Source: Zavarzinella sp.
Lineage (GTDB): Bacteria; Planctomycetota; Planctomycetia; Gemmatales; Gemmataceae
NCBI GenBank assembly: GCA_043744795.1
Contig: JAYTTY010000234.1
Location: 993-64,992, forward strand
Length of the DNA: 64,000 nucleotides
Direction: 5' to 3'
The notes under the pieces are model-generated. The model was given only the letters and a program-made list of their open reading frames with translations. It searched no databases and was not told the origin of the DNA. Position numbers and translations under genes: made by a program. Numbering within the stretch: the stretch's first letter is position 1; every line of letters starts with the position of its first letter. This document shows positions 1 through 64,000 of this stretch, one piece after another.

Positions 1-847
1 GCGGCTTAAAGCCGCCGGACACGACTTGCCCCAAGGCGACCAATTCCCCTTGGGGGTCGGTGACGGCCAATTCTTCGACGTTGGGATGGCCGATTTTGAT
101 AATCTGGCCGAAGCGGATGCGGCGGGCCTCTTCCGCGCTCACCGTTCGCTGCGGTATTCCCGTCAGCGGAGCGGTGATCGGCCGGGCGGCGGCCAGCGCC
201 TCTTCCTTGGTCGCATCCACCGTGACCGCGTTGTCCAGCGTGAAATCGCCGATGCGGTCGCGGTGCAGAGCCGTGACGTAGCCGCCGGTCCCGAGCGTAT
301 TTCCCAAGTCGCGGGCGACGGAGCGGATGTAAGTTCCCTTGCCGCAGTCGATTCGCAGGCGCAGCGTCGGCCACGCGAATTCCAAAACGACGATGCTGTC
401 GATCCGCACGATCCGCGGGGCCAACTCGACTTCTTCTCCTTTTCGGGCAAGGGCATAAGCCCGTTGGCCGGCGACCTTGGCGGCCGAGAACGCCGGCGGC
501 GTTTGGGTTACGTTGCCGATCATCGTAGCCAGAACTGAGCGAATTTGTTCTTCACTGGCAGGTGTGACGTTCTCGCGCGGCGTGACGACGCCGTCCGCGT
601 CGTCCGTGTCGCTGTCGGCCCCGAGGATGATCGCGGTCGTGTACGTCTTGGGGCTTCGCTGCACATACTCGAGCAGGCGCGTGGCCTGCCCGTAGGCGAG
701 GACGAGGACGCCGGTGGCGAGCGGGTCGAGCGTGCCGCCGTGGCCCAAGCGAGTGCGGTTGGGGAACCAGCGCGCGGCCCGGTTGACCACGTCGCGGGAG
801 GTGAGGCCTTGGGGCTTGTTGACGACGAGAAAGCCGGATGTCTGCAT
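1..847 (-). CDS. truB: tRNA pseudouridine(55) synthase TruB, 3' end runs off the window
   Basis: Manual translation from ATG at 847: MQTSGFLVVNKPQGLTSRDVV...LGHGGTLDPLATGVL...PPAFSAAKVAGQRAYALARKG...CGKGTYIRSVARDLG, which are canonical TruB motifs. Absent from the ORF track because no stop lies in the window. Confidence 0.95.
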   Translation of the reverse strand, partial: MQTSGFLVVNKPQGLTSRDVVNRAARWFPNRTRLGHGGTLDPLATGVLVLAYGQATRLLEYVQRSPKTYTTAIILGADSDTDDADGVVTPRENVTPASEEQIRSVLATMIGNVTQTPPAFSAAKVAGQRAYALARKGEEVELAPRIVRIDSIVVLEFAWPTLRLRIDCGKGTYIRSVARDLGNTLGTGGYVTALHRDRIGDFTLDNAVTVDATKEEALAAARPITAPLTGIPQRTVSAEEARRIRFGQIIKIGHPNVEELAVTDPQGELVALGQVVSGGFKP

Positions 848-867
848 GAGTTCTCGGAGAATGAAAC

Positions 868-900
868 GACCCCGGCGGTTCGCGGGGAACGGCCGGGGTC
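868..900 (-). terminator. GC-rich hairpin, possible intrinsic terminator after the 929..2599 gene
   Basis: GACCCCGGC/GCCGGGGTC arms plus an inner GTTC/GAAC stem, followed on the minus strand by GTTTCATT. Confidence 0.45.
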
Positions 901-928
901 AGGAAACGGCACGGGGTCAACGGGTCAG

Positions 929-2599
929 TTAGTTGTCCTTGTTCTTCTTGGCGTCGCCCATCGCCGCCAAGAACTTAAGGGCCTTCCCTTGAGCGGCGAT
1001 CTTGATCTTCAGGGTGTCGCCCCCTTCGATGGACACCTTGATGGTGTCCGACTTCTTCGAGTCGCCGAAGATCTTCTCGGCGAGCTTCTTCGTGGCGGCG
1101 GCTTCCTTGGCGGACTCGGCCACGGCGGGCACGAGCTTCGCCAAGGCCACTTCCATCTTGAACACGCCGGCATCGACCGCCTTGGAGGCGACGGCCTTCT
1201 TGATGGCCGCCTTGCCGTCCGCGCCGAAGGCGACAATGGCCAAGTCGTCCCGGAACGTCAGGTACACGTCGCTCTTGCCGAAGGACTTTTGCGCGTCTTC
1301 CGGCACGAAGTCGCCGATCTTGAGGACGTGCAGCATCGCGCCGCCGTCCAACTTCTCGGCGTCCAACATGAGGAAATTGCCGACTTCGGGCGGGGCGTCC
1401 TTGGCGGCGGCCTTGATGGCCGCTTCGATCTTCTTCCCCTCGGCCACCTTGACGGCGAACAGGACCGTCAGCTTGCCGTCCTTGTTCGGCCCCAGCACGG
1501 ACAGGCCGGCGTCCAGTTCGCCGGCCTTGGCGGTCGGGAGCAGGGCGTCGATCAGCGGCTGCAACTTCTCTTCCACTTCGCCGGGGGCCTTGGCCTTCTT
1601 CTTTGCTTCCTTAATGGCGTCGTCGATGACCGGCGGCAACAGCTTCTTCAACTCGGAGGCGAGCGACATGCTCAGGTTGACCGACAAGCAACTGTCCGAG
1701 GACAGCACGGCCCCGGCGGCCACGCTCTTGTTTTCCTTAATCGAAGCGAAGTCTTTGGCCAGCTTGCTCCCCTTGAGGCCGGCCATCTCGATTTCGAGGG
1801 CGGCCTCGCCGGACTGCTGATCGACGTTGAACTTGAGGGAGACTTGCTCACCGTCCGTGATGACCGACTTGACCGTGGCGGCAAGCTGATCGATCGACTT
1901 TTCCTTGAACGCCTTCATGGCCGGCGTCTCATTGGGGACCGGGGCCTCTTTGCCGGCGGCCAGTTGATTTTCGATGGCGCCGACGGCCAGCTTCTTCATC
2001 TGCTCCGGCAGGCGGTCGATGCGGGCAGTGATCGAAATGAGGTCCGTGGCCTTGCCGCCGAGCACGTCGTCCGGTTTCGCCAAGGTCTTTTCGGCGATGT
2101 TTTCCGGGTCATTCGCGGTGACGTAGGCGTACTTGTTGGCGAACCGGAAGTAGACCGTCATCGGCGAGTTCGGCGGCGTCGTCTCGTACACGCCGTCCTT
2201 GTTCTTCTTGATGTCCAGCATGGCCCGGTCCTTCAGGGCGCCGAGGAGGGCTTCCTCGTCGGCGACCGGGATCAGGGCGACCACGGGGCTGCTGGTCACT
2301 TCCGGGGTGATCGTGGCGTAGAAGCCGAGCGGGCGCTTCACGTCGATGCCTTCGATCCCCTTCTTGTCGTCGATCAGCGACTTGATGAGGCCGATGCCCT
2401 GCTTCGCCTGCTCCGCCTGGTCTTCGGGGGCGAAGGCGAGGAAGTATTCGGCGGTTTTGATGAGGTCGTTGACGGACTGGACCCGGATCAACAGACTCGG
2501 GCCGTCCGTTTTCTTGTCCGCGGCCGCCGCCGGCCGGGCGGCGACGGGCAGCAGCGCGCACGCCGCGACGACGAACAAACGGGCCAAACGCAAACGCAT
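929..2599 (-). CDS. Secreted hypothetical protein (556 aa, Ala/Lys-rich)
   Basis: Long ORF with host-like codon usage and an N-terminal signal peptide (RLARLFVVAACALLPVAA); no family recognised. Confidence 0.8.
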   Translation of the reverse strand: MRLRLARLFVVAACALLPVAARPAAAADKKTDGPSLLIRVQSVNDLIKTAEYFLAFAPEDQAEQAKQGIGLIKSLIDDKKGIEGIDVKRPLGFYATITPEVTSSPVVALIPVADEEALLGALKDRAMLDIKKNKDGVYETTPPNSPMTVYFRFANKYAYVTANDPENIAEKTLAKPDDVLGGKATDLISITARIDRLPEQMKKLAVGAIENQLAAGKEAPVPNETPAMKAFKEKSIDQLAATVKSVITDGEQVSLKFNVDQQSGEAALEIEMAGLKGSKLAKDFASIKENKSVAAGAVLSSDSCLSVNLSMSLASELKKLLPPVIDDAIKEAKKKAKAPGEVEEKLQPLIDALLPTAKAGELDAGLSVLGPNKDGKLTVLFAVKVAEGKKIEAAIKAAAKDAPPEVGNFLMLDAEKLDGGAMLHVLKIGDFVPEDAQKSFGKSDVYLTFRDDLAIVAFGADGKAAIKKAVASKAVDAGVFKMEVALAKLVPAVAESAKEAAATKKLAEKIFGDSKKSDTIKVSIEGGDTLKIKIAAQGKALKFLAAMGDAKKNKDN

Positions 2600-2848
2600 G
2601 TCAGCTCCTTGAGAGTAATTTCATCCTGCGACGACAGGGAATACCCGGGCGGGCCGCGCGGGGTTACACATGGGCAATGTATTTTCTACGGGGCCGACTC
2701 GCCACCGCCCTGTGAGGAAGTTACGCCGGGGCCGGAGATTCCCCATTTTGCCCGCCACGGCGAACCGATAAGATTTGGGGAGAACTTTTCGCCGCGGGCG
2801 ATGTCCTTCCACCCATTCACGGCCGCTTCTTCGGGACGGAATCACGGA

Positions 2849-3817
2849 ATGTCAGAACCGATCAGCAAAAATCTCACCGTTGACAGCCGCGAAGAGGCGA
2901 TTCTGCTGTTCGGCCCGCGGGACCAATACCTGAAGCTCATCCGGGACGCCCTGAACGTCCTCGTCGTCGCCCGCGGGGACGTGATCCAAATCAGCGGGAC
3001 CGACGAGGCCGTCGCCCAGGGGGAACGCGCGATCCAGCAAATGCGGGGCATGCTGCGGAACAACGGCCACATGGCCGCCGAGGACGTGAAAACGATCCTG
3101 GAAGTCATCCGGGCCGGGTCCGAGCGCGTCTCCCCGCAAAACCTGACCATGCTCGACGGCGGCAAATACCTGCGGCCGCGGACGGACGGGCAGGGCCGCT
3201 ACGTCCAAGCCATGCGCGACAACGACGTGGTCCTCTGCATCGGCCCGGCCGGGACCGGGAAGACATTCTTGGCCGTCGGCATGGCCGTCACCATGCTGCG
3301 GCAAGGGCTGGTGAAGAAGATCGTCTTGGTCCGGCCGGCCGTGGAGGCGGGGGAACGCCTCGGCTTCCTGCCCGGCGACTTGGTGGCCAAGATCAACCCG
3401 TACCTGCGGCCGCTGTTCGACGCCATGAACGACCTGATCGACAACGAGCAAGTCAAGAAGTACATGGAAAACGACGTGGTGGAGATCGTCCCCCTCGCGT
3501 TCATGCGCGGCCGGACGCTGAACCAAGCGGCCATCATTCTGGACGAAGGCCAGAACGCGACGGTTGCCCAGATGAAGATGTTCCTCACCCGCATGGGCAT
3601 GGGGTCCAAGATCATTGTCACCGGCGACACGACGCAAATCGACTTGCCGCCGACCTCGAAGAGTGGGTTGATCGACGCCGTCCAGCGGCTCAAGGGCATC
3701 CCGCGGCTCGGGATCGTCCACTTGGACACCACGGACATCGTCCGCCATGCGTTGGTGCAGGAAATCGTCAACGCCTACGACGAGGAATTCCGGCGCCGCG
3801 TGCCGCCGCGGCAGTAA
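2849..3817 (+). CDS. phoH: PhoH-family ATPase
   Basis: GPAGTGKT Walker A, RPAVEAGERLGFLPGD, PLAFMRGRTL, ILDEGQN, GDTTQIDLP motifs. Start placed at MSEPISK (2849) inside the longer track ORF. Confidence 0.93.
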   Translation: MSEPISKNLTVDSREEAILLFGPRDQYLKLIRDALNVLVVARGDVIQISGTDEAVAQGERAIQQMRGMLRNNGHMAAEDVKTILEVIRAGSERVSPQNLTMLDGGKYLRPRTDGQGRYVQAMRDNDVVLCIGPAGTGKTFLAVGMAVTMLRQGLVKKIVLVRPAVEAGERLGFLPGDLVAKINPYLRPLFDAMNDLIDNEQVKKYMENDVVEIVPLAFMRGRTLNQAAIILDEGQNATVAQMKMFLTRMGMGSKIIVTGDTTQIDLPPTSKSGLIDAVQRLKGIPRLGIVHLDTTDIVRHALVQEIVNAYDEEFRRRVPPRQ

Positions 3818-3821
3818 GCCA

Positions 3822-3853
3822 GAAAGCCCACGGACGGCCGCCCGTGGGCTTTC
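3822..3853. terminator. Palindrome between convergent phoH and hflX; bidirectional terminator or REP-like
   Basis: GAAAGCCCACGG / CCGTGGGCTTTC perfect 12-bp arms with an 8-nt loop. Confidence 0.65.
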
Positions 3854-3860
3854 AAGGCTT

Positions 3861-5153
3861 TCAGTGTTCCAGCGGACGGATGACGCCGCCGTCGGCTTCC
3901 ACGTGCCGAATCAGGTAGCGCGGGATGCGGCCCTGAATGATGACTTGTTGGTCCCGGTACTCCTGCCGGTAGACTTCCGCGTGGGCGGCCATGTACGACT
4001 GCACTTTGCCGTTGGCGGCGTCGGCGGTGACGACGACTTCTACGAAGTCTTTGGTCAGGGCGATCACGACGGCTTCCGTCAGTTGGTCGATGCCCTCGCC
4101 GGTCGCCCCACTGACCGCCACGGCCTTCGGGTGCAGCGCCATCATCACGTGCAGGTTTGATCGGTCTTCGATCTTGTCGATCTTGTTCAACACCAGAATG
4201 GTCGGCTTGTCCGCGCAGCCCAGTTCTTCCAACACCCCGTTGACGGCCTTGATTTGCTCTTCGGCCTGCGGGTTGCTCGCGTCCACGATGTGCAGCAAGA
4301 GCCGGGCCTGTCGGGCTTCCGTCAGCGTCGCCTTGAAGGAGGCCACCAAATGGTGGGGCAGTTCGCGGATGAAGCCGACGGTGTCGCTCAACAGCACTTT
4401 GCCGAAGTCGCGGATCATCCATTGTCGGGTGCGGGTGTCCAGCGTGGAGAACAACTTGTTCTCCACGTACACGTCCGCGTCCGTGAGCTTGTTCATGAGC
4501 CGACTTTTGCCGGCGTTGGTGTAGCCCACCAGTGAGACCGTATGCTCCTCGGCCCGGGTCCTTACTTCGCGTTCCTTGCGGGCCTGCACGACGACGAGTT
4601 TTTCTTTCAAGTCGCGGATGCGGCCGCCGACGATGCGGCGGTCTTCTTCGAGTTGCGTTTCACCGGGGCCGCGCATGCCGATGCCGCCCTGGTAGCGGGA
4701 TAAGTGACTCCACGCCTGCTTGAGCCGGGGCAGCGAGTATTCCATCTGGGCAAGTTCGACTTGCAGGCGGGCTTCCGGCGTGCGGGCGCGGGTGGCGAAG
4801 ATGTCCAGGATCACTTCGCTGCGGTCCAGCACCTTGACGTTGATGGCCTTTTCCAAGTTCCGGACTTGGGCCGGGCTGAGGTCGTTGTCGAAGATCACCA
4901 CGTCCGCGCCGGTCGCCTCGGCCAGTTCGGCCAGTTCCTTCACCTTGCCGGTGCCGATGTACGTCCCCGCGACGATGTCCCGGCGCTTCTGCAACAGCTC
5001 GCCGACGACCTTGGCCCCGGCCGTCTCGGCCAGCCCGCGAATCTCGTCGAACGGGTTGTCTTCCGCGAGCCACGGCCGGTCCGGCGTGGACATGGAGACC
5101 AAAATCGCCTTCTCCTGGCGGCCGGACATGCCTTCCCGCGACTGATCGAACAT
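3861..5153 (-). CDS. hflX: GTPase HflX
   Basis: ILDIFATRART, LQVELAQMEY, GPGETQLE, GYTNAGKS (G1), FSTLDT (G2), DTVGF (G3), NKID (G4). Confidence 0.96.
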   Translation of the reverse strand: MFDQSREGMSGRQEKAILVSMSTPDRPWLAEDNPFDEIRGLAETAGAKVVGELLQKRRDIVAGTYIGTGKVKELAELAEATGADVVIFDNDLSPAQVRNLEKAINVKVLDRSEVILDIFATRARTPEARLQVELAQMEYSLPRLKQAWSHLSRYQGGIGMRGPGETQLEEDRRIVGGRIRDLKEKLVVVQARKEREVRTRAEEHTVSLVGYTNAGKSRLMNKLTDADVYVENKLFSTLDTRTRQWMIRDFGKVLLSDTVGFIRELPHHLVASFKATLTEARQARLLLHIVDASNPQAEEQIKAVNGVLEELGCADKPTILVLNKIDKIEDRSNLHVMMALHPKAVAVSGATGEGIDQLTEAVVIALTKDFVEVVVTADAANGKVQSYMAAHAEVYRQEYRDQQVIIQGRIPRYLIRHVEADGGVIRPLEH

Positions 5154-5252
5154 GGATGCGATGGCGTAGCTCCCCTCGGTCTGGTTTTCGGGTCGGTGTG
5201 AAAGTTAATTGTACCCCGGCGGCCCACGCATCGAACACGGGTCAAGAAAAGA

Positions 5253-5366
5253 GAAGAGTGTTGAACCACAAAGAACACAAAGGTCACAAAGGGCGAGCAA
5301 GAACGGCCGCGACCATTTCCTCCCTTCCTTCGTGTTCTTTGTGTCCTTTGTGGTTCAACACTCTTC
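5253..5366. repeat. Long imperfect inverted repeat built from 9-nt (xxCACAAAG) units, REP/MITE-like
   Basis: 39-bp arms at 5253-5291 and 5328-5366; the outer 21 bp are perfectly complementary. Confidence 0.8.
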
Positions 5367-5407
5367 CCTTGTCGATCTGGGGCAAATTATTCTGCTTCTC
5401 CGTCCAT

Positions 5408-6136
5408 TCACTTTGTCACGAACGCGAACAACGCCGGCTGGACCGCCAGCATCGTCACGGCCCAGAAAGCCAGGCCGATCGCGCAAGCGTTGCCGAACTC
5501 GAATCGCATGACGAGGCAGAACACGGCGCACCACAGAGCCGCGTGAAAAAAGTTGGCGAATAAGTTTCCGATGAGGGACCACGAGCGGATGCGGTTCACG
5601 GTGCCTAACGCGACCTCATCGACATACCGAGTGGTTTTCGGTTGGACGTACCGCAGGGCCGTGGCGGGGAATTTGCCGTCCGGGGCCAGTTGGGCGTCGA
5701 ACCGCGTCGGCTCGGCCTGGTCCTTTTCCTTGATGAGAATCGCCACCACCATCGCTTCGGAGTCCGACCGCGACCACGGCTTTTGCCCGTCGGTCGTCAG
5801 GAACTCCGTCGTCGCCCCCTTGCCGCTCAAGGACCGGACGAATTTCACCGGCGGCTTTTCGACGGCGCCGACTTTGCGCACCGACTCGAATTCGGTGTAC
5901 ATGCCCTCGGTCTTCTCCCGGCTGAAATTCAACAGCGTGTCGAACCGGCCCGGGTCGGCCTTGTAGATGACGCACCAGCCCGACAAGAACCCCGCCATGA
6001 CAAGCGCCCCGACGGCGGCCCGCAGCGGCAACTTGCTGGCGAGGTCGCTGTACAGCCACCCTTGCAAGTACACCGAGCCGATCCAGAGGAGGGCGAAGAT
6101 GCCGACGAAGAGAAGCCCGAAGATCACCGGAAGCAC
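5408..6136 (-). CDS. Hypothetical membrane protein (two N-terminal and two C-terminal hydrophobic segments)
   Basis: GTG start at 6136 preceded by GAGG; hydrophobic helices flank a soluble middle domain. Confidence 0.7.
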
Positions 6137-6262
6137 GGGAGCCTCATTCCGCGGGGAGCCGTTGTCCGTGATTGTACGGACGCGCGGGGCACAGTCACCC
6201 GCCGCCGTAACAGTCGCCGACCCCGTAGGATAACACGGTTTCACCCGACCGGGGCGCGACCG

Positions 6263-7453
6263 ATGAGCAAGACGCTGTACTCCCATCTCACGGGGGAACT
6301 GGAAAGACTAAAGGCCAACGGCCTCTACAAGAAGGAACGGCTGATCGAGTCGCCGCAGGGGGCGACGGTCACCGTCAACGGGCGGGAAGTCCTCAACTTC
6401 TGCGCCAACAATTACCTCGGCCTCGCCAACCACCCCGAAGTCGTGCGGGCGGCCCGCGAGGGGTTGGAAACGTGGGGCTTCGGGCTGTCGTCCGTGCGGT
6501 TCATCTGCGGGACGCAGACGCGACACCAACAACTGGAACGCCAGATCGCGGAGTTCTTCGGCAAGGAAGACGCGATCCTGTACATCTCGTGTTTCGACGC
6601 CAACGGCGGGCTGTTCGAGCCGCTGCTCGGCGAGGAAGACGCGGTCCTCAGCGACGAATTGAACCACGCCAGCATCATCGACGGCGTGCGGCTCTGCAAG
6701 GCGAAGCGGTTCCGCTACAAGCACAACGACATGGCCGACCTGAAGGCCAAACTGGAAGAGGCCAAGGGCTGTCGGTTCCGGCTGATCTTCACGGACAGCG
6801 TCTTCAGCATGGACGGCGACTTGGCGAAACTCCCGCAGATGTGCGACCTGGCCGACGAGTACGACGCCTTGGCGGCCATCGACGACTGCCACGGGACCGG
6901 CCACCTCGGCGCCGGCGGCCGCGGGGCGGCCGAAGAGTTGGGCGTGCTGGACCGCATCGACATCATTACCAGCACTTTGGGTAAAACCGCCGGCGGCGGG
7001 GCAGGGGGCTTCACCACCGGGAAAAAGCAAGTCATCGACTGGCTCAAGAACCGCTCCCGGCCGTACCTGTTCTCGAACTCGGTGCCGCCGTCGCTGGTCG
7101 CGGCCGGCTCAAAAGCCTTGGAAATCATCGCCCGTTCCGGGGACTTGCGGACGCGACTCAAGGACAACACCCGCCGCATGCGCGCCGGGCTGGAAGGGGC
7201 CGGCTTCACGCTCAAGCCGGGGCCGACGCCCATTCTGCCAGTGATGCTCGGGGACGCCTCGCTGGCGACGGCAATGGCCGACAAGTTGCTCGCCCTCGGC
7301 ATCTACGTGGTCGGGTTCAGCTACCCGGTCGTCCCGCAGGGGCAGGCCCGCATTCGCCTTCAAGTGTCCGCGGCCCACACGGTCCCGCAGATCGACCGGG
7401 CGATTGAGGCGTTCAAGGCGGTCGGGCAAGAACTCGGTGTCGTGGCTCACTGA
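6263..7453 (+). CDS. kbl: Glycine C-acetyltransferase (2-amino-3-ketobutyrate CoA ligase)
   Basis: [44 protein letters not shown] (PLP lysine), [14 protein letters not shown]. Confidence 0.95.
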
Positions 7454-7488
7454 CCTGTGAACCCGACCCGCGGGACGATGGCCGAGGG

Positions 7489-8250
7489 TTACTGTGCCAC
7501 CGGCTTCAAGGCCGTCACGCGGAAGCGCGGGGCCGCCTTCGAATCCTTGTCCAACACTTCCCCCTCGACATGGACGAGCTTGCCGCTCTCCATGACGCCT
7601 TCAAAATCGCCGACCCCCGTGAGGGTGACGCTGCCGCCGAACTTGTCGTCCGCGTCCAAACCGGCGTAGCGGAGGCGCCACTCCTTTTTGGAGTGGGAGT
7701 ACGCCAACTCGCCGACCACCCAGCCGAAGTCCGCCGCGTGGCCGGCCTTCGGGTTGGCCGCGAACGCGGGGAGCGTCCCTTTGGTGAAGTCCGTCACCTG
7801 TTGTGGGGCCGGTTCCACGACCGGGGCCGCGATGGGCGCCGGCTTGACGGCCGGCGCTATGATGCCCGTCACGCCGTTCGCCGGCGGCGCGGTGACGACC
7901 GGGGTCGCCGTGAGGGCCGGCGGACTGGGCAGGATCGCCGGAATCATCGGCGCCGGGCCGGTCTTGATGACGGGCGTGGCGATCTGCTCGGCCGGCAGCG
8001 GCTTCGCCGTCACTTTGTCGGGAAGCGTCGCGGGCCGGCCCGCCGGGGGCGGATTGATGGTAGGCTTGGCTTCGCCGTCCAATGCTTCGTACACGCCCGT
8101 CTTGCCGCTCGGGTGGTCTTGGACCACCATCATGCCCACGGGGTCGGAAACGACCGGGCGGCCCCGGTGGTGGCCCGCGTGGTGACACCCCATCACGCTG
8201 AACACTCCCAGCGCGCAGCCGGCGCCGATGATTGCGGTCGATGTACGCAT
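7489..8250 (-). CDS. Putative lipoprotein with Pro-rich linker and small C-terminal beta domain
   Basis: Signal peptide ending VMGC, Pro/Ala/Thr-rich middle, globular C-terminus (WRLRYAGLDADDKFGGSVTL). Confidence 0.7.
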   Translation of the reverse strand: MRTSTAIIGAGCALGVFSVMGCHHAGHHRGRPVVSDPVGMMVVQDHPSGKTGVYEALDGEAKPTINPPPAGRPATLPDKVTAKPLPAEQIATPVIKTGPAPMIPAILPSPPALTATPVVTAPPANGVTGIIAPAVKPAPIAAPVVEPAPQQVTDFTKGTLPAFAANPKAGHAADFGWVVGELAYSHSKKEWRLRYAGLDADDKFGGSVTLTGVGDFEGVMESGKLVHVEGEVLDKDSKAAPRFRVTALKPVAQ

Positions 8251-8468
8251 GGCTCCATCCGTCCTTTGCCGTTCCGGGGGCGGTGCGCGCCCGGGACGGC
8301 GAAAATGTTCGGTGCAAGTCTCTCACCGAACCCATCGGCCACAAGTTGGGCGGGCCGCGTGAAAAATCGGCAATACCGGAACCCCGGCAAGCAAGGCGGT
8401 TCGGGTGGCGCGGGTTGTTCAACATGGCGAAGGTGGGTAAGGATTGTGCGACTTCCAAAATTTTCCAC

Positions 8469-8496
8469 TTGCAAGCCCGGTGATCCCGGTTATAAG
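8469..8496 (+). promoter_or_regulatory. Possible sigma70-type promoter for the TPR gene
   Basis: TTGCAA-16 nt-TATAAG about 60 bp upstream of an AAGGAGG-preceded ATG. Confidence 0.3.
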
Positions 8497-8555
8497 GGGT
8501 AGTGCTGGGCATGATGTCCGGCAACAAGCGTGTGAACCCGCAAGGAGGCGGCGAC

Positions 8556-9314
8556 ATGAGCGACATCCTGTCTTTTCAGCACCGGACACTGGCACGAGGC
8601 CGACACATGCTTGACTTAGGCCGCCCGCAAGACGCGCGCGTGATACTGGAGCAGCTCTTATCCATGCCGGCGGCCGACGGGCCGTTCCGGTTGGAAATCC
8701 TCCGCACCCTCAGCCAAATCGAGTTCCACGCGAATCGGCACCGCCTCGCGCGGGCCTACCTGCGCCAGGCGATCGCCTTGGCGCCCGGCGACGCGAACCT
8801 GCTCGAACTGTTCGCCCTGAACATCGAAGCCGACGGTTCGACGCGATTGAAGCGGGGGTTGAAGGCGGCCGGCCGGGCGTTGCGAATTGACCCCCGCGAG
8901 CCGCGTTTCGCGGCCCTGCTGGGCCGGATCGCGATGGCGATGGGCAAGCGGCGGCTGGCCCGCCGGGCCTTTCGCCGGGTCGCCAAGCTCAACCCGACAG
9001 CCGTGGACGTGCTGGGGACGGCCATGACCGGGTTCCTGCAACTCGGGTTGCCGCAGGAAGCCATGAAATTGTTGATGATGGCCCGCGTGGAAATGGAAAA
9101 CTGCGTCGAGTTGCGAACCCTGTGGGACCGGCTGCGGTTCGAGTTGGGCCGGGGCCGGCACCGCGACATCGCGGACGCGCCGGCCGTGCTGTCCTTCCCC
9201 GTCAACCGCGTCTCGACCGGGACACGCCCGCCGGGCGACGGGATCCTGCGGGCGGACCGCGGGTCGGCGGTGGGCGCCCCGCACATCCTGCGGCGGGTCA
9301 ATCAAGGCCGTTGA
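8556..9314 (+). CDS. Tetratricopeptide-repeat protein
   Basis: AAGGAGG RBS before ATG 8556; TPR-like helical pairs (ARAYLRQAIALAPGD, AGRALRIDPREP, FRRVAKLNP). Confidence 0.75.
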   Translation: MSDILSFQHRTLARGRHMLDLGRPQDARVILEQLLSMPAADGPFRLEILRTLSQIEFHANRHRLARAYLRQAIALAPGDANLLELFALNIEADGSTRLKRGLKAAGRALRIDPREPRFAALLGRIAMAMGKRRLARRAFRRVAKLNPTAVDVLGTAMTGFLQLGLPQEAMKLLMMARVEMENCVELRTLWDRLRFELGRGRHRDIADAPAVLSFPVNRVSTGTRPPGDGILRADRGSAVGAPHILRRVNQGR

Positions 9315-9317
9315 GAC

Positions 9318-10634
9318 TTACCATCTTGGTTTGAAGGATTCGTCCTTGGGCCGTTGGGCGAGCAGCCCGGCGGCAATCTTGCTCAAACAGCGGCACGCGC
9401 CCCGGTACGCGGTGACGTAGTCCCCGTCTTGGCCGGCCTTGCCGGCCACTTCCATCTGGGATTTGAAGTTGACCCAATCGACTTTCGCGCCCTTCGCCTC
9501 GGCGTGTTCCTTCAATTGTTTCGCGAAATTCATGGCCCGTGAGACGGCCCCCGCGTCGATGCGCACCGGGTATTGCCGGTACACGCTCGCCCGCGTGGGG
9601 GCCTCTTCCGGGACGGCCGGCTTGCCTTGCTCGCGGCGGTGCCGGGCCACCAAGCCAACCATCCCCCCGATGATCGCCATCATCGACCCGGCAAAGAGCG
9701 GGTAGCCGATGCTCTGCAAGCCGCTGACCATGCACGCGATGAATCCGACGGCTAGTAACAGCCCGAGCATCAGCACACTGATGGGCCACGGGACCAAGCG
9801 GTTGTAATTGGCCACGAGCTTGCCCGCGCCGTTGAAGAACGACGCGCCGGGCGCGGCCTTGCCGACCAGCGAATCCCGGGCCGAGCCGACGCGGACGAGG
9901 ATCACGGTGATGTTGTCCGGCCCGCCGCGCAGGTTGGCGAGATCGATCAGGAACTTGGCCGCCTCCTCCAACGGCATCACGCCGATCACCGCCCCAATTT
10001 CCTCGGGCGGGACCATGTTGCTCAGGCCGTCGCTGCACAAGACGAACGTATCCCCGTCCTCCAACGGGTATGGACCTTCGATGTCGACCTGCACTAAGGG
10101 GTCCGGCCCGAGCGAGCGGACGATCACGTTTTTCTTGATGTCCCCGAGTTCCTCGGGCGGAATGCCGAGCCGCTTGGCCATCTCCCAGGCGTAGCTGTGG
10201 TCGTAGGTGAGTTGCTGGACATGGTTCTGTCGGACGCGGTAGGCCCGGCTGTCCCCGACGTGGGCGACCCACGCGCCTTCTTCGCGGATCACCAAGCCGG
10301 TCGCCGTCGTGCCCAGACCCTTGAACTCCGGGTTGGACGTGCCGATGGCGTGGATGCCGGCGTTGGCCTCCTGGAACGCCAGGCGCAACGCGGCGGCCGG
10401 GCCGTCCCGGACGTGTTTCACGTAGGTGAGGGGGATTTCTTGGACGGCCCTCGCGGAGGCCTTCTCGCCGACCGCGTGGCCCCCCATGCCGTCGGCCACG
10501 ATGAACAGGTGGCCGACTTCCTGCCAGTGTTCCTGGTCGGTGGCCTTCTGCACGAAGAAATTGTCTTGGTTGTGGCTCCGCTTCGAGCCGACGTCCGTCT
10601 GCCCGGCGTGTTCGATCGACTTGAAGAAGGGCAC
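9318..10634 (-). CDS. PP2C/PPM-family Ser/Thr protein phosphatase with two TM helices and a C-terminal domain
   Basis: TDVGSKRSHNQD, VADGMGGH, LGTTATG, HVGDSRAY, LCSDGL, GGPDNIT motifs. Confidence 0.93.
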   Translation of the reverse strand: MPFFKSIEHAGQTDVGSKRSHNQDNFFVQKATDQEHWQEVGHLFIVADGMGGHAVGEKASARAVQEIPLTYVKHVRDGPAAALRLAFQEANAGIHAIGTSNPEFKGLGTTATGLVIREEGAWVAHVGDSRAYRVRQNHVQQLTYDHSYAWEMAKRLGIPPEELGDIKKNVIVRSLGPDPLVQVDIEGPYPLEDGDTFVLCSDGLSNMVPPEEIGAVIGVMPLEEAAKFLIDLANLRGGPDNITVILVRVGSARDSLVGKAAPGASFFNGAGKLVANYNRLVPWPISVLMLGLLLAVGFIACMVSGLQSIGYPLFAGSMMAIIGGMVGLVARHRREQGKPAVPEEAPTRASVYRQYPVRIDAGAVSRAMNFAKQLKEHAEAKGAKVDWVNFKSQMEVAGKAGQDGDYVTAYRGACRCLSKIAAGLLAQRPKDESFKPRW

Positions 10635-10765
10635 GACTCCCCCTCCTTCACGGGTGGGACGAGATCAATCCATCCATGATAAGCATCGGACGGGCGGAAA
10701 GAACAGTCAAGAACCCGTCGGCCTTTTCCGGGCCAGTTGCCGGCCCGCCCACCGCTGTAACCCCA

Positions 10766-11302
10766 TCACGAGCCTTTCGGCCGGAAGGCTTTCACGACGG
10801 CCTCGTCCGTCGTCAGGTACGGCCCGCCGATCAGATCGACGCAGTACGGGATCGCCGGGAACACCGCCATCAGGCAGTCGCGGATGGCGCTCGGCTTGCC
10901 GGGCAGGTTCACGATCAGCGATTGCCCGCGGATGCCGGCCACCTGTCGGGACAGGATTGCCGTCGGGACCACGTTCAGCGAGACGGCCCGCATTTGTTCC
11001 CCGAAGCCGTCGAGCATTTTTTCGCAGACGGCCACGGTCGCCTCCGGCGTCACGTCCCGTTTCGCCGGGCCGGTGCCGCCGGTGGTCACGATTAAACAAC
11101 AATGTTCCGTGTCGGCCAATTCTCGCAGCGTCGCCTCAATCAGCGGTTGCTCGTCCGGGATAATTTTGGTGACTGCCTCCCACGGGCCGGTCAAGATTTC
11201 CGTGAGGCAGGCGTGAATCGCCGGGCCGCCGCGGTCCTCGTACACGCCCTGGCTGGCCCGGTCGGACACGGTGACGACGCCGATGCGAATGGGAGACGAC
11301 AC
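10766..11302 (-). CDS. mog: Molybdopterin adenylyltransferase
   Basis: IGVVTVSDRASQGVYED, TTGGTGPAKRDVTPEAT, VPTAILSRQVAGIRG, NLPGKP; GTG start at 11302. Confidence 0.93.
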   Translation of the reverse strand: MSSPIRIGVVTVSDRASQGVYEDRGGPAIHACLTEILTGPWEAVTKIIPDEQPLIEATLRELADTEHCCLIVTTGGTGPAKRDVTPEATVAVCEKMLDGFGEQMRAVSLNVVPTAILSRQVAGIRGQSLIVNLPGKPSAIRDCLMAVFPAIPYCVDLIGGPYLTTDEAVVKAFRPKGS

Positions 11303-11378
11303 GCCCGGACCCCCGCGGTGATGGTTCACGACCCGCCCGCGTGATAGTCTATCGAGACCGCTTTCCCCCGGGGAACTC

Positions 11379-12575
11379 ATGCGCACCACGTTCACCTTCC
11401 GCTCGGCCGGGAATCTTTTGTTCGGCCGCCACGCCGTCCGCGAACTCGGCCCGATCCTCGACCGCCTGAACGCCAAGCGGGTCTTCGTCCTGACGGACAA
11501 GATCCTCGTGAATGTCGGCATCGTGGCCCAAGTCTTGGAGGCCGCCGGGCGAGAAGCCGAGGTGTTCGACGGCGGGGAGCCGGAGCCGTCGCTGGCGATG
11601 GTGCAAACTGGGATCGCGGCGGCGCGCGCCTTCCGGCCGGACTGCATCATCGGCCTCGGCGGCGGCAGCAACATGGACGCGGCGAAACTCGCGGCCATCG
11701 TGCTGGGCCACGGCGGCGGGCCGTTGGATTACGTCGGGGAAAACAAAGTTCCCGGCCCCATCATGCCGCTGGTGTGCATCCCCACGACGGCCGGCACGGG
11801 CAGCGAAGTGTCCCAAGCGGCCGTCTTCACGAATACCGAGATCCAATTAAAGGTCAGTTGCCTGAGCTACTATCTCCGGCCGGCCGCCGCCGTCGTTGAC
11901 CCGCTGCTGACCGTGAGCTGCCCGCCGAAAGTGACCGCCGACAGCGGCATCGACGCGCTCACGCACGCCATCGAGGCATACACCGCCGTGGACAACGCGA
12001 CGTACCCGCTGCCGCCGGGCGAAACGTCCGTGTACCAGGGGAAGAATTTCTTTGCCGACATGTGCGCCGAAAAGGCCATCGTCCTCACGGGACAATTCTT
12101 GCGGCGGGCCGTCACGGACCCGACCGACTTGGCCGCCCGCGACGGCATGGCGATGGCCGCGACGCTGGGCGGGCTGGCGTTCGGCAACGCCGGCGTGGCC
12201 CTCGTCCACGCCATGGAGTACCCGGTCGGGGCGGCCGTGCATTGTTCGCACGGGCAGGGCAACGGCTTGCTGTTGCCGTATGTGATGCGCTACAACATGC
12301 CGCACCGGATGGCGGCGTACCACGAAATCGCCCATTTCTTGGGCGTGAACACCGCGGGGATGACCGAAGCGGAAGGGGCCGACTCGGCCGTCGTGGCCGT
12401 CGAAGACTTGAAGCGGGACATCGGCATTCCGGGACGGCTCCGCGAGATCGGCGTGACGGAAGAACAACTCAAACCCTTCGCCGAGAAAGCCTTCTCCGCG
12501 AAGCGGCTGATGCGCGTGAACCCGCGCTACCCCACGGTTGAAGAGATCGAAGAAGTGTTCCGGGCGGCGTGGTGA
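11379..12575 (+). CDS. Iron-containing alcohol dehydrogenase family protein
   Basis: GLGGGSNMDAAK, IPTTAGTGSEV, DALTHAIE, HAMEY, HGQGN motifs. Confidence 0.92.
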   Translation: MRTTFTFRSAGNLLFGRHAVRELGPILDRLNAKRVFVLTDKILVNVGIVAQVLEAAGREAEVFDGGEPEPSLAMVQTGIAAARAFRPDCIIGLGGGSNMDAAKLAAIVLGHGGGPLDYVGENKVPGPIMPLVCIPTTAGTGSEVSQAAVFTNTEIQLKVSCLSYYLRPAAAVVDPLLTVSCPPKVTADSGIDALTHAIEAYTAVDNATYPLPPGETSVYQGKNFFADMCAEKAIVLTGQFLRRAVTDPTDLAARDGMAMAATLGGLAFGNAGVALVHAMEYPVGAAVHCSHGQGNGLLLPYVMRYNMPHRMAAYHEIAHFLGVNTAGMTEAEGADSAVVAVEDLKRDIGIPGRLREIGVTEEQLKPFAEKAFSAKRLMRVNPRYPTVEEIEEVFRAAW

Positions 12576-12691
12576 CGAAAACAGCCCTCTCGCCGTCGCC
12601 GTTTCACTGCCGCGAGGCGGTGCGAATCGACTCGGAAAATGCTGAGAGAGGGGATCAGTAACTCGACAGGGAGTAGGCCGGTTGCGGAGGA

Positions 12692-12934
12692 CCATCGTCG
12701 CTTTTCGCTCCGCGAAAAGTCCGACTTCCTGCCCGGGAGGCCGGTCACCCCCGGGCGAAGGCCAGACTTTTCGCGGAGCGAAAAGCGACGATGGGTCTGC
12801 CGGTGGGGCGAACGGCGCCTTGGTTCGGGGCCGTTATCGTCGCTTTTCGCTCCGCGAAAAGTCTGACCTCCTGCCCGTGAGGCCAGCCACCCCCGGGCGA
12901 AGGCCAGTCTTTTCGCGGAGCGAAAAGCGACGAT
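12692..12934. repeat. Two tandem ~100-bp REPIN-like units, each an inverted pair of CTTTTCGCTCCGCGAAAAG hairpins
   Basis: Unit 1 spans 12692-12794 (30-bp perfect arms) and unit 2 spans 12836-12934; internal spacers are related. Confidence 0.9.
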
Positions 12935-12988
12935 GCCCACGCCCCGGTCATTGCTTCCGCACGCACTTTACCTTTCAGAGACTTTGAA

Positions 12989-14374
12989 ATGATGCGTTCG
13001 CTGCTCATTGTCCTCACTTTATCCGCCGCCACTTGCGCCGAGGAAAAACCGCTTACCCGCATTGCCTTCGGGTCGTGCGCGGACCAAGACCGGCCGTTGC
13101 CCATCTTCGACAAGATCGCCGACTTGAAGCCGGAACTGTACATCGCGCTCGGGGACAACATCTACGCGGACTTGAAGCCCGAGAAAGGGCTGACGGAGAT
13201 GGAGTCCATGAAGGTGAAGTACCAGAAATTGGCGGCCGTGCCGGGCTGGGCGAAACTCGTCAAGACGTGCCCCATGATGACCGTGTGGGACGACCACGAC
13301 TACGGCAAGAACGACGCGGGCGTGGAGTACAAGCACAAGGACGAGTCTCAAGTTCTCTTCCTCGACTTCTTCACCGTCCCGAAGGACGACCCGCGCCGGA
13401 CGCAAAAAGGGGTCTACCACGCGAAGACGTTCGGCCCCGAGGGCAAGCGGGTGCAGGTGATTCTGCTCGACACCCGGTACTTCCGCACCAAGTTGAAGAA
13501 AGCGGCGGCGCCATTGCCGGGGACGCGCATCGTGCCGTACCTGCCGAACACGGACGCGGACGCCACGTTTCTCGGCGAAGAGCAATGGAAATGGCTGGGG
13601 GCCAAGTTAAAGGAACCGGCCGAGGTCCGGCTGCTCGGGTCCAGCATCCAAGTGGTGTCGGAGGACCACCCGTTCGAGAAGTGGACCAACATCCCGGCCG
13701 AGCGGGACCGGCTGTACAAGGCGATCCGCGACGCCAACGCCGGCGGGGTGATCGTCCTCAGCGGGGATCGGCACTTGGCCGAGATTTCGATGGCCCCCAA
13801 GGCGGTCGGCTACCCGCTGTTCGACATTACTTCCAGCGGCTTCAATCAAGGCTTTCAGGGTTGGCGGCCCGTGCAGAAGAACACGCACTTGGTGGCCGCG
13901 ATGCATCACGGCAACAACTTCGGCTGGGTCGCCATCGATTGGGCCGCCGCCATTCCGAAGATTTCCCTACAAGTGCGGGACGAGGAGGGGGAAATCGCCG
14001 TCAAGGAGACCGTCCCGCTCGGCCAATTAAAGCCCGGCGCCGCGGTGGCCGAGTTGCCCGTGAAGCCGGGGGAGGGGGCGATTTCGCCGCGTGACGCGCT
14101 GAAAAGGAAGGGAGAAATGGTCGTGGTCGAAATGAAGGTGCAGGCGGCCGGTTCCTCGAAGTCGCGCATCTTCCTGAACTCGGAAAAGGACCGCAAGGAC
14201 GACCTCAATTTCACCGTCGTCGTCAACGCCAAGGCGCTAACCGGCAAGCTGGAAAAGGCCACCAAAGAGACGTTCGCCAACAAGACCATCCGCGTGACCG
14301 GGACGGTCACCGAGTTCAACGGCACACTCCAGATCGTGGTGGACGAGGAAAAACAGGTAGAAATACTCGAGTAA
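12989..14374 (+). CDS. Alkaline phosphatase D (PhoD) family protein with C-terminal OB-fold-like domain
   Basis: Signal peptide; IAFGSC, LGDNIYAD, WDDHDYG, LLDTRYFR, LGEEQWKWL, SGDRH motifs; extra ~100 aa beta-rich C-terminus. Confidence 0.9.
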   Translation: MMRSLLIVLTLSAATCAEEKPLTRIAFGSCADQDRPLPIFDKIADLKPELYIALGDNIYADLKPEKGLTEMESMKVKYQKLAAVPGWAKLVKTCPMMTVWDDHDYGKNDAGVEYKHKDESQVLFLDFFTVPKDDPRRTQKGVYHAKTFGPEGKRVQVILLDTRYFRTKLKKAAAPLPGTRIVPYLPNTDADATFLGEEQWKWLGAKLKEPAEVRLLGSSIQVVSEDHPFEKWTNIPAERDRLYKAIRDANAGGVIVLSGDRHLAEISMAPKAVGYPLFDITSSGFNQGFQGWRPVQKNTHLVAAMHHGNNFGWVAIDWAAAIPKISLQVRDEEGEIAVKETVPLGQLKPGAAVAELPVKPGEGAISPRDALKRKGEMVVVEMKVQAAGSSKSRIFLNSEKDRKDDLNFTVVVNAKALTGKLEKATKETFANKTIRVTGTVTEFNGTLQIVVDEEKQVEILE

Positions 14375-14408
14375 TTGGGCAAGCCGGGCCGCCGCCAACG
14401 TCCTCCCC

Positions 14409-14437
14409 TTGTAGCCGTTGCATCTTTGAGAGATAAT
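14409..14437 (+). promoter_or_regulatory. Possible sigma70-type promoter
   Basis: TTGTAG-17 nt-GATAAT, 35 bp upstream of ATG 14473. Confidence 0.3.
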
Positions 14438-14472
14438 CCGACCATCAGGACGGCTCGAACAGGACGGGGACC

Positions 14473-15549
14473 ATGACGAGAATCTTGCTGGCCGCCGCGC
14501 TGGCCGTGATGCTGGCCCCGGCCGCGTCCAACGCCCAGTTCTACGCCTACAACGTCCAGAATTCGCCGTTCGGCTCCTCGTACACGTACCGGGCGCAGGT
14601 CGGCCCGTACTCCTACGCGGTGCAAAATACCCCCTACGGCAGTTCATACGCCTACCGCGTCCAGAACGGCCCGTACTCGTACGCGGTCCAAGGGTTCCGC
14701 CCGAATCCGGGCGTCTTCCCGTATTGGGGCAACCCGTACACGAACTACGGGAATTACCCGTACCCGGTGAATCAATCGCCGCCCCAGGTGATTGTGCAGC
14801 AGCCGATCATCATTCAGCAGATCGCCCCGGTCGTCGCCCCCATTAACAACGGGAACAATATCCCGGCGGGGAACATTCCCGCGGCCGGCAACGGGTTCGG
14901 CTTCGGCGGCGGGAACAACATGATCCCCCCGAAACGGTTCGGTGACGGTTTGGCCATCCCGCCGGACGTGAAGCCGGCGGCCAAGAATGACGCGGTCGTC
15001 GAGGCGCCCAAAGTCTTCCCGCCGCCGGCTCCCGCGGCGCGGATTCCGGCGGCCGCCCCCAAGGCCGAGATGCCGCGAGTCGCCGCCCGACCGGCGGGAA
15101 TTGAACTGGCCCGCAAGGCCGTGGAGGCCGGGCAAGCGGCCTTCGCGGACGGCGAGTACGGCCGGGCCTTGGAGTTCTTCCGCAAGGCCGTCGATCAAAA
15201 TCCGAACGACCCGACGAGCTACTACTTGCTCGCCCAGGCGCAGTTCGCCGTCGGCAAGTACCGCGAAGCCGTGGCGAGCATTGCCGCGGGCATGACGTTC
15301 AAGGGGGATTGGTCGTCCGAGAAGTTTCAGCCGCGTGGCTTGTACGGCAAGAGTCCGGAAACGTTCGACGCCCACATGAACTTGTTGAAGGCTACCGTCG
15401 TGCAGTTTCCGGACGACGCGGGCCTGAGCTTCCTGTTGGGCCACCAATTGTGGTTCGACGACAAGCCGGACCAAGCCAAGCCTCATTTGCTGACGGCGAA
15501 GGCCGCCGGCCGCGGCGCCAGCCCGGCCGATTTGTTCATCATCCCGTGA
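14473..15549 (+). CDS. Secreted protein with Tyr/Gln-rich N-terminal repeats and C-terminal TPR domain
   Basis: Signal peptide, 22-aa repeats, Pro/Asn-rich linker, TPRs (GEYGRALEFFRKAVDQNP, YYLLAQAQFAVGKY). Confidence 0.8.
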   Translation: MTRILLAAALAVMLAPAASNAQFYAYNVQNSPFGSSYTYRAQVGPYSYAVQNTPYGSSYAYRVQNGPYSYAVQGFRPNPGVFPYWGNPYTNYGNYPYPVNQSPPQVIVQQPIIIQQIAPVVAPINNGNNIPAGNIPAAGNGFGFGGGNNMIPPKRFGDGLAIPPDVKPAAKNDAVVEAPKVFPPPAPAARIPAAAPKAEMPRVAARPAGIELARKAVEAGQAAFADGEYGRALEFFRKAVDQNPNDPTSYYLLAQAQFAVGKYREAVASIAAGMTFKGDWSSEKFQPRGLYGKSPETFDAHMNLLKATVVQFPDDAGLSFLLGHQLWFDDKPDQAKPHLLTAKAAGRGASPADLFIIP

Positions 15550-16378
15550 CCGCGATGGCCGATGGCAAGCCGGACTCGAAAGACGGAAACAGGAACTCCG
15601 GGGCGTAAGCGTCCCGAAGTTTTTTGTTGGCCACGCGGCGATTCGTGACGTCGCGTGTCACGTCTGTTTGCGGTCCAAACGTCGCCGGCGGGGCGGCCAG
15701 CAAGGCCGCCGTCCGCGTGTACAAGTTCCGGCGGGTGACGGGGCTGCCGTCGGAGACGTTGTAAACGTCGCCAGGTTCGGGTCGGTCGGTCACGGCGTCA
15801 ATGACGGCCGCCCCGTCTTCGACGTGGACCAGGTTCAGCCACTTCTCCGGGTCGGCCGCCAGCGGTTCCCCGCGCTCGATGGCCGCCCGCCGGATGACAC
15901 GCCCCGGCCCGTAGATGCCCGCGAACCGCAGGATCACGGCGGCCGGCTGCCGGGCGTGCAACAACTGCTCGCATTCCAAAAGCAGCTTGCCGCCCTCTTC
16001 CAGCGGCTCGGTCGGCGATGTCTCATCGACCCATTCGCCGGCCGTTTGGCCGTAGACGCTGCTGGAACTCACGTAGGCGAACGGCCCGTTTTGCGGCAAG
16101 CGGTCCAGCACATTCCCCAATCCGGTCAGGTAAACGTCCCGCATCGACTTGCCGGCCGTGCGGTCCATGCCGACGGCGTAGAGGACTCGGGTCACGGCAG
16201 GAAAAACCAGCGACGGCGGGTCGGTGACATCGCCCGGAATTGGGACGACGCCGAGGGCGGCCAACTCGGTCGAGTGGGATCGCGTGAGGGCGAACACGCG
16301 GAAACCGCGGGCCAGCCACCGGCGGGCGACGACGCGGCCCAAGTACCCGCACCCGACGATGAGCGTTGATTCGGGCAC
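15539..16378 (-). CDS. NAD-dependent epimerase/dehydratase (atypical SDR)
   Basis: IVGCGYLG Rossmann motif, YVSSSSVYG, LRFAGIYGPGR, VHVEDGA. Confidence 0.9.
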   Translation of the reverse strand: MPESTLIVGCGYLGRVVARRWLARGFRVFALTRSHSTELAALGVVPIPGDVTDPPSLVFPAVTRVLYAVGMDRTAGKSMRDVYLTGLGNVLDRLPQNGPFAYVSSSSVYGQTAGEWVDETSPTEPLEEGGKLLLECEQLLHARQPAAVILRFAGIYGPGRVIRRAAIERGEPLAADPEKWLNLVHVEDGAAVIDAVTDRPEPGDVYNVSDGSPVTRRNLYTRTAALLAAPPATFGPQTDVTRDVTNRRVANKKLRDAYAPEFLFPSFESGLPSAIAVTG

Positions 16379-16379
16379 G

Positions 16380-17063
16380 TCAGACTCCCGCGAGCGGGAG
16401 GCAAAGCGTGAACTTCGAGCCGCGGCCCGGCTCGCTCTGCACGGTGATGTCGCCGCCGTGGGCGCGCAGGATTTTGCGGCTGGTGGCCAGCCCCAAGCCT
16501 GTGCCGCCGGGTTTCGTGGTGTGGAACGGCCGGAAGAGTATCGCCATCGTCGGCGCGTCGATGCCGGCGCCGGTGTCGATCACGTCCACGCAGGCGTTTG
16601 CCCCGTCCCGCCGACTTTGCAACACGATCTCCCCCCCGTCCGGCATCGCCTGCTCTGCGTTCAGCAATAAGTTCAGGATCGCTTGTTTGAAAAGTTCGCG
16701 GTCCATCGGGATCGGCGGCAGTTCGGGGTCCGGGTAACTGCGGAGGGAGATGTTCGCGGCGCGCATGGTCGGGCCGACGAAGTCGGTCATGTCGTCCAGC
16801 ACGTCCGCCATGTTCTCCGGCTTCTTGGTGACTTGGCGGGCGCGGGCGAACCGCAGAAAGTCGTTGGACACGTCCACCAATTTTTGCGCCTGTTGGCTCA
16901 GGCGGTCGATCCGCTGCTTGGCCTTCCGCTCGCGCGGGGTCTGCGGGGCCGCGAAGTCGTCGGCCAGCAGTTGCAGGTTCAAGTTGAACGTGCTGAGGTG
17001 GTTCTTCACCTCGTGGATGAAGCCCCCGGCCAGTTCGGCGATCTCGGCGTCTTGGTCCGGCAT
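16380..17063 (-). CDS. Histidine kinase with HisKA and HATPase domains only, no sensor
   Basis: H-box FIHEVKNHL, N-box NLLLNAEQA, G1 DTGAGID, F box, G2 GTGLGL. Start set at 17063 by a TAATG overlap with the upstream gene. Confidence 0.9.
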   Translation of the reverse strand: MPDQDAEIAELAGGFIHEVKNHLSTFNLNLQLLADDFAAPQTPRERKAKQRIDRLSQQAQKLVDVSNDFLRFARARQVTKKPENMADVLDDMTDFVGPTMRAANISLRSYPDPELPPIPMDRELFKQAILNLLLNAEQAMPDGGEIVLQSRRDGANACVDVIDTGAGIDAPTMAILFRPFHTTKPGGTGLGLATSRKILRAHGGDITVQSEPGRGSKFTLCLPLAGV

Positions 17064-17953
17064 TACTTCCGCCACCGGCTCCACGCCAGGCCCACCGAGT
17101 CTGCTTGGAACGTGACGAGACGCTGGTTCGTCACGTCACAGACGTACACGGTCTTCCCGTCCGGGCCGCCGAAGCAAAGATTGCTGACTTGCTTGCCCAA
17201 TACGTCCCACTCTTTCAGGACTTCCCCCTTCGGGGAGAGTTTGACGACCGTCCCCTTGCCGTACCGGGTGATGTACAAGTTGCCGTCGGCGTCGCTTCGC
17301 ATGCCGTCGAAGCCGAAATCGTCGAACTTCTTGAGCAGCTTTTTCTCGCCCAGCGTGCCGTCTTCCTTCACCGGGAAGGCCCACACGTTGCGCTGCACGC
17401 TTTCGTTCACATACAGCGTCTTGCCGTCCGGGCTGAGGTCAATGCCGTTCGTCGTGCCCAGCTTGTCCGCCAGGAGCGTCGCCTTGCCGGCCGTGGAGAT
17501 CTTCCACAGTTGGCCGGTGCCGGCCTCCCAGTTGGGGTCGCTGGCGTACAGCGTGCCGTCCGCGGCGATGGCCAGGTCGTTCGGCTGGCTCATTTTCGGC
17601 TCGTGCGCGAAGACGGTCACCTTCTTCGTCGTCGGGTCGATCTTCAGCACGTTATGCTCGACGTAGTCGGCGACGTACATCATGCCGGCCTTGTCGAAGA
17701 CGATGCCGTTGCCGGTGCTCTTGTTGGGCAACTTGACCCACACCTCGGCCTTGCCGTCGGGCGTGACTTTGCCGATGGTCTGCTGCTCGGCGAAGTTGAC
17801 GACGAACACGTTCCCGGCCGCGTCGCACCCCGGCCCCTCAATCCCCGGCGTAAATCCTTTCTCCGGCGTGAACGGCACGGCTTTCGGCAGCGGTTCTGCC
17901 CAAACCGCCCCCACAAGGGCGAAGACACACGCTAAACTGGAGAAAGTTTTCAT
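17063..17953 (-). CDS. SMP-30/gluconolactonase/LRE family protein, secreted
   Basis: Signal peptide; EGP, PNDL, TNGIDLSPDGKTLYV, FDGMRSDADGNLY, SNLCFGGPDGKTVYV. Confidence 0.92.
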   Translation of the reverse strand: MKTFSSLACVFALVGAVWAEPLPKAVPFTPEKGFTPGIEGPGCDAAGNVFVVNFAEQQTIGKVTPDGKAEVWVKLPNKSTGNGIVFDKAGMMYVADYVEHNVLKIDPTTKKVTVFAHEPKMSQPNDLAIAADGTLYASDPNWEAGTGQLWKISTAGKATLLADKLGTTNGIDLSPDGKTLYVNESVQRNVWAFPVKEDGTLGEKKLLKKFDDFGFDGMRSDADGNLYITRYGKGTVVKLSPKGEVLKEWDVLGKQVSNLCFGGPDGKTVYVCDVTNQRLVTFQADSVGLAWSRWRK

Positions 17954-18150
17954 CCGGCGTTCCCCTGGCAAGGCACGGCGGCTCGGCAAGCGTGGCAATG
18001 ATCCCCGGCCGTCGAATGGCCGATTATCCGGGTTCTCACGGAATTGCTCAGGTTTGCCGGCCGGGCGCATGATAATCCTAACAACGGTTCGTTCTATGCC
18101 GCCGAGACGCTGATCGGCACGGGGAAATGGACGAACTGGAGCATTCAGGC

Positions 18151-19581
18151 ATGACGACACGACTTGGCGGAAACAGAATTCGGCCGCAACTGCACGCCCT
18201 CGAAGGGCGCGACTGCCCCGCCGTGTTCACGATCCCGACCGGCGACGAGGCGGCCCTGAACGCCGCCATCGTCGCGGCGAACGCGAACGGCGTGAACGAC
18301 ACGATCAACTTGGCCGTGAACGGGACGTATACGCTCACCGGGGGACTCGGCCTCGCCGGCACGGGCTTCACGTCGATCACGCACGACCGGCGGGCCGGCA
18401 TGGCGACCGTCACGATCAACGGCAACGGCTCCGTGATCGAGCGCGACCCGCAGAGGGAGGAGACGTTCCGCATCTTCCGCGTGGAAGACCGCGGGTATTT
18501 GAAACTGAACGACGTAACCGTCCAAAACGGCGTCACGCGAGAAGGGGAGAAGGGCGGGGCGATCTTAGTGGCGACGGCCGGAAAATTGGCCGTCAAGAAC
18601 GCCCTTTTCCGCGGCAACCAAGCGAACAACGCCGGCGGGGCGATCGCGTTCGACACCGCGGAAGAGTCCGTCATTCAGAACAGTACGTTCGCCGAAAACA
18701 TGAACAACCAAACGGCCGCCGCCGGCGGCGGCGGGGCAATTTACGTCGAACCGCACGCCGGGCGCGTGCTGATCGTCAACTGCACTGTTGCGAACAACAC
18801 GAACAGGGTGGAATTCATCGAGGACGGCGGGGGCGACGCCTTGCCGCCCGAAGTCGTTCATTACGGCGGGGGGCTGTCGGGCGGAGCGTTCACCGACTTG
18901 GCAAACTCGATCTTGTACGGCAACATGGAGCGCCGCGGGGAGGCGGTGTTGGTCAACGACCTGGCGGTCCCCACCGGCATTATTTCGGCCGACAACACAG
19001 TAGTTGGTGAATATGACTCCAAAAAGGTCGCCGTTCAAGGGGATGGCAACCAACTCGACCCGACGACGAACAACCCTCGCCTGGGGCTGTTGGCGAATAA
19101 CGGCGGCCGGTCGAACACCTTCGCGCTGGGGCGCGGGAGTCCGGCCATCGACGCGGGCGCCAACAAGCTGTTCCCCGGCGAGAAGTACGACCAGCGCGGC
19201 CCCGGCTTCGCCCGCATCGTCGGCGGCCGAATCGACATCGGCGCGTTCGAGTTTCTGCCGAACACCCACCTGACGCTCAAGAGTTCGGTGAACCCGTCCC
19301 GGCTACACCAACTGGTGACGTTTACCGCCACGGTAACGGCCGATGGCGAGCGGGGCGTCCCGAAGGGGTCGGTCAAGTTTATGATCGACGGGCAAGTGGT
19401 CGCCACGGTCCCGTTAGACGCGCAGGGGAAGGCCCATTTTTCGACCTCGACGCTCACGCGCGGCGCGCACCCAGTGGTGGCCGAATTCGTGCCCGATTTG
19501 GGGGGGGAAAGTCCGTTCGACCCCAGTTCGGCCAGTCTGATCCAGAAAGTCGGCGACTTGAGCCGGCGGTGGGAACGGTAA
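18151..19581 (+). CDS. Extracellular beta-helix protein (choice-of-anchor Q-like) with C-terminal bacterial Ig-like domain
   Basis: LHALEGRDCPA N-terminal motif; GGAI/FxxN repeats; PRLGLLANNGG...SPAIDAG...DQRG...IDIGAFE; TFTATVTA...PKGSVKF Ig-like domain. Confidence 0.85.
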   Translation: MTTRLGGNRIRPQLHALEGRDCPAVFTIPTGDEAALNAAIVAANANGVNDTINLAVNGTYTLTGGLGLAGTGFTSITHDRRAGMATVTINGNGSVIERDPQREETFRIFRVEDRGYLKLNDVTVQNGVTREGEKGGAILVATAGKLAVKNALFRGNQANNAGGAIAFDTAEESVIQNSTFAENMNNQTAAAGGGGAIYVEPHAGRVLIVNCTVANNTNRVEFIEDGGGDALPPEVVHYGGGLSGGAFTDLANSILYGNMERRGEAVLVNDLAVPTGIISADNTVVGEYDSKKVAVQGDGNQLDPTTNNPRLGLLANNGGRSNTFALGRGSPAIDAGANKLFPGEKYDQRGPGFARIVGGRIDIGAFEFLPNTHLTLKSSVNPSRLHQLVTFTATVTADGERGVPKGSVKFMIDGQVVATVPLDAQGKAHFSTSTLTRGAHPVVAEFVPDLGGESPFDPSSASLIQKVGDLSRRWER

Positions 19582-19618
19582 CGGTTCGGGTTTCGACACG
19601 GACGTCGGAGAAGTTGAC

Positions 19619-20923
19619 ATGATCACAGGGATGTTGGCCTTGGCCGTGGCGGCCGGCGTGACCGCGGGCGGCGCGGACACCAAACTGCGGCGTCCGAAGC
19701 CGGCGCAAACGGTTGTTGCCGCCCACGCGGACGCGCCGGCGGCGCTCCCGGACGCTGGGGACAAAGCGCCCGCCATCGTCGAGTTGCTCCCGTCCGGGCG
19801 GGCCGCGCCGACGTGGTGGGCCGGCACCGACTATTTGATGTGGTGGATCAAGGGGCAGCCGACCAACGCCCCCTTCGTGACCACCGGCCCGGAATCGGAC
19901 CCGTTCGCCGGCTCGCTCGACCGCCCCGCCACGCGGGCGCTGTACGGCAAAAATTCCATCGACTTCGGCGTGATGTCCGGCCTCCGCCTCCGGGCCGGGC
20001 TGTGGCTCGACGACGACGCGACGTTCGGGGCCGAGGTGACCGGCATGGCGCTCGAACAGGGCCGGGAGACGGCCACGTTCAGCGGCGGGAGTGTCGGCCG
20101 GCCGTACATCGCCCGGCCGTTCGTCGACGCCGTCACGGGGCAAGAGAACGTCTACTTCGTCGCCCAGAACTTTTCAGACCCGTCCCTCTCGGCGTTTCTG
20201 ACGGGCGATTTGGCCATCACGACGAAGTCGCGGTTCTGGGCGTATGAGGTCAACGGCCTCGTCAACTTGTACCGCGATCCCGACGCGTGGGTCGTCGGAC
20301 TGGTCGGCTTCCGGTCGATGGGCTTGGACGAGTCCAGCAGGTTCACCGAGACGTTGCAGTCGCTGGCCGCCGGCAGTCTCACCTTCGGCGGCGCGGCCGT
20401 GGACCCGGCCCAGCGCGCCGTGACCGTTGATGACTTCAAGACTCAAAACCGCTTTTACGGCCCCCAAGTCGGCACGCGCGTGGGGACGGCCTTCGGCGGC
20501 TTGAGCGTCACCGCGCACGCCACCGTGGCCTTGGGCGTCACGCAACAAGAGCGCGTGATCGAGGGGTATTCGTTACTCACGGCCGGTGGGCGGACCGTCG
20601 CCACGCTGCCCGGCGGCGTCTTCGCGTTGCCCTCGAACATCGGCCGGGCGACGCAAAGTGACTTCTCCGTGGTCCCCGAGGCCGGCCTGAGCATGGCCTA
20701 CGAATTCACGCCGTGGCTGAGCGCCCGGTTCGGCTACAACTTCGTTTATTGGAACACGGTCCTGCGGGCGACGCAACAAATCGACCAGACGTTGAACCCG
20801 AATCAAGTGCCGACGGACGTGTCCTACGGCGTGCCGGGCGGCCCCACCCGGCCGAGTTCCCCGCTGCGCACGAGTGATTTTTGGGCGCAGGGGATCAACT
20901 TTGGGTTTGAGATTAAGCGGTGA
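19619..20923 (+). CDS. BBP7-family outer-membrane beta-barrel protein
   Basis: Signal peptide, WAGTDYLMWWIKG, QNRFYGPQVG, FGYNFVYW, C-terminal FWAQGINFGFEIKR beta-signal. Confidence 0.85.
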   Translation: MITGMLALAVAAGVTAGGADTKLRRPKPAQTVVAAHADAPAALPDAGDKAPAIVELLPSGRAAPTWWAGTDYLMWWIKGQPTNAPFVTTGPESDPFAGSLDRPATRALYGKNSIDFGVMSGLRLRAGLWLDDDATFGAEVTGMALEQGRETATFSGGSVGRPYIARPFVDAVTGQENVYFVAQNFSDPSLSAFLTGDLAITTKSRFWAYEVNGLVNLYRDPDAWVVGLVGFRSMGLDESSRFTETLQSLAAGSLTFGGAAVDPAQRAVTVDDFKTQNRFYGPQVGTRVGTAFGGLSVTAHATVALGVTQQERVIEGYSLLTAGGRTVATLPGGVFALPSNIGRATQSDFSVVPEAGLSMAYEFTPWLSARFGYNFVYWNTVLRATQQIDQTLNPNQVPTDVSYGVPGGPTRPSSPLRTSDFWAQGINFGFEIKR

Positions 20924-20940
20924 GATGTCGGCGATTGAGA

Positions 20941-21058
20941 GCAGTTTCAGTTCAGGTGTGGCGGCCGGAGTGTGGTGGGACCGGCGTCCCGCCGGTCACT
21001 TTTGTCCCGACGACCGGCGGGAGGCGGGTCCCACCGCAACACGGAAACGGAAACTGCT
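20941..21058. repeat. REPIN-like hairpin between convergent genes
   Basis: GGTGGGACCGGCGTCCCGCCGGTC (20974-20997) is inverted with 2 mismatches at 21012-21035; outer GCAGTTTC/GAAACTGC arms. Confidence 0.8.
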
Positions 21059-22147
21059 TTAGAGGCCGAGTTGCTTCCGCAGCGAGCCGAGTTGCTTCGA
21101 GCGCACGTCGTCCGCGGCGAACGGGTCGAAGACGATGTTGCCGGCCAAGAGCCGGCTCAGGACTTCCAAGGCCCGGACGCGCAGTTCCGTCTCCCGGCGG
21201 CCGAGGGCTTCCACCAACGGCGGCACGGCCACGTTCCCGCGGCGCAGGAGTTCCGGGATCGCTTGCGAGTATGTGTTGTCGGCCTTGAGGGCTTCCACCC
21301 ACCGGCGGGCGTGTTCCTGTTCCGCGAGCAGGTGGGCCACGTCCGGCTTCGGGGCCGGCGGCGGCGCTTGCGGGGCGGGGGCCGGGTTGCCGCCGAAAGT
21401 GTTGTCCGAAAACGTCGTCCCCAAATACTCGTTGATGGCGATGGGGTCGTTGATGAGTTGTTGCGGCGTCCCCTGCGTGACCACCCGGCCGTCCTTAATC
21501 AGGTAGCTGCGGTCGGTGATCTTCAGCACTTCCCGGACGTTGTGGTCCGTCAACAGAATCCCGATGCCCTGTTGGGCCAGTTCGCGGATGTTGCGGCGGA
21601 TGTCTTCCGTCGTCTTCGGGTCCACGGCCGCGAACGGCTCGTCCAAGAGGATCAGCAGCGGCTCGCACGCCAGGCAGCGGGCGATTTCCAGCCGGCGCTT
21701 CTCGCCGCCGGAACACCGGGCCGCCGGGTTCGTTTTCACGTGCTGCAACTGGAAGCGCTCGAGCATCTGATCCGTGCGCTCTTGCCGCTCGTGCTTCGTG
21801 AGCTTGCGGCCCATGCTGCGGCTGCGCGGCAGGGCCTCCAAGATGGCGATGAGGTTCTTTTCGACGGTGAGCTTGCGGAAGATGGACTGTTCTTGCGTCA
21901 GGTAGCCCATTCCGAGCCTGGCCCGGCGGAACATGGGCAGCGTGGTCACGTCCTGGCCGTTGAACATCACTTGCCCGTCGTAGGGCGTGATCTGGCCCGT
22001 CGTCATGCGGAAGCTGGTCGTCTTGCCGGCGCCGTTCGGCCCGAGCAGGCCGACGACTTCGCCGGGGTTCACGTCGAACGACACGCCGTCCACGACCCGG
22101 CGCTTGCCGTAAATCTTGACCAACCCGCGTGCTTCCAGCAGGGCCAT
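21059..22147 (-). CDS. lptB: LPS export ABC transporter ATP-binding protein LptB with C-terminal extension
   Basis: GPNGAGKTT, MFRRARLGMGYLTQEQSIFRKLTV, SGGEKRRLEIARCL, LLDEPFAAVDP, ITDRSYLI; 362 aa versus ~240 aa typical. Confidence 0.9.
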   Translation of the reverse strand: MALLEARGLVKIYGKRRVVDGVSFDVNPGEVVGLLGPNGAGKTTSFRMTTGQITPYDGQVMFNGQDVTTLPMFRRARLGMGYLTQEQSIFRKLTVEKNLIAILEALPRSRSMGRKLTKHERQERTDQMLERFQLQHVKTNPAARCSGGEKRRLEIARCLACEPLLILLDEPFAAVDPKTTEDIRRNIRELAQQGIGILLTDHNVREVLKITDRSYLIKDGRVVTQGTPQQLINDPIAINEYLGTTFSDNTFGGNPAPAPQAPPPAPKPDVAHLLAEQEHARRWVEALKADNTYSQAIPELLRRGNVAVPPLVEALGRRETELRVRALEVLSRLLAGNIVFDPFAADDVRSKQLGSLRKQLGL

Positions 22148-22237
22148 GCGCGTTCCTCACCGACGGGTCCGAATTCATACCGATACACGATGCCCCACCC
22201 CGCAACAAGGGACAAACGCCCCGCGGAATGCGGAGAA

Positions 22238-22253
22238 TGTTCCACATGGAACA
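22238..22253. promoter_or_regulatory. parS-like ParB binding site
   Basis: TGTTCCACATGGAACA, one mismatch from the palindrome TGTTCCACGTGGAACA; intergenic. Confidence 0.7.
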
Positions 22254-22290
22254 AATGGGGAAGATGGGGGGGGGTCGTTAACGCCCAACC

Positions 22291-22962
22291 TCAATCAACC
22301 GCCGGCCGACCCTCAATAATGCGGTCCCACAACCGTGTTGCCAACTCTGGGCGTTCCACGCCAACGAAACGCCCGTCCCGCCCGCCGATGAACGCGCTTC
22401 GGTGCATGTCGTCGAGTGTGTTGGCTACCATGAGGTCGGCGTCCGAGTGCGCGCGGGACCGGTCGGCGATTCGGTGTAACGCGGCGTCCGACACGTCCAC
22501 TTCCAATTTGAACTTCACGAACACCCCGCGGAAGCCCCACGGCTCGCGCACGCGGTCGGCCAGTTTCGGCGTGCGGGTCAGTTTCAGCCACACTTCGGGG
22601 TGATGGCTTTTCACTTTGCCCGCGTGAATGTCTTCCATGCGGCCGCCGTCACTGGGGGCGAAGATGCCGGCGAAGGCGTAATCACTGACGGCCGCGGCAT
22701 GGATCAACACGTCGTAACCGCTTGACGTGAGTTCCGCTTCCATCAAGGCGGCCAAGTCGTCGTAAGTGCGATAATGCTTGACGGTGAGGCGGGCCGACGG
22801 TTCCAGAACTTCCGGGTGAGAAGTCAACACGGTGACGGCGTGTCCGCGCCGCGCCCCTTCGCCTGCGATCACCGCCCCGGTGCGGCCGGTAAAAATGTTC
22901 GTGATGCACCGGACGCGGTCAATCGGCGTTTGCGTGTTGCCGGCTGTCACCAAGACGCGCAT
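22291..22962 (-). CDS. coaB: Stand-alone phosphopantothenate-cysteine ligase (CoaB-like)
   Basis: MRVLVTAGNTQTPIDRVRCITNIFTGRTG, IHAAAVSDY, GKVKS, LTRTPKL, VKFKLE, LMVAN. Confidence 0.85.
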   Translation of the reverse strand: MRVLVTAGNTQTPIDRVRCITNIFTGRTGAVIAGEGARRGHAVTVLTSHPEVLEPSARLTVKHYRTYDDLAALMEAELTSSGYDVLIHAAAVSDYAFAGIFAPSDGGRMEDIHAGKVKSHHPEVWLKLTRTPKLADRVREPWGFRGVFVKFKLEVDVSDAALHRIADRSRAHSDADLMVANTLDDMHRSAFIGGRDGRFVGVERPELATRLWDRIIEGRPAVD

Positions 22963-23118
22963 GACCCAAACCCCGGAGCCGCGACGACTGAACATCTGCC
23001 ATCATACGCCATGACGGGGAGAAATCGTTTGGCCGAAACGTCTTGTCATGTTACCCTGACCTCTGGGGACAACCCCATTCTACCTGCCTGCCGACTTCAC
23101 TTTCTCCCGGAGATCCTC

Positions 23119-25425
23119 GTGCGTCTTCTCACTTCGCTCATACTGCTGACCTTTGCCGGGCATGCGTTGGCCGCGGACTTACCCGCCGTCCTCCGATCCG
23201 CCAAAAACGGGCCGTGGTCCGCACCCGCCACGTGGGACGGCAACCGCGTCCCCGGCGCCGGGGACCGCGTTCTGATCCGGTCGGAACATCGCGTCACTTA
23301 CGACGTGGCCAAGAGCGACGTGATCCGCGGCATCACCGTCTCCGGCGCGCTGAGCTTCGCCCAAGACAAGAACACGCGGCTGGAAGTCGGCCTCGTCACC
23401 GTGCGCCCCGGAGACGAGTATTCGGAAGAGGGCTTCGAGTGCGAGGCGCACATCGGCGCGCCGGAACTCGGCAAGCCGGTCCCGACGCTGGAAATCGGCA
23501 CGCCGGACGAGCCGATCAACGCGGGCAAGAAGGCCCTCATCCGCTTGCACTACGTCGCCGGGATGAACAAAGACTCTTGCCCCGCCCTCATTTGCTGCGG
23601 CGGCCGGTGGGACGCCCACGGCCAACCCATGACCCGGACGTGGGTGAAACTCGGGGCGACCGTCAAGGCCGGTGAGACCGTGTTGAAACTCGCCGAAACC
23701 GTGACCGGCTGGACCGTCGGCGACCGCGTCGCCGTGACGGGGACGCAGACGCACGGCAACGCGAAGACCGAATCCCTTTCCGAAGACCGGGCGGTGACGG
23801 CCATTGACGGCGACAAGCTCACGCTCGATGCCCCGCTGAAGTTCAGTCACTTGGGCGAAGGCGAGTACCGGGCCGAAGTCGCCAACCTAAGCCGGAACGT
23901 GGTCGTGGAATCGGCCGACCCCGAGGGCGTCCGCGGCCACACGATGTACCACCGCAATTCGGCCGGCTCGCTGTCGTACACGGAGTTCCGCCACCTCGGC
24001 AAGAAGAACACGCTCGGCCGCTACGCCCTGCATTACCACTTGGCCGGGGACACGATGCGGGGCAGTTCCGTCGTCGGCGTATCGGTGTGGGACAGTCACA
24101 ACCGCTGGGTAACCGTCCACGGCACGAACTACCTGATCGTCCGCGACGTGGTCGGCTACAAGAGCGTCGGCCACGGCTTCTTCCTGGAAGACGGCACCGA
24201 AGTCTACAACGTCTTCGACCGCAACTTGGCCGTCCTCGCCGAGGCCGGCAAGAAGCTCCCCAAGCAGGTGTTGCCGTTCGACCAAAACGAGGGCGCCGGT
24301 TACTGGTGGACGAACAGCCTGAACACCTTCACGCGCAACGTGGCCGCCGAGTGCGACCATTACGGCTTCCGCTACGAGGCCACGTCGGGCAGTTCGCTGA
24401 AGCTGGAATTCGCCATCCGGCAACCGGACGGCACGCGGAAGCGCGTGGACGTGCGGACGCTGCCGTTCGTGCGCTTCGACGACAACGAAGTCCACAGCAG
24501 TCACGGCCTGTACGGCGTCAACCTCGGCGAAGGCGTGAACCGCGTCGGCCCGGACGCCCGCCACCCGTTCATCGTGCGCAACTTGAAAGTGTGGGACATT
24601 CACTACGCCTTCCGCCCGCAGGTGCCGTCGCTGCTGGTCGATGGTTTGCACATCCACAAAGCGGGGTACGGCGTCTACCACCCGAACTTCGATGCGCATG
24701 TGTACAAGAACGTCTACATCAGCCAAACGCACACGGAGCCGTTCAACCGCGGCCACGACGACCTGAGCGTCCAGCACGGCGTCCTCACCGTGGACGGCTT
24801 GACCTTCGACGGCTGCCGGTCCGGCGGCATGCCGCTGGTGCAAATCAGCGACGACAACCCGACCGGCGTGGCCGTCACGCACTTCCGCGATGTCAAGACG
24901 GTGAACTGGGCCGACAACAGCAAGTCGAAGGCCGTCGCCAATCTGGGCGGCGGGCCGCGACCGCAACCGAAGACATCGTCGGGCGTGCCAATTTATATTC
25001 ACGACCACTACGGGCCGGGTCGCCACGCGATGATCGTCAGCAGTCGGTCGCCGGAATACAAGGCCGACCCGACGGCCTTCCGGGCCGAGCCGCCGCTGAC
25101 GGGCGACGAGTCGCGCGTGAAAGAAGTGAAGGACGTGCCGTTCCCCGAGCCACTGTCGCCCGTGGACGACTTGCCGCCGACGACCGTGATCACGCGCGTG
25201 ATCCGTTCCGGCGGCAAAGTGACCGTCCGCGGCTGCACGGCCGACAACGGCACGGTGACGAAGGTGACGGTCAATGGCCAGTCCGCCAAGTCAACGGCCG
25301 CGAATTTCGCGGAATGGGAAGTGGCGCTGGAAGGCGTCCCGACCGGCGAGTATAAGATCGAAGCCGGAAGCGCCGACGCCGCCGGCAATGTGGAAAAGAC
25401 GCCGATGATTGTCACCGTGCGGTGA
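23119..25425 (+). CDS. G8-domain and right-handed beta-helix secreted protein with C-terminal Ig-like domain
   Basis: GTG start with signal peptide; SAKNGPWSAPATW...PGAGDRV, RAEVANLSRNVVV, GRYALHYH, FFLEDG motifs. Confidence 0.85.
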   Translation: MRLLTSLILLTFAGHALAADLPAVLRSAKNGPWSAPATWDGNRVPGAGDRVLIRSEHRVTYDVAKSDVIRGITVSGALSFAQDKNTRLEVGLVTVRPGDEYSEEGFECEAHIGAPELGKPVPTLEIGTPDEPINAGKKALIRLHYVAGMNKDSCPALICCGGRWDAHGQPMTRTWVKLGATVKAGETVLKLAETVTGWTVGDRVAVTGTQTHGNAKTESLSEDRAVTAIDGDKLTLDAPLKFSHLGEGEYRAEVANLSRNVVVESADPEGVRGHTMYHRNSAGSLSYTEFRHLGKKNTLGRYALHYHLAGDTMRGSSVVGVSVWDSHNRWVTVHGTNYLIVRDVVGYKSVGHGFFLEDGTEVYNVFDRNLAVLAEAGKKLPKQVLPFDQNEGAGYWWTNSLNTFTRNVAAECDHYGFRYEATSGSSLKLEFAIRQPDGTRKRVDVRTLPFVRFDDNEVHSSHGLYGVNLGEGVNRVGPDARHPFIVRNLKVWDIHYAFRPQVPSLLVDGLHIHKAGYGVYHPNFDAHVYKNVYISQTHTEPFNRGHDDLSVQHGVLTVDGLTFDGCRSGGMPLVQISDDNPTGVAVTHFRDVKTVNWADNSKSKAVANLGGGPRPQPKTSSGVPIYIHDHYGPGRHAMIVSSRSPEYKADPTAFRAEPPLTGDESRVKEVKDVPFPEPLSPVDDLPPTTVITRVIRSGGKVTVRGCTADNGTVTKVTVNGQSAKSTAANFAEWEVALEGVPTGEYKIEAGSADAAGNVEKTPMIVTVR

Positions 25426-25474
25426 CGTTTTGTAAGCCGCGATGCGGAGGCTTTGCGGAGAAGAGCGCGTTTGA

Positions 25475-25548
25475 GTGAGCCGAGGGCCGTCAGGCCCCGG
25501 GTGGTGCGCTCCAGCCCCTCACCCGGCGGCTTACGCCGCTCGGCTCAC
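25475..25548. repeat. REP-like composite palindrome
   Basis: GTGAGCCGAG/CTCGGCTCAC outer arms, CCGGGTG/CACCCGG inner arms, side hairpins GGCCGTCAGGCC and CGGCTTACGCCG. Confidence 0.75.
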
Positions 25549-25589
25549 AATGCAGGTCATTCAATTCGATCCGCCTTACAATCAACTTC

Positions 25590-26483
25590 ATGAGCATTGC
25601 CCCCTCTCCAGGCCGCCAATTTCGTGACGCGGTCGCCGCGGAAAAGCCGCTCCAGGTCGTCGGGGCGATCACGGCGTACACGGCCCGCATGGCCGAGGTG
25701 ACGGGCTTCAAAGCCCTTTACCTTTCCGGCGGCGGCGTGGCCGCCAACTCGCTCGGCCTTCCCGACTTGGGCATCAGCACGATGGAAGACGTGCTGACGG
25801 ACGCCCGCCGCATCACCGACGCGACGACGTTGCCGCTGCTCGTGGACATCGACACCGGGTGGGGCGGGGCGTTCAACATCGCGCGGACGATTCGCTCAAT
25901 GATCAAAGCCGGCGTCGCCGCCGTCCACATGGAAGACCAAGTCGGCGCCAAGCGCTGCGGCCACCGGCCCGGGAAGGAAGTCGTTTCCACGGCGGAAATG
26001 GTTGACCGCATCAAGGCGGCCGTGGACGCCCGCACCGATTCGGACTTCGTCGTCATGGCCCGCACCGACGCCGTCGCCGGCGAAGGGGTGGACGCCGCGG
26101 TCGAACGGAGCCGGGCCTACGTCGCGGCCGGGGCCGACATGATTTTCGCGGAGGCCGTCACCAACCTCGCCGATTACGCGAAATTCAAGCAAGCGGTCCG
26201 CGTCCCCATCTTGGCCAACGTCACCGAATTCGGCAAAACACCCTTGTTTACGACAGAGCAATTGGCCGGAGTCGGCGTGGACATCGTCCTCTATTGTTGT
26301 TCCGCGTACCGGGCGATGAACGCGGCGGCCCTCCGCGTGTATCGAGCCATCCGGTCGGACGGCACGCAACAGAATGTCGTCCCGACCATGCAAACGCGGG
26401 CCGAGTTGTACGACTTCCTCGGCTACCAAGCCTACGAGCAGAAACTCGACGAGTTGTTCGCCAAAGGAAAACTCCATGAGTGA
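25590..26483 (+). CDS. prpB: 2-methylisocitrate lyase
   Basis: [41 protein letters not shown] signature. Confidence 0.96.
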
Positions 26484-27630
26484 CGCCCCCGCCCCCGCCT
26501 TCAAGCCGAAGAAGTCCGTCGCGCTCTCGGGCGCCGTCGCCGGCAACACGGCCCTTTGCACCGTCGGCCGCACCGGCAACGATTTGCACTACCGCGGCTA
26601 CGACATTCTCGACTTGGCAACGGCCTGCGAATATGAGGAAATTGCCCACCTGCTGATTCACGGCACGCTGCCCAGTGTGACCGAACTGAAGGCGTACAAG
26701 GATAAACTGAAAAGACTTCGCGGGATCCCCGCCGCCGTGAGAACCGTGCTGGAACAACTCCCGCCGACGGCCCACCCGATGGACGTTTTGCGGACCGGGG
26801 TTTCCGCCCTCGGGTGCGTGACGCCCGAACACGACGGTCATGACCCGGCGGGCGCGCGCGACATCGCCGACCGCCTGCTCGCCTCGCTCGGGTCCATGCT
26901 GGCGTACTGGCATCACTTCGTCGTCCATGGCCGCCACATCGAAGTCGAGACGGACGACGACGCCATCGGCGGGCATTTCCTTCATTTGCTGCACGGGAAA
27001 CCGCCCGCCGCGTCGTGGGGGCGGGCGATGCACACCAGCCTGATTCTGTACGCCGAACACGAGTTCAACGCTTCCACGTTCACCGCCCGCGTGATCGCCG
27101 GCACCGGGTCGGACCTGTTCTCTTGCATTGCCGGCGGGATCGGCGCGCTGCGCGGCCCGAAGCACGGCGGGGCCAACGAAATCGCCCTCGACATCTTGGA
27201 GCGGTACGACACCCCCGGCGAGGCAGAACAAGACATTCGCCGCCGCGTCGCCGCCAAGGAAGTCATCATCGGCTTCGGCCACCCGGTCTACACCGTCTCG
27301 GACCCGCGCAACAACGTCATCAAAGAAGTGGCCCGGCAACTGTCCGCGGAAGCCGGGGACAACAAGTTATTCGCCATCGCCGAGCGGTTGGAAGCCGTGA
27401 TGTGGGACGCCAAGAAACTGTTCCCGAACCTCGACTGGTTCAGTGCGGTGAGTTATCACCTCATGGGCGTGCCCAAGGCGATGTTCACCCCGCTGTTCGT
27501 GATCGCCCGCACGGCCGGCTGGGCGGCCCACGTCATCGAGCAGCGCGCCGACGGCAAGATCATCCGGCCGTCCGCCCATTACGTCGGCCCCGAGAACCGG
27601 CCGTTCGTCCCGCTTCAAGAACGACTCTGA
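26476..27630 (+). CDS. prpC: 2-methylcitrate synthase
   Basis: KKSVALSG...[52 protein letters not shown]. Confidence 0.95.
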
Positions 27631-27642
27631 ACCCGGAACCCC

Positions 27643-29115
27643 ATGTCCCACCCCATCAGCAACGTGCGCCCGGCCCCCGACGCTGTTTTGGCCGACATCG
27701 CGGACTACGTTACGTCGTTCGAAATCAGAAGCGACCTAGCTTTCGAGACGGCGCATTACTGCCTCCTCGACACGCTGGGGTGCGGCTTGGAAGCCTTGGA
27801 ATACCCGGCCTGCACGAAGTTATTGGGGCCGGTCGTGGCGGGCACGGTCGTGCCGAACGGGGCCAAGGTTCCCGGCACGCCGTTCCAACTCGACCCGGTG
27901 CAGGCGGCGTTTAACATCGGGGCGATGATCCGCTGGCTGGACTTCAACGACACGTGGCTGGCGGCCGAGTGGGGCCACCCGTCGGACAACTTGGGCGGCA
28001 TCCTCGCCGTCGCCGACTGGCTGTCCCGCACCGCCGTCGCGGCCGGCAAGCCGCCGTTGGTGATGCGCGACGTGCTGACGGCCATGATCAAAGCCCACGA
28101 AATCCAAGGCTGCCTCGCCTTGGAGAACTCGTTCAACAAGGTGGGCCTCGACCACGTCATCCTCGTCAAGGTCGCGTCCACGGCCGTCGTCGCGCACATG
28201 CTCGGGCTGACGCGGGACGAGATCATCAACGCCGTCTCGCTGGCGTGGGTGGACGGCCAAAGTCTGCGGACGTACCGGCATGCCCCGAACACCGGCTCGC
28301 GAAAAAGCTGGGCGGCCGGCGACGCCACGAGCCGGGCCGTGAAACTGGCCCTCATCGCCCAAGCCGGCGAGATGGGCTACCCGTCCGCGCTCACGGCCAA
28401 GACGTGGGGCTTTTACGACGTGTCGTTCAAGGGCCAGCCGTTCCGCTTCCAGCGGCCGTACGGCAGTTACGTGATGGAGAACGTGCTCTTCAAAATCAGC
28501 TACCCGGCCGAGTTCCATTCGCAGACCGCCGTCGAAGCGGCGATGACGCTCCGCGGCCGCTTGCTCGCCAGTGGAAAATCAGCCCAAGACATTCGCAAGG
28601 TGACGATCCGAACACACGAAGCGTGCCTGCGAATCATCGACAAGACGGGGCCGTTAAACAACCCGGCCGACCGCGACCACTGCGTCCAATACATGATCGC
28701 CGTCCCGCTGATTTTCGGCCGACTGACGGCCGCCGACTACGAGGACGCCGTGGCGCACAACCCGCGCATCGACGCCCTGCGGGCCAAAATGGATTGCGTG
28801 GAAGTCCCCCAATTCACCGCCGACTACCACGACCCGGCAAAACGGTCCATCGCCAATTCGCTCACCGTCGAACTGGCCGACGGCGCCACGCTGACCGAGA
28901 CCGTGGAATACCCCGTCGGCCACCGCTGCCGCCGCGCGGAAGGCATGCCCCTGCTCGTCGAGAAGTTCAAAACCAACTTGGCCCGGCGGTTCGACGCCGC
29001 CCAGCAAGGGGCGATTTTGAACGCCTCGCTCGTCCGGGACAAATTGGAACGGTTGCCCGTCCACGAATACGTGGACTTATACGTCGCCGGTTTCAAGCCC
29101 CTGGCCAGCCACTGA
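27643..29115 (+). CDS. prpD: 2-methylcitrate dehydratase
   Basis: [62 protein letters not shown]. Confidence 0.96.
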
Positions 29116-29144
29116 CCTGATGTGGGATTGGATCGCCTCCTCAG

Positions 29145-30560
29145 TTACTTCCGAAGTGGCGGCTCTTCCGCCGGCCGTCTGAGCCGTTGCAGGTCCAAGA
29201 CGAAACTCCCGCCGACTCCCGGGCACTCATACGTTCCCAAGCCCCCCGCGCCGCCGTAGAGGTCGCCGCCGCCGTTTTTGATGACCCAGCGTAACCCGCC
29301 GACTTGCGATTCTGAAATACCCGCCGGCTCCGTCTTGTAAGACAGGTTAATCCACTCGTAAATGCCGTAAGCGTCGTGGTCTCGGCCGGGGAAGTCGTCT
29401 TGCGGCGTGTAGACTGGGATCAGTTTGTAGACGATGACGTGGGCCGTGGCCGTGCCGCCGGCGCGGGTTGCGGTGACGGTCTTGAAATCCGCGTCGTTCG
29501 CGGAAATCGCGGAGAACTTCACTTTGTTCTCCGCCCCTTTGCCAATGGCTCCGGAGGAGCCTTGCCATTCGCACGCATCGCCCGCGAACGGAGCCTTGAA
29601 CGTGACGGCCGCCCCTTGCTCGATGAAGAGCGGAAAGGGTGCGTCGCGAAACGTCGTTCCGTCCACGCTGAACCGCAGCGTATTGCCGGTCGCCGACATG
29701 CCGGCCGTAAACTTCGCGTATTTCGCGGCGCGTTCTGTCTCCGCCGCCTCGCGGCGACGGACTTCTTTCATCAGGGTCGCCGTGTTGTCCTTGGGAAAGC
29801 GGTGTTTGGCAAGCAAATCCGCCAGTTCGTCCGTCCGGAACGGCGGCTTGGCGAAGGCGTCCACGAGATACCGTGCCGCGTTGGCGGCGACGTCTTTCTC
29901 TAAGTCCTCGAACGCGCTTTTCTTGCCGTAGGCCTCGGAAAGCTGACGATTCCGTTCAATGGCTTCCTCAAATTTCTTCCGCAGTACGGGATCCTTGACG
30001 GCGCTCGGGCCGACCCCGGTCGGCAGCCCTTCCGGGGGAGACACGTGCATGACCAACGGCCCCGACGGCTTTGGCATCGAGGCATTCTGGACACGGGCGG
30101 CCGTGCAGACCGTCAGCCATCGTTCCGCGCGCGTTTGCCGCTTTTTGACCCACGCCGTGTCGGCCAAATAATCGGAATCGCCGTGCAGGAACAACAGAAG
30201 TTTGGCCACGACCGCCACGGGCTTTTCGGCCGGGGAATCAATGGCGGCGACGGCGAGATCGCGGATGGCCTCGTCGATCCCGGGTTCCGTCGTGCGCGTC
30301 GAATTCATCGCCAAGCAGACGTCCAGAATGACCGGGTAATACGCGGGGCTTTTCTTCGCGAGCCATTCGGCCTTGACCTCCGCACCGAGTAGCCGGAGAC
30401 CGGTCACGTCTTTTTTCGCGCGAAGGGCTTCAATTTTCTTGCGCAGTTCCGTGACGCGGGCGGCGGAGGGTGATTGATCGACATCGCCTTCCGCCGGGGC
30501 CGCGTATTGCGCGGAGCCGAAAATAAGCAGGCACAAAATCACGGTGCGTCTGTTCATCAA
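29145..30560 (-). CDS. Secreted hypothetical protein (helical N-half, beta-rich C-half, possibly truncated)
   Basis: Signal peptide and a 471 aa ORF; no family confidently recognised. Confidence 0.65.
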   Translation of the reverse strand: MMNRRTVILCLLIFGSAQYAAPAEGDVDQSPSAARVTELRKKIEALRAKKDVTGLRLLGAEVKAEWLAKKSPAYYPVILDVCLAMNSTRTTEPGIDEAIRDLAVAAIDSPAEKPVAVVAKLLLFLHGDSDYLADTAWVKKRQTRAERWLTVCTAARVQNASMPKPSGPLVMHVSPPEGLPTGVGPSAVKDPVLRKKFEEAIERNRQLSEAYGKKSAFEDLEKDVAANAARYLVDAFAKPPFRTDELADLLAKHRFPKDNTATLMKEVRRREAAETERAAKYAKFTAGMSATGNTLRFSVDGTTFRDAPFPLFIEQGAAVTFKAPFAGDACEWQGSSGAIGKGAENKVKFSAISANDADFKTVTATRAGGTATAHVIVYKLIPVYTPQDDFPGRDHDAYGIYEWINLSYKTEPAGISESQVGGLRWVIKNGGGDLYGGAGGLGTYECPGVGGSFVLDLQRLRRPAEEPPLRK

Positions 30561-30593
30561 GAGCCACGCTTTCCCGGCGGAATGAGCCGCGCG

Positions 30594-33500
30594 TCAGGAC
30601 AGTGTAGGCCGAATCGGCAAGGGCGGCCGGCCGGTCCCCACGACGGCCGGCCGGGTCGCGACGGTCACCAGGAACATCAGCCCGATCAGCGCGCCCCACA
30701 GTTCCGTCGTCGCGGATGCCGAATCGGACGTTGCCGCCGTCCCCGTTACACGGCCGGCGCGGTCTTCGTTTTCTTGGGCCGGAGCTTCGTCTTCTCCAAG
30801 GGCAACTTCCATCGCGATGGGCTGCTCACGGGGCCGATCTGATTCCACCGGGCCGCTCATGCTTGAAGGCTTCTCGGCCCGGGTGCCTTCGTCCTCAATC
30901 GGCTTGTAAAGCCGCGTGCCGCCCAACTCGCGCTCCGCGTCCGCGCTGGGGGGGAGCGGTTCGTCGGCGGGCGGGGTCTGGGCGGCGGCGTCTTCCGCGG
31001 AGGCGACTTGGACCCCTTCCCGGCCGCTTGGCTCGGCTCCGCCAGCCGCGTCTTCGTCGTCACTACTTTCGCGGGCGTTGCCGTCCGGCAGGCCGCCGGC
31101 GAGCAGTGTCACCACGACGGCCAAGGAATCGCGGCTCAACACCGTCGTCTTGGAGACCACGGGACTTTCGGCCGGGCCGCCGTCCACGATCGGGCCTTGG
31201 GCGGCCGACAGGTCGAAGACGAACAACTGGTCCGACCCGGCCGTGGCCGCCAGGACGCGAAGGCCGGATTGCGTCTCCAACACTTCCAACGCCGTCGGTT
31301 CGGACGGGATGCCGGTGAGGGGCGTCAACTCCGCGGAGAGTTGAAAGGATCCGGCCGCGTCCGGCGTCAGCACTTCGACCGCGCCGTCCCGGAACGCCAC
31401 CAGCCGGCCGTCGGCGAGCGAGTCCAAGGCTCGAATGTTGCCGCCGCCGAAGACGTTGCCGATTGACGAAAGGCCGCCGTCGAGGCCGATTAGGTTGCCG
31501 CCGACGGCCATGACGCCGCCATTCGGCGTGAACACCGGCGGCGACACGGCCGGGCCGGGCAACAGGGTGACTCGCGCACGGGAGTCGTCGAAGTACCCGA
31601 AGCCGCGGTCGGTTATCGCGACCAGACTGCCGCCCGCCGCCCCCGGCCCGCTGAGGCCGTTCGTCACGACCAATTCGGGCCGCCCGTCGCCGTCCAGGTC
31701 GCGGAGCGTCGCGCCGACGGGCGACAGGCCGCCGGCGCGGACGCGCGGGCCGGTGGTCGCCGTCCACCGTCCTTCGGCGAGACGGCCGAACAGCACGGAC
31801 ACGTCGTTGGACCCTTGGTTGGTGACCAGCAAATCTTGGACGCCGTCGCCGTTCACGTCTCCCGCGACGGCGGCCACCGGGTTCGTCCCCACGGCGTAGC
31901 GGACCGGCGCGGCGAAAGCGGGAATGCCGTCGGCCGTCGGCCCGAGCGCGCGGTAGACGGCCACGGCGTTGCCGCCGGTCTCGACGACGATCAAATCGGG
32001 GGACGGGCCGCCGTTCAAGTTCGCCGACAAGCCGTCCCGCGGCGCCTTGAGGTTTTCGCCGAACGTGGTGAGGGTCTTTGTCTTTCCGGCGGCGGACACT
32101 TCTTGCACCGTGGCCGAGCCGGTCTTCTGGTTCACCACCAGCACGCGGCCGTCGGCCGTCGCGGACACGGAGGTTTTCGTGCCCGTCAGCGGCGGCGGCG
32201 GGTCAAACGTGCCGTCCGGGTTGCCGGCCAAACGCAGCACGTCCCCGGCCGGGTTGCCGACGTATAAGTCAATTCGGCCGGCGCCCGCAGTGCGGTGAGC
32301 GGTCAGCCCGGCCGGCGAATCCCCGGCCAGGACTGCTTCCAAGAACTCAAACGTGCCGTCCCCGCGCCCGCGCCAGACCCAGACGTCTCCGGACTCGCGG
32401 TCGAGCATGGCGACATCGGTGACGGCGTCGCCGTCAAACAACCCGCTCACCACCGGGCCGGGCGTGTCGCCGATGACGCCCCCGTGCGTCGTCGGCGTCA
32501 TGCGGCCGGCCGTCGGGTTTTCAAAGCCGCCGCGGCCGTTGTTTTTCAAGACGGCCAACTGGTGCGACCCTTCCAGCAACACCGCGAGGTCGGCCGGCCC
32601 GCCGCCGGTGAAGAACGTCCCGGCCGCGACGCCCGCGGAATGGCGGAGCGAGAACACCGCCCCGGCGGCATCGGCGGCCGCCACGTCAACGCCCGTTGAA
32701 AACCGCGCGACTTCCGCGAACGTGTGGCCCGCGTCATTGTGAAGGACCGTCACGTCTCCGCTCACCGAGGCGTTGACCAACACGTCGAGCCGGCCGTCGC
32801 CTTCCACGTCGCTCAACAGCGCCGCCGATGGGTTGTCGCCGGTCGGCCGGACAATCGGCAAGTCGAAGCGGCCGGGCAAGGCGATGGTGACGCGGTTGTC
32901 GAGCGCGTGCGTCACGAGGAGCGAATCCCGCCCGGACCCGTCGAGGTCGCCGGCCGTGATGGCCGTCGGCAGAAACGGCGTGTTGAACCCTAATCCGTTA
33001 CGGACCAGGCCCGCCGCATTGACGGCGTATTGTGAGATGCGGTAAAGCCCGGCGACCGGCGCCAAGTCGATTGCCGCCACCGCCATCCGGCCGTCGCCCG
33101 TGTTGAACGCGGCGAAGTCGCGGGCCGGGTGGGCGGCGTCGTTCAACGGCCGCGGGGCCGCGAACGGGCGGAGCGCGTCCGGTTGCCCTTTGCGGAACAA
33201 GATCGTTCCCGAGCGGTCGCGGATCACGCTGTCCGTCAGCCCGTCCCCATCCAGATCGACCAAGGTGGGCGAATGCCGGGGCGGGGCCGCCCGCAGCGGC
33301 GAGGCGGCGGTCGGCGAATCGGCGTCGGCGAACGGGCCGAGCAGCACGCCCAGCGACGAGTCGTCCGAATTGGCCGTCACGAGGTCGGGCCGGCCGTCCG
33401 CGTTGAGGTCGGCCGTCGCCAAGTAGATCGGCCCCTTGCCGACCGGGACCGAAAACGAGTTTTGAAAGCGGCCGTCGCCGAGGCCGAGCGCGACGCCGAC

Positions 33501-35765
33501 CGTCCCCGCCTGCACGTCGGTCGTGGCCATGTCTGGCCGGCCGTCGCCGTTCAAATCGGCGACGAGTAATCCGTACGGCCCGTCCCCAGTGATAACGTCG
33601 GCGGCCCGCCGGAAGGCGTGGTCCGCGGTCCCCAAGAAAATCGCGGTCGTGCCGGAAAGGGTGCCGGCCGCCACGTCGGCCATACCGTCCCCGTTGACAT
33701 CACCCACGGCCACCGAAACCGGCAAGGCGTCCGCGCCGACCGCCAACGCGAGCCGCTGGGCGAATGCCCGGCCGCCGGCCGCCACGATCACGCTGACCGC
33801 GCCGGCTCTCTTGTCGGCGGAGAGCAGGTCGGGCCGGCCGTCGCCGTTGACGTCCGCGACCGCGACAGCCAGCGGTTCTTCCCCGACGGCCAAGACGACG
33901 CGATCCGTGAACGTGCCGTCCCCGATGCCCCATAACACACTCAGGGTGCCGTCGCGCTCGTCGGCCGACACGAGGTCGGGGATGCCGTCCAAATCAATGT
34001 CTTGGGCGACGACCGCCTGCGGCCCGGCGCCGACCGCGTACCTTCCGAGCGCCCGAAACGTCCCGTCGCCGTTCCCGAGGAGGACGCTGACGCGGCCGCC
34101 CGCGCGGTCCGCGGTCACCGCATCCAGCCGGCCGTCGTTATTCAAGTCCGCCAAGGAAGCGGACACCGGGGCGCCATCGACCGCGAACGCCCGGCGGGGT
34201 TGGAACGTCCCGTCCCCGTTCCCCAAGGCCACGTCGATCGTCCCCGCGGCGTTGTTCGCCGTGACGGCGTCCGGAAAGCCGTCGCCGTCCACGTCCCCCA
34301 CGGCGACCGCGTCCGGCTCCGGCCCGACGAGGAACGCCCCGGCCGTCAGAAATGTGCCGTCCCCGTTTCCGAGCAGCAGGCGAAGCTGGCCCGGGGCGCC
34401 ATTGGCCACGACGAGGTCGGGCGCCCCGTCTCGATTGAAGTCGGCCGCCGCCACGGCCGTCTGGTCGGAGCCGGCGGCGAGGCCGCGGCGCGGGGCGAAC
34501 GTCCCGCCGCTCGTCCCCAAGAACACGTCGAGCGTGTCGTTCCGGTTCGCCCCGATCACGTCGGCCGTGCCGTCGCGGTTGACGTCCGTGACCACGACAT
34601 CTGCCGGGGCCAAGCCGCCGGCCAAGGCCGGCAATTTCGAGAGAGAGCCGTCGGGCAACCCTTTCAACACCGTGAAGGAATTCGCCGCCTGATCGGCCGT
34701 GACCACGTCCGGCCGGCCGTCGCCGGTCACGTCGGCCACCGTGAGGGCGGCCGGCCCGGAGCCGACTGTGTAAACGGTCGGCTCCCGCGCCGGGTCGAAT
34801 GTCGCGCCGCCGGGCAACACCTTGACGGCACCCGATTGCTTCGCGGCCCACACCAAATCGGCCCGGCCGTCGCCGGTCACGTCGGCGACGGCGACGGCCG
34901 ACGGCTCGAACGCCTCCGGAATTTCCACGGCGGCGGCGAATCCGCCGTTGCCGTCGCCGCGCAGGTAGTCAAGCGTCTGGTCTTCCCCGTTGGCGGCGAC
35001 GAGGTCGGTACGGCCGTCGCCGTTGAGATCGCCCGCCGCCAATGCGACCGGGCCGCCGCCGACGGGAAAGTCTTGGCGGTCGAGGAAGGGGCCGCCTTGG
35101 GCAGCCGCGAGGAACACGCTCACCGAATTGGCGGGCCCCGCGTTGGCGGTGACGAGGTCCGGCCGCCCGTCGGCGTTCACGTCCGCGATCAGCACGGCCG
35201 TCGGCTGGTCGCCGGCCGGGAGGGCGAAATCCCGGCGGGCGCGGAACGTCCCGTCGCCGTTCCCGAGCCAAACACCCACTGTATTCGTGACCCGGCTGAC
35301 GGCGGCCAAGTCCGGGAACTGGTCGCCGTTCAAGTCGCCGGCGGCCACCCCCTTGGGATTTCCGCCGGCGTCCAACGGCCCGGCCGGGGAGACGGCCTCC
35401 GTGACGTGCGCGGAAAGTTGGTACGGGGAATCGGCCCGCCCGGCCGACACGCCGAGGCGGTAGTCGCCGGGGGCCACGTGAAGGGTGACGCGCCCGCCGA
35501 GTGCATTTCCGCCGGCGCCTTCGGCCGTCATCAGGACGGTGTCATCGGCCCGCATGATCGTCAAGCGCAGGCCGTCAGTGGACCCGACGCCGGGCGTCGC
35601 CTCGGCCGACAGGACGCCGGCTTGGTCCACGTGCAGCGGGTGCCACACGGGCGCGCCGGCCGTGGGCACGCGGCCGGCCGCCGACAAGTCGGCGGCCGGC
35701 TCGTCCCGCCGTTCGAGCGATTCGAGCGCGGGCCGGGGTCGTCGTTTTCGCCGGTCGTGTCCCAT
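30594..35765 (-). CDS. Large FG-GAP/VCBS repeat surface protein (1723 aa)
   Basis: LESLERRDEPA N-terminal motif, 14 canonical D[LV]NxDGxxD repeats plus degenerate ones, acidic linker, hydrophobic C-terminal segment. Confidence 0.92.
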   Translation of the reverse strand: MGHDRRKRRPRPALESLERRDEPAADLSAAGRVPTAGAPVWHPLHVDQAGVLSAEATPGVGSTDGLRLTIMRADDTVLMTAEGAGGNALGGRVTLHVAPGDYRLGVSAGRADSPYQLSAHVTEAVSPAGPLDAGGNPKGVAAGDLNGDQFPDLAAVSRVTNTVGVWLGNGDGTFRARRDFALPAGDQPTAVLIADVNADGRPDLVTANAGPANSVSVFLAAAQGGPFLDRQDFPVGGGPVALAAGDLNGDGRTDLVAANGEDQTLDYLRGDGNGGFAAAVEIPEAFEPSAVAVADVTGDGRADLVWAAKQSGAVKVLPGGATFDPAREPTVYTVGSGPAALTVADVTGDGRPDVVTADQAANSFTVLKGLPDGSLSKLPALAGGLAPADVVVTDVNRDGTADVIGANRNDTLDVFLGTSGGTFAPRRGLAAGSDQTAVAAADFNRDGAPDLVVANGAPGQLRLLLGNGDGTFLTAGAFLVGPEPDAVAVGDVDGDGFPDAVTANNAAGTIDVALGNGDGTFQPRRAFAVDGAPVSASLADLNNDGRLDAVTADRAGGRVSVLLGNGDGTFRALGRYAVGAGPQAVVAQDIDLDGIPDLVSADERDGTLSVLWGIGDGTFTDRVVLAVGEEPLAVAVADVNGDGRPDLLSADKRAGAVSVIVAAGGRAFAQRLALAVGADALPVSVAVGDVNGDGMADVAAGTLSGTTAIFLGTADHAFRRAADVITGDGPYGLLVADLNGDGRPDMATTDVQAGTVGVALGLGDGRFQNSFSVPVGKGPIYLATADLNADGRPDLVTANSDDSSLGVLLGPFADADSPTAASPLRAAPPRHSPTLVDLDGDGLTDSVIRDRSGTILFRKGQPDALRPFAAPRPLNDAAHPARDFAAFNTGDGRMAVAAIDLAPVAGLYRISQYAVNAAGLVRNGLGFNTPFLPTAITAGDLDGSGRDSLLVTHALDNRVTIALPGRFDLPIVRPTGDNPSAALLSDVEGDGRLDVLVNASVSGDVTVLHNDAGHTFAEVARFSTGVDVAAADAAGAVFSLRHSAGVAAGTFFTGGGPADLAVLLEGSHQLAVLKNNGRGGFENPTAGRMTPTTHGGVIGDTPGPVVSGLFDGDAVTDVAMLDRESGDVWVWRGRGDGTFEFLEAVLAGDSPAGLTAHRTAGAGRIDLYVGNPAGDVLRLAGNPDGTFDPPPPLTGTKTSVSATADGRVLVVNQKTGSATVQEVSAAGKTKTLTTFGENLKAPRDGLSANLNGGPSPDLIVVETGGNAVAVYRALGPTADGIPAFAAPVRYAVGTNPVAAVAGDVNGDGVQDLLVTNQGSNDVSVLFGRLAEGRWTATTGPRVRAGGLSPVGATLRDLDGDGRPELVVTNGLSGPGAAGGSLVAITDRGFGYFDDSRARVTLLPGPAVSPPVFTPNGGVMAVGGNLIGLDGGLSSIGNVFGGGNIRALDSLADGRLVAFRDGAVEVLTPDAAGSFQLSAELTPLTGIPSEPTALEVLETQSGLRVLAATAGSDQLFVFDLSAAQGPIVDGGPAESPVVSKTTVLSRDSLAVVVTLLAGGLPDGNARESSDDEDAAGGAEPSGREGVQVASAEDAAAQTPPADEPLPPSADAERELGGTRLYKPIEDEGTRAEKPSSMSGPVESDRPREQPIAMEVALGEDEAPAQENEDRAGRVTGTAATSDSASATTELWGALIGLMFLVTVATRPAVVGTGRPPLPIRPTLS

Positions 35766-35783
35766 GCGGAAGCCTGTCGGCGG

Positions 35784-38700
35784 TTAGCGAACGGTAAAGT
35801 CGTCGATGGCGTCGCCCGCCCCGAGGTGGACGCCGGCTTGGCCGGCGGCGGTCACGGCCGAATCCGTGACCGACAGCGTTTCGTTCAACAGCGAGAGCTT
35901 CAGCGAGGCTCCCTCCACGTCGAACCGCAGCGTCCCGGCCGCCGATTTCAACTTCAACGTCTTGAGAGCCGTCTGCACGACGCCGATTACCTTGTAAATG
36001 ACGGCCGTCACGGTGCCGTCTCCGTTGCCCGTCAGCCGGCCCTCGTAATAGGCGTTGTTCGCGTACCGGGCGACCAAACCCGCGGTATGCTGCCCGCCGC
36101 CGGACAAGTCCACGAGGGCCGAGACGGACACGTTTGCCAACATTGGCCCGACGACGGCCAAGCCGTTTCCGTCGCCCGTTAAGCGGTTCCCGAAGACGCT
36201 CAGGCCGAGAATCTTCTCGTCCCACCCGTTCCCCAAAAACGTACTGTTCGCCCGGTTGAAGCTGTCCGCGACGCGAGGGCCAAGCGGTATGACACCGAAG
36301 CCGCCGACGCTCATCGCCGCGGCCGCCGAGACGCCGGCCCGGCCGGCGAGCGGCACGCCCGCGTCGCGGACCGTGGCGAGAACCACGTAGGGGCCGGTCA
36401 CGGGCTTGACGAGCAAGCGCAGTTCGTTCCCCAACACTTCTAATCGCAGTGCACCGGTCGCCGGGACGCCGGCGGTGATGGGCGTCGGCGTCAAAACCTT
36501 CGCGGCCCCGTTGATGTACCGAACCAACTTCGCGGACGGGCCGCCCGCCGTGAACGACACTTGGGCCTCGTAGTAACTCCGCTTCGCCGCGCCCGTGTCG
36601 CGGGCGAACACGCCGACGAATTGGCCGGCCTCTTGAACGGAGTACGCCGCCGTCACCGCCGCGTCCGCGAGGCGGGCCGGCGTGAATGAAGCGGCGGCGG
36701 CCGTGGGGCCGGAGACGAACTTGCCGTCTTGGGCCGTGAATTGGCCGGCCAGCGCCTGCCACGTCGGCCCCAAGCCGCCCGCGACGGCCGCGAAGCTCAC
36801 CGGCAGCGGCGCGGCGAGGGCGTTGGCTTGGAAGTCGTCGAGCGTCACGTCCGTGGTCCCCGCGAATCCCGTCCGGCCGGCGGCGAGGACAACCGTGTCC
36901 GTGAACTCCAGGCACGGGTTGCCGTTCACGAGGATTCGGAGGTACTGCCCTTGGGCCTCGAACCGCAGTACGCCTTGGGACACCTTGGGCGCCGCCGCGA
37001 ACTTTACCAGCGAGGCGACGCCGTTGACCGTGCGGTACAATTTCGCGGTCAGGGTTCCCTTGTAGAGTTCGAGCCGGGCCTCATAGGCCGTCAGCTTGCC
37101 CGCACCCGTCGTGGCCCGCGCCAAGACAGACGCGGCCGGCTTCCCGGTTGCCGGCAACAAGAAGTTCGCTTGCACGCCCACGTCCGCGGCCGTGAAATTC
37201 TTCCAGAGGGCTTGCCCGGCCGCCGACCCGACGACCACGGCGCCGCCGTTGATGGTCATCGTCTCGGTCACGTCCCAGTTCGTCCCGGACCCCAGCGACG
37301 TTCCGTCGCCGAGATTAAAGCGGTCGAGCGGGTGGCCGCCGTCGGCCGCCGTCGCCGTCTCCAACCGGAGACTGTAAGACACCGCGGCGGTGTTGCGGTT
37401 GACGAGCGCCAGCGTGTACGACTCGGCCCCGCCGCTCTGCGTGTACGGCAAGACCAGCACGCCGGTCCCGGAAGCCGAACTGACGACGAACCCGGCCGCG
37501 TTGCGGAGTTGCGCTTCCACGGGGTTGCCGCCCGCCACGGTCAGGGTGACGCGCCGCAAGTCGGCGGACGTTTGGGCCGTCGTGTCGAAGCGCAGCCAGT
37601 CTTGGCTGTCGGCCGCCACCGCGAAGCCGGCGTATGACCCGCCGGCGTCCGGCGGCAGGGCGTACGCCTTGTCCGGGGTCGCGTTGTTCCCCGATTGATC
37701 GGCCGCCGTCACGGGCGGGTTGACCGTGAACCCGTAACTGTTGACCACCGCGGCCGAATGGAAGTACAAGTAAAACGTCTGCGCCCCGGCCGGCAGGTCC
37801 GCCAGCTGGAGCCGGCCATTCGCGGCCGTCGCTAGCGTCTGGTTGGCGGCGTTTCGCAACTCGGCGATCAAGGCGGCCGGCCCCCGGACATCGACGGCCA
37901 GTGACGCGCCGGCGTCGGCGTTCACTTGAAATGCGTACCAATCTTTGTCGTCGATGTCGTGCAAACTCAAGCCGGACTTGACGATCCCGGCGGACCCCAA
38001 GAGCCGCAAATCCGTCGCGGCCCCCAGGACGTTGTTGTTGGCCGGCAGTTCATCACTGTCTTTATTGTCCGGCCGGCCGTCTACGGCGTCCCGCAACTCG
38101 GTGAGCATGACTGGCCACGCCGTCGCGCTCACGAAGCCGGGATATTGGAACCCATAGTCGGAAATCATGCCAGGATTTATGGACAGGCCGCCCACGTCGG
38201 TAACCGGCAAGTAAACGGACAGGCCGGAATGGCCGCGCAGGTCGGCCGTGCGGCTGACGACGGCCGTGTCCAACGCGGCGAGCGCCGACCCGGCGGCGGT
38301 GTGAATCGCCGGGGCCAGGGTCGCGTCGGCGGCCAAGGTGGCGAGAAAGCCCCCGAGGTCACGCTGCTCCGGGGCGGCCGCGTTCGGGAGAAGCGTGGAG
38401 GCGGCGATCGCCACCACACGCCGGCGGTCTTCGGCCGCGGCCTCCGCCGCGACGGGGTCGCCGACCGGGGCGGTGTCGACGGCCGTGACGACGGCTTGCA
38501 GGGCGGCGGCCAAGTCGCCGAGTTTGGCCGTGCTGACCGCGGCAAGGGTGTCCGCGTAGCCGGTGGTGCGGTACCGGGCGGCGAAGGCTTGCACGAGTCC
38601 TGTCGCCAACGCTTCGGCCGTCACGCCGGCCGGGTTGGTCGCCAAGGCGGAGAACGCTTGGTCGTACTCGAATCCGTCGCCGGGGACGGCGTCCTGCGAG

Positions 38701-41700
38701 CCGACGACGACGGCCGCCGTGTCCCGCAGCGTGTACGCGGTCTCGGCGACCCCCATGAAGCAGGCGTCGAACGCGATCAGGTCGAGCGCGGGTTGGCCCG
38801 CGAGGGCAGTGACGACTTCGCCGGGCGTCAGGTGGTCGGCCGGCTGGCCGTCCTGCGTGTCGAAGTTGAAGCCGCGCAGCCCGCCGCCGTGGTCCCAGAA
38901 CACCAAGGCGTAGTGGGCGGCCGGGGCGGCCTTTTTCGCCCAGGCGACGAAGTCCTTCAGCGTGTCGGGGTTCCCGGTGTCCTTCTCCGGCAGAATCTCG
39001 AACTTGGTGGCGACCGCCGCCGGGTTGGTGTCCGGGGCGACGAGCGCGCGGCCGACGGTCCCCCACGCTTTCTGCGTCCCGTTGCCGGTCGGGTACGTTT
39101 TCAGGTTGGCGCTTTGGTCCCACTGCACGGCGATGTTCACCGACCCCGGCAGCCCGGCGACGGCCGTTTCCATCTCGTTCACGTCGTTAAACGCCCGCTC
39201 CGTCAAGCTGTCCGCCGTCATGTACACCATCACCGTCCAGTCGTCCGGCGCGACGGCCGCGGCCGGCGTGTCGAACGTGATGGCGTAGGAACTGCCGGCG
39301 CTCCCGCCCTTGGGGAGGAAGGCCCGCGCGTAATAGGTGCCGGCCGCCCGGCCTTTCAGCGATGCGACCAGACTGCCGTTGGCCCCGACGCCCGCGGCGA
39401 GTTTCGTGCCGGCCGCGTTGTAGAGTTCCAAGCCGAGTTTGCCGTTGGCGGCGGGCGAAGTCAGGGTCACGCTGTGCTGGGCCGTCCCCTTGCCCGTCGT
39501 CGTGAACTTGAACCAGTCCTCGTCCGCGCGGCCCGCGACCGTGTTGAGGGTCAGGTCCACCAACGATTGGTCGCCCTCCAGTTTGCTTTGCCCCGGCGTC
39601 TGGACGACGGACGCGGTCTTGCGCGTCTGGTTGCCGCCGTTCTCCTCCAAGCGGTCGGCGGGCGTGGCCCCGACCGGCGCGGCGACGCGCAGGCGGTACG
39701 CCGGCTGCGTCGCCCCGGCGAAGCCGGACACTTTCGCGTAATACGTCCCGGCCGGCAAGCCTTGCAGGCTGACCGACTCGGTGTCGCCGTTACCCGTCGA
39801 GGCGGCGAGTTGGACGACGCCGGCGGCGTTGAACAGGCGGAGGTCCAAGTCCCCCTCGGCGTGAGTGAAGTCGATGGCCACCGCGTGCCCGGCCTCGCCG
39901 GCGGCGACGGTGACGAACTTGAACCAGTCCGCGTCGCCCGCGGTGTCGATGGAGAGGCCGTCCCACGCCGCGTCGCCGCGCAGTTCGCCCAAGAACGTGG
40001 CCGCGGCCGACGTGTTGTTCGGTTCTTTGGCGTCGGCCGTCAGCGGCCGCGGCGGCCGGACGGTGAGCGTGTACGCCGGGTTGATCGCGGCGCCGTTGCC
40101 GGCCACGCGGACCAAGTACGGGCCGGCGGGCAGGCCCGCCAAACTCACGGCCTCGACGTCGCTCGCCCCGGCGGAACTGCGGATCAATTTGCCGGCGCCG
40201 TCGAACAGGTCCAAGTCGAGGTCGCCTTGGGCGGTGCGGAAGTCGATCCGCACTTCGGACGCCTGCGTGCCGTCGGCGAGCGTGACGAAGGAGAACCAGT
40301 CCGCGTCGCCGGGGGCGTTGACTGACAGCCGGCTGACGGATGTCTGGTCGGCCAGCAACCCCAAGGGCGTCGCCGCCCCGGCGGCGTCGTTCGGCTCGGC
40401 GGCGTCCGGCGAAAAGCCCGCCGGGGTGGTGAGCGTCAGCGAGTACGCGGGGTTGGCCGCGCCGGTCACGCGGACGCGGTACGCGCCGGCCGGCATCCCA
40501 TCGAGACTGATCTCCGCGAAAGTCGCCGACCCGTCCGCGACCGTCACGGTGCCGACGGGAACGCCTTGACCGACGCGGAAGAGGGTCAAGGTGATGTCGC
40601 CGTGGCCGGGGGTGACGTCGATCCGAACCCCGTCGCCCGCTTGGCCCGCGGAGAGCAGGGTCAACTGGAACCAGTCCGCGTCATGCGCGGAGGAGACGCT
40701 CAGGCCCGTCACGACTTGTCGCACGTTGACGACGCCCAAGTCGGTCGCGGTTTCCGCGGCGTTGTTCGGCTCGAAGGCGTCGAGCGGGTAGGCCCCCCCG
40801 GCCGGCGTCTGATCGACGCGGCCGACGAAAAAGTTCCCCGCGGGGCCGCCGGGCAAGACTTGGTCGCCGTCGCCGGCGTCGAACGTCCCGGGGCCGTACA
40901 GGCCGCCGGCGAAGGTGACGCGGCCGGCCGAATCGACGGCGGCCCCGCGCGCCGTGTCGTCGCTCGCGCCGCCCGAGCGGTGCGCCCATTGCCGGTTGCC
41001 GGCCGGGTCGAGCTTGGCGACAAAAGCGTCCGACCCGCCGGCGCTGTCCAGGCGGATTTGGCCCGCGCCGGGGTCGAAGTCGGCCGCCTGCTGGAACGAC
41101 CCGGCGACGTACACGCCGGTCGCGTCCGCGGCCACGCCGGTCCCGGCGTCGATCGCTTCCCCGCCCAACCCCTTCGCCCACACCGACTGGCCGGCCGCGG
41201 AGAGTTGCCATACGAAGGCGTCGGTCGCGCCGTCGCTCTGGACTTCCAGAAGGCCGGCGCCGGGGTCGAAGTCCGCCGTTTCGGCGAACGTGCCCGCGAC
41301 GGCCACCCGGCCGGCGGGATCGACGGCCAGCGCGGCCGCGTCGTCGTCGGCCGGGCCGCCGGCGCGGGTCGCCCACGCCACGTTCCCGTCCTTGTCCAGT
41401 TTCCACGCGAAGGCGTCCCGCAGGCCGGCGCTGGTCTGGTCGAGGACGACCGTCCCCGGGTCGAAGTCGGCCGTCCCCGAGAACGACCCGGCGACGCAGA
41501 CCGCCCCCGCCGCATTGATCACCACGCCGCGGCCGACGTCGTCTCCGGCCGCCCCGCCGACGCGCCGCGCCCACACGCGGGCGCCGTCGGCGGACAGGGC
41601 GCACACGAAGGCGTCCTGACTCCCGTAACTGACGAGTTCGGCCGCCCCGGCGCCGGGGTCAAAGTCGGCCGTCCCCTTAAAAGAGCCGGTCACGACCACG

Positions 41701-44700
41701 CGGCCGGCGCCGGCCGCGACGCCGTTGCCGTAGTCGTCCCCGGCCCCGCCGAGCCGAACGGCCCAGACGGAATTGCCCGCGGCGTCGAGCCGGCAGACGA
41801 AGGCGTCGTACCCGGCCGCCGCCAAGGCGGGCACGCCGACGCCGAAGTCCGCGGAGCCTTTGAAGCGGCCGGTGACGTACACGTTGCCGGCCGCGTCCGC
41901 GGCGACGCCTTGCCCGCCGATGTCGTCCGACCCGCCGAAGCGCTTGGCCCAGAGAAGGTTGCCGGCCGGCGAGTATTTCGCCACGAAGGCGTTTTTGCTG
42001 ACGCCCGTGCTGGTGAGGTTGACTGTGCCGCCGCCGGCGTCGAAGTCCACGGCCCCCTTGAACTCGCCGGTGACGTAGACGTTGCCGGCGGCGTCCGCCG
42101 TGTTGGCGAGGACGGCGCTCTCTCCCGGCCCGCCCGTCGTCCACGCGAAGCCGAACAACGGGTAGACCCCAGCCGTCCCCGCATCGATGACCGTCGGGAC
42201 GGCCGCGTCCGCGGCGAACAGTGGGGACGCGCCTTGCGCGTCCACGTCGCTGTCGAAGGCGCTGTTGCCGCCGCGACTCCGCCCGGTGAAGGTCAACCCC
42301 GGGGCGACGGATGGTTGGACCCGCACATAATAACCCGGCCCGGCCGGCGGCGCGGCGAAGCGGTAAGAGCCGTCCGCCGCGGTGACTTGAGCGCCGACGA
42401 CAACGTCGTCGCCATCGCCAATAACCGCGTTCGTCGAATGGTAAAGCGTGACCACGGCCCCGGCCCCGACGGGTTCCGTCGGGTCGCGCAGGCCGTCGCC
42501 GTCCGAATCGTGCCACACGCGGCCGGTGACGCCGCCGGCGGGGATTTTCCACACGAAGGCGTCGTCCCCGCCCGCGCTCGTCACGGGGTGGGCGGCGGGG
42601 CTGATGTCGAAATCGACGGCGGCTTGGAACGACCCGGTGACGAAGACCGTGCCGTCGGCGGTCACGGCGACGCCGTTGCCGACGGCCGGGTCGGCGCCGG
42701 AGGCGGAGACGGCGTTCACGAACGCGCCGGCCGCGTCGTACTTGGCGACGAACGCCCCCCAGACGCCGCCGACGGCGGGCGTCAACGGGAACACGCCTGG
42801 CCCGGGGTCGAAGTCTCGCCCGTCGTCATAATAACCTGTCGCGTAGACGCTGCCGGCCGCGTCCACGGTGACGGCGCGGTAATACTGGGTCAATTCCCGG
42901 TAGGCGATGATGTACCCGGCGTCGGCGTTTAACTTCACAAAGTGGGAGCCGACCGCGTAGACGCCGTCGCCGGCCGCGACGGTGGCCGAGAGGCGGGTGG
43001 CGAGGAGACTGGTGGTCCACCCCGCGGCGCCCGCGGCGTCGAACTGCGTGACGAAGCCGCCGTGCTCGAAATAGTCATGGTTCCCGCTGACGAAGGCCCG
43101 CCCGAGGGCATCGACGCCGACGCCGGCGGCCGTCTCGTCGGTGGCGTCGCCGGCCTTGCGCGCCCAGAGGTATTTGCCGTCCAGGGCCAATTTGCTGAGG
43201 AACAGGTCGCGGGAGGGCGTGTTGGCCGGGGATGTCTTCAGGGTACTGGTTAAGTTGGCCGCCTTTTTGGCGTCCGGGTCGAAGTCGGCGGTCCCCGCGA
43301 ACGTGCCGGTCGTGAACACGTTGCCGGCCGCGTCCGCGGCGACCCCGGCGACGGTTTCGTCCTTCACGCCGCCGAGTTGTTTGGCCCACACGAAGTCGCC
43401 GGCGGCGGTCATTTTTAGAACGAAGGCGTCCCGGCCCGGCGCGTGGCCGGCGAGAGTCGTCGGGCCGAAGTCGGCGCTGCCCGTGAACGTGCCGGCGACG
43501 AGGACGTTGCCGGCCGCGTCAATCGTGACGGCGACGGCCGCGTCCGCCGCGGACCCGCCGAGCCGCTTGGCCCATTTCAAATTGCCGGCCGGGTCGTACT
43601 TGGCCACGTAGCCGTCGGCCGCGCCCACGCTCGTGAGGAATGTCGTCGCCGGCCGCGGGTCGAAATCGACCGTCCCCGTAAACGTGCCGACTGTGTACAC
43701 GTTGCCGGCGGCGTCCGTTGCAACCGCCCGGCCGGTGTCGGCGCCGCCCGCGCCCATTCCCCACCCGCCGGCGGTGAGCGGGGCTTCTTGAAAACCGGCC
43801 CCCAAATACGCGGTCGCCGCTTGTGTCCGGCGCACCAGCCGCGTCAGCCCGAATTCGTCAATGTCGCTGTCCGCGGCCGGGTCGTTCCCTTGGCTTGGCG
43901 GGGTGACCAAATAGGTCGGCAAGTTGTCGCCCGAAAGGTGAACTTGGGGCAAGCGAATGCGGACGTAGTTCCCGTAACTGTCGGCCGGCTCGAAGAACGA
44001 ATACCCGCCGGTGGTCGTCGTCACGGAATCGACAAGTGTGTCGTCCCCGTTGCCGATCACGCCGTCCACGGAGTCGTACAGTTCGACGGTGGCGTCCGCG
44101 ACCTCCGACTCGGCCGGGTCTTGCACGCCGTCCGCGTCCGCGTCGATCCAAGCCCGGCCTTGGATGACGAATTCGTGCAAGTGGCTGACGAAACCGTCCG
44201 TCGCCCCGCCGGCGGCCAGCAGGAACGGCGTGAAGCCGAAGTCCAAGTCGGCCGTGACTTCAAAGCTGCCGACGACGGTGACGGCCCCCGCTCCGTAAAC
44301 GGCGACGGCCGACGGCGTGTCCGCCCCGACGCCGCCCAAGCGGTCGGCGAGGACGAATTGGCCGCTTGAGGTCAGTTTGACAACGAAGGTGTCCGCGGCG
44401 CCGGCGCTGGTCATGGGAGACGCGCCGGCGTTGAAATTGGCCGCGCCCGCGAACGCCCCGGCGACGTCCACATACCCGCGGGCGTCCGCCGTGACCGCCG
44501 AACCGAAATCGTCGCCGGCCCCGCCGAATTGCTTGACCCAGAGGAAGTTCCCCCCGGCGTCGAATTTGGCCGCATAGGCGTCGGACAGGGCGCTCGCGCT
44601 CGTCAAGTTGAACGGGTTGTTGGACGGGTCGAAGTCCACTGTGCCTTGGAACCCGCCGGTGAACAGGACGTTGCCGGCCGCGTCAAGAGCGAGACCGTTC

Positions 44701-47700
44701 GCCGTGTCGGCAAAGCCGCCGCCGATTTGCTTGGCCCACGCGAGTGAGCCGCCGGTGGTGAGCTTGAGTACGAAGGCGTCCTCGAAACTGCCGCCGACGC
44801 TCGTGAGTGGAAAGGTCGTCGCGGAGGGGTCGAAATCGGCCGTCCCGGCGAAGGAGCCGGCCAAGTAGACGCCGCCGCTGTTGGCGGCGATCCCCGCGAC
44901 TTGCACGGACCCGGCGCCGCCGATTTGTCGCGCCGCGGCCGTGCTGCCGTCCGCCGTGTTCAATTTCAATACGAAGGCGTCGGACCCGGTGGCATTCGTG
45001 AACGCAGTTCCGCCGATCGTGGCGTTGCCTAGAAACGTGCCGGTGGCGTGGATGTTGTTGGCGGCGTCCACGGCGACGGCGCCGCCCGTGTCGTTGCCGG
45101 CGCCGCCGTATCGCTTCGCCCACAGGAACGTGCCGGCGGCGCCGAGCTTCGCCACGAACGCATCGGTCCCGCCGAGGCTCGTCAGCGGCGTCGCGCCGAA
45201 GTCGGCCGAGCCGGTGAATGTCCCCGTCACCACGACGTTGCCGGCCGCGTCCACGGCGACGGCCGCGGCTTGCACGGCGTTCCCCGCGCCGCTGCCGCCC
45301 ATGACCCGCGCCCAGAGCAACTGGTTGGCGGCGTCGTACTTGGCGACGTACCCGGCGCCGTCGCCGTTGTTCATCAGGGAAGTTTCGCCGGGGCCTTGGT
45401 CTGCGTCGGCCGTCACGCCGGTGAAGGCACCGACGACGTAGGTGTTGCCCGCGGCGTCCGCGGCGACGCCGTTGGCGGCGTCGGCCCCGTCGGACCCGAT
45501 CGCCCACGCGGGGGCCGGAGCCGATACGGGTCGCAGGCCGGCGGTGAACGTCTGGACCGGGTCGGCGGAGAGGTCGAACAAGGCTGACCGGCCGAAGCGG
45601 TCCACGGCGCTGTCCCCGCCGGGCGTGGTCACTTCGGCGTACGCCGGGTTGGCGCCGGCCGTCCCGGCCGGCGGGTTGACGCGAATGTATCGGTTCCCGC
45701 CGCGGGCCGGCTCGCGGAAGCGGTACGACCCGTCGGCCCGGGTGGTCACGGCTTCCAGATAGTTGTCATCGCCGTTGCCGACCACGCCATCGACGGCGTC
45801 GAACAACTCCACCGTTGCGTCGATGATTCCCGGCTCGTTGGCATCCCGCACGCCGTCGCCGTCTTGGTCATCCCAGATCACGCCACTGACGCCGGCCAGG
45901 ATCAGTTTGCTCACGAAGGCGTCGTTGGCTCCCGCGGCGGTCACGTTGAATACGGCGGCGGACGGGTCAAAATCGACCGTGCCCCCAAAGTACCCGGCGG
46001 TGTAAACGCCGCCGTGCCCGTCTACCGCCACGGAGGAGCCGCTGTCGCTTGACGCGGCGCCCACCTGTCGAGCCAAGATAAAATTTCCGGCCGCGTCCAG
46101 CTTGCTCACGAACGCATCGAGGTTCCCGGCGCTAGTCAGGGTGAACGCCCCGTTACTCGGGTCGAAATCGGCCGCGCCGACAAAACTCCCGGTGGTGAGC
46201 ACGTTCCCTTGCGGGTCCACGGCCACGCCATCGCCGATGTCATCCGCCGGCCCGCCCATTTGCCGGACCCAGACGAAGTTGCCGTCCCCGTCCAGTTTGC
46301 TCACATAAACATCAAGCCCGCCGAAACTGGTCAGGTTCAAAGTGACGGCCGGGTCGGGATTAAAGTCGGCGGTTTCTTGGAAGTACCCCGTGGTGTGGAC
46401 GTTCCCGGCCGCGTCCACCGCCACCGCGTAGCCAATGACATTCGCTGTCCCGCCCATCCCGCGTGCCCAGACGAAGTTGCCGGCCCCGTCCAATTTGCTC
46501 ACGAATGCGTTGACGAAACCGTTGCCGCGCAGGGTGAAGTTGCCGGCCCCCGGGTCAAAATCAGCCGTCCCCTGGAAGTGCCCGGTGGTGTACACGTTTC
46601 CTTGGCTGTCCACCGCCACGCCATTCCCTGAGACGCCGCTGTCACCGCCGAACCGCCTGGCCCAAACAAAGTTTCCGGCCGCGTCCAGTTTGCTCACATA
46701 CGTCTCGAGGGGACCCGCCCCGGCGGTGGTCAGGTTGTAGACGCCGGCCCCCGGGTCGAAGTCGGCCGTGCCGTCGAAGAGGCCGGTGGTATACACGTTC
46801 CCGGCGTCGTCCGCCGCGAGCGCGGAGGCGTAATCTACGCCCGTTCCTCCAAGCTGCCGGGCCCAAAGGAAGTTGCCGGCCGCGTCCAGCTTGCTCACGA
46901 AAGCGTCATCGGTCCCGGCACTCGTTAGGTTGTAGACGCCGGGGGACGGGTCGAAGTCGGCTGTCCCGGAAAAACTCCCGGTGATATAAACGCTTCCGTT
47001 GGCGTCCACTGCCACCCCCGCGCCAATTTCCTGCGCCACGCCGCCAAGCCCCTTCGCCCAGACCAGCGCCCCGCCAGGGGTATACTTGGCCACGTACGCA
47101 TCGCTCCCCCCGGCGCTGGTCAGGGTGTAAACGCCGGGGGACGGGTCGAAATCAGCCGATGCGGAAAAATATCCGGTCACATACACGTTCCCCGCCGCGT
47201 CCGTGGCCACCGCTTGGCCGCCGTCGGAGCCGCTGTCGCCCGCCGGCGCGGCGAACCCGAACGTGGGGGCGACACCGACCAGCCCGGCGTCCTTGACGGC
47301 GGCCTGATTGCCCGCCAGCGGGAAGGCCGCGGTTTTGCCGGTGGCTTGAACGGCGTCGCTGTCCACGCCGGCCACAGTGAACCCGAACCCGGCCGGCGGC
47401 CGGAATTGCACTGTATATGCGTTGGCGGAGACATCCGGCGGGGCGGGGAACGAGTACGCCCCGTCGGCCCCCGTGACCTGCACGCTGACCGACTTGCCGG
47501 CGCTGTCGAGCAGTTCCGCGACCGCCCCGGCGACGGGTAAATCATCGAGATCTCTCGCGCCGTTCCCGTTCAGGTCGTTCCATACCACACCGCCGATGGT
47601 CGCCGGGGCAAACTTCAACAGAAAGGCGTCGGCCTGGCCGACTCCGGTGAACGGGTACGCGGCGGCCGACGGGTCAACATCCATTGTGCCGCCGTACTCA

Positions 47701-50700
47701 CCCGTCACGAGGACGGCCCCGCGGCCGACCACGGCCACCGCCTCTCCGGTGTCCTTGGAGCCGCTGCCGAACGAGTGGGCCGAGACAAACGCCCCGGCGG
47801 CGTCCAGCTCGCTGACGTAAATGTCTTCGTTGACGCCGACAGCGGCCCGCCAAGCGGCGCCGGGGCCGGGGTCGAAGTCGGCCGTGCTCTTGAACGAGCC
47901 GGCCGTATGCACATGCCCGGCCGCGTCGAGCGCGATCCCGGCTCCTTGGTCCGTGTCCGTCCCGCCGAGCGGCTTCGCCCAAGCGTAATTCCCGGCGGCG
48001 TCCAGCTTGCTCACGTACGCATCGGCGTCGCCGGCGCTGGTCAAGGGGGCCGCCCCCGCGCCCGGGTCAAAGTCGGCCGTGCCGCGGAATTGGCCCGTCG
48101 TATACACGTTCCCTTGGGCGTCGGCCGCGACGGCGGCCCCCGCGTCGTTGGCAGCGCCACCGAGTTGCTTGGCCCAGACGTAGTTGCCGGCGGCGTCCAG
48201 CTTGCTCACGTACGCATCCGAGAAGCCGCCGGCAGTCATGAGCATGGCGGCGGCGGCGCCGGGGTCGAAATCGACGGGGCCGGTGAATGTGCCGGTGGTA
48301 ACGACGCCCCCCAACCCGTCCAGAGCCAGCCCGGTTCCGGCGGCCGTGCCAGCCCCGGTCATCGCCTTGGCCCAGACGTAGTTGCCGGCCTGATCGAGCT
48401 TGCTAACGAAGGCGGCGTCCCCGACCGTACCAGGGGTCAAGGTGGCCGTGCCGGCCCCCGGGTCGAAGTCACCCGCCGCGGCAAAAGAGCCAGTGGTGTA
48501 GACGTTTCCCGCCGAGTCCGCGGCGATGCCGCGGCCGGAGCCGGTCCATGACTTGGCCCAAACGTAGTCGCCGTTCTGATCCAACTTGCTCACGAAGACG
48601 TTCTGGCCGAGGCCGGTCAGCGGGGCCGCCGCCCCGGCCGGGTCGAAGTTGACGGCGCCGGAAAAGACGCCGGTGGTGTACACGTTGCCGGCCGCGTCCA
48701 CGGCGACGGCGGCGGCCTCGTCGGACGACGCCCCGCCGAACACCCTTGCCCACACGAGCGCCCCCGCGGTCGTGTACTTGGCCACGTAGGCGTCGTGCCC
48801 GCCGGCGGCGCCCAACTGGTACACGCCGACGGACGGATCGAAATCGACCGTGCTGGAGAGGAACCCGGCCATATACACATTGCCGGCCGCGTCCACCGTG
48901 ACGGCCCGGCCTTCCTCGAAAGAAGACCCCCCTGCCATGGCCGCGAACCCGAACGCCGGCGCGGCCCCTGTCAGGCCGGCGTCTTGGTGGTACGAGGAGA
49001 GGGCGTCGCCCACATTGTCGAAGGGGGAGTCGTTGAGGGAAAACTTGGCCGTCCGGCCGCCGACGCCGGCGTCGCTGTCCCGCGTGAAGTCCGCCCCTTG
49101 GTCTTGGGCCGTGAAGCCGAGGCCGGGTGGCGCCCGGAATTGGACCCGGTATTTGCCGTCGGTCGGGCTGGCCGGCGGCTCGATGAAGAGGTACGTCCCC
49201 GCCGGGCCGGTGACTTGCGTGCCGAGAGACTTGTCGTCGGAGTCGAGCAATTCGGCGACGGCCCCGGCGACCGCCGCTTCGCCGTTGTCGTACAGGCCGT
49301 CGCCGTCGGTGTCGGCCCACACGCGGCCGCTGGCGCTCTGTTGAGCGAGTTTGAGGACGAAGCCGTCTGTGGCCCCGTTATTGGTCAATGTGTGGTCGCC
49401 GGCGGGCAAGTCGAAGTCGAGGTCCACGGGCCCGGTGAAATACCCGGCGACGACCACGCCGCCGAACGGGTCAGTCGCCACCCCGTCGCCTTCGTCGAAG
49501 CCGCCGCCGCCCGTCCGCCCGGCCCAGACGTATTGGCCGGCCGCGTCCCATTTAATGAGGTAAGCGTCTACGGAGCCGAGGCTGTTCAAAACCTGCGTGC
49601 CGGCCGTGGGGTCGGCGTCAATCGTGCCGGAGAAGTAGCCGGTGGTGTAGATGTTCCCGCCGACATCGACCGCGATGCCGGCCCCGCCGGAATGTTCGAG
49701 CGACGAGCCGGCGACGGACTTGGCCCAGACGAAATGGCCGGCCGCGTCCAGTTTGCTGACGAACGGGTTTTCGTACCCGACGTTGGTCAGGGTGAAGGTC
49801 CCTGGGCTGGGGTCGAAGTCGGCCGTGCCATTGAACTCGCCAGTGGTGTAGACGTTCCCGGCGCCGTCCACGGCGACCGCGGTCCCGACGACGCTGACGG
49901 TATTGCCTGTCTGCCCGAGCGGGCTGGCCCAAAGCAGGTTGCCGTCCGGGTCCAATTTGCTGACGTAGCCGTCCGTGTACGCGGCGGTCCGGTTTTGGAC
50001 GCCGGGGCCGGGGTCGAGGTCCGCCGTGCCCGTGAAGTATCCGGTGGTTACGGCGTTCCCTTGCGCGTCCAACGTGACGCCGTAGGCCCGGTCGTGCGTC
50101 GCCCCGCCCCACCGCTTGGCCCAGCGGAAGTTGCCGGCCGCGTCCAACTTGGCCGCGAAGGCGTCGTCCCCGCCGGCGCTGGTTAGGTTGTAAGCGCCGG
50201 CCCCTGGGTCGAAATCGCCCGTGCCCCGGAAGTAGCCGGTGACGACCACGGTGCCGGCGAAATCGACCGCGATTCCAGTCCCGAAGTCCTCAGCCGTTCC
50301 GCCCAGCGCCTTGGCCCAAACGAAGTTGCCCGACGAGTCCAGCTTGCTGACGTAGGCGTCCCACGCCCCGTTGCCGATCAACGTATAAACGCCGGCGCTC
50401 GGGTCGAAGTCGCCTTGGCCGAAGAGGGTTCCGACGGTGTACACGTTCCCTTGGCCGTCGAGTGCAATTCCAGCCGCGCCGTCCCCACCCAACGCCTTCG
50501 CCCAGACCAGCGCCCCGGCCGGGGTGTACTTGGCCACATAGCCGTCCGAGCCGCCGTCGCTGGTCAGGTTGGTCACGACGGCGGACGGGTCGAAATCGAC
50601 GGTCCCGGAAAAGTTGCCGGTCACATACGCGTAGCCGGCGCCGTCGGTGGTGACGGCTCGGCCCGCGTCGTCCGAGCCGCCGCCGATGTCCAAGGCGTAC

Positions 50701-50819
50701 CCGAACGCGACGGGGTTTGTCCGGTCTTCCAGTTCCTGCAAGAGTATGCGCGGGGCGCGGCGGGTCGGCCGGGGGCGTAATTGATGAGCGATGGAGCGCA
50801 GCCAGTTTTCGCGAGACAT
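35784..50819 (-). CDS. Giant (~5011 aa) surface protein: SBBP propellers, SdrD-B domains, PPC domains, clostripain (C11) peptidase, lectin-like repeats
   Basis: Start MSRENWLRS...LQELEDRTNP; repeated AVDAAGNVYTTG.F.GT.DFDP and FVSKLD..GN..WA units; five GRVW.D.DGDG SdrD-B starts; EPNN PPC motifs; WTVMVYMTAD...WDHGGG...FDACFMG. Confidence 0.93.
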   Translation of the reverse strand: MSRENWLRSIAHQLRPRPTRRAPRILLQELEDRTNPVAFGYALDIGGGSDDAGRAVTTDGAGYAYVTGNFSGTVDFDPSAVVTNLTSDGGSDGYVAKYTPAGALVWAKALGGDGAAGIALDGQGNVYTVGTLFGQGDFDPSAGVYTLIGNGAWDAYVSKLDSSGNFVWAKALGGTAEDFGTGIAVDFAGTVVVTGYFRGTGDFDPGAGAYNLTSAGGDDAFAAKLDAAGNFRWAKRWGGATHDRAYGVTLDAQGNAVTTGYFTGTADLDPGPGVQNRTAAYTDGYVSKLDPDGNLLWASPLGQTGNTVSVVGTAVAVDGAGNVYTTGEFNGTADFDPSPGTFTLTNVGYENPFVSKLDAAGHFVWAKSVAGSSLEHSGGAGIAVDVGGNIYTTGYFSGTIDADPTAGTQVLNSLGSVDAYLIKWDAAGQYVWAGRTGGGGFDEGDGVATDPFGGVVVAGYFTGPVDLDFDLPAGDHTLTNNGATDGFVLKLAQQSASGRVWADTDGDGLYDNGEAAVAGAVAELLDSDDKSLGTQVTGPAGTYLFIEPPASPTDGKYRVQFRAPPGLGFTAQDQGADFTRDSDAGVGGRTAKFSLNDSPFDNVGDALSSYHQDAGLTGAAPAFGFAAMAGGSSFEEGRAVTVDAAGNVYMAGFLSSTVDFDPSVGVYQLGAAGGHDAYVAKYTTAGALVWARVFGGASSDEAAAVAVDAAGNVYTTGVFSGAVNFDPAGAAAPLTGLGQNVFVSKLDQNGDYVWAKSWTGSGRGIAADSAGNVYTTGSFAAAGDFDPGAGTATLTPGTVGDAAFVSKLDQAGNYVWAKAMTGAGTAAGTGLALDGLGGVVTTGTFTGPVDFDPGAAAAMLMTAGGFSDAYVSKLDAAGNYVWAKQLGGAANDAGAAVAADAQGNVYTTGQFRGTADFDPGAGAAPLTSAGDADAYVSKLDAAGNYAWAKPLGGTDTDQGAGIALDAAGHVHTAGSFKSTADFDPGPGAAWRAAVGVNEDIYVSELDAAGAFVSAHSFGSGSKDTGEAVAVVGRGAVLVTGEYGGTMDVDPSAAAYPFTGVGQADAFLLKFAPATIGGVVWNDLNGNGARDLDDLPVAGAVAELLDSAGKSVSVQVTGADGAYSFPAPPDVSANAYTVQFRPPAGFGFTVAGVDSDAVQATGKTAAFPLAGNQAAVKDAGLVGVAPTFGFAAPAGDSGSDGGQAVATDAAGNVYVTGYFSASADFDPSPGVYTLTSAGGSDAYVAKYTPGGALVWAKGLGGVAQEIGAGVAVDANGSVYITGSFSGTADFDPSPGVYNLTSAGTDDAFVSKLDAAGNFLWARQLGGTGVDYASALAADDAGNVYTTGLFDGTADFDPGAGVYNLTTAGAGPLETYVSKLDAAGNFVWARRFGGDSGVSGNGVAVDSQGNVYTTGHFQGTADFDPGAGNFTLRGNGFVNAFVSKLDGAGNFVWARGMGGTANVIGYAVAVDAAGNVHTTGYFQETADFNPDPAVTLNLTSFGGLDVYVSKLDGDGNFVWVRQMGGPADDIGDGVAVDPQGNVLTTGSFVGAADFDPSNGAFTLTSAGNLDAFVSKLDAAGNFILARQVGAASSDSGSSVAVDGHGGVYTAGYFGGTVDFDPSAAVFNVTAAGANDAFVSKLILAGVSGVIWDDQDGDGVRDANEPGIIDATVELFDAVDGVVGNGDDNYLEAVTTRADGSYRFREPARGGNRYIRVNPPAGTAGANPAYAEVTTPGGDSAVDRFGRSALFDLSADPVQTFTAGLRPVSAPAPAWAIGSDGADAANGVAADAAGNTYVVGAFTGVTADADQGPGETSLMNNGDGAGYVAKYDAANQLLWARVMGGSGAGNAVQAAAVAVDAAGNVVVTGTFTGSADFGATPLTSLGGTDAFVAKLGAAGTFLWAKRYGGAGNDTGGAVAVDAANNIHATGTFLGNATIGGTAFTNATGSDAFVLKLNTADGSTAAARQIGGAGSVQVAGIAANSGGVYLAGSFAGTADFDPSATTFPLTSVGGSFEDAFVLKLTTGGSLAWAKQIGGGFADTANGLALDAAGNVLFTGGFQGTVDFDPSNNPFNLTSASALSDAYAAKFDAGGNFLWVKQFGGAGDDFGSAVTADARGYVDVAGAFAGAANFNAGASPMTSAGAADTFVVKLTSSGQFVLADRLGGVGADTPSAVAVYGAGAVTVVGSFEVTADLDFGFTPFLLAAGGATDGFVSHLHEFVIQGRAWIDADADGVQDPAESEVADATVELYDSVDGVIGNGDDTLVDSVTTTTGGYSFFEPADSYGNYVRIRLPQVHLSGDNLPTYLVTPPSQGNDPAADSDIDEFGLTRLVRRTQAATAYLGAGFQEAPLTAGGWGMGAGGADTGRAVATDAAGNVYTVGTFTGTVDFDPRPATTFLTSVGAADGYVAKYDPAGNLKWAKRLGGSAADAAVAVTIDAAGNVLVAGTFTGSADFGPTTLAGHAPGRDAFVLKMTAAGDFVWAKQLGGVKDETVAGVAADAAGNVFTTGTFAGTADFDPDAKKAANLTSTLKTSPANTPSRDLFLSKLALDGKYLWARKAGDATDETAAGVGVDALGRAFVSGNHDYFEHGGFVTQFDAAGAAGWTTSLLATRLSATVAAGDGVYAVGSHFVKLNADAGYIIAYRELTQYYRAVTVDAAGSVYATGYYDDGRDFDPGPGVFPLTPAVGGVWGAFVAKYDAAGAFVNAVSASGADPAVGNGVAVTADGTVFVTGSFQAAVDFDISPAAHPVTSAGGDDAFVWKIPAGGVTGRVWHDSDGDGLRDPTEPVGAGAVVTLYHSTNAVIGDGDDVVVGAQVTAADGSYRFAAPPAGPGYYVRVQPSVAPGLTFTGRSRGGNSAFDSDVDAQGASPLFAADAAVPTVIDAGTAGVYPLFGFAWTTGGPGESAVLANTADAAGNVYVTGEFKGAVDFDAGGGTVNLTSTGVSKNAFVAKYSPAGNLLWAKRFGGSDDIGGQGVAADAAGNVYVTGRFKGSADFGVGVPALAAAGYDAFVCRLDAAGNSVWAVRLGGAGDDYGNGVAAGAGRVVVTGSFKGTADFDPGAGAAELVSYGSQDAFVCALSADGARVWARRVGGAAGDDVGRGVVINAAGAVCVAGSFSGTADFDPGTVVLDQTSAGLRDAFAWKLDKDGNVAWATRAGGPADDDAAALAVDPAGRVAVAGTFAETADFDPGAGLLEVQSDGATDAFVWQLSAAGQSVWAKGLGGEAIDAGTGVAADATGVYVAGSFQQAADFDPGAGQIRLDSAGGSDAFVAKLDPAGNRQWAHRSGGASDDTARGAAVDSAGRVTFAGGLYGPGTFDAGDGDQVLPGGPAGNFFVGRVDQTPAGGAYPLDAFEPNNAAETATDLGVVNVRQVVTGLSVSSAHDADWFQLTLLSAGQAGDGVRIDVTPGHGDITLTLFRVGQGVPVGTVTVADGSATFAEISLDGMPAGAYRVRVTGAANPAYSLTLTTPAGFSPDAAEPNDAAGAATPLGLLADQTSVSRLSVNAPGDADWFSFVTLADGTQASEVRIDFRTAQGDLDLDLFDGAGKLIRSSAGASDVEAVSLAGLPAGPYLVRVAGNGAAINPAYTLTVRPPRPLTADAKEPNNTSAAATFLGELRGDAAWDGLSIDTAGDADWFKFVTVAAGEAGHAVAIDFTHAEGDLDLRLFNAAGVVQLAASTGNGDTESVSLQGLPAGTYYAKVSGFAGATQPAYRLRVAAPVGATPADRLEENGGNQTRKTASVVQTPGQSKLEGDQSLVDLTLNTVAGRADEDWFKFTTTGKGTAQHSVTLTSPAANGKLGLELYNAAGTKLAAGVGANGSLVASLKGRAAGTYYARAFLPKGGSAGSSYAITFDTPAAAVAPDDWTVMVYMTADSLTERAFNDVNEMETAVAGLPGSVNIAVQWDQSANLKTYPTGNGTQKAWGTVGRALVAPDTNPAAVATKFEILPEKDTGNPDTLKDFVAWAKKAAPAAHYALVFWDHGGGLRGFNFDTQDGQPADHLTPGEVVTALAGQPALDLIAFDACFMGVAETAYTLRDTAAVVVGSQDAVPGDGFEYDQAFSALATNPAGVTAEALATGLVQAFAARYRTTGYADTLAAVSTAKLGDLAAALQAVVTAVDTAPVGDPVAAEAAAEDRRRVVAIAASTLLPNAAAPEQRDLGGFLATLAADATLAPAIHTAAGSALAALDTAVVSRTADLRGHSGLSVYLPVTDVGGLSINPGMISDYGFQYPGFVSATAWPVMLTELRDAVDGRPDNKDSDELPANNNVLGAATDLRLLGSAGIVKSGLSLHDIDDKDWYAFQVNADAGASLAVDVRGPAALIAELRNAANQTLATAANGRLQLADLPAGAQTFYLYFHSAAVVNSYGFTVNPPVTAADQSGNNATPDKAYALPPDAGGSYAGFAVAADSQDWLRFDTTAQTSADLRRVTLTVAGGNPVEAQLRNAAGFVVSSASGTGVLVLPYTQSGGAESYTLALVNRNTAAVSYSLRLETATAADGGHPLDRFNLGDGTSLGSGTNWDVTETMTINGGAVVVGSAAGQALWKNFTAADVGVQANFLLPATGKPAASVLARATTGAGKLTAYEARLELYKGTLTAKLYRTVNGVASLVKFAAAPKVSQGVLRFEAQGQYLRILVNGNPCLEFTDTVVLAAGRTGFAGTTDVTLDDFQANALAAPLPVSFAAVAGGLGPTWQALAGQFTAQDGKFVSGPTAAAASFTPARLADAAVTAAYSVQEAGQFVGVFARDTGAAKRSYYEAQVSFTAGGPSAKLVRYINGAAKVLTPTPITAGVPATGALRLEVLGNELRLLVKPVTGPYVVLATVRDAGVPLAGRAGVSAAAAMSVGGFGVIPLGPRVADSFNRANSTFLGNGWDEKILGLSVFGNRLTGDGNGLAVVGPMLANVSVSALVDLSGGGQHTAGLVARYANNAYYEGRLTGNGDGTVTAVIYKVIGVVQTALKTLKLKSAAGTLRFDVEGASLKLSLLNETLSVTDSAVTAAGQAGVHLGAGDAIDDFTVR

Positions 50820-51103
50820 CAGGGCAACTCCGGGCGGCACGCGGGCATATCGGCTGTGTCGGCGACGGCCGCCCACCAAAGCATAAGTCGGAACAACATC
50901 TGAGGGCTTTTGGGTCTCGTCGTGATGTTCCGCGAATCAATTGAGGCGCGCCGGGAAGCCGTCCCCGGTCAGCGCGCCCCGTCCCCGCGTGCGAATCTCG
51001 GGTAATATACCCATTTACTCACATTCGTTCGACGGCAGAATCGAAAAAGTCGGCCGGAATTACCCCGTTGATGGGCGGCGCGATCATACGCGATTCTCGA
51101 CCG

Positions 51104-54100
51104 TTACCACCCGTGACTTCGGGCCACCCGCGCGACGTCGGCGTGCTTCAGCAATTCCCGCAGAGTCGCGTCCTTTTCGACTTGGTCGCGCCAGAAGGCC
51201 GCCCGGCCGTCCGGCGGGACCAAGCCGGCGGCCCGCATGAGCAGTTCCGCCGCGTGTTCTTGGTAGAGCAGGGCCGTCGCCACGTCGCCGGCGGCCGGCC
51301 CGAGCCGGGCGGCGCGGGCGTACACGCTCGCCAAGTTGCACAGCAGCGTTGATGTGGGTTTATCCGCGTGACGAAGGGACTTCTCCGCGGTCGCCACGGC
51401 TTCGGCCCCCTTGCCTTCCAGCGACAGAATCTGCGCCCGGCCGCACAGGGCGTCCGCGAGGTCGGGCTTCGCGGTCAGCGCCGCGTCGAAGTCGGCCCGC
51501 GCCAAGGGCAGCGATTGGGCCTGCAAGTAGGCCCAGCCGCGGTAGTTCAACACCTGCGGATCGTCCTTCAACTTCAACGACTGCGAGTAGGCCAAGGCCG
51601 CCGGCGAATATTCCCGCCGGGCGGCGTGGATCAACCCGCGCGCCCGGTAAAGCTCCGCGTCCGGCGCTTTGGCGAGGCACTTGTCCAACGCCCTGCCCGC
51701 CTCGGCATGTTTGCCGAGGGCCAAAAGCGTTTCGGCCCGCTGCCGGTGGGCCGGTACGAAGTCATCAACCACCATTAAGGCCGCGTCGTACTCGGCCAAG
51801 GCGCCGGCGAGGTCTTTTGCGGTGTGCTTCAGGTAACCCAACTCGACATGAGCGCTGGCCAGCCAACGGTCGCCAAGCCGCCCGCCCGCTTCAATAGCCT
51901 TTTCATAGTCGCGCCGCGCCAGGGCATCGGCGTTTGCCTTGCGGTGGAACTGAGCGCGGGTGTAGTAAAGCTGCCCGTCCGCCGGCTGGGCCGCGATCAC
52001 GCGGTCCAGCGCGCCCAACGCGGCCGGGTCGTCGCCGAGCCGGCGGTAAATTTCGGCCAAGTTGAGGTCGGCCTGATAGCCCCCGGCCGGGCCGATGGCG
52101 GCCGCCGCGGCGAAGGCGTCGCGGGCGTCGGCCCACTGCTCGCGGATCGACGCCAGTCGGCCGCGGGTCATGTGCATGAGATACCGGGCCGCCGGCTCAG
52201 CCGCGTCGCCGGCGGCCGACAAGTCCGCCGTGGCGCCCTCGACGTTCCGCATCTCGACGCGGGCCTGCGCCCGCAGCACGCGGGGCCAGACGGCGTCCGG
52301 CCGCTGCGTCACGCACGTCGTCAGCCACGCATCGGCCAAGGCCCACTGTTGCTGCCGGAGGTGGCACAAGCCTTGCAAGTACGGCGGCCAAAAGTAGCCC
52401 GGCTCCAGCCGCACCGCCTCCTCGCACCGGCGGACCGCGGCGGCGAATTTGTCGTTCCGGTAGTCGGCCACCGCCGTCAAAAAATGGTCCAAGGCCGAGG
52501 CCGGCGGCCGGGCGGCCAGAGCAAGGTCCGCTTTCGCGGCGTCGGCATCGCCGAGCGCGGCGGCCAACGCCGCCCGGCGCGCGTACAGCGCGTTGGGGAC
52601 GGGCACTTGGTGCGCCGCGGCGACGGCTTCCGCGGCGGTCAGCGCCCGGACCGCCGTCTTCCCTTCTTCGGCTTCCGCCCAAACGAACAGCGCTTCGCAA
52701 CACCACCGGGCGGTTTGCCGGCGCTGCGCGTCCGACTGAAAATAACGGGCGACCGCCGAGAGCGGCTTGTCCCCAGCGCCGGCCGTGTCGATGTGGAACG
52801 CGGCCAGCGCAGCCGGGGCCAGCTTGGTGATGGCGAGGCGGTCGCCCGCCCGGCCGGCCGCGTCCACGCTCAAATGACGGAAGAGCAGTTCGTCCCGGTC
52901 CCGGCCCAACTGGGCGACCGCCGCCTGAACACGGTGCCGCGCGCCTTGATCCGTCGCCAAGTCACCTGCTTGGCGCCGCACGTCGAGCAGTCGAGATTCG
53001 ACCTCGGCCCGCAGTGTCTCGTCACCGGGGTCGCGCGACGCGGCGAGGACGGCCACCGCCTGTTCCATCGCGCCCGCGGCTTCCGCGAGATGTCGCGTTG
53101 CCGCGGGGGAGTCGTCGCGGGCCAAGGCCTGTCGGCCGTCCGCTTCCGCTTCGCGGCCGCGCACCCACAAGTCGTCGGCTTGACGGCGGCGTTCGCCCTG
53201 TTGCCGTAAGACGCGCGTCCGCTGCTCGGCGTAGAGGCCGTAAATCCCCGCCCCGAGGCACCCGAGGCAGACTGTGAGGAATACCGTGCCGGCCAAGGCG
53301 GGCCGGCGGCGCGCCCACTTGATCCCACGTTCCAGCAGGCCCACCGAGCGGGCCAGAATCGGCTCCGCGGCGAGGAAGCGGCGCAAGTCTTCCGCGAGGT
53401 CGGCGCAGCCGGGGTATCGTTTCGCGGGGTCTTTCTCCAGCGCCTTCAGGCAGATCGTTTCGAGGTCGCGGGGGATATTCCGCCGCAGTCTGCGGGGGGG
53501 CGACACCGGCTCGTGCTGGTGCAGGTACATTTGCTGGGCGATGCCGCCGGCGAACGGCGTCCGGCCCGTCAGCATTTGGTAGAGGGCGCACCCGAGACTG
53601 TACTGGTCGCTGGCGGCGATGCCGTTCCCGTCGATTTGTTCCGGCGCCATGTAGGCCGGCGTCCCCATTGCCGTGCCTTCCTGCGTCAGCTTTTCGTCCC
53701 CCGCCGCCGCGCGGGCCGCCAAGCCGAAGTCCAACAGCAGTGGCTCGCCGGCCTCGTCCACCATCACGTTTTGCGGCTTCACGTCCCGGTGGACGACCCC
53801 CTGCGAGTGGGCGTAAGCCATCGCCGCCGCGAGCAGTCGCGTGACGCGGGCGGCGTCGGCGGCAGGCATCGGCGTCCCGCCGGCCGCGTGGCCTTCGATC
53901 ACCGCCTCCAAGGTCTTGCCGGCGATGTACGCGGAGGCGATGTAGCAGCGGTCGTCCTGTTGCCCCGCCTCGAACAGCGGGACGATGTTCGGGTGCCGCA
54001 GGTTCCCCGCCGCCTTGGCTTCCCGAAAAAACCGCTCGCGTCGCTCGGCCGTGCCGAGCGTCCCCGGCTTGGCGAGTTTCAGCGCCACGTCGCGGTCCAA

Positions 54101-54559
54101 CTGCGGGTCGTAGGCTTGGTAAACCTCGCCGAACGCCCCCTCGCCGAGTTTCTTCCGAAGCACAAACCGGCCGACGCGGGGTTGAAACGGCGCCGTCGTC
54201 CCCATTCCCGGCCCTTCCGCGCCGGGGACGTAAGTGATCGTCTCGCGGTCGGACAGCCGGGCCGGTGGCAAGTCGATTGTCACCGAACCCGACACTGGCA
54301 CAACGGGGGTTCGCCCGTTGGTACTCGCATGAGTCGGCAGATCCAGTGTGACGGCCCCTGGGGGAAGCGCCATTGGCGTTTGGCCGTTGGTCCCCGGACG
54401 GGTCGCCAAGTCGAGTGTGATCGCGCCGGCCGGGACGGCGGGCGTTTGGCCGTTGGCCCCGGCGTTGGTCGGCAGGTCGAGCGTCGCCGGCAGTAGCGGG
54501 CCGCCGCCGCCGAAGACCAGAGTCTCCTTGGCGTTCGGCGGGCGCGTCGAACCGGACAT
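51104..54559 (-). CDS. Membrane Ser/Thr protein kinase with C-terminal TPR array and N-terminal Thr-rich tandem repeats
   Basis: LGEGAFGEV, VALK, HRDVKPQN, DFG, GTPAYMAPE; TM segment ALAGTVFLTVCLGCLGAGIYGLY; many TPRs. Confidence 0.95.
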   Translation of the reverse strand: MSGSTRPPNAKETLVFGGGGPLLPATLDLPTNAGANGQTPAVPAGAITLDLATRPGTNGQTPMALPPGAVTLDLPTHASTNGRTPVVPVSGSVTIDLPPARLSDRETITYVPGAEGPGMGTTAPFQPRVGRFVLRKKLGEGAFGEVYQAYDPQLDRDVALKLAKPGTLGTAERRERFFREAKAAGNLRHPNIVPLFEAGQQDDRCYIASAYIAGKTLEAVIEGHAAGGTPMPAADAARVTRLLAAAMAYAHSQGVVHRDVKPQNVMVDEAGEPLLLDFGLAARAAAGDEKLTQEGTAMGTPAYMAPEQIDGNGIAASDQYSLGCALYQMLTGRTPFAGGIAQQMYLHQHEPVSPPRRLRRNIPRDLETICLKALEKDPAKRYPGCADLAEDLRRFLAAEPILARSVGLLERGIKWARRRPALAGTVFLTVCLGCLGAGIYGLYAEQRTRVLRQQGERRRQADDLWVRGREAEADGRQALARDDSPAATRHLAEAAGAMEQAVAVLAASRDPGDETLRAEVESRLLDVRRQAGDLATDQGARHRVQAAVAQLGRDRDELLFRHLSVDAAGRAGDRLAITKLAPAALAAFHIDTAGAGDKPLSAVARYFQSDAQRRQTARWCCEALFVWAEAEEGKTAVRALTAAEAVAAAHQVPVPNALYARRAALAAALGDADAAKADLALAARPPASALDHFLTAVADYRNDKFAAAVRRCEEAVRLEPGYFWPPYLQGLCHLRQQQWALADAWLTTCVTQRPDAVWPRVLRAQARVEMRNVEGATADLSAAGDAAEPAARYLMHMTRGRLASIREQWADARDAFAAAAAIGPAGGYQADLNLAEIYRRLGDDPAALGALDRVIAAQPADGQLYYTRAQFHRKANADALARRDYEKAIEAGGRLGDRWLASAHVELGYLKHTAKDLAGALAEYDAALMVVDDFVPAHRQRAETLLALGKHAEAGRALDKCLAKAPDAELYRARGLIHAARREYSPAALAYSQSLKLKDDPQVLNYRGWAYLQAQSLPLARADFDAALTAKPDLADALCGRAQILSLEGKGAEAVATAEKSLRHADKPTSTLLCNLASVYARAARLGPAAGDVATALLYQEHAAELLMRAAGLVPPDGRAAFWRDQVEKDATLRELLKHADVARVARSHGW

Positions 54560-54640
54560 GGCGTGGACCCGATTAACAGGGGGACAAGCGCCAGTGTACC
54601 AGCAATCAGCCGGTGCGCCAAACCGATGGCATGCTTGGAG

Positions 54641-55882
54641 TTAGCCCAACGCCTTTGCAAACGCCGCCACGTCCGCGTGCCGGTCTTCCGGCCGGAGGGC
54701 CATCGCCTTGGCGACGGCGGCGGACATCGCGGGCGGGGTGTCCGGCCGGAGGCGGGTGGCCGGCGGGGCGGTTTCCGTCAAGAGGCGGCGGAACAGGTCG
54801 GCGTGGTTCGTCCCGGCCGGGTGCGGGAATTCCCCGGTGAGCAGGTAATAGATCGTCGCCCCGGCCGAGTATTGGTCCCCGGCCGGCTTCACCGTGCGGA
54901 AGTCCCGCACTTGTTCCGGCGGCATGAACGCGGGCGTCCCCATCGCTTGGCCGGACAGCGTCAGCCCGCTGAGGGGCGAGTCTTGGTAGGCGCGGGCCAA
55001 GCCGAAGTCGGCCACTTTCACGGTCCCGTCGTCGGCCACCAACACGTTCGCCGGCTTGATGTCCCGGTGGATGTACCCGGCTCGGTGGGCGTGGGCGAGG
55101 CCGGCCAACATGCCGGCCGCGATGCGGCGCACGTCGGCGATCGGCAGCCCCCCGGCCTTCTTCGCCTCCTTCACGGCCGTCGATGCGTCTCGGCCGCGCA
55201 CGAGTTCCATCACGAAAAAAAGGATGCCGTTCTCCTCGCCGAATTCTTCGAACCCGACGATGTTCGGGTGCGTCAGCCGCCGCAAGATGTCGGCCTCCCG
55301 AATGAACCGGCCGACCACCGCCGCGGTCGGGGTGACGGCCGGCTTGATCGTCTTCAAGGCCACGACCCGCCCGTCCGACTCGCGCACGGCCCGGTACACG
55401 TCCCCCATCCCGCCGCCGCCGAGCCGGTCCGCGATGGCGTAGCCGCGGAACAAGGGGGGCCGGCCGGCGGCGGACACTTCCCCGGTCGCCTCGCCCGAGG
55501 GCAACTGGGTGACGGTGGTCGGCTCTTCCGTGCGGGCCGCGGCGCCCGGCCCCGGCAGTGATTGCGTAATAGCCTCCCCGTCTTGCCCGGCCAACGTCAC
55601 CCGGAGGGTGGACGTTCCGACTTCGATGAGATCGCCGTTGCGCAGGGGGGACTCGCGGAGCTTTTTGCCGTTGACCAAAGTGCCGTTGCGACTGCCGAGG
55701 TCAGTCAGATGCGCCAGTGGCGGGTTGACTTCCACCAGAAAGTGGACGCGGGAAAGGTAGTCGTCGTGCGGCAGGCTGAAGGCGGCGTCCGCCGACCGCC
55801 CCACGAGGAACGTCGAGTGACGGTCGAACGAGAACGACGTTCCCAGCAGCGGTCCGGCGACCACGTCCAAGGTGATGGCCAT
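54641..55882 (-). CDS. FHA-domain Ser/Thr protein kinase, soluble
   Basis: FHA motifs VGRS, SRVH, DLGSRNGT; kinase motifs LGGGGMGDV, VALK, HRDIKPAN, DFG, GTPAFMPPE. Confidence 0.95.
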   Translation of the reverse strand: MAITLDVVAGPLLGTSFSFDRHSTFLVGRSADAAFSLPHDDYLSRVHFLVEVNPPLAHLTDLGSRNGTLVNGKKLRESPLRNGDLIEVGTSTLRVTLAGQDGEAITQSLPGPGAAARTEEPTTVTQLPSGEATGEVSAAGRPPLFRGYAIADRLGGGGMGDVYRAVRESDGRVVALKTIKPAVTPTAAVVGRFIREADILRRLTHPNIVGFEEFGEENGILFFVMELVRGRDASTAVKEAKKAGGLPIADVRRIAAGMLAGLAHAHRAGYIHRDIKPANVLVADDGTVKVADFGLARAYQDSPLSGLTLSGQAMGTPAFMPPEQVRDFRTVKPAGDQYSAGATIYYLLTGEFPHPAGTNHADLFRRLLTETAPPATRLRPDTPPAMSAAVAKAMALRPEDRHADVAAFAKALG

Positions 55883-56019
55883 TCAACCCTCGGGGCAAGC
55901 GGCTTTCTCTCAAGATAGTAGCTCCGCTCCCCGTTGCCGACGCTTGGATTCCCCGCCCCGCATGCGCTCGGTCGGCTAGACTATGACACACGACGCCGAC
56001 TTTTGATCGAGGGGACAAC

Positions 56020-56613
56020 ATGAGTGCGATTTTGAACGACGACGGCCGCGACCTTCTATTCCGCGCCGCGCGGACGCATAGTTACTGGCTGCCTCAGCCC
56101 GTGGGCGACGCGCTGCTGCGGGAGGCGTACGACCTCGCCAAGATGGGGCCGACTTCGGCCAACATGTGCCCGATGCGCGTCGTCTTCGTGAAGTCGAAAG
56201 AGGCGAAGGAAAAACTGCGGCCGTGCTTGGACGCGGGCAACGTGGACAAGACGATGGTCGCCCCCGTCACCGCCGTCATCGGGATGGACATCCACTTTTA
56301 TGAGAAGTTGCCGATTCTGTTCCCGCAGACGGACGCGAAGGCGTGGTTCAAGGACTTGCCGGAGCCGGTGTTGGAAATGATCGCCCTGCGGAATTCGTCG
56401 CTGCAAGGGGCGTACTTCATGCTCGCGGCGCGGGCCGTCGGGCTGGACTGCGGGCCGATGTCCGGGTTCGACAACGCGAAGGTCGATGCCGCCTTCTTCG
56501 CCGGCACGGCCGTGAAGTCCAACTTCCTGTGCAACCTCGGGCACGGCGACCCGGCGAAACTCCACGCGCGGAACCACCGGCTGGCGTTCGAGGAGACCTG
56601 CAAACTGGTCTGA
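56020..56613 (+). CDS. Nitroreductase family, malonic semialdehyde reductase RutE-like
   Basis: LFRAARTH, GPTSANMCPMRVVFV, RNSSLQGAYFMLAARAVGLDCGPMSGFD, NFLCNLGHGDP. Confidence 0.9.
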   Translation: MSAILNDDGRDLLFRAARTHSYWLPQPVGDALLREAYDLAKMGPTSANMCPMRVVFVKSKEAKEKLRPCLDAGNVDKTMVAPVTAVIGMDIHFYEKLPILFPQTDAKAWFKDLPEPVLEMIALRNSSLQGAYFMLAARAVGLDCGPMSGFDNAKVDAAFFAGTAVKSNFLCNLGHGDPAKLHARNHRLAFEETCKLV

Positions 56614-56692
56614 GGTCCGTTGGCGCGCGGTTTGCATTTCTGAACTCGCCACCCTTGCCGGTTAATCCCGGTACTCATTACGGAGAGACATC

Positions 56693-56881
56693 ATGGCGGA
56701 TACCATCAAGTCCAAGAATGAAGAAGCGGGCCAAGCGGCGAAGGATACGGCCGCGAAGGCCGGCGAAAAGATCAAGGAAGGGGCCGAGGCCGTGGCCGAG
56801 AAGGCCGGGGACGCGGCCCACGCGGCCGGGCAGACGGTGAAGGACGCCGGCCAGAAGTTGAAGGACAAGAGTGGCGCGTAA
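56693..56881 (+). CDS. Small LEA/CsbD-like stress peptide (62 aa)
   Basis: GGAG RBS, Ala/Lys/Glu-rich 11-mer periodicity, followed by a terminator. Confidence 0.75.
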   Translation: MADTIKSKNEEAGQAAKDTAAKAGEKIKEGAEAVAEKAGDAAHAAGQTVKDAGQKLKDKSGA

Positions 56882-56904
56882 CACGCCGAATGAATTTCTT
56901 CGCG

Positions 56905-56932
56905 GCGGCCCGCCTCAATGGAGGCGGGCCGC
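56905..56932 (+). terminator. Intrinsic terminator-like hairpin
   Basis: GCGGCCCGCCTC-AATG-GAGGCGGGCCGC 12-bp stem, then GTCGTTTC, 23 bp after the stop at 56881. Confidence 0.65.
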
Positions 56933-57148
56933 GTCGTTTCCCATGTCTGGGCGCCGTCCCACTCATCCCCGCGGGTCAATTCGCGGCCAGTTTTCGCGGA
57001 AAATGAGCGATGACTGTCGGGCGAAGACCGATCACCCGATTGCCCATGACCGCGCGCCCAACGTCTCTTGCCCGATTCCCCGGACCTTGGTATGAGGCGG
57101 CGGTTCCCCACCATCACTCAATGCAAAGGCAAGGCCGCCGTGACCCAG

Positions 57149-57655
57149 ATGACCGAAAGCGCCGCCGAGCGGCTGACCCCCGCCCGGGCCGCCGAACTGA
57201 CCAAGGTTCTCGACCTGAAATGCCAGTGGGAGGACATGCGCGTCGGCGCCAGTTACTCCGCCGCGCAGTTGCACACGCTGCAAAAGGCGTTCGAGACCTA
57301 CCGCGTCTCCATGCTGGCGTACACCGCCGGCGACCGGGGCGAGCCGATCCCGGACTTGTCGCCGAGCGGGCCGACCCGCTTGCGGACGTGGTGCCGGACC
57401 GTGCGGGCCGTGTTGAGCCGCGCGGGGGAGGCCGAGTGCCCGACCCACGTGGTGACGAAGGCATTCCGGGTGGCCGACCGCATCGCGGACCGCGTCCACG
57501 CGGCCCGGCCGGGCCGGGAAGACCCGACGAACATGGGCGGCGCGATTCGCCAGTTGGACGCGGTCATCGCGTGGTGCGAGGGCCTGGAAGCCGCCCGCCC
57601 CGCGCCGGAAGCGGTCGCCGCTTACGAAGTGGGGAAGATGAGCGCCGGAGTGTAG
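57149..57655 (+). CDS. Hypothetical protein
   Basis: ORF with host-like codon usage, helical; start uncertain (57068 or 57149). Confidence 0.55.
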   Translation: MTESAAERLTPARAAELTKVLDLKCQWEDMRVGASYSAAQLHTLQKAFETYRVSMLAYTAGDRGEPIPDLSPSGPTRLRTWCRTVRAVLSRAGEAECPTHVVTKAFRVADRIADRVHAARPGREDPTNMGGAIRQLDAVIAWCEGLEAARPAPEAVAAYEVGKMSAGV

Positions 57656-57793
57656 GTGGGGCCGGCGCGGGCGGGTCGCCCCTCCCGCCGCGGACAGCGT
57701 TCACGATGAATGGTATGGGGGAAATCACTTCCCCCGGTCGCGTCGGCGGGCAACGCCCGGAACACGATCGCCCGGTAATCGGCGGCGGCCCTT

Positions 57794-58354
57794 CTACCGC
57801 ACACTCTTGAGCTTGTCGCCGAGTTTCTCTTTGAGGGTCGCGTAGTCCTCGGCGCTCATGCCCTTCCCGCCGAAATAGACGGACTCGATCTTCGGCAGGG
57901 TCAGCATCGACTTGGGCAGCCGCGGGAGCGTGACGTTGGTCAATTCAAGGATCTTCAGCGCCGTGAGGCCCGCGAAGACGTCGTCCGGCAACGGGCCGAG
58001 TTGATCGCTGGAGATGATTAACTCTTCGAGGCTGGAGAGCTTCGCGAACACCCGCCCGCTGATCGCGGCCGGCTCGTTCGGCTCCCGGCCCTTGTGGAAG
58101 AGCGAGTAGAATCGCAGCTTTTTGAGTTTCGTCATGCCGGCGAAATCGTTGTTGTCGAAGGCCGGGATGTGGACGTGCGGGAGGCTCAACTCCGTCAGGG
58201 TCGCCAAGTCGGCCGGCGTCATGTCGGCCGACTTCTTCTTCAGAGCCGTCTCCAACGCGGCCGTTACGGTCTTCGACCGGGCGCCGATGTCTTCGGCGCG
58301 GGTTTGTTCGCCGGCGCAAAAAATCAAGCCAAGGGTGATCAAAAACGCTTTCAT
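57794..58354 (-). CDS. Secreted leucine-rich repeat protein
   Basis: Signal peptide MKAFLITLGLIFCAG; LRR units LTELSL, LKKLRF, LEELIISSDQLGPLPDDVFAGLTALKILEL. Confidence 0.8.
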   Translation of the reverse strand: MKAFLITLGLIFCAGEQTRAEDIGARSKTVTAALETALKKKSADMTPADLATLTELSLPHVHIPAFDNNDFAGMTKLKKLRFYSLFHKGREPNEPAAISGRVFAKLSSLEELIISSDQLGPLPDDVFAGLTALKILELTNVTLPRLPKSMLTLPKIESVYFGGKGMSAEDYATLKEKLGDKLKSVR

Positions 58355-58603
58355 GACCGGCCCTGCCGTCCGAGGAGAGTTACTACTCACCCTAACGGCG
58401 GCGCGCAACCGAGTCAAACAGAATCGCTCCCGGCTCCGGGTTCAACCACGCCACTTGGCCCCGGCGTCCTCCCCGTATCACGACATCCGCCGGGCGGACT
58501 TCGACCGGGACGTCCCACGGCGGCGGTCAGTGACTGTGCCGGTGGCCTTCGGAGACCCCGACGCCCCTTGAAGAACAGCCGCCAAAGCACAATGCGCGGA
58601 CCA

Positions 58604-58996
58604 CTATTTGGCGGCGCGGATGCGTGCCAGCGCCGCCGCCGCGTGGGCGCGGACGGCCGAGTCTTTGTCCTTCGCCGCCTCCTCAAACACCGCTTCGGCC
58701 GCGGCCGCCGGCGCCCCAATCTTGGAGAGGCCCAGCACCGCCGCGTCCCGGACCTTGGTGTCCCGATCCTTCACGGCCTCCATCAAGGCCGGGACCGCAC
58801 GGAGATCGACCGGCCCGACGTTGCCAAGAAAATCGGCGGCTTTCTTGCGAGTCTTCGGGTCGGGGCTTTTGACAGCCTCCAGCCAGTGGTCGACAGGCTC
58901 GCCGCTAAAATACTTCTCATTCGGCACATCAGACCGGCGACAACCGAAACCGAACAGGCACATGAAGAGCATCATCAAGAGGACTGCCGGTCGCAT
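58604..58996 (-). CDS. HEAT-repeat lipoprotein
   Basis: Lipobox-like FGFGC; PDPKTRKKAADFLG, DTKVRDAAVLGL, DSAVRAHAAAAL; start 1 bp after the DUF1559 stop. Confidence 0.8.
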   Translation of the reverse strand: MRPAVLLMMLFMCLFGFGCRRSDVPNEKYFSGEPVDHWLEAVKSPDPKTRKKAADFLGNVGPVDLRAVPALMEAVKDRDTKVRDAAVLGLSKIGAPAAAAEAVFEEAAKDKDSAVRAHAAAALARIRAAK

Positions 58997-58997
58997 G

Positions 58998-59957
58998 TCA
59001 CTGCCCCCCAGTGAAATCGCCGTCTGCCCTCGTTCCGACCGCCCAATACGCCAGCCGATCCGCCGGCGGAGGCGACCCCTTGACTCCGCCGGGGTTCCTG
59101 ATGAACCGCACGGAGCCGTCCCCAAAAACGTGGTTCGCTCCCCCGGTGTGGAAGCTAGACGGGTCGTCCGTGCCGCCGTCGTTCGACTGGTCGTTCGTGG
59201 CGTTGATGACGTTGGCGTGCAGCAGGCCAAAGAGGTCCGGGTCGAAGTCCATGTTCGGGTTCACCAAGTACGCCGGGTTTTTCTGGCCGAGGCGCATCCT
59301 CGCGCCGGGCAACGCCCCGGCCCAAGTTCCTTGAGTGATCCCACACGCCCGTTCCGCAACGAAGGCCGTGTGGCTGGTCCCGTCCGTGATGTCGGCGATC
59401 CTCGTCATGCTGTTGCGGTAGAAGCAGCCGTGGAATTGGCCGTTGTCGTCGCCGGTCGTGACCTCCGTTTCGTCGCCGCCGACGAACGCGGCGTAACTGC
59501 ACGGGGCGGCCATGACCCCCGACAACGGGCCGCCGCCCGGCCCGTACACCTGAAATAGCGCCGTCTGGATGTCGGACGGGCAAGAGTAACCCTTGACCTT
59601 CTGGCGCAGGACGGGCGACGCGGTCACGGGCTGGCTCTGGTTCGCCTGCCGGAAGAGGTTGTCCTGTTCGATGTAGGGGAGGATGTAGAACGACCACCCC
59701 CACCCGGGGCTGGTATCGCCGCCCGGCCCGGCGACGGCCGTGAACCCCGGCGGGAAGACTTGGTTGGTGTCGTGGTGATTATGGAGGCCGAGGCCGATCT
59801 GCTTGAGGTTATTGGTGCAGCTCATGCGGTTGGCCGCTTCCCGGATCTTCTGGACGGCGGGGAGGAGCAGGCCAATCAGGATGGCGATGATCGCGATCAC
59901 CACGAGGAGTTCGATCAGCGTAAAAGCGGGGCGGCGGGCGGGTGACGGGTCCGGCAC
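58998..59957 (-). CDS. DUF1559 prepilin-type N-terminal cleavage protein
   Basis: [52 protein letters not shown]9-DG motif ([12 protein letters not shown]). Confidence 0.95.
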
Positions 59958-60144
59958 GGCGGGGTTTCCTTTGTGATTGAGTCGGCCGCCTCAACGCGGC
60001 AAGCGACGGCTCCCCGCAAAGCAACTGGCGTACCACGCACCATCCGTCGGCATAACGTCGCGAATCGTCCCACGCGCAAGTATTCGGTGGTCAAATGGTG
60101 GCCACGCCTGCTCGCGACGTTGCCAACGCAAACAGGGAGGGGGG

Positions 60145-61224
60145 TCAGTGGCTGTGCCGGTGGTGGATGTCCGGGTAGTGCGGGTGCGAGTGTCGCATCG
60201 GCGTGTGGCGGTGGGCGTGGGTGTGGGGTTCGCCGGGCGGGTCGTCCGGGCCGTGTTGGTGTTGGTGTTGGTGTTGGTCGTCGTGGACGTGGCGGTGGGC
60301 GTGGGACATTTCCACGTGGTCGTGTTCATGTTCGTGCCGTTCGGTCAGGTGCAGCCATACCCCGAGGCCCATGAGGGCCGCCGCCGCGAAGAAGCCCGCG
60401 GTCGGCGCCTCGCCCAGCAGCGGGACCGAGACGGCCGCCCCGACGAACGGGGCTAGCGAGAAGTACGCCCCTGTCCGCGCGGTCCCGAGGCCGCGCAGGG
60501 CGAGGATGAACAGCGTCAGGCTCACCCCGTAGCCGAGAAACCCCACGGCCCCGCACGCCAAGACGGTCAAGCCGTCCGGCATCTCGGCCCCGCGGGCCAT
60601 TGCAATCCCCACGTTGACGGCCCCGGCCGCGACCCCCTTGATCGCGGCGGTCTGGACCGGGTCGCCCGCCGACACTTTGCGCGTCAGGTTGTTATCAACG
60701 CCCCACGCCAGGCAGGCCCCGGCGACGGCGAACGCCCCCCACGGCAAGCCGACGTCCGGCCGCCCCTCCCACGACAGCAGGACGCCGCCGGCGGTGATCG
60801 CCGCCATGCCGAGGGCGATGCGGCGGTCAAAGTTCTCCCGGACCACGAACCACGCGAGGAGCGCGGTCAGCACGCCCTCCAAGTTCAACAGCAGCGAGGC
60901 GGACGAGGCCGGCGTGGCGGCCAGCCCGATCATGAGCAGCACCGGCGCGATCACCCCGCCGAACAGGATGGCCCCGGCGAGCCACTGGACATCGGCCCGC
61001 CGCAACGGGGCTTCCCGCGCGGCGTTTCGCTTGCCCGCCGCCCCGAGTTGTCGCCACGCGAATAGGCCGCACCCCGACCCGAGGTAGAGCAGGCCGGCCA
61101 AGAGGACCGGGTCCACGCGGCCGACGAGTAGCTTGGCGAACGGAGTGCTGCCCCCGAAGAGGGCGGCGGCCGTGAGCGCGTAAAGCACCCCGCTTGTGGC
61201 CGGTCTCGACGCTGACGTGTTCAC
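60145..61224 (-). CDS. EamA/DMT-family transporter with His-rich C-terminal tail
   Basis: About 10 hydrophobic helices, DNNLTRKVS, GTARTGAYFSLAPFVG; tail ending HSHPHYPDIHHRHSH; GTG start. Confidence 0.9.
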   Translation of the reverse strand: MNTSASRPATSGVLYALTAAALFGGSTPFAKLLVGRVDPVLLAGLLYLGSGCGLFAWRQLGAAGKRNAAREAPLRRADVQWLAGAILFGGVIAPVLLMIGLAATPASSASLLLNLEGVLTALLAWFVVRENFDRRIALGMAAITAGGVLLSWEGRPDVGLPWGAFAVAGACLAWGVDNNLTRKVSAGDPVQTAAIKGVAAGAVNVGIAMARGAEMPDGLTVLACGAVGFLGYGVSLTLFILALRGLGTARTGAYFSLAPFVGAAVSVPLLGEAPTAGFFAAAALMGLGVWLHLTERHEHEHDHVEMSHAHRHVHDDQHQHQHQHGPDDPPGEPHTHAHRHTPMRHSHPHYPDIHHRHSH

Positions 61225-61253
61225 AGGGAACTCCCTCCCAAGCACGAACGGGG

Positions 61254-61279
61254 GCCGGCCCCGCGTGGCCGGGGCCGGC
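61254..61279 (-). terminator. GC hairpin between the lipoprotein and EamA genes
   Basis: GCCGGCCCCG/CGGGGCCGGC 10-bp stem with no clear U-tract. Confidence 0.3.
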
Positions 61280-61298
61280 TTCGCCGCACATCAAACCG

Positions 61299-61808
61299 TC
61301 ACTCCTTGAATTCCCCTTGCGCCGGCTTGCCGTCAATCTCGCCAACGACATCGCCCTCGAATTCGGCGACGTTGCCCAGCCCGGGGTCCGTGCCGACGAA
61401 CTTGGCCGACTTGCCGTCCTTCGCGTCCTTCGGCAGCATCTTGATCGTCATCGGCGGGACGGCCTTTCCCGCCTCGGTCTTCGTCGCCTTGGTGGTGAGG
61501 GTCAGTTCTTTGGCGGCCACCGCCGTCGCCGTCTTCTCGTCCGCCCCGAGGATGAACAGCGTCGCCTCCGCCGTCTTGTGGTCCACGGTGAACTCGGCGT
61601 GGTACTTGCCGAGGTCGAAGATGACCCCGCCGTTCGGCCCTTTGCCGTGGGCGTGCTCGTCCGCGTGGCCGCCCTTTTTATCGTGCGACTTCGTCGGCTC
61701 GACCTTCGTCGGCTCGGCCTTCGTCGATTCGGCCTTCTTGTCGCACCCGGCCAGGCCGAGCGTCGCGGCCATCAGTCCGAGGCCCAAAAACTTCGCATAC
61801 GTCTGCAT
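61299..61808 (-). CDS. His-motif lipoprotein associated with heavy-metal efflux
   Basis: Lipobox LAGC; HDKKGGHADEHAHGKGPNGG...YHAEF; directly downstream of the CzcA/CusA-like gene. Confidence 0.75.
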   Translation of the reverse strand: MQTYAKFLGLGLMAATLGLAGCDKKAESTKAEPTKVEPTKSHDKKGGHADEHAHGKGPNGGVIFDLGKYHAEFTVDHKTAEATLFILGADEKTATAVAAKELTLTTKATKTEAGKAVPPMTIKMLPKDAKDGKSAKFVGTDPGLGNVAEFEGDVVGEIDGKPAQGEFKE

Positions 61809-61856
61809 TTCCGACTCCCATAGGTGAAAAAAACACATCGCCGGCGTCCTGCCCGC

Positions 61857-64000
61857 TTACGCTTCCCGCAGCAGGTCCTCGTCGGACCCTTCACTGCGGA
61901 CCAGCCTCTCGGCGTCCTTGCCGGAGAATTTCCAGAACAGGCCGGGGTGGATGAGGAACTCGCAGAACGTCGAGGTCATCAGCCCGCCTAAGATCACTGT
62001 CGCCACGGGGTACAGGATCTCCAGCCCCGGCTTCTTGCCGCCCACGACCAGGGGGACCAGGCCGATCCCGGCCGTCAGGGCGGTCATCAGCACCGGGGCC
62101 AGCCGTTCGAGGCTGCCCCGCAGCACGGTTTCCTTGGAGAAGGGCTGCCCCTCCTCCTTCATCAGGTGGAAGTAGTGCGTCACCAGCAGAATGCCGTTGC
62201 GCACCGCGATCCCGCCGAGCGACACGAAGCCGACGAGACTGGCGACCGTCAGCGTCTGGTTGGTCACCACCAAGGCCAGCACCCCGCCGATGAACGCCGT
62301 CGGGACGGCGTTCAAGATTTGCAGGGTGACGCGGGCCGACGGGTACAGCGTCATCAGGACGAGGAAGACGCCGGCCAAGGACACGCCGGCCAAAACGCTG
62401 ATGAGGCGGGTGGCCGACCGCTGGGCCTCGAACTGCCCGCCGAACTCCACGAAGTAGCCGTCCGGCATCTTCACCTGCGCCCGCACGACGCGCTCGATCT
62501 CGACGACGGCGCTTTCGAGGTCGCGGCCCGACACGTTGCACCGGACGACCTGCTTGCGCCGCGCGTTCTCCCGGTTGACGAGGTTCGGGCCGCTGGCGGC
62601 GGCCGGGAAGTCGGCCACCTCGCGGAGCCGAATCTGGCCCCGGCCGTCCGGCAGGTCGAGCCGTAATTCGCCCAATTGATAGGCGTCCGAGCGGAACGGC
62701 TCTTTCAGTTTCACGACGAGGTCGAACCGCCGCTGCCCCTCCAGCACGACCGAGACCGGCTCCCCCTTCAGGGCGGTCTGGACGAATTCGGCGACGAACT
62801 CCCGGCTCAGGCCGTGCAGGGCGAGGTCGTCGGGCCGCAGGACGATGTGGACCTCGTCCACCCGCTCCTGCGGGTCGATGATCGGCGGGGTCACGCCCGG
62901 CACCGTGGCGACCACGTCTCGGATTCGCCCGGCCAGTTCGCGGAGCTTGTCCAAGTCGTCGCCGTGCAGGATGATGGCGATCTGCGACCGGACCCCGGAC
63001 AGCATGTGGCTGATGAGGTGCGACAGCGGCTGCTCGGTCTCGATCTCGACGCCGGGGGCGGCGGCCCGGAGGTCCGCCAGGAGTTCCTTGAGGAACTCGT
63101 TCCGGCCGACCCCGGCGTCCGGGTTCATGGTCAGGATGTACTCGCCCACGTTCACCGGCTCGGCGTGCTCGTCCCGCTCGGCCCGGCCCGTCCGGCGGAT
63201 GAAGTGCAGGACCGGGCCGGTGGGGTTCTCAGGCGACTTCTGCATCGTCTTCAGCCGGGCGTCCACGAACACCGCCACTTGGTTCGACGCCTTCAGCGAC
63301 GACCCGCCGGGCAGGCCGACGTTGACTTGGACGCTCCCCTCGTCGAACTTGGGCAGGAAGTCGGCCCCGAGGCGGGACAGTTGCCAGACGCTCACGGCGA
63401 CCGCCGCCCACGTTAGCAGGAGCAGGACGCCGGCGTGTCGCATGCTGAAGCGGATGAGGAAGCCGGCGGCCCACTTCAAGCCCCGCAGCAGGGGGCCGTC
63501 CCGGTGGCCGCCGCCGGCGCCGCCCTTGGGCATCAGGTAGTACGACAGGACCGGGGTGACGGTGAGCGACACGACCAGCGAGGCCAGGATGGACACGATG
63601 TACGCGATGCCGAGCGGGATGAACAGCCGGCCCTCGACGCCGGACAGGGCGAACAAGGGCATGAACGCCAAGATCACGACCGCCGTCCCGAACACGATGG
63701 CCGAGCGGATTTCCCGGCTCGCTTGGTAGACGACGACGAGGGCGGGCTTCGGGTTGGCGGCCGCGCCGTTCTCGCCGAGCCGGCGGTAAATGTTCTCCAC
63801 GTCCACGATGGCGTCGTCCACCAACTCACCCATTGACACCGCGATGCCGCCGAGCGTCATCACGTTGATGGACAGCTCTTGACCGGTCAGGAACCCGATG
63901 AGGCGGAACGCCAGCGTGGTGACGACCAGCGACAACGGGATGGCCGTCAGGGTGATGAACGTGGTTCGGATGTTGAGCAGGAACAGGAACAGGACGATCA
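61857..64000 (-). CDS. CusA/CzcA-family heavy-metal RND efflux permease, 5' end outside the window
   Basis: INVMTLGGIAV..GELVDDAIVDVEN, PLFALSGVEGRLF, FLPKFDEG, GGQFEAQ, ERLAPVLMTALTAG; frame open to the window edge. Confidence 0.95.
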   Translation of the reverse strand, partial: IVLFLFLLNIRTTFITLTAIPLSLVVTTLAFRLIGFLTGQELSINVMTLGGIAVSMGELVDDAIVDVENIYRRLGENGAAANPKPALVVVYQASREIRSAIVFGTAVVILAFMPLFALSGVEGRLFIPLGIAYIVSILASLVVSLTVTPVLSYYLMPKGGAGGGHRDGPLLRGLKWAAGFLIRFSMRHAGVLLLLTWAAVAVSVWQLSRLGADFLPKFDEGSVQVNVGLPGGSSLKASNQVAVFVDARLKTMQKSPENPTGPVLHFIRRTGRAERDEHAEPVNVGEYILTMNPDAGVGRNEFLKELLADLRAAAPGVEIETEQPLSHLISHMLSGVRSQIAIILHGDDLDKLRELAGRIRDVVATVPGVTPPIIDPQERVDEVHIVLRPDDLALHGLSREFVAEFVQTALKGEPVSVVLEGQRRFDLVVKLKEPFRSDAYQLGELRLDLPDGRGQIRLREVADFPAAASGPNLVNRENARRKQVVRCNVSGRDLESAVVEIERVVRAQVKMPDGYFVEFGGQFEAQRSATRLISVLAGVSLAGVFLVLMTLYPSARVTLQILNAVPTAFIGGVLALVVTNQTLTVASLVGFVSLGGIAVRNGILLVTHYFHLMKEEGQPFSKETVLRGSLERLAPVLMTALTAGIGLVPLVVGGKKPGLEILYPVATVILGGLMTSTFCEFLIHPGLFWKFSGKDAERLVRSEGSDEDLLREA

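Follow-up and report, generated by a model that had tools for sequence, protein, structure and literature searches.

A receptor-type Ser/Thr kinase gene (g2) and a gene for an FG-GAP giant (g4) form, on comparison of gene order, the only widely conserved core of the locus described here, as a pair that travels across Planctomycetota, and the adjacent genes for an FHA-kinase (g1) and a 5011-aa giant (g3) are additions, seen in one clade. We see about an even chance that this core and these clade additions make up a nested signalling module. The fifth gene, g5, is, on the same comparisons, a neighbour outside the conserved block. Within the window, that is, the whole stretch of 64,000 nucleotides that was analysed, the genes are located as follows:

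54641-55882, minus strand: g1, 413 aa, cytoplasmic FHA plus Hanks-type Ser/Thr kinase
51104-54559, minus strand: g2, 1151 aa, receptor-type Ser/Thr kinase
35784-50819, minus strand: g3, 5011 aa from the conserved ATG, putatively exported giant
30594-35765, minus strand: g4, 1723 aa, FG-GAP/VCBS protein
29145-30560, minus strand: g5, 471 aa, secreted protein with two modules, family uncharacterised

The five genes are co-directional, as proposed in the first-pass annotation, and its gap lengths were also confirmed: from g1 to g5 they are 81, 284, 18 and 33 bp, the second one measured to the ATG start of g3 (an alternative start at an upstream TTG would give 5031 aa). Plus-strand genes bracket the block, with prpD at 27643-29115 and a nitroreductase gene at 56020-56613, and third-position GC is 0.85–0.89 in g1 to g4 and 0.76 in g5.

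In a small sample of about 20 loci, many of them metagenome fragments without taxonomy, g2 relatives (27–77% identity) are directly followed by a g4-like gene in 14 of the 17 further loci whose downstream sequence could be read (L002, P0004, P0013, P0009/L003, L088-L093, where L091 is the same as L085, L095-L097 and probably L098); for counting, the window, Zavarzinella and L087 are taken as a single evolutionary event. The remaining three comprise Zavarzinella, where g3 is interposed, L087, which ends inside a g3-like gene, and L094, which has no FG-GAP gene. Gaps between g2 and the FG-GAP gene are 22–128 bp where gene ends were called (L002, P0004, P0013 and P0009/L003 loci), and when two g4 homologs were taken as starting points instead, each proved to be preceded by a kinase-TPR gene, at distances of 3 and 30 bp. 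Among 80 control loci with generic kinases, an FG-GAP match occurred in two, in neither case after the kinase, and the C-terminal domain of g2 in none. These controls are the loci from a contig scan with the full-length g2-family alignment, which did not retrieve Zavarzinella and gave generic kinases only, because its patterns were derived from the kinase domain. A DUF4915/TIGR03032 gene often accompanies the g2 and g4 core, and was seen in three distant cassettes; it is encoded nowhere in the window, which may thus hold a reduced version of the cassette.

Beyond the core, Zavarzinella formosa keeps the g1-g2-g3-g4 block, with identities of 75, 69, 56–60 and 58%, respectively, and its flanks contain no homolog of other window genes within 10 kb on either side. 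The linkage of kinase and giant exported protein, which the first-pass annotation had proposed to look for in relatives, is kept. The arrangement g1-g2-g3 recurs on contig L087, so that g1 and g3 occur together in the window, Z. formosa and L087. The closest relative of the window, L002 (g2 77.5% identical over aligned positions), has neither g1 nor g3, and g4 follows g2 directly; g3 is likewise absent from every distant cassette.

These absences suggest that g3 may be a passenger, an independent giant adhesin/protease gene, functionally unconnected to the kinases, whose arrival between g2 and g4 in a single lineage would leave only these two as a true pair. Its lack in the closest relative and in at least 14 distant cassettes fits this explanation, and giants with an export motif are numerous in Gemmataceae, with 52 motif proteins in Tuwongella (PMC8567305). 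However, three lineages (window, Zavarzinella and L087) whose g2 proteins differ by 29–37% all have a g3-type gene after g2, g3 co-occurs with g1, and it sits after a sequence block that precedes g4 in L002. On balance, we find it somewhat unlikely that g3 is a mere passenger. The block in question is:

50985-51061, minus strand: promoter-like block TTTTTCGATTCTGCCGTCGAACG-N17-GGTATATT, 43 bp after the g2 stop

It could be aligned in four loci (window, Zavarzinella, L087 and L002), preceding g3 in the window and g4 in L002. It is unique within the window, with 0.02 occurrences expected by chance, and over 1.6 Mb of compared loci the strict pattern was found in the window, L001 and L002 only, the L087 copy being one base off; a comparison with Rfam gave no match. 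A promoter function is suggested by its AT-rich −10-like hexamer amid roughly 70% GC DNA; scans for sigma-70 promoters and intrinsic terminators gave no more matches than shuffled sequence, or fewer, and returned nothing in the intergenic gaps. The block suggests that g3 and g4 are transcribed apart from g1 and g2 and, since what stands before g4 in L002 stands before g3 here, g3 would share the upstream signals of g4.

The first-pass annotation had read all five genes as one operon-like system, a two-kinase relay coupled to a co-exported adhesion, carbohydrate-binding and proteolysis apparatus of g3 and g4 (and possibly g5), under either direction of control. The common strand and short gaps agree with it, as do the persistence of the g1 to g4 block in Zavarzinella amid unrelated flanks and the 18 bp that separate g3 from g4, both with an export motif. 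Nevertheless, a single five-gene unit is contradicted by the absence of g5 from the Z. formosa block and of g1 and g3 from L002 and all distant cassettes; the conserved promoter-like block also separates g2 from g3, and the matches that bear on carbohydrate binding are all sub-threshold. We thus regard that model as quite improbable, and the earlier interpretation as partly supported overall.

g5 has a signal-peptide-like N-terminus (MNRRTVILCLLIFGSAQYAAPAEG) and, rather than the orphan that it was taken for, has 763 homologs at E ≤ 1e-3, including a full-length one with 56% identity. Its two modules (aa ~10-280 and ~292-465) also occur separately, and the 10 kb to either side of the Zavarzinella block contain no homolog of g5. 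Searches of Pfam, NCBIfam and PADLOC gave no match, and the single-sequence AlphaFold model (pLDDT 45) was too poor for a fold search.

The core kinase, g2, shows the kinase, membrane helix and TPR order that had been assigned to it, with these features:

54266-54484, minus strand: tail at the N-terminus, carrying four T(L/I)DL(P/A) repeats (aa 26, 48, 71 and 94), from a regular expression and sequence reading
53414-54160, minus strand: kinase domain (Pkinase, E = 1.6e-48, 165.9 bits against a cut-off of 31.7)
53231-53299, minus strand: single TM helix (aa 421-443), from hydropathy
51107-53230, minus strand: predicted extracytoplasmic coiled/TPR domain of ~700 aa with three invariant Cys

Its kinase motifs (LGEGAFGEVY, VALK, HRDVKPQN and DFGLA) are intact and of Hanks type, and the TPR matches cover aa 800-973 (Pfam TPR_2, E = 3.8e-12). 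The C-terminal 750 aa align colinearly with at least 42 proteins. A single hydropathy peak between kinase and TPR, with the latter predicted to be periplasmic, corresponds to the architecture of Planctomycetota receptor kinases, for which a periplasmic TPR is a published topology (PMC11032199). Gemmataceae have ~100–140 Ser/Thr kinases per genome, many with periplasmic TPR or WD40 arrays (PMC11032199), and g2 resembles them in its cytoplasmic Pkinase, one TM helix and C-terminal TPR predicted to be periplasmic. That account treats the kinases singly and without partners ('neighbor', 'operon' and 'FG-GAP' are absent from its text), unlike the situation here, in which a subfamily delimited by its colinear periplasmic domain of 750 aa keeps the FG-GAP giant as its neighbour.

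The features of the second kinase, g1, are:

55616-55807, minus strand: FHA domain (PF00498, E = 3.8e-14, 53.3 bits against a cut-off of 20.7)
54680-55441, minus strand: kinase domain (PF00069, E = 3.2e-45, 155 bits against a cut-off of 31.7)

Pfam matches and motif reading agree in identifying g1 as a Hanks-type Ser/Thr kinase with an FHA domain and no TM helix. The residues for phospho-Thr binding are present (VGR, aa 27-29; SRVH, 44-47; NGT, 66-68), and the kinase motifs are intact (LGGGGMGDVY in the G-loop, VALK, HRDIKPAN and DFGLA). Orthologs show 75% identity in Zavarzinella and 80.5% across the last 185 aa on L087; no record identical to the exact g1 sequence was found. FHA-kinase homologs adjoin large sensor kinases in all three further loci that were looked up, and one of them overlaps a g2-family gene by 14 bp. 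Separately, the match lists of g1 and g2 suggest about eight more candidate pairs of FHA-kinase and large kinase.

FHA domains recognise phospho-Thr, and the four repeats in the g2 tail fit the pT-x-x-L consensus for FHA binding. TLDL repeats occur in all four g2-family members with an FHA-kinase directly upstream (window, Zavarzinella, L087 and P0026) and in none of the six members without an FHA gene within reach; L002 is an exception, with TIDL repeats and no adjacent FHA-kinase. The repeats are, therefore, candidate phospho-Thr docking sites for the FHA domain of g1, as deduced from their sequence and distribution.

Both kinases are also matched by the PADLOC models PD-T4-6 and mad6 (E down to 3e-83), and by NCBIfam MAD6 with 141.9 and 158.5 bits, under its cut-off of 460, which would be consistent with a kinase of an anti-phage or conflict system of the PD-T4-6 or Mad6 type. 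We nevertheless rejected this explanation, and consider it highly implausible, because the matches involve only the generic Hanks kinase domain (aa 128-412). Further, g4 and g5 have no PADLOC match, no methylase, nuclease or other defence gene lies nearby, the partners that are conserved belong to the exported repeat proteins, and a TM helix and a periplasmic domain are present in g2.

The second member of the core, g4, is organised as follows:

35697-35729, minus strand: N-terminal export motif ALESLERRDEP, of the LxLExLExRxxP type
35391-35648, minus strand: PPC-like domain, assigned by eye
31566-35348, minus strand: FG-GAP repeats (FG-GAP_3, PF13517, E = 2.7e-127, 415.8 bits, 17 stretches)
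30711-31148, minus strand: acidic low-complexity stalk
30657-30701, minus strand: C-terminal TM, followed by a 17-aa tail (30597-30647)

An additional match to PF01839 (201 bits) agrees with its assignment to FG-GAP/VCBS repeat proteins, and the protein contains 14 motifs of Ca-binding type (D-x-D-x-DG-type), spaced by ~49 aa. Orthologs were found in P0122 (70% identity) and Zavarzinella (58%), with no match among PDB sequences at E ≤ 1e-5. At the N-terminus, the family has in common a basic stretch and, after it, EWLE[DP]RTLL; in many members the C-terminus bears a TM helix.

For g3, the features are:

50712-50747, minus strand: N-terminal export motif ILLQELEDRTNP, fitting LxLExLExRxxP (PMC8567305) with one mismatch
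40770-50702, minus strand: about six alternating SBBP-propeller and SdrD_B modules (SBBP, E = 1e-65; SdrD_B, E = 2e-52)
39255-40772, minus strand: PPC-like repeats (PPC, E = 2e-15)
38478-39227, minus strand: C11 peptidase (Peptidase_C11, E = 2e-33; PF03415, 116.7 bits against a cut-off of 25.8)
38880-38900 and 38751-38774, minus strand: C11 catalytic His (FWDHGGG) and Cys (AFDACFMG), respectively
35787-37382, minus strand: beta-rich C-terminus with weak ConA-like/DUF1080 matches

The catalytic His and Cys align to the clostripain structures 9cip (clostripain) and 6n9j, and g3 has the features of a C11 peptidase with an intact predicted His-Cys dyad. Three closer assignments were discarded: clostripain ortholog (TIGR02806, 54.5 against a cut-off of 550), MSCRAMM SdrD adhesin, whose full architecture comprises an A region, B repeats, SD repeats and an LPXTG anchor and of which g3 has the B-type domain alone (PF17210, 176.8 bits; NF012181, 77.9 against 2500), and a T9SS sorting domain, whose match (TIGR04183, 39.3 bits) overlaps PPC and was rejected because it is internal (~aa 3650-3700 of 5011) and not at the extreme C-terminus. 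At the C-terminus, the matches to GH43_C2 (20.4 against 22.7 bits) and 3keto-disac_hyd (18.6 against 26.8) are sub-threshold, no PDB sequence matched at E ≤ 1, and the single-sequence AlphaFold (AF2) model, all-beta with pLDDT 37, was too poor for a fold search. Hence, the domain labels of the first-pass annotation stand for FHA, kinases, TPR, SBBP, SdrD_B, PPC, C11 and FG-GAP, with sub-threshold matches alone for the lectin. The Zavarzinella ortholog has 5012 aa and 56–60% identity.

Both giants carry the Planctomycetes N-terminal export motif, g3 with one mismatch to the consensus (the stretch reads RRAPRILLQELEDRTNP), and RRKRRPRPALESLERRDEP of g4 is the sole strict match in the six-frame window. 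NCBIfam, searched at E ≤ 1 with the first 80 aa of g3, g4 and three g4 homologs, gave no LEPR-XLL match, even though GEWLERRTLL can be read in L086, the short model being possibly filtered or absent. The motif (RRLxxExLExRxLLA / LxLExLExRxxP; Studholme 2004, as cited in PMC8567305), which is expected behind a basic stretch and inside the first ~40 residues, is associated with giant Planctomycetes surface proteins, is present in 8 of the 10 longest proteins of Tuwongella (PMC8567305) and matches the N-terminus of the g4 family. g3 fits this class in its 5011-aa size and repeat content; the combination of SBBP, SdrD_B, PPC, a C11 domain with intact active site and a ConA-like tail, encoded after a receptor kinase, is not described in that paper.

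Our best reading, which we back and doubt in equal measure, is that the partner receptor kinase reads a beta-propeller giant, which is exported and anchored at its C-terminus, and relays to the FHA-kinase. The gene linkage that it builds on is observed; the mechanism, which we infer, would run as follows. g4, and here also g3, would be exported to the envelope or surface, where the periplasmic TPR of g2 would bind g4 and report its state (for instance, contact with a ligand or a surface, assembly or damage). In turn, g2 would phosphorylate the four T-L-D-L repeats of its own N-terminal tail, and the FHA domain of g1 might dock on these pT-x-x-L sites, g1 relaying to cytoplasmic targets. In a broader form, which we hold to be unlikely as it stands, kinase-TM-TPR plus FG-GAP giant (plus DUF4915) would be a widespread undescribed outside-in system of bacteria, in which a dedicated receptor kinase reads an integrin-like beta-propeller receptor anchored in the membrane at the cell surface, with FHA-kinase docking at pT-L-D-L and giant surface clients such as g3 in some lineages.

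Control could also run inside-out, with the kinase governing export, anchoring or assembly of the export-motif giants and sensing no g4; the TPR of g2 would be a dock or chaperone for emerging g4 and g3, and the kinases would gate the process, as PpkA/Fha1 do in type VI secretion. TPR domains often serve as secretion chaperones or docks, and g2 shows weak matches, below cut-off, to the SycD/LcrH and PorW TPR models. The g2-g4 linkage data are identical to those behind our best reading, and the gene right after the kinase always encodes an export-motif protein, mostly g4-like, and g3-like in the window, Zavarzinella and L087. Yet secretion-machinery genes are absent from the block and its flanks, and the NCBIfam TPR matches of g2 are far under their cut-offs; we regard inside-out control as rather doubtful.

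Returning to the propeller giant read by a partner kinase, several known systems share parts of this composition. In the Pseudomonas aeruginosa type VI pathway, PpkA is the receptor kinase, Fha1 the FHA reader and TagR the periplasmic partner; the common elements are a Hanks kinase in the membrane that has a periplasmic domain, a separately encoded periplasmic or surface partner and an FHA reader of phospho-Thr. Unlike PpkA/Fha1, however, the FHA here forms one protein with a second kinase, a giant of 1700–2450 aa takes the place of the partner and the periplasmic domain is TPR and not vWA. The T6SS threonine-phosphorylation pathway itself, in which PpkA/Fha/PppA are encoded together with T6SS core genes, was discarded, with no T6SS genes among the window genes scanned and TagH FHA at 28.5 against 120.

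Likewise, in mycobacteria phosphorylated Thr sites on Hanks kinases recruit FHA domains (PknB with FhaA and FhaB), the extracellular sensor of PknD is a beta-propeller, and PknG (as cited in PMC11032199), which has a TPR, receives its signal from a separate sensor protein (PknG-GlnH-GlnX). The Hanks kinase with FHA, the propeller sensor and the TPR are thus shared, but in our locus the propeller is a separate anchored giant, the TPR is predicted to be periplasmic and the candidate docking repeats are found in the tail at the N-terminus.

A further likeness is to the integrin alpha subunits of eukaryotes, with their outside-in kinase signalling, and by analogy the module would consist of an integrin-like co-receptor, a receptor kinase and an FHA relay. 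Integrin alpha has a seven-blade FG-GAP propeller, thigh and calf domains, a TM helix, a short tail and a beta-subunit partner. g4 has FG-GAP repeats with Ca-binding-type motifs, a stalk, a C-terminal TM and a short tail, and is encoded beside a kinase; it differs in having at least 14–17 FG-GAP repeats and a partner kinase that is itself a membrane receptor. Scans found no thigh/calf or integrin-beta domain, and this is an analogy and not membership of the integrin alpha family.

The first-pass annotation knew of no characterised system of such composition, and we likewise found none in the searchable literature: searches on DUF4915, TIGR03032 and FG-GAP with Gemmataceae returned nothing, and LEPR-XLL retrieved unrelated papers only. 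That literature (PMC11032199, PMC8567305) assigns the kinases of Gemmataceae no partners, signals or targets. One kinase subfamily now gains a partner at the gene level, through its FG-GAP giant neighbour, a recurrent FHA-kinase pairing and a plausible docking motif, and a protease-bearing 5011-aa surface giant is placed in a regulatory context. In all, what planctomycete kinases sense becomes a question open to concrete experiment. If the integrin-like reading is true, it would represent an independent bacterial invention of adhesion signalling through receptor and kinase; a widespread outside-in cassette, if true, would give the expanded planctomycete kinome its first component on the partner or ligand side.

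The window is rich in GC (64–74%) and its best protein matches are in Zavarzinella formosa (Gemmataceae); its contig occurs in sediment metagenomes. The first-pass annotation had described five co-directional genes, and five minus-strand ORFs are indeed present, separated by the claimed gaps of 81, 284, 18 and 33 bp when the conserved ATG at 50819 is used as the start of g3. Together with the elements around them, they are:

54641–55882, minus strand: g1, FHA-kinase (413 aa)
51104–54559, minus strand: g2, kinase-TM-TPR receptor kinase (1151 aa)
50985–51061: conserved block of ca. 60 nt, TTTTTCGATTCTGCCGTCGAACG-N17-GGTATATT, 43 bp past the g2 stop codon
35784–50819, minus strand: g3, giant protein (5011 aa)
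30594–35765, minus strand: g4, FG-GAP giant (1723 aa)
29145–30560, minus strand: g5, secreted protein (471 aa)
25479–29115, plus strand: prpB, prpC and prpD (methylcitrate cycle), converging on g5; ordinary metabolism that marks the end of the block
Flanks of 29145–55882, plus strand: prpD and a nitroreductase gene, one per side, bracketing the block

The g1 product combines an FHA domain with a Hanks kinase, and a reading of its sequence finds all catalytic and phosphothreonine-binding residues. In g2, the kinase domain is followed by one TM helix (aa 421–443) and a coiled, TPR-containing region of ca. 700 aa. The g3 product contains about six modules, each of an SBBP propeller and an SdrD_B domain, PPC-like repeats and a C11 peptidase, in which alignment to clostripain structures puts His (FWDHGGG) and Cys (AFDACFMG) at the positions of the catalytic dyad; its beta-rich C-terminus gave ConA-like matches, all of them sub-threshold. 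Finally, the g4 product has 17 FG-GAP stretches and an acidic stalk, and it ends in a TM helix and a tail of 17 aa.

The five genes had been interpreted as a single phospho-signalling and adhesin/protease system, a view that is only partly supported and that we have substantially revised: the linkage of g2 with g4 is real, whereas the five-gene picture is not, with g5 missing from the Z. formosa block and both g1 and g3 from locus L002. The entire 750-aa extracytoplasmic part of g2 aligns colinearly with at least 42 proteins (28–41% identity), and this kinase therefore defines a distinct subfamily. Gene tables for three of its members (P0004, P0013 and P0009, the last in locus L003) place an FG-GAP giant of 1895–2252 aa directly downstream of the kinase, with gaps of 22–97 bp. 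A metagenome scan with patterns from the g2 periplasmic domain yielded 12 usable loci, ten of which carry an FG-GAP gene immediately 3′ of the kinase; of the other two, one is L087, a relative described below, and the other, L094, contains a weak member of the g2 family and no FG-GAP gene. Likewise, searching from the g4 side retrieved two homologues of ca. 2450 aa, each preceded by a kinase-TPR gene, at distances of 3 and 30 bp. As controls, a genome scan supplied 80 loci of generic kinases, of which none had a g2-type periplasmic domain and two had any FG-GAP match, downstream of the kinase in neither. These counts indicate that the g2-g4 linkage is old and widespread.

In three distant cassettes the FG-GAP giant is directly followed by a DUF4915/TIGR03032 gene (ca. 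358 aa; NCBIfam model E 1e-134), making up a three-gene unit:

L003, 14834–15907: DUF4915/TIGR03032 gene
L085, 17358–18434: DUF4915/TIGR03032 gene
L086, 17365–18447: DUF4915/TIGR03032 gene

The window encodes no copy of this family, of which we found no mention in the searchable literature. Two unrelated loci have a gene with an adenylate/guanylate-cyclase domain beside their kinase/FG-GAP cassette, L002 on its upstream side (2–1531) and L003 on its downstream side (16039–17850).

Close relatives show which genes travel with this pair. Z. formosa, which is in culture, retains g1-g2-g3-g4 in unchanged order, with identities of 75, 69, 56–60 and 58%, respectively; the block is conserved and its surroundings are not, because no homologue of the remaining 27 window genes lies within 10 kb on either side, and DUF1501 and PSCyt/PSD genes come after g4 in place of g5. 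Locus L087 carries the C-terminal 185 aa of a g1 orthologue (80.5% identity), followed by a g2 homologue (ca. 64%) and, 400 bp further, by an export-motif giant with SdrD_B/SBBP domains that shows 42–49% identity to g3 repeat segments. The g2 most similar to that of the window is found in L002 (77.5% over aligned positions, versus 71.2% for Zavarzinella), where the order is cyclase gene, g2 and g4, with a 127 bp gap and a g4 identity of 69–71%, and where neither g1 nor g3 is present. From the gene content of these three loci, g1 and g3 are either both present or both absent while g2 and g4 are constant. Thus, g1 and g3 co-occur with the g2-g4 pair in a clade-specific manner among the ca. 20 loci examined, many of which are metagenome fragments and the closest of which are not phylogenetically independent.

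The synteny expected in relatives therefore holds for g1-g4 in Zavarzinella, and widely for g2-g4, and fails for g5, which we treat as a neighbour of the block. This gene has a lower third-position GC (0.76) and no homologue within 10 kb of the Zavarzinella block; its product has a signal-peptide-like N-terminus and no curated-family match. It belongs to an uncharacterised, sizeable family (763 homologues) and consists of a helical N-module (aa ca. 10–280) and a beta-rich C-module (aa ca. 292–465), each also found separately, the latter in proteins reaching 1422 aa, among which one has a transglutaminase core. Ten homologues scanned had no Pfam domain, except for one with a transglutaminase core.

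The TTTTTCGATTCTGCCGTCGAACG-N17-GGTATATT block after g2 is a conserved element shared by the window, Zavarzinella, L087 and L002; in the last of these it lies ca. 30 nt ahead of the g4 start codon. It occurs once in the window, where 0.02 copies would be expected by chance, and across the fetched loci (1.6 Mb) the strict pattern matched only the window, L001 and L002, the L087 copy being one base off. There was no match in Rfam, and generic scans for promoters and terminators were of no help. The AT-rich, TATATT-like hexamer of the block, in DNA of ca. 70% GC, suggests a promoter. If so, g3-g4 would be transcribed separately from g1-g2, and g3 would sit in a slot between g4 and its ancestral upstream signals. 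A passenger role of g3 in this slot is plausible, if less likely than not; its co-occurrence with g1 speaks against it. The 3–30 bp gaps of distant cassettes are too short for a promoter.

FHA-kinases of ca. 410–430 aa abound in Planctomycetes (2681 matches at E<1e-30, mostly with 45–53% identity over the full length), and a large sensor kinase, kinase-WD40 or kinase-TPR, adjoins them in all three loci looked up. The FHA-kinase P0299 overlaps the g2-family gene P0026 by 14 bp; L100 (5364–11260) has the order kinase-WD40, 427-aa gene and FHA-kinase; and in L101 (1128–6022) kinase-WD40 and FHA-kinase are divergent, 116 bp apart. About eight further pairs are hinted at by contigs of equal length in both match lists. 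Such pairs may represent a general two-kinase module in Planctomycetota. A PP2C-type Ser/Thr phosphatase (448 aa; 9318–10664, minus strand), accompanied by a TPR gene (8496–9314, plus strand), lies ca. 40 kb from the kinases, unlinked to the block, and is a possible counter-enzyme.

The N-terminal tail of g2 contains four T(L/I)DL(P/A) repeats, and T-x-x-L is a classical phosphopeptide preference of FHA domains. Four g2-family products with an FHA-kinase directly upstream carry the repeat (window, Zavarzinella, L087 and P0026), as do that of L002, without one, and three proteins of unknown genomic context. It is missing from the kinases of L003, L085, L086, L089, L090 and L092, whose fetched flanks contain no FHA gene. 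This distribution, which represents two independent events at most, is suggestive of repeats that go with an adjacent FHA-kinase.

The g2 kinase domain must be cytoplasmic, which places the TPR domain in the periplasm, the published topology for such kinases (PMC11032199); three invariant cysteines in this domain are consistent with that location. Members of the g4 family start with a basic stretch followed by EWLE[DP]RTLL, and many end in a TM helix and a short charged tail. The export motif of Planctomycetes, RRLxxExLExRxLLA / LxLExLExRxxP, is matched by both g4 (ALESLERRDEP) and g3 (ILLQELEDRTNP); it is present in eight of the ten longest Tuwongella proteins and in proteins detected in the Tuwongella proteome (PMC8567305). 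In six frames, the strict motif occurs once in the window, at g4. Both g3 and g4 carry export signals, g4 also an anchor signal, and the catalytic motifs at the locus are intact.

Elsewhere in the window (18082–20923, plus strand), the genes for a Chlam_PMP/beta-helix/Big_3_5 protein (499 aa) and a putative BBP7 beta-barrel porin (453 aa) share 20 bp and could encode a passenger-plus-barrel surface pair. An 899-aa protein (22726–25425, plus strand) combines G8 and CEMIP beta-helix domains, which are more familiar together from animal proteins that degrade hyaluronan. Additionally, two ORFs that each satisfy the codon-bias filter, MoCF_biosynth (10766–11728, minus strand) and Fe-ADH (11322–12575, plus strand), overlap by ca. 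400 bp; the start of one of them has probably been misplaced.

We infer a mechanism in which g4, and g3, would be displayed in the envelope and g4 contacted by the g2 TPR domain; g2 would phosphorylate its own TLDL repeats, on which the g1 FHA domain would dock and relay the signal. The main rival reverses the direction, with the kinase gating export or assembly, and is equally compatible with the linkage data. A role of the kinases in defence is unlikely because their PADLOC matches are restricted to the kinase domain. Among known systems, the nearest functional parallels are the type VI secretion pathway PpkA/Fha1/TagR, integrin-kinase signalling in eukaryotes and, in mycobacteria, PknB/FhaA, PknD and PknG-GlnH-GlnX; the locus belongs to none of these. 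The kinds of components are already known (Hanks kinases, FHA, FG-GAP, C11 and Planctomycetes export-motif giants), and we found no description of the conserved cassette, or of its FHA-kinase and g3 extensions, in the searchable literature. In all, the locus is a variant of receptor-kinase signalling in which a giant protein is the conserved partner.

What the first reader, a model, noticed from the sequence alone, without database searches (positions are those of the whole stretch)
54266..54487. Four tandem T-[LI]-D-L repeats: a probable multivalent FHA docking array next to an FHA-kinase
Seen: the cytoplasmic N-terminus of the TPR kinase has 22-23 aa repeats with TLDL at T26, T48 and T71, TIDL at T94, and NG[QR]TP three times. 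The gene immediately upstream is an FHA-kinase. Established: many FHA domains select pThr with Asp, Ile or Leu at +3. Inference: autophosphorylation of these Thr residues recruits several FHA-kinase copies, forming a eukaryote-like kinase cascade or amplifier in which repeat number tunes the gain.
Basis: partly seen in the sequence, partly recalled or inferred. Interest (0 to 1): 0.7.

Follow-up and report, generated by a model that had tools for sequence, protein, structure and literature searches.

The report
Threonine docking repeats on a kinase tail
The disordered N-terminal tail of a planctomycete membrane kinase carries four copies of a threonine motif (T-L-D-L-P) found throughout its kinase family and in the neighbouring FHA-kinase family, so it is most likely a set of phosphorylation sites that recruit FHA domains, though nothing here shows phosphorylation or binding.

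Summary
The TPR kinase K1 (window 51104-54559, minus strand) has TLDL at T26, T48 and T71, TIDL at T94, and NG[QR]TP three times. The underlying 66-69 nt DNA repeats are 73-80% identical. None of 200,000 shuffles of the tail gave three or more copies.

The motif is not a local oddity:
- T-[LIVM]-x-[LFIMV]-P occurs 63 times in the pre-kinase tails of about 100 homologous planctomycete kinases, against 4.7 expected.
- It is almost absent after the kinase domain and in unrelated kinases.
- The residue before LDLP is Thr in 43 of 43 cases. The Ser version is not enriched.
- About half of the close relatives of the neighbouring FHA-kinase K2 carry the same motif about 10 residues after the FHA domain. 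K2 itself has TQSLP.

FHA-kinase and K1-type kinase genes recur as neighbours in the window, in Zavarzinella formosa and on seven metagenome contigs. There are exceptions. AlphaFold2 predicts the tail as disordered and gives no confident docking.

Best reading (confidence 0.5): these are phospho-acceptor sites that, once phosphorylated, dock FHA domains, chiefly that of K2. Phosphorylation, binding and gain tuning by copy number are untested. This is a new variant of a known kind. Interest 0.5.

The parts
51104..54559 (-). K1: receptor-type Ser/Thr kinase, 1151 aa (disordered tail, kinase domain, one TM segment, TPR region)
   Evidence: ORF and translation. Pfam Pkinase at residues 134-382 (E 1.6e-48) and TPR families at about 800-973. 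Orthologues are 74% and 69% identical, the latter from Zavarzinella formosa.
54170..54559 (-). K1 N-terminal tail, residues 1-130, predicted disordered
   Evidence: AlphaFold2 on K1 1-400 gives pLDDT 36-48 and no secondary structure for residues 1-121. No Pfam or NCBIfam family covers it.
54470..54484 (-). Motif copy 1, T26-L-D-L-P
54404..54418 (-). Motif copy 2, T48-L-D-L-A (lacks the +4 Pro)
54335..54349 (-). Motif copy 3, T71-L-D-L-P
54266..54280 (-). Motif copy 4, T94-I-D-L-P
54509..54526 (-). E-T13-L-V-F-G, a conserved N-terminal T-hydrophobic-x-aromatic site of the ET[LIVM] class
   Evidence: Conserved in all three orthologues. ET[LIVM] occurs 32 times against 10.4 +/- 3.2 expected in family tails.
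54224..54244 (-). E-T107-I-T-Y-V-P, a conserved site just before the kinase domain
53414..54160 (-). K1 kinase domain (residues 134-382) with the catalytic motifs VALK, HRDVKPQN and DFG
   Evidence: AlphaFold2 pLDDT above 90.
53231..53299 (-). K1 transmembrane segment (residues 421-443)
   Evidence: Highest Kyte-Doolittle 19-residue window, mean 2.0
54641..55882 (-). K2: soluble FHA-kinase, 413 aa, immediately upstream of K1 on the same strand
   Evidence: Pfam FHA and Pkinase. No hydrophobic segment. The orthologue in Z. formosa sits in the same position.
55592..55882 (-). K2 FHA domain (residues 1-97) with the phosphothreonine-binding residues G28 R29 S44 R45 H47 N66 G67 N71
   Evidence: These residues are invariant or nearly invariant in 28- and 79-sequence alignments. 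Nearest solved structures are M. tuberculosis Rv0020c/FhaA (E 2e-9), GarA and OdhI.
55553..55567 (-). K2 linker motif T106-Q-S-L-P, at the position where relatives have TLDLP
   Evidence: Alignment columns read 'TLxLP' in the family consensus. Among 39 relatives with the motif, its median position is 10 residues after the last FHA strand.
54680..55441 (-). K2 kinase domain (residues 148-401)
   Evidence: AlphaFold2 pLDDT about 90-98.

Best explanation
The four T-[LI]-D-L(-P) sites, probably together with T13 and T107, are copies of a short linear motif, consensus [A/V]-T-L-[D/S/P]-L-P, embedded in a Pro/Ala-rich disordered cytoplasmic tail.

Proposed mechanism (inferred):
1. When K1 is activated through its periplasmic TPR region, it or a related kinase phosphorylates these threonines.
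2. Each pT-x-x-L site then becomes a ligand for an FHA domain, most probably that of the soluble FHA-kinase K2 encoded next door.
3. The membrane kinase thereby recruits one or several K2 molecules.
4. K2 carries a variant of the same motif (TQSLP; TLDLP in relatives) about 10 residues after its FHA domain. That is probably too close to reach its own binding site. Once phosphorylated, it would favour FHA-pThr pairing between K2 molecules or release from K1, as in Chk2/Rad53/TIFA-type activation.

Shown here: the repeats exist; the motif is enriched across the family, strictly Thr, and in a predicted disordered region; the FHA binding residues are intact; the two gene types recur as neighbours; copy number varies.

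Inferred: phosphorylation, FHA binding, which FHA protein is the partner, and any consequence of multivalency.
For: 1. Motif enrichment. T[LIVM]x[LFIMV]P occurs 63 times in the pre-kinase tails of K1 homologues, against 4.7 +/- 2.2 after shuffling. With a slightly narrower pattern the density is 4.4 per 1000 residues before the kinase domain and 0.04 after it. In 97 unrelated kinase ORFs from random loci, 23 of them planctomycete, it is 0 to 0.46 per 1000.
2. Strict Thr. The residue before LDLP is T in 24/24 K1-type and 19/19 FHA-kinase cases and never S. S[LIVM]x[LFIMV]P occurs 2 times against 4.5 expected.
3. Position +3 is Leu in about 80% of cases and otherwise V, I, M or F. Position +2 varies among D, S and P. 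According to PMC3138270, six M. tuberculosis Ser/Thr kinases prefer Thr with hydrophobic residues at +3 and +5, and the Rv1827 and Rv0020c FHA domains select hydrophobic residues at pT+3. PMC7164672 reports Leu/Val at +3 for PknA-dependent sites.
4. K2's FHA domain is closest by sequence to exactly those domains: Rv0020c at 2e-9, then GarA and OdhI. It keeps the GR...SRxH...NG residues.
5. The same motif lies in the FHA-kinase linker of 39 of 79 close K2 relatives. Its offset from the FHA domain is fixed (mostly 9-12 residues), while its distance to the kinase domain varies from 21 to 84 residues.
6. Gene neighbourhood. FHA-kinase lies next to a K1-type kinase in the window, in Z. formosa and on contigs seen, with one near neighbour. 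Six of the nine partner kinases carry 1-4 strict motifs.
7. The tail is predicted disordered and does not dock on K1's own kinase domain.
8. Internal repeat units are more alike within a genome (15/22 and 17/22) than between genomes (at most 13/23), and copy number differs.
Against: - There is no phosphorylation or binding evidence of any kind.
- The AlphaFold2 pseudo-fusion of K2 with the K1 tail gave pLDDT 32-43 over the tail. Only marginal rises to 50 or above appeared, at K1 residues 71-73 and 96-98 and at K2 residues 108-111. AlphaFold2 cannot model phosphate, so this is inconclusive rather than negative.
- The 74% identical orthologue in L002 keeps TIDLP repeats but has a cyclase-type gene upstream, not an FHA-kinase.
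- P0055 has the motif, but no FHA-kinase lies in the 10 kb downstream. Its upstream side is cut off.
- L104/L107 hold a TLDLP-type FHA-kinase with no partner kinase.
They show adjacency where the two co-occur, not how often pairing happens.
- Only 10 of 91 FHA-kinases in a 50%-identity representative sample have the linker motif, so it marks a subfamily.
- Motif instances are phylogenetically related, so the counts overstate independence.
- Strict Thr also fits the preference of the kinases alone.
Confidence: 0.5

Rival explanations
1. The threonines are phosphorylated, but the phosphosites act without FHA domains. They could regulate K1 directly through charge or conformation of the tail, set autophosphorylation-dependent activity, or be read by a non-FHA partner. 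This has been proposed for the multiply phosphorylated juxtamembrane domain of StkP in streptococci, which lack FHA domains.
For: - Strict Thr with a hydrophobic residue at +3 matches the acceptor preference of bacterial Hanks kinases by itself.
- PMC12077195 describes seven phosphothreonines in the StkP juxtamembrane domain in an organism without FHA domains.
- The L002 orthologue keeps the repeats without an adjacent FHA-kinase.
Against: - A stereotyped 5-residue motif with a conserved +1 Leu, +3 Leu and +4 Pro points to a specific reader rather than a charge effect.
- The same motif sits at a fixed offset from the FHA domain in the FHA-kinase subfamily.
- The two gene types recur as neighbours.
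Confidence: 0.2
2. The motif is a docking motif that works without phosphorylation. An extended L-x-L-P peptide would bind a hydrophobic groove on a conserved partner, for example the kinase domain of a paired kinase in trans or a scaffold, with Thr playing a structural role.
For: - The conserved positions are mostly hydrophobic (+1 L, +3 L, +4 P).
- No acidic residues are enriched upstream, unlike the M. tuberculosis acceptor motifs.
- AlphaFold2 drew short strands at every motif when K2 was present in the chain and none in K1 alone, all at low confidence.
Against: - Thr is invariant with no Ser, Ala or Val substitutes in 43 LDLP instances, which is unusual for a purely structural position in a disordered peptide.
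- No confident docking appears on either kinase domain or on the FHA domain in the two models.
Confidence: 0.15
3. The repeats fold into a small beta structure or beta-solenoid-like module. The T-L-D-L segments would be amphipathic strands, not docking sites.
For: - The alternating pattern T-L-D-L is strand-like.
- DSSP called strands at K1 residues 13-16, 25-29, 48-52, 70-74 and 93-97 in the pseudo-fusion model.
Against: - Those strands have pLDDT below 50 and disappear in the model of K1 1-400, where residues 1-121 have no secondary structure and pLDDT 36-48.
- The flanks are Pro/Ala/Gly-rich.
- In homologues the motif occurs 0-4 times with spacings from 11 to 88 residues, which does not fit a fixed fold.
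Confidence: 0.05
4. The array is a neutral, recent expansion of a low-complexity segment with no function of its own.
For: Lineage-specific duplication is evident in the DNA. Copy number varies among orthologues.
Against: The motif core is conserved across paralogous kinases with different C-terminal domains (TPR, WD40 and others) and in a second protein family, while the spacers diverge.
Confidence: 0.03

Closest known systems
Phosphorylated juxtamembrane region of M. tuberculosis PknB recruiting the FHA protein FhaA (Rv0020c), and FHA recruitment of GarA
   Same: - A disordered segment next to the catalytic domain of a bacterial receptor Ser/Thr kinase carries autophosphorylated threonines that dock FHA domains (summarised in PMC12077195).
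- K2's FHA domain is most similar by sequence to Rv0020c and GarA, which select hydrophobic residues at pT+3.
   Different: [quoted passage not shown]
- The sites are a stereotyped, repeated 5-residue motif.
- The proposed reader is itself a kinase and carries the same motif.
- Nothing has been tested biochemically.
Rv1747 / PknF module of M. tuberculosis
   Same: - A kinase gene lies next to a gene for an FHA protein.
- Threonines in a disordered linker with hydrophobic +3 residues (T150/T152, T208/T210) are phosphorylated and bound by FHA domains. This gives multivalent FHA-pThr contacts, higher-order assembly and membrane clustering.
   Different: - In Rv1747 the FHA domains and the pThr sites are in one ABC-transporter polypeptide with two FHA domains.
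- Here the multivalent sites are on a receptor kinase, and a single FHA domain is on a second kinase.
Rad9 (or Mrc1) - Rad53 and Chk2 T68 - FHA activation in eukaryotic checkpoint signalling; TIFA pT9 - FHA oligomerisation (from my own knowledge)
   Same: - A cluster of phosphothreonines on an upstream protein recruits several copies of an FHA-kinase and promotes trans-autophosphorylation.
- A phosphothreonine close to the FHA domain of the effector drives intermolecular FHA-pThr pairing.
   Different: - The eukaryotic clusters are S/T-Q sites written by PIKK kinases. Here the motif is T-L-x-L-P, and the writer would be a Hanks-type receptor kinase.
- There is no sequence relationship beyond the FHA and kinase folds. 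This is an analogy, not membership.
Planctomycete WD40/TPR membrane Ser/Thr kinase expansions (PMC11032199)
   Same: The architecture is the same: a cytoplasmic Pkinase domain, one TM segment and periplasmic TPR or WD40 arrays. FHA is listed among the accessory domains.
   Different: In the passages retrieved by the term search, that study does not describe a motif in the pre-kinase tail or pairing with FHA-kinases.

Membership tests
FHA-domain phosphothreonine ligand (pT-x-x-hydrophobic/Asp site) | Position 0 is Thr; FHA domains reject pSer | tested here: met
   xLDLP has x = T in 43/43 cases. The Ser version of the motif occurs 2 times against 4.5 expected.
FHA-domain phosphothreonine ligand (pT-x-x-hydrophobic/Asp site) | The +3 residue is of a type selected by FHA domains | tested here: met
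   +3 is Leu in about 80% of cases and otherwise V, I, M or F. Rv0020c and Rv1827 FHA domains select hydrophobic +3 residues (PMC3138270), and these are the nearest solved relatives of K2's FHA.
FHA-domain phosphothreonine ligand (pT-x-x-hydrophobic/Asp site) | The site lies in an accessible, disordered segment in the same compartment as an FHA domain | tested here: met
   pLDDT is 36-48 with no secondary structure. The tail is on the kinase side of the single TM segment, and K2 has no TM segment.
FHA-domain phosphothreonine ligand (pT-x-x-hydrophobic/Asp site) | The threonine is actually phosphorylated | not testable with these tools
FHA-domain phosphothreonine ligand (pT-x-x-hydrophobic/Asp site) | Phosphate-dependent binding to an FHA domain | tested here: inconclusive
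   The AlphaFold2 pseudo-fusion without phosphate gave pLDDT 32-43 over the tail, with marginal rises at two motifs. The method cannot represent phosphothreonine.
Functional FHA domain (K2 residues 1-97) | FHA fold with the conserved Gly-Arg, Ser-x-x-His and Asn-Gly binding residues | tested here: met
   PF00498 at E 3.8e-14. G28 R29 S44 R45 H47 N71 are invariant and N66 G67 nearly invariant. pLDDT is 83-95.
Active Hanks-type Ser/Thr kinases (K1 and K2) | Gly-rich loop, VAxK lysine, HRDxKxxN catalytic loop and DFG | tested here: met
   Both sequences carry these motifs. Pfam Pkinase at E 1.6e-48 and 3.2e-45.
Checkpoint-type SQ/TQ cluster domain (Rad9/Rad53/Chk2) | Clusters of S-Q/T-Q sites | tested here: not met
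   The K1 tail motif is T-[LI]-D-L, and none of the four sites is followed by Gln. Only K2's TQSLP happens to contain TQ, where relatives have TLDLP.
Internal tandem duplication | Head-to-tail copies detectable in the DNA | tested here: met
   Three in-register copies, 73-80% identical, spaced 66-69 nt. Independent repeats occur in the two orthologues. They fall below Tandem Repeats Finder thresholds.
Conserved FHA-kinase / receptor-kinase gene pair | The two genes are neighbours across genomes more often than chance | tested here: inconclusive
   They are neighbours in the window, in Z. formosa and on seven contigs. Six of those look-ups were pre-selected and all come from one sample. Counter-examples are L002, L104/L107 and P0023. 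No unbiased rate was obtained.

The most novel reading that the evidence does not exclude
Gemmataceae may wire part of their expanded kinome through a modular relay from a receptor kinase to an FHA-kinase, written in a single code, [A/V]-T-L-x-L-P.
- The receptor's disordered tail would display one to four copies. Once phosphorylated, these would recruit and concentrate the soluble FHA-kinase.
- The FHA-kinase has one copy at a fixed offset of about 10 residues from its FHA domain, which would force pairing in trans.
- Gene pairs would have multiplied by duplication while the periplasmic sensor (TPR, WD40 or other) was swapped.

This would be a bacterial phosphothreonine counterpart of ITAM-Syk or Rad9-Rad53 signalling. 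Multivalency could drive membrane clustering like that of Rv1747.
Probability: 0.3. Interest if true: 0.75.

Novelty: new variant of a known kind. Interest (0 to 1): 0.5.

Why it matters
Planctomycetes of the Gemmataceae carry about a hundred Ser/Thr kinases each (PMC11032199), and almost nothing is known about how these connect. A short, easily recognised Thr motif shared by the tails of many receptor-type kinases and by the linker of one FHA-kinase subfamily gives a concrete, testable wiring rule: which kinases may talk to which FHA proteins. It also gives exact residues to mutate. If confirmed, it would extend FHA-pThr docking, known from single sites in mycobacteria, to a repeated multivalent code linking two kinases.

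Tried and rejected
- Tandem Repeats Finder on the region found nothing at its thresholds. The repeat showed up only with the seed-and-extend tool.
- A protein search with the tail alone returned nothing at E <= 1, probably because of composition filtering. I therefore could not ask whether non-kinase proteins carry TLDLP arrays.
- The genome-contig scan with the full FHA-kinase alignment was swamped by generic kinase patterns. I reused it only as a negative control.
- The metagenome scan with the FHA-only alignment mostly returned a different FHA-kinase subfamily, with a zinc-ribbon linker, and short contigs. Only one independent TLDLP-type locus had usable flanks.
I entered the pseudo-fusion as letters with X at the stop.
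- AlphaFold2 output gives only pLDDT and secondary structure, so I could not inspect contacts. Both models leave the tail at low confidence.
- NCBIfam and Pfam have no model for the tail.
- The full-text search for 'TLDLP' found nothing relevant.
- I rejected NG[QR]TP as a family-wide element, because TP occurs 116 times against 122 expected.
- I rejected cis-docking of the tail on K1's own kinase domain.
- The PP2C gene at 9318-10664 is about 40 kb away and lacks an FHA domain, so I did not link it to this pair.
Full report
THE OBSERVATION

The region lies in a gene on the minus strand (51104-54559). It encodes a 1151-aa protein, here K1, with these parts:
- an N-terminal tail of about 130 residues;
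- a Pkinase domain at residues 134-382;
- one strongly hydrophobic segment at residues 421-443;
- a TPR region.

The tail reads ...KETLVFGGGGPLLPA-TLDLP-TNAGA NGQTPAVPAGAI-TLDLA-TRPGT NGQTPMALPPGAV-TLDLP-THAST NGRTPVVPVSGSV-TIDLP-PARLS... The given coordinates span codons A25 to P98.

The DNA keeps three in-register copies, 73-80% identical, at 66-69 nt spacing. None of 200,000 shuffles of the tail produced three or more T[LI]D[LI].

The upstream gene on the same strand (54641-55882, here K2) is a 413-aa soluble FHA plus Pkinase protein. The closest relatives of both proteins are from Zavarzinella formosa (69% and 75% identity). The flanking genes are typical of planctomycetes, for example a DUF1559 protein with an N-terminal methylation motif. 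The source is therefore a Gemmataceae bacterium.

WHAT THE REPEATS ARE

The main result is that TLDLP is not peculiar to this gene. In the pre-kinase regions of about 100 of the 120 best K1 homologues, T[LIVM]x[LFIMV]P occurs 63 times, against 4.7 +/- 2.2 after shuffling each tail. These homologues are receptor-type kinases with TPR, WD40, sulfatase-modifying or other C-terminal domains.

With a slightly narrower pattern, the density is 4.4 per 1000 residues before the kinase domain and 0.04 after it. In 97 kinase ORFs from unrelated loci, 23 of them planctomycete, it is 0 to 0.46 per 1000.

The consensus is [A/V]-T-L-[D/S/P]-L-P in a Pro/Ala-rich context. It appears even in the majority consensus of the family alignment.

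The residue before LDLP is Thr in all 24 cases in K1-type tails and all 19 cases in FHA-kinases, and never Ser. The Ser version of the pattern is not enriched: 2 observed against 4.5 expected. TP is not enriched either (116 against 122), so NG[QR]TP belongs only to the local repeat unit. ET[LIVM] is about threefold enriched, which fits the conserved ETLVFG at T13.

Homologues carry 0-4 copies at irregular spacings of 11-88 residues.

Among the three close orthologues the copy numbers are 4 (window), 3 (Z. formosa: TLDLP, TLDLP, TLVLP), and 2 plus a degenerate TIDQP (metagenome orthologue). Internal units are more similar within a genome (15/22 and 17/22) than between genomes (at most 13/23). 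Each orthologue has its own DNA repeats. The array therefore grows and shrinks lineage by lineage while the motif core is kept.

THE FHA-KINASE CARRIES THE SAME MOTIF

In 39 of 79 close relatives of K2, the FHA-kinase linker contains the motif: TLDLP in 18, and otherwise TLSVP, TQSLP, TRSLP and similar. It mostly sits 9-12 residues after the last FHA strand, while its distance to the kinase domain ranges from 21 to 84 residues. K2 itself has TQSLP (T106), and the Z. formosa orthologue has TRSLP.

In a sample of representatives at 50% identity, only 10 of 91 FHA-kinases have the motif, and 22 have a zinc ribbon in the linker instead. The motif therefore marks the K2 subfamily, not FHA-kinases in general.

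GENE NEIGHBOURHOOD

Cases of adjacency or near adjacency:
- The order FHA-kinase, then TPR kinase, then a roughly 5000-aa secreted repeat protein is the same in Z. formosa.
- Nine members of the K1 hit list and nine of the K2 hit list sit on contigs of identical length. I looked up six of the nine FHA-kinases. In five, the FHA-kinase is directly next to the K1-type kinase, in tandem, convergent or divergent orientation. In the sixth it is two small genes away.
- A seventh K1-type kinase with two TLDLP copies, looked up without prior knowledge, also has an FHA-kinase immediately upstream.
- Six of the nine partner kinases carry 1-4 strict motifs. Two have evidently truncated N-termini. One has TRNLP and TQTLP.

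Limits on this evidence:
- Six look-ups were chosen because co-occurrence was already suspected, and all come from one metagenome.
- The 74% identical orthologue in L002 has a cyclase-type gene upstream.
- P0055 has no FHA-kinase downstream, and its upstream side is cut off.
- P0023 (no motif) has none nearby, and P0013 (no motif) has one 8 kb away.
- The only independent TLDLP-type FHA-kinase locus with usable flanks from the metagenome scan has no partner kinase.

Pairing is therefore recurrent but not obligatory, and I could not measure its rate without bias.

HOW THE MOTIF FITS KNOWN PHOSPHOTHREONINE CHEMISTRY

K2's FHA domain keeps the Gly-Arg, Ser-Arg-x-His and Asn-Gly residues that hold phosphothreonine. 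By sequence it is closest to M. tuberculosis Rv0020c/FhaA (E 2e-9), GarA/Rv1827 and OdhI.

PMC3138270 states that six M. tuberculosis Ser/Thr kinases prefer a Thr acceptor with hydrophobic residues at +3 and +5. It also states that the Rv1827 and Rv0020c FHA domains select hydrophobic residues at pT+3, so kinase and FHA specificities overlap. PMC7164672 reports Leu/Val at +3 for PknA-dependent sites.

T-L-D-L has Leu at +3. The upstream acidic preference of the mycobacterial kinases is not seen here.

STRUCTURE PREDICTION

K1 1-400, predicted with a 64-sequence alignment, has a confident kinase domain and a tail (1-121) with pLDDT 36-48 and no secondary structure. The tail is therefore predicted disordered and does not dock on its own kinase domain.

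I also predicted a pseudo-fusion of K2, the 26 in-frame intergenic codons and the K1 tail, using K2 homologues as the alignment. The FHA and kinase domains were confident. The tail had pLDDT 32-43, with short strands drawn at each T-hydrophobic-x-hydrophobic site. pLDDT reached 50 or more only at K1 residues 71-73 and 96-98 and at K2 residues 108-111. AlphaFold2 has no phosphate and I could not see contacts, so this neither supports nor refutes FHA docking.

MECHANISM

The best-supported reading is that the motif threonines are phospho-acceptors and that the phosphorylated motif is an FHA ligand. K1 would use its tail to recruit the soluble FHA-kinase K2, possibly several copies at once. K2's own copy of the motif is probably too close to its FHA domain for binding in cis. 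That is my geometric estimate, by analogy with TIFA, and is not tested. Once phosphorylated, it would mediate pairing between K2 molecules or hand-off from K1.

What is shown stops at sequence, conservation, disorder and neighbourhood. All the biochemistry is inferred. I put this reading at 0.5.

Rival readings:
- Phosphosites that work without FHA domains (0.2).
- A phosphorylation-independent hydrophobic docking motif (0.15).
- A small beta module (0.05).
- A neutral repeat expansion (0.03).

COMPARISON WITH WHAT IS KNOWN

FHA docking on autophosphorylated threonines next to a bacterial receptor kinase is known, for example the PknB juxtamembrane region with FhaA (summarised). So are multivalent FHA-pThr assemblies encoded next to their kinase, as with Rv1747 and PknF.

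The Rad9-Rad53, Chk2 and TIFA paradigms (from my own knowledge) match the proposed logic, but their sites are S/T-Q clusters or single sites. This is therefore analogy, not membership.

I did not find the following described:
- a stereotyped repeated T-L-x-L-P motif in the N-terminal tails of planctomycete receptor kinases;
- its presence at a fixed offset in an FHA-kinase subfamily;
- the recurrent pairing of the two gene types.

The passages retrieved by a term search of the survey of planctomycete kinases (PMC11032199) do not mention these features, and a full-text search for TLDLP found nothing relevant. The literature tool covers open-access papers only.

VERDICT

This is a new variant of a known kind, of moderate interest.

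Noticed in passing
window 30594-50879 (-); L001 11774-19465: K1 is followed on the same strand by a 5031-aa protein and then a 1729-aa FG-GAP repeat protein. The Pfam families for the first (SBBP, SdrD_B, Peptidase_C11, PPC) come from its Z. formosa counterpart. The order K2, K1, giant protein is the same in Z. formosa. Other K1-like TPR kinases are followed by giant proteins of about 1900-2030 aa, two of them with FG-GAP repeats. The TPR kinases may be functionally tied to these giant secreted proteins.
   Followed up: partly
window 54560-54643 (-): K2 and K1 are in the same reading frame, separated by a single TAA stop and 26 sense codons. In Z. formosa the genes are also in frame, but a second in-frame stop lies in the spacer. 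This is probably coincidence.
   Followed up: partly
L094, L098, L112, L113, L134, L143, L144, L146, L148, L149, L152, L153, L158: A different FHA-kinase subfamily has a CxxC...CxxC zinc ribbon in the FHA-kinase linker instead of TLDLP. In the three sequences read it has an unusual HRDIKEQN catalytic loop. A kinase of about 470-650 aa lies 1.1-1.8 kb downstream on the same strand, without the motif. This looks like a second kind of paired-kinase locus.
   Followed up: partly
proteins P0241-P0244: Cluster representatives of about 2450-2600 aa each match the FHA-kinase profile in six separate stretches, so they are probably multi-kinase polyproteins.
   Followed up: no
K1-family tails (P0026, P0027, P0047, P0053-P0055, P0063, P0101, P0105, P0107): Many K1-type kinases start with a CPxC...CPxC zinc ribbon just before the TLxLP motifs. 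The family consensus reads MxxxCPxCxxxxxxxxCPxC...TLxLP...RIGRF. K1 itself lacks the ribbon.
   Followed up: no
window 9318-10664 (-): A PP2C-type phosphatase has a hydrophobic C-terminal half that is probably membrane-anchored. It lies about 40 kb from the kinase pair.
   Followed up: no
L104 1138-4399 and L107: A TLDLP-type FHA-kinase lies next to a convergent WD40-repeat protein that has a coiled-coil-like N-terminus but no kinase domain. It may be a partner that lost, or never had, the kinase part.
   Followed up: partly
window 25479-29115 (+): Three consecutive genes have PEP-mutase/isocitrate-lyase-like, citrate-synthase and MmgE/PrpD domains. They look like a methylcitrate-cycle (prpB-prpC-prpD) cluster.
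   Followed up: no
L002 2-1531: In the orthologous locus that lacks the FHA-kinase, the gene upstream of the TPR kinase ends in what looks, by eye, like a nucleotidyl-cyclase domain. I did not run a domain search. If correct, a different signalling protein occupies the FHA-kinase's place.
   Followed up: no
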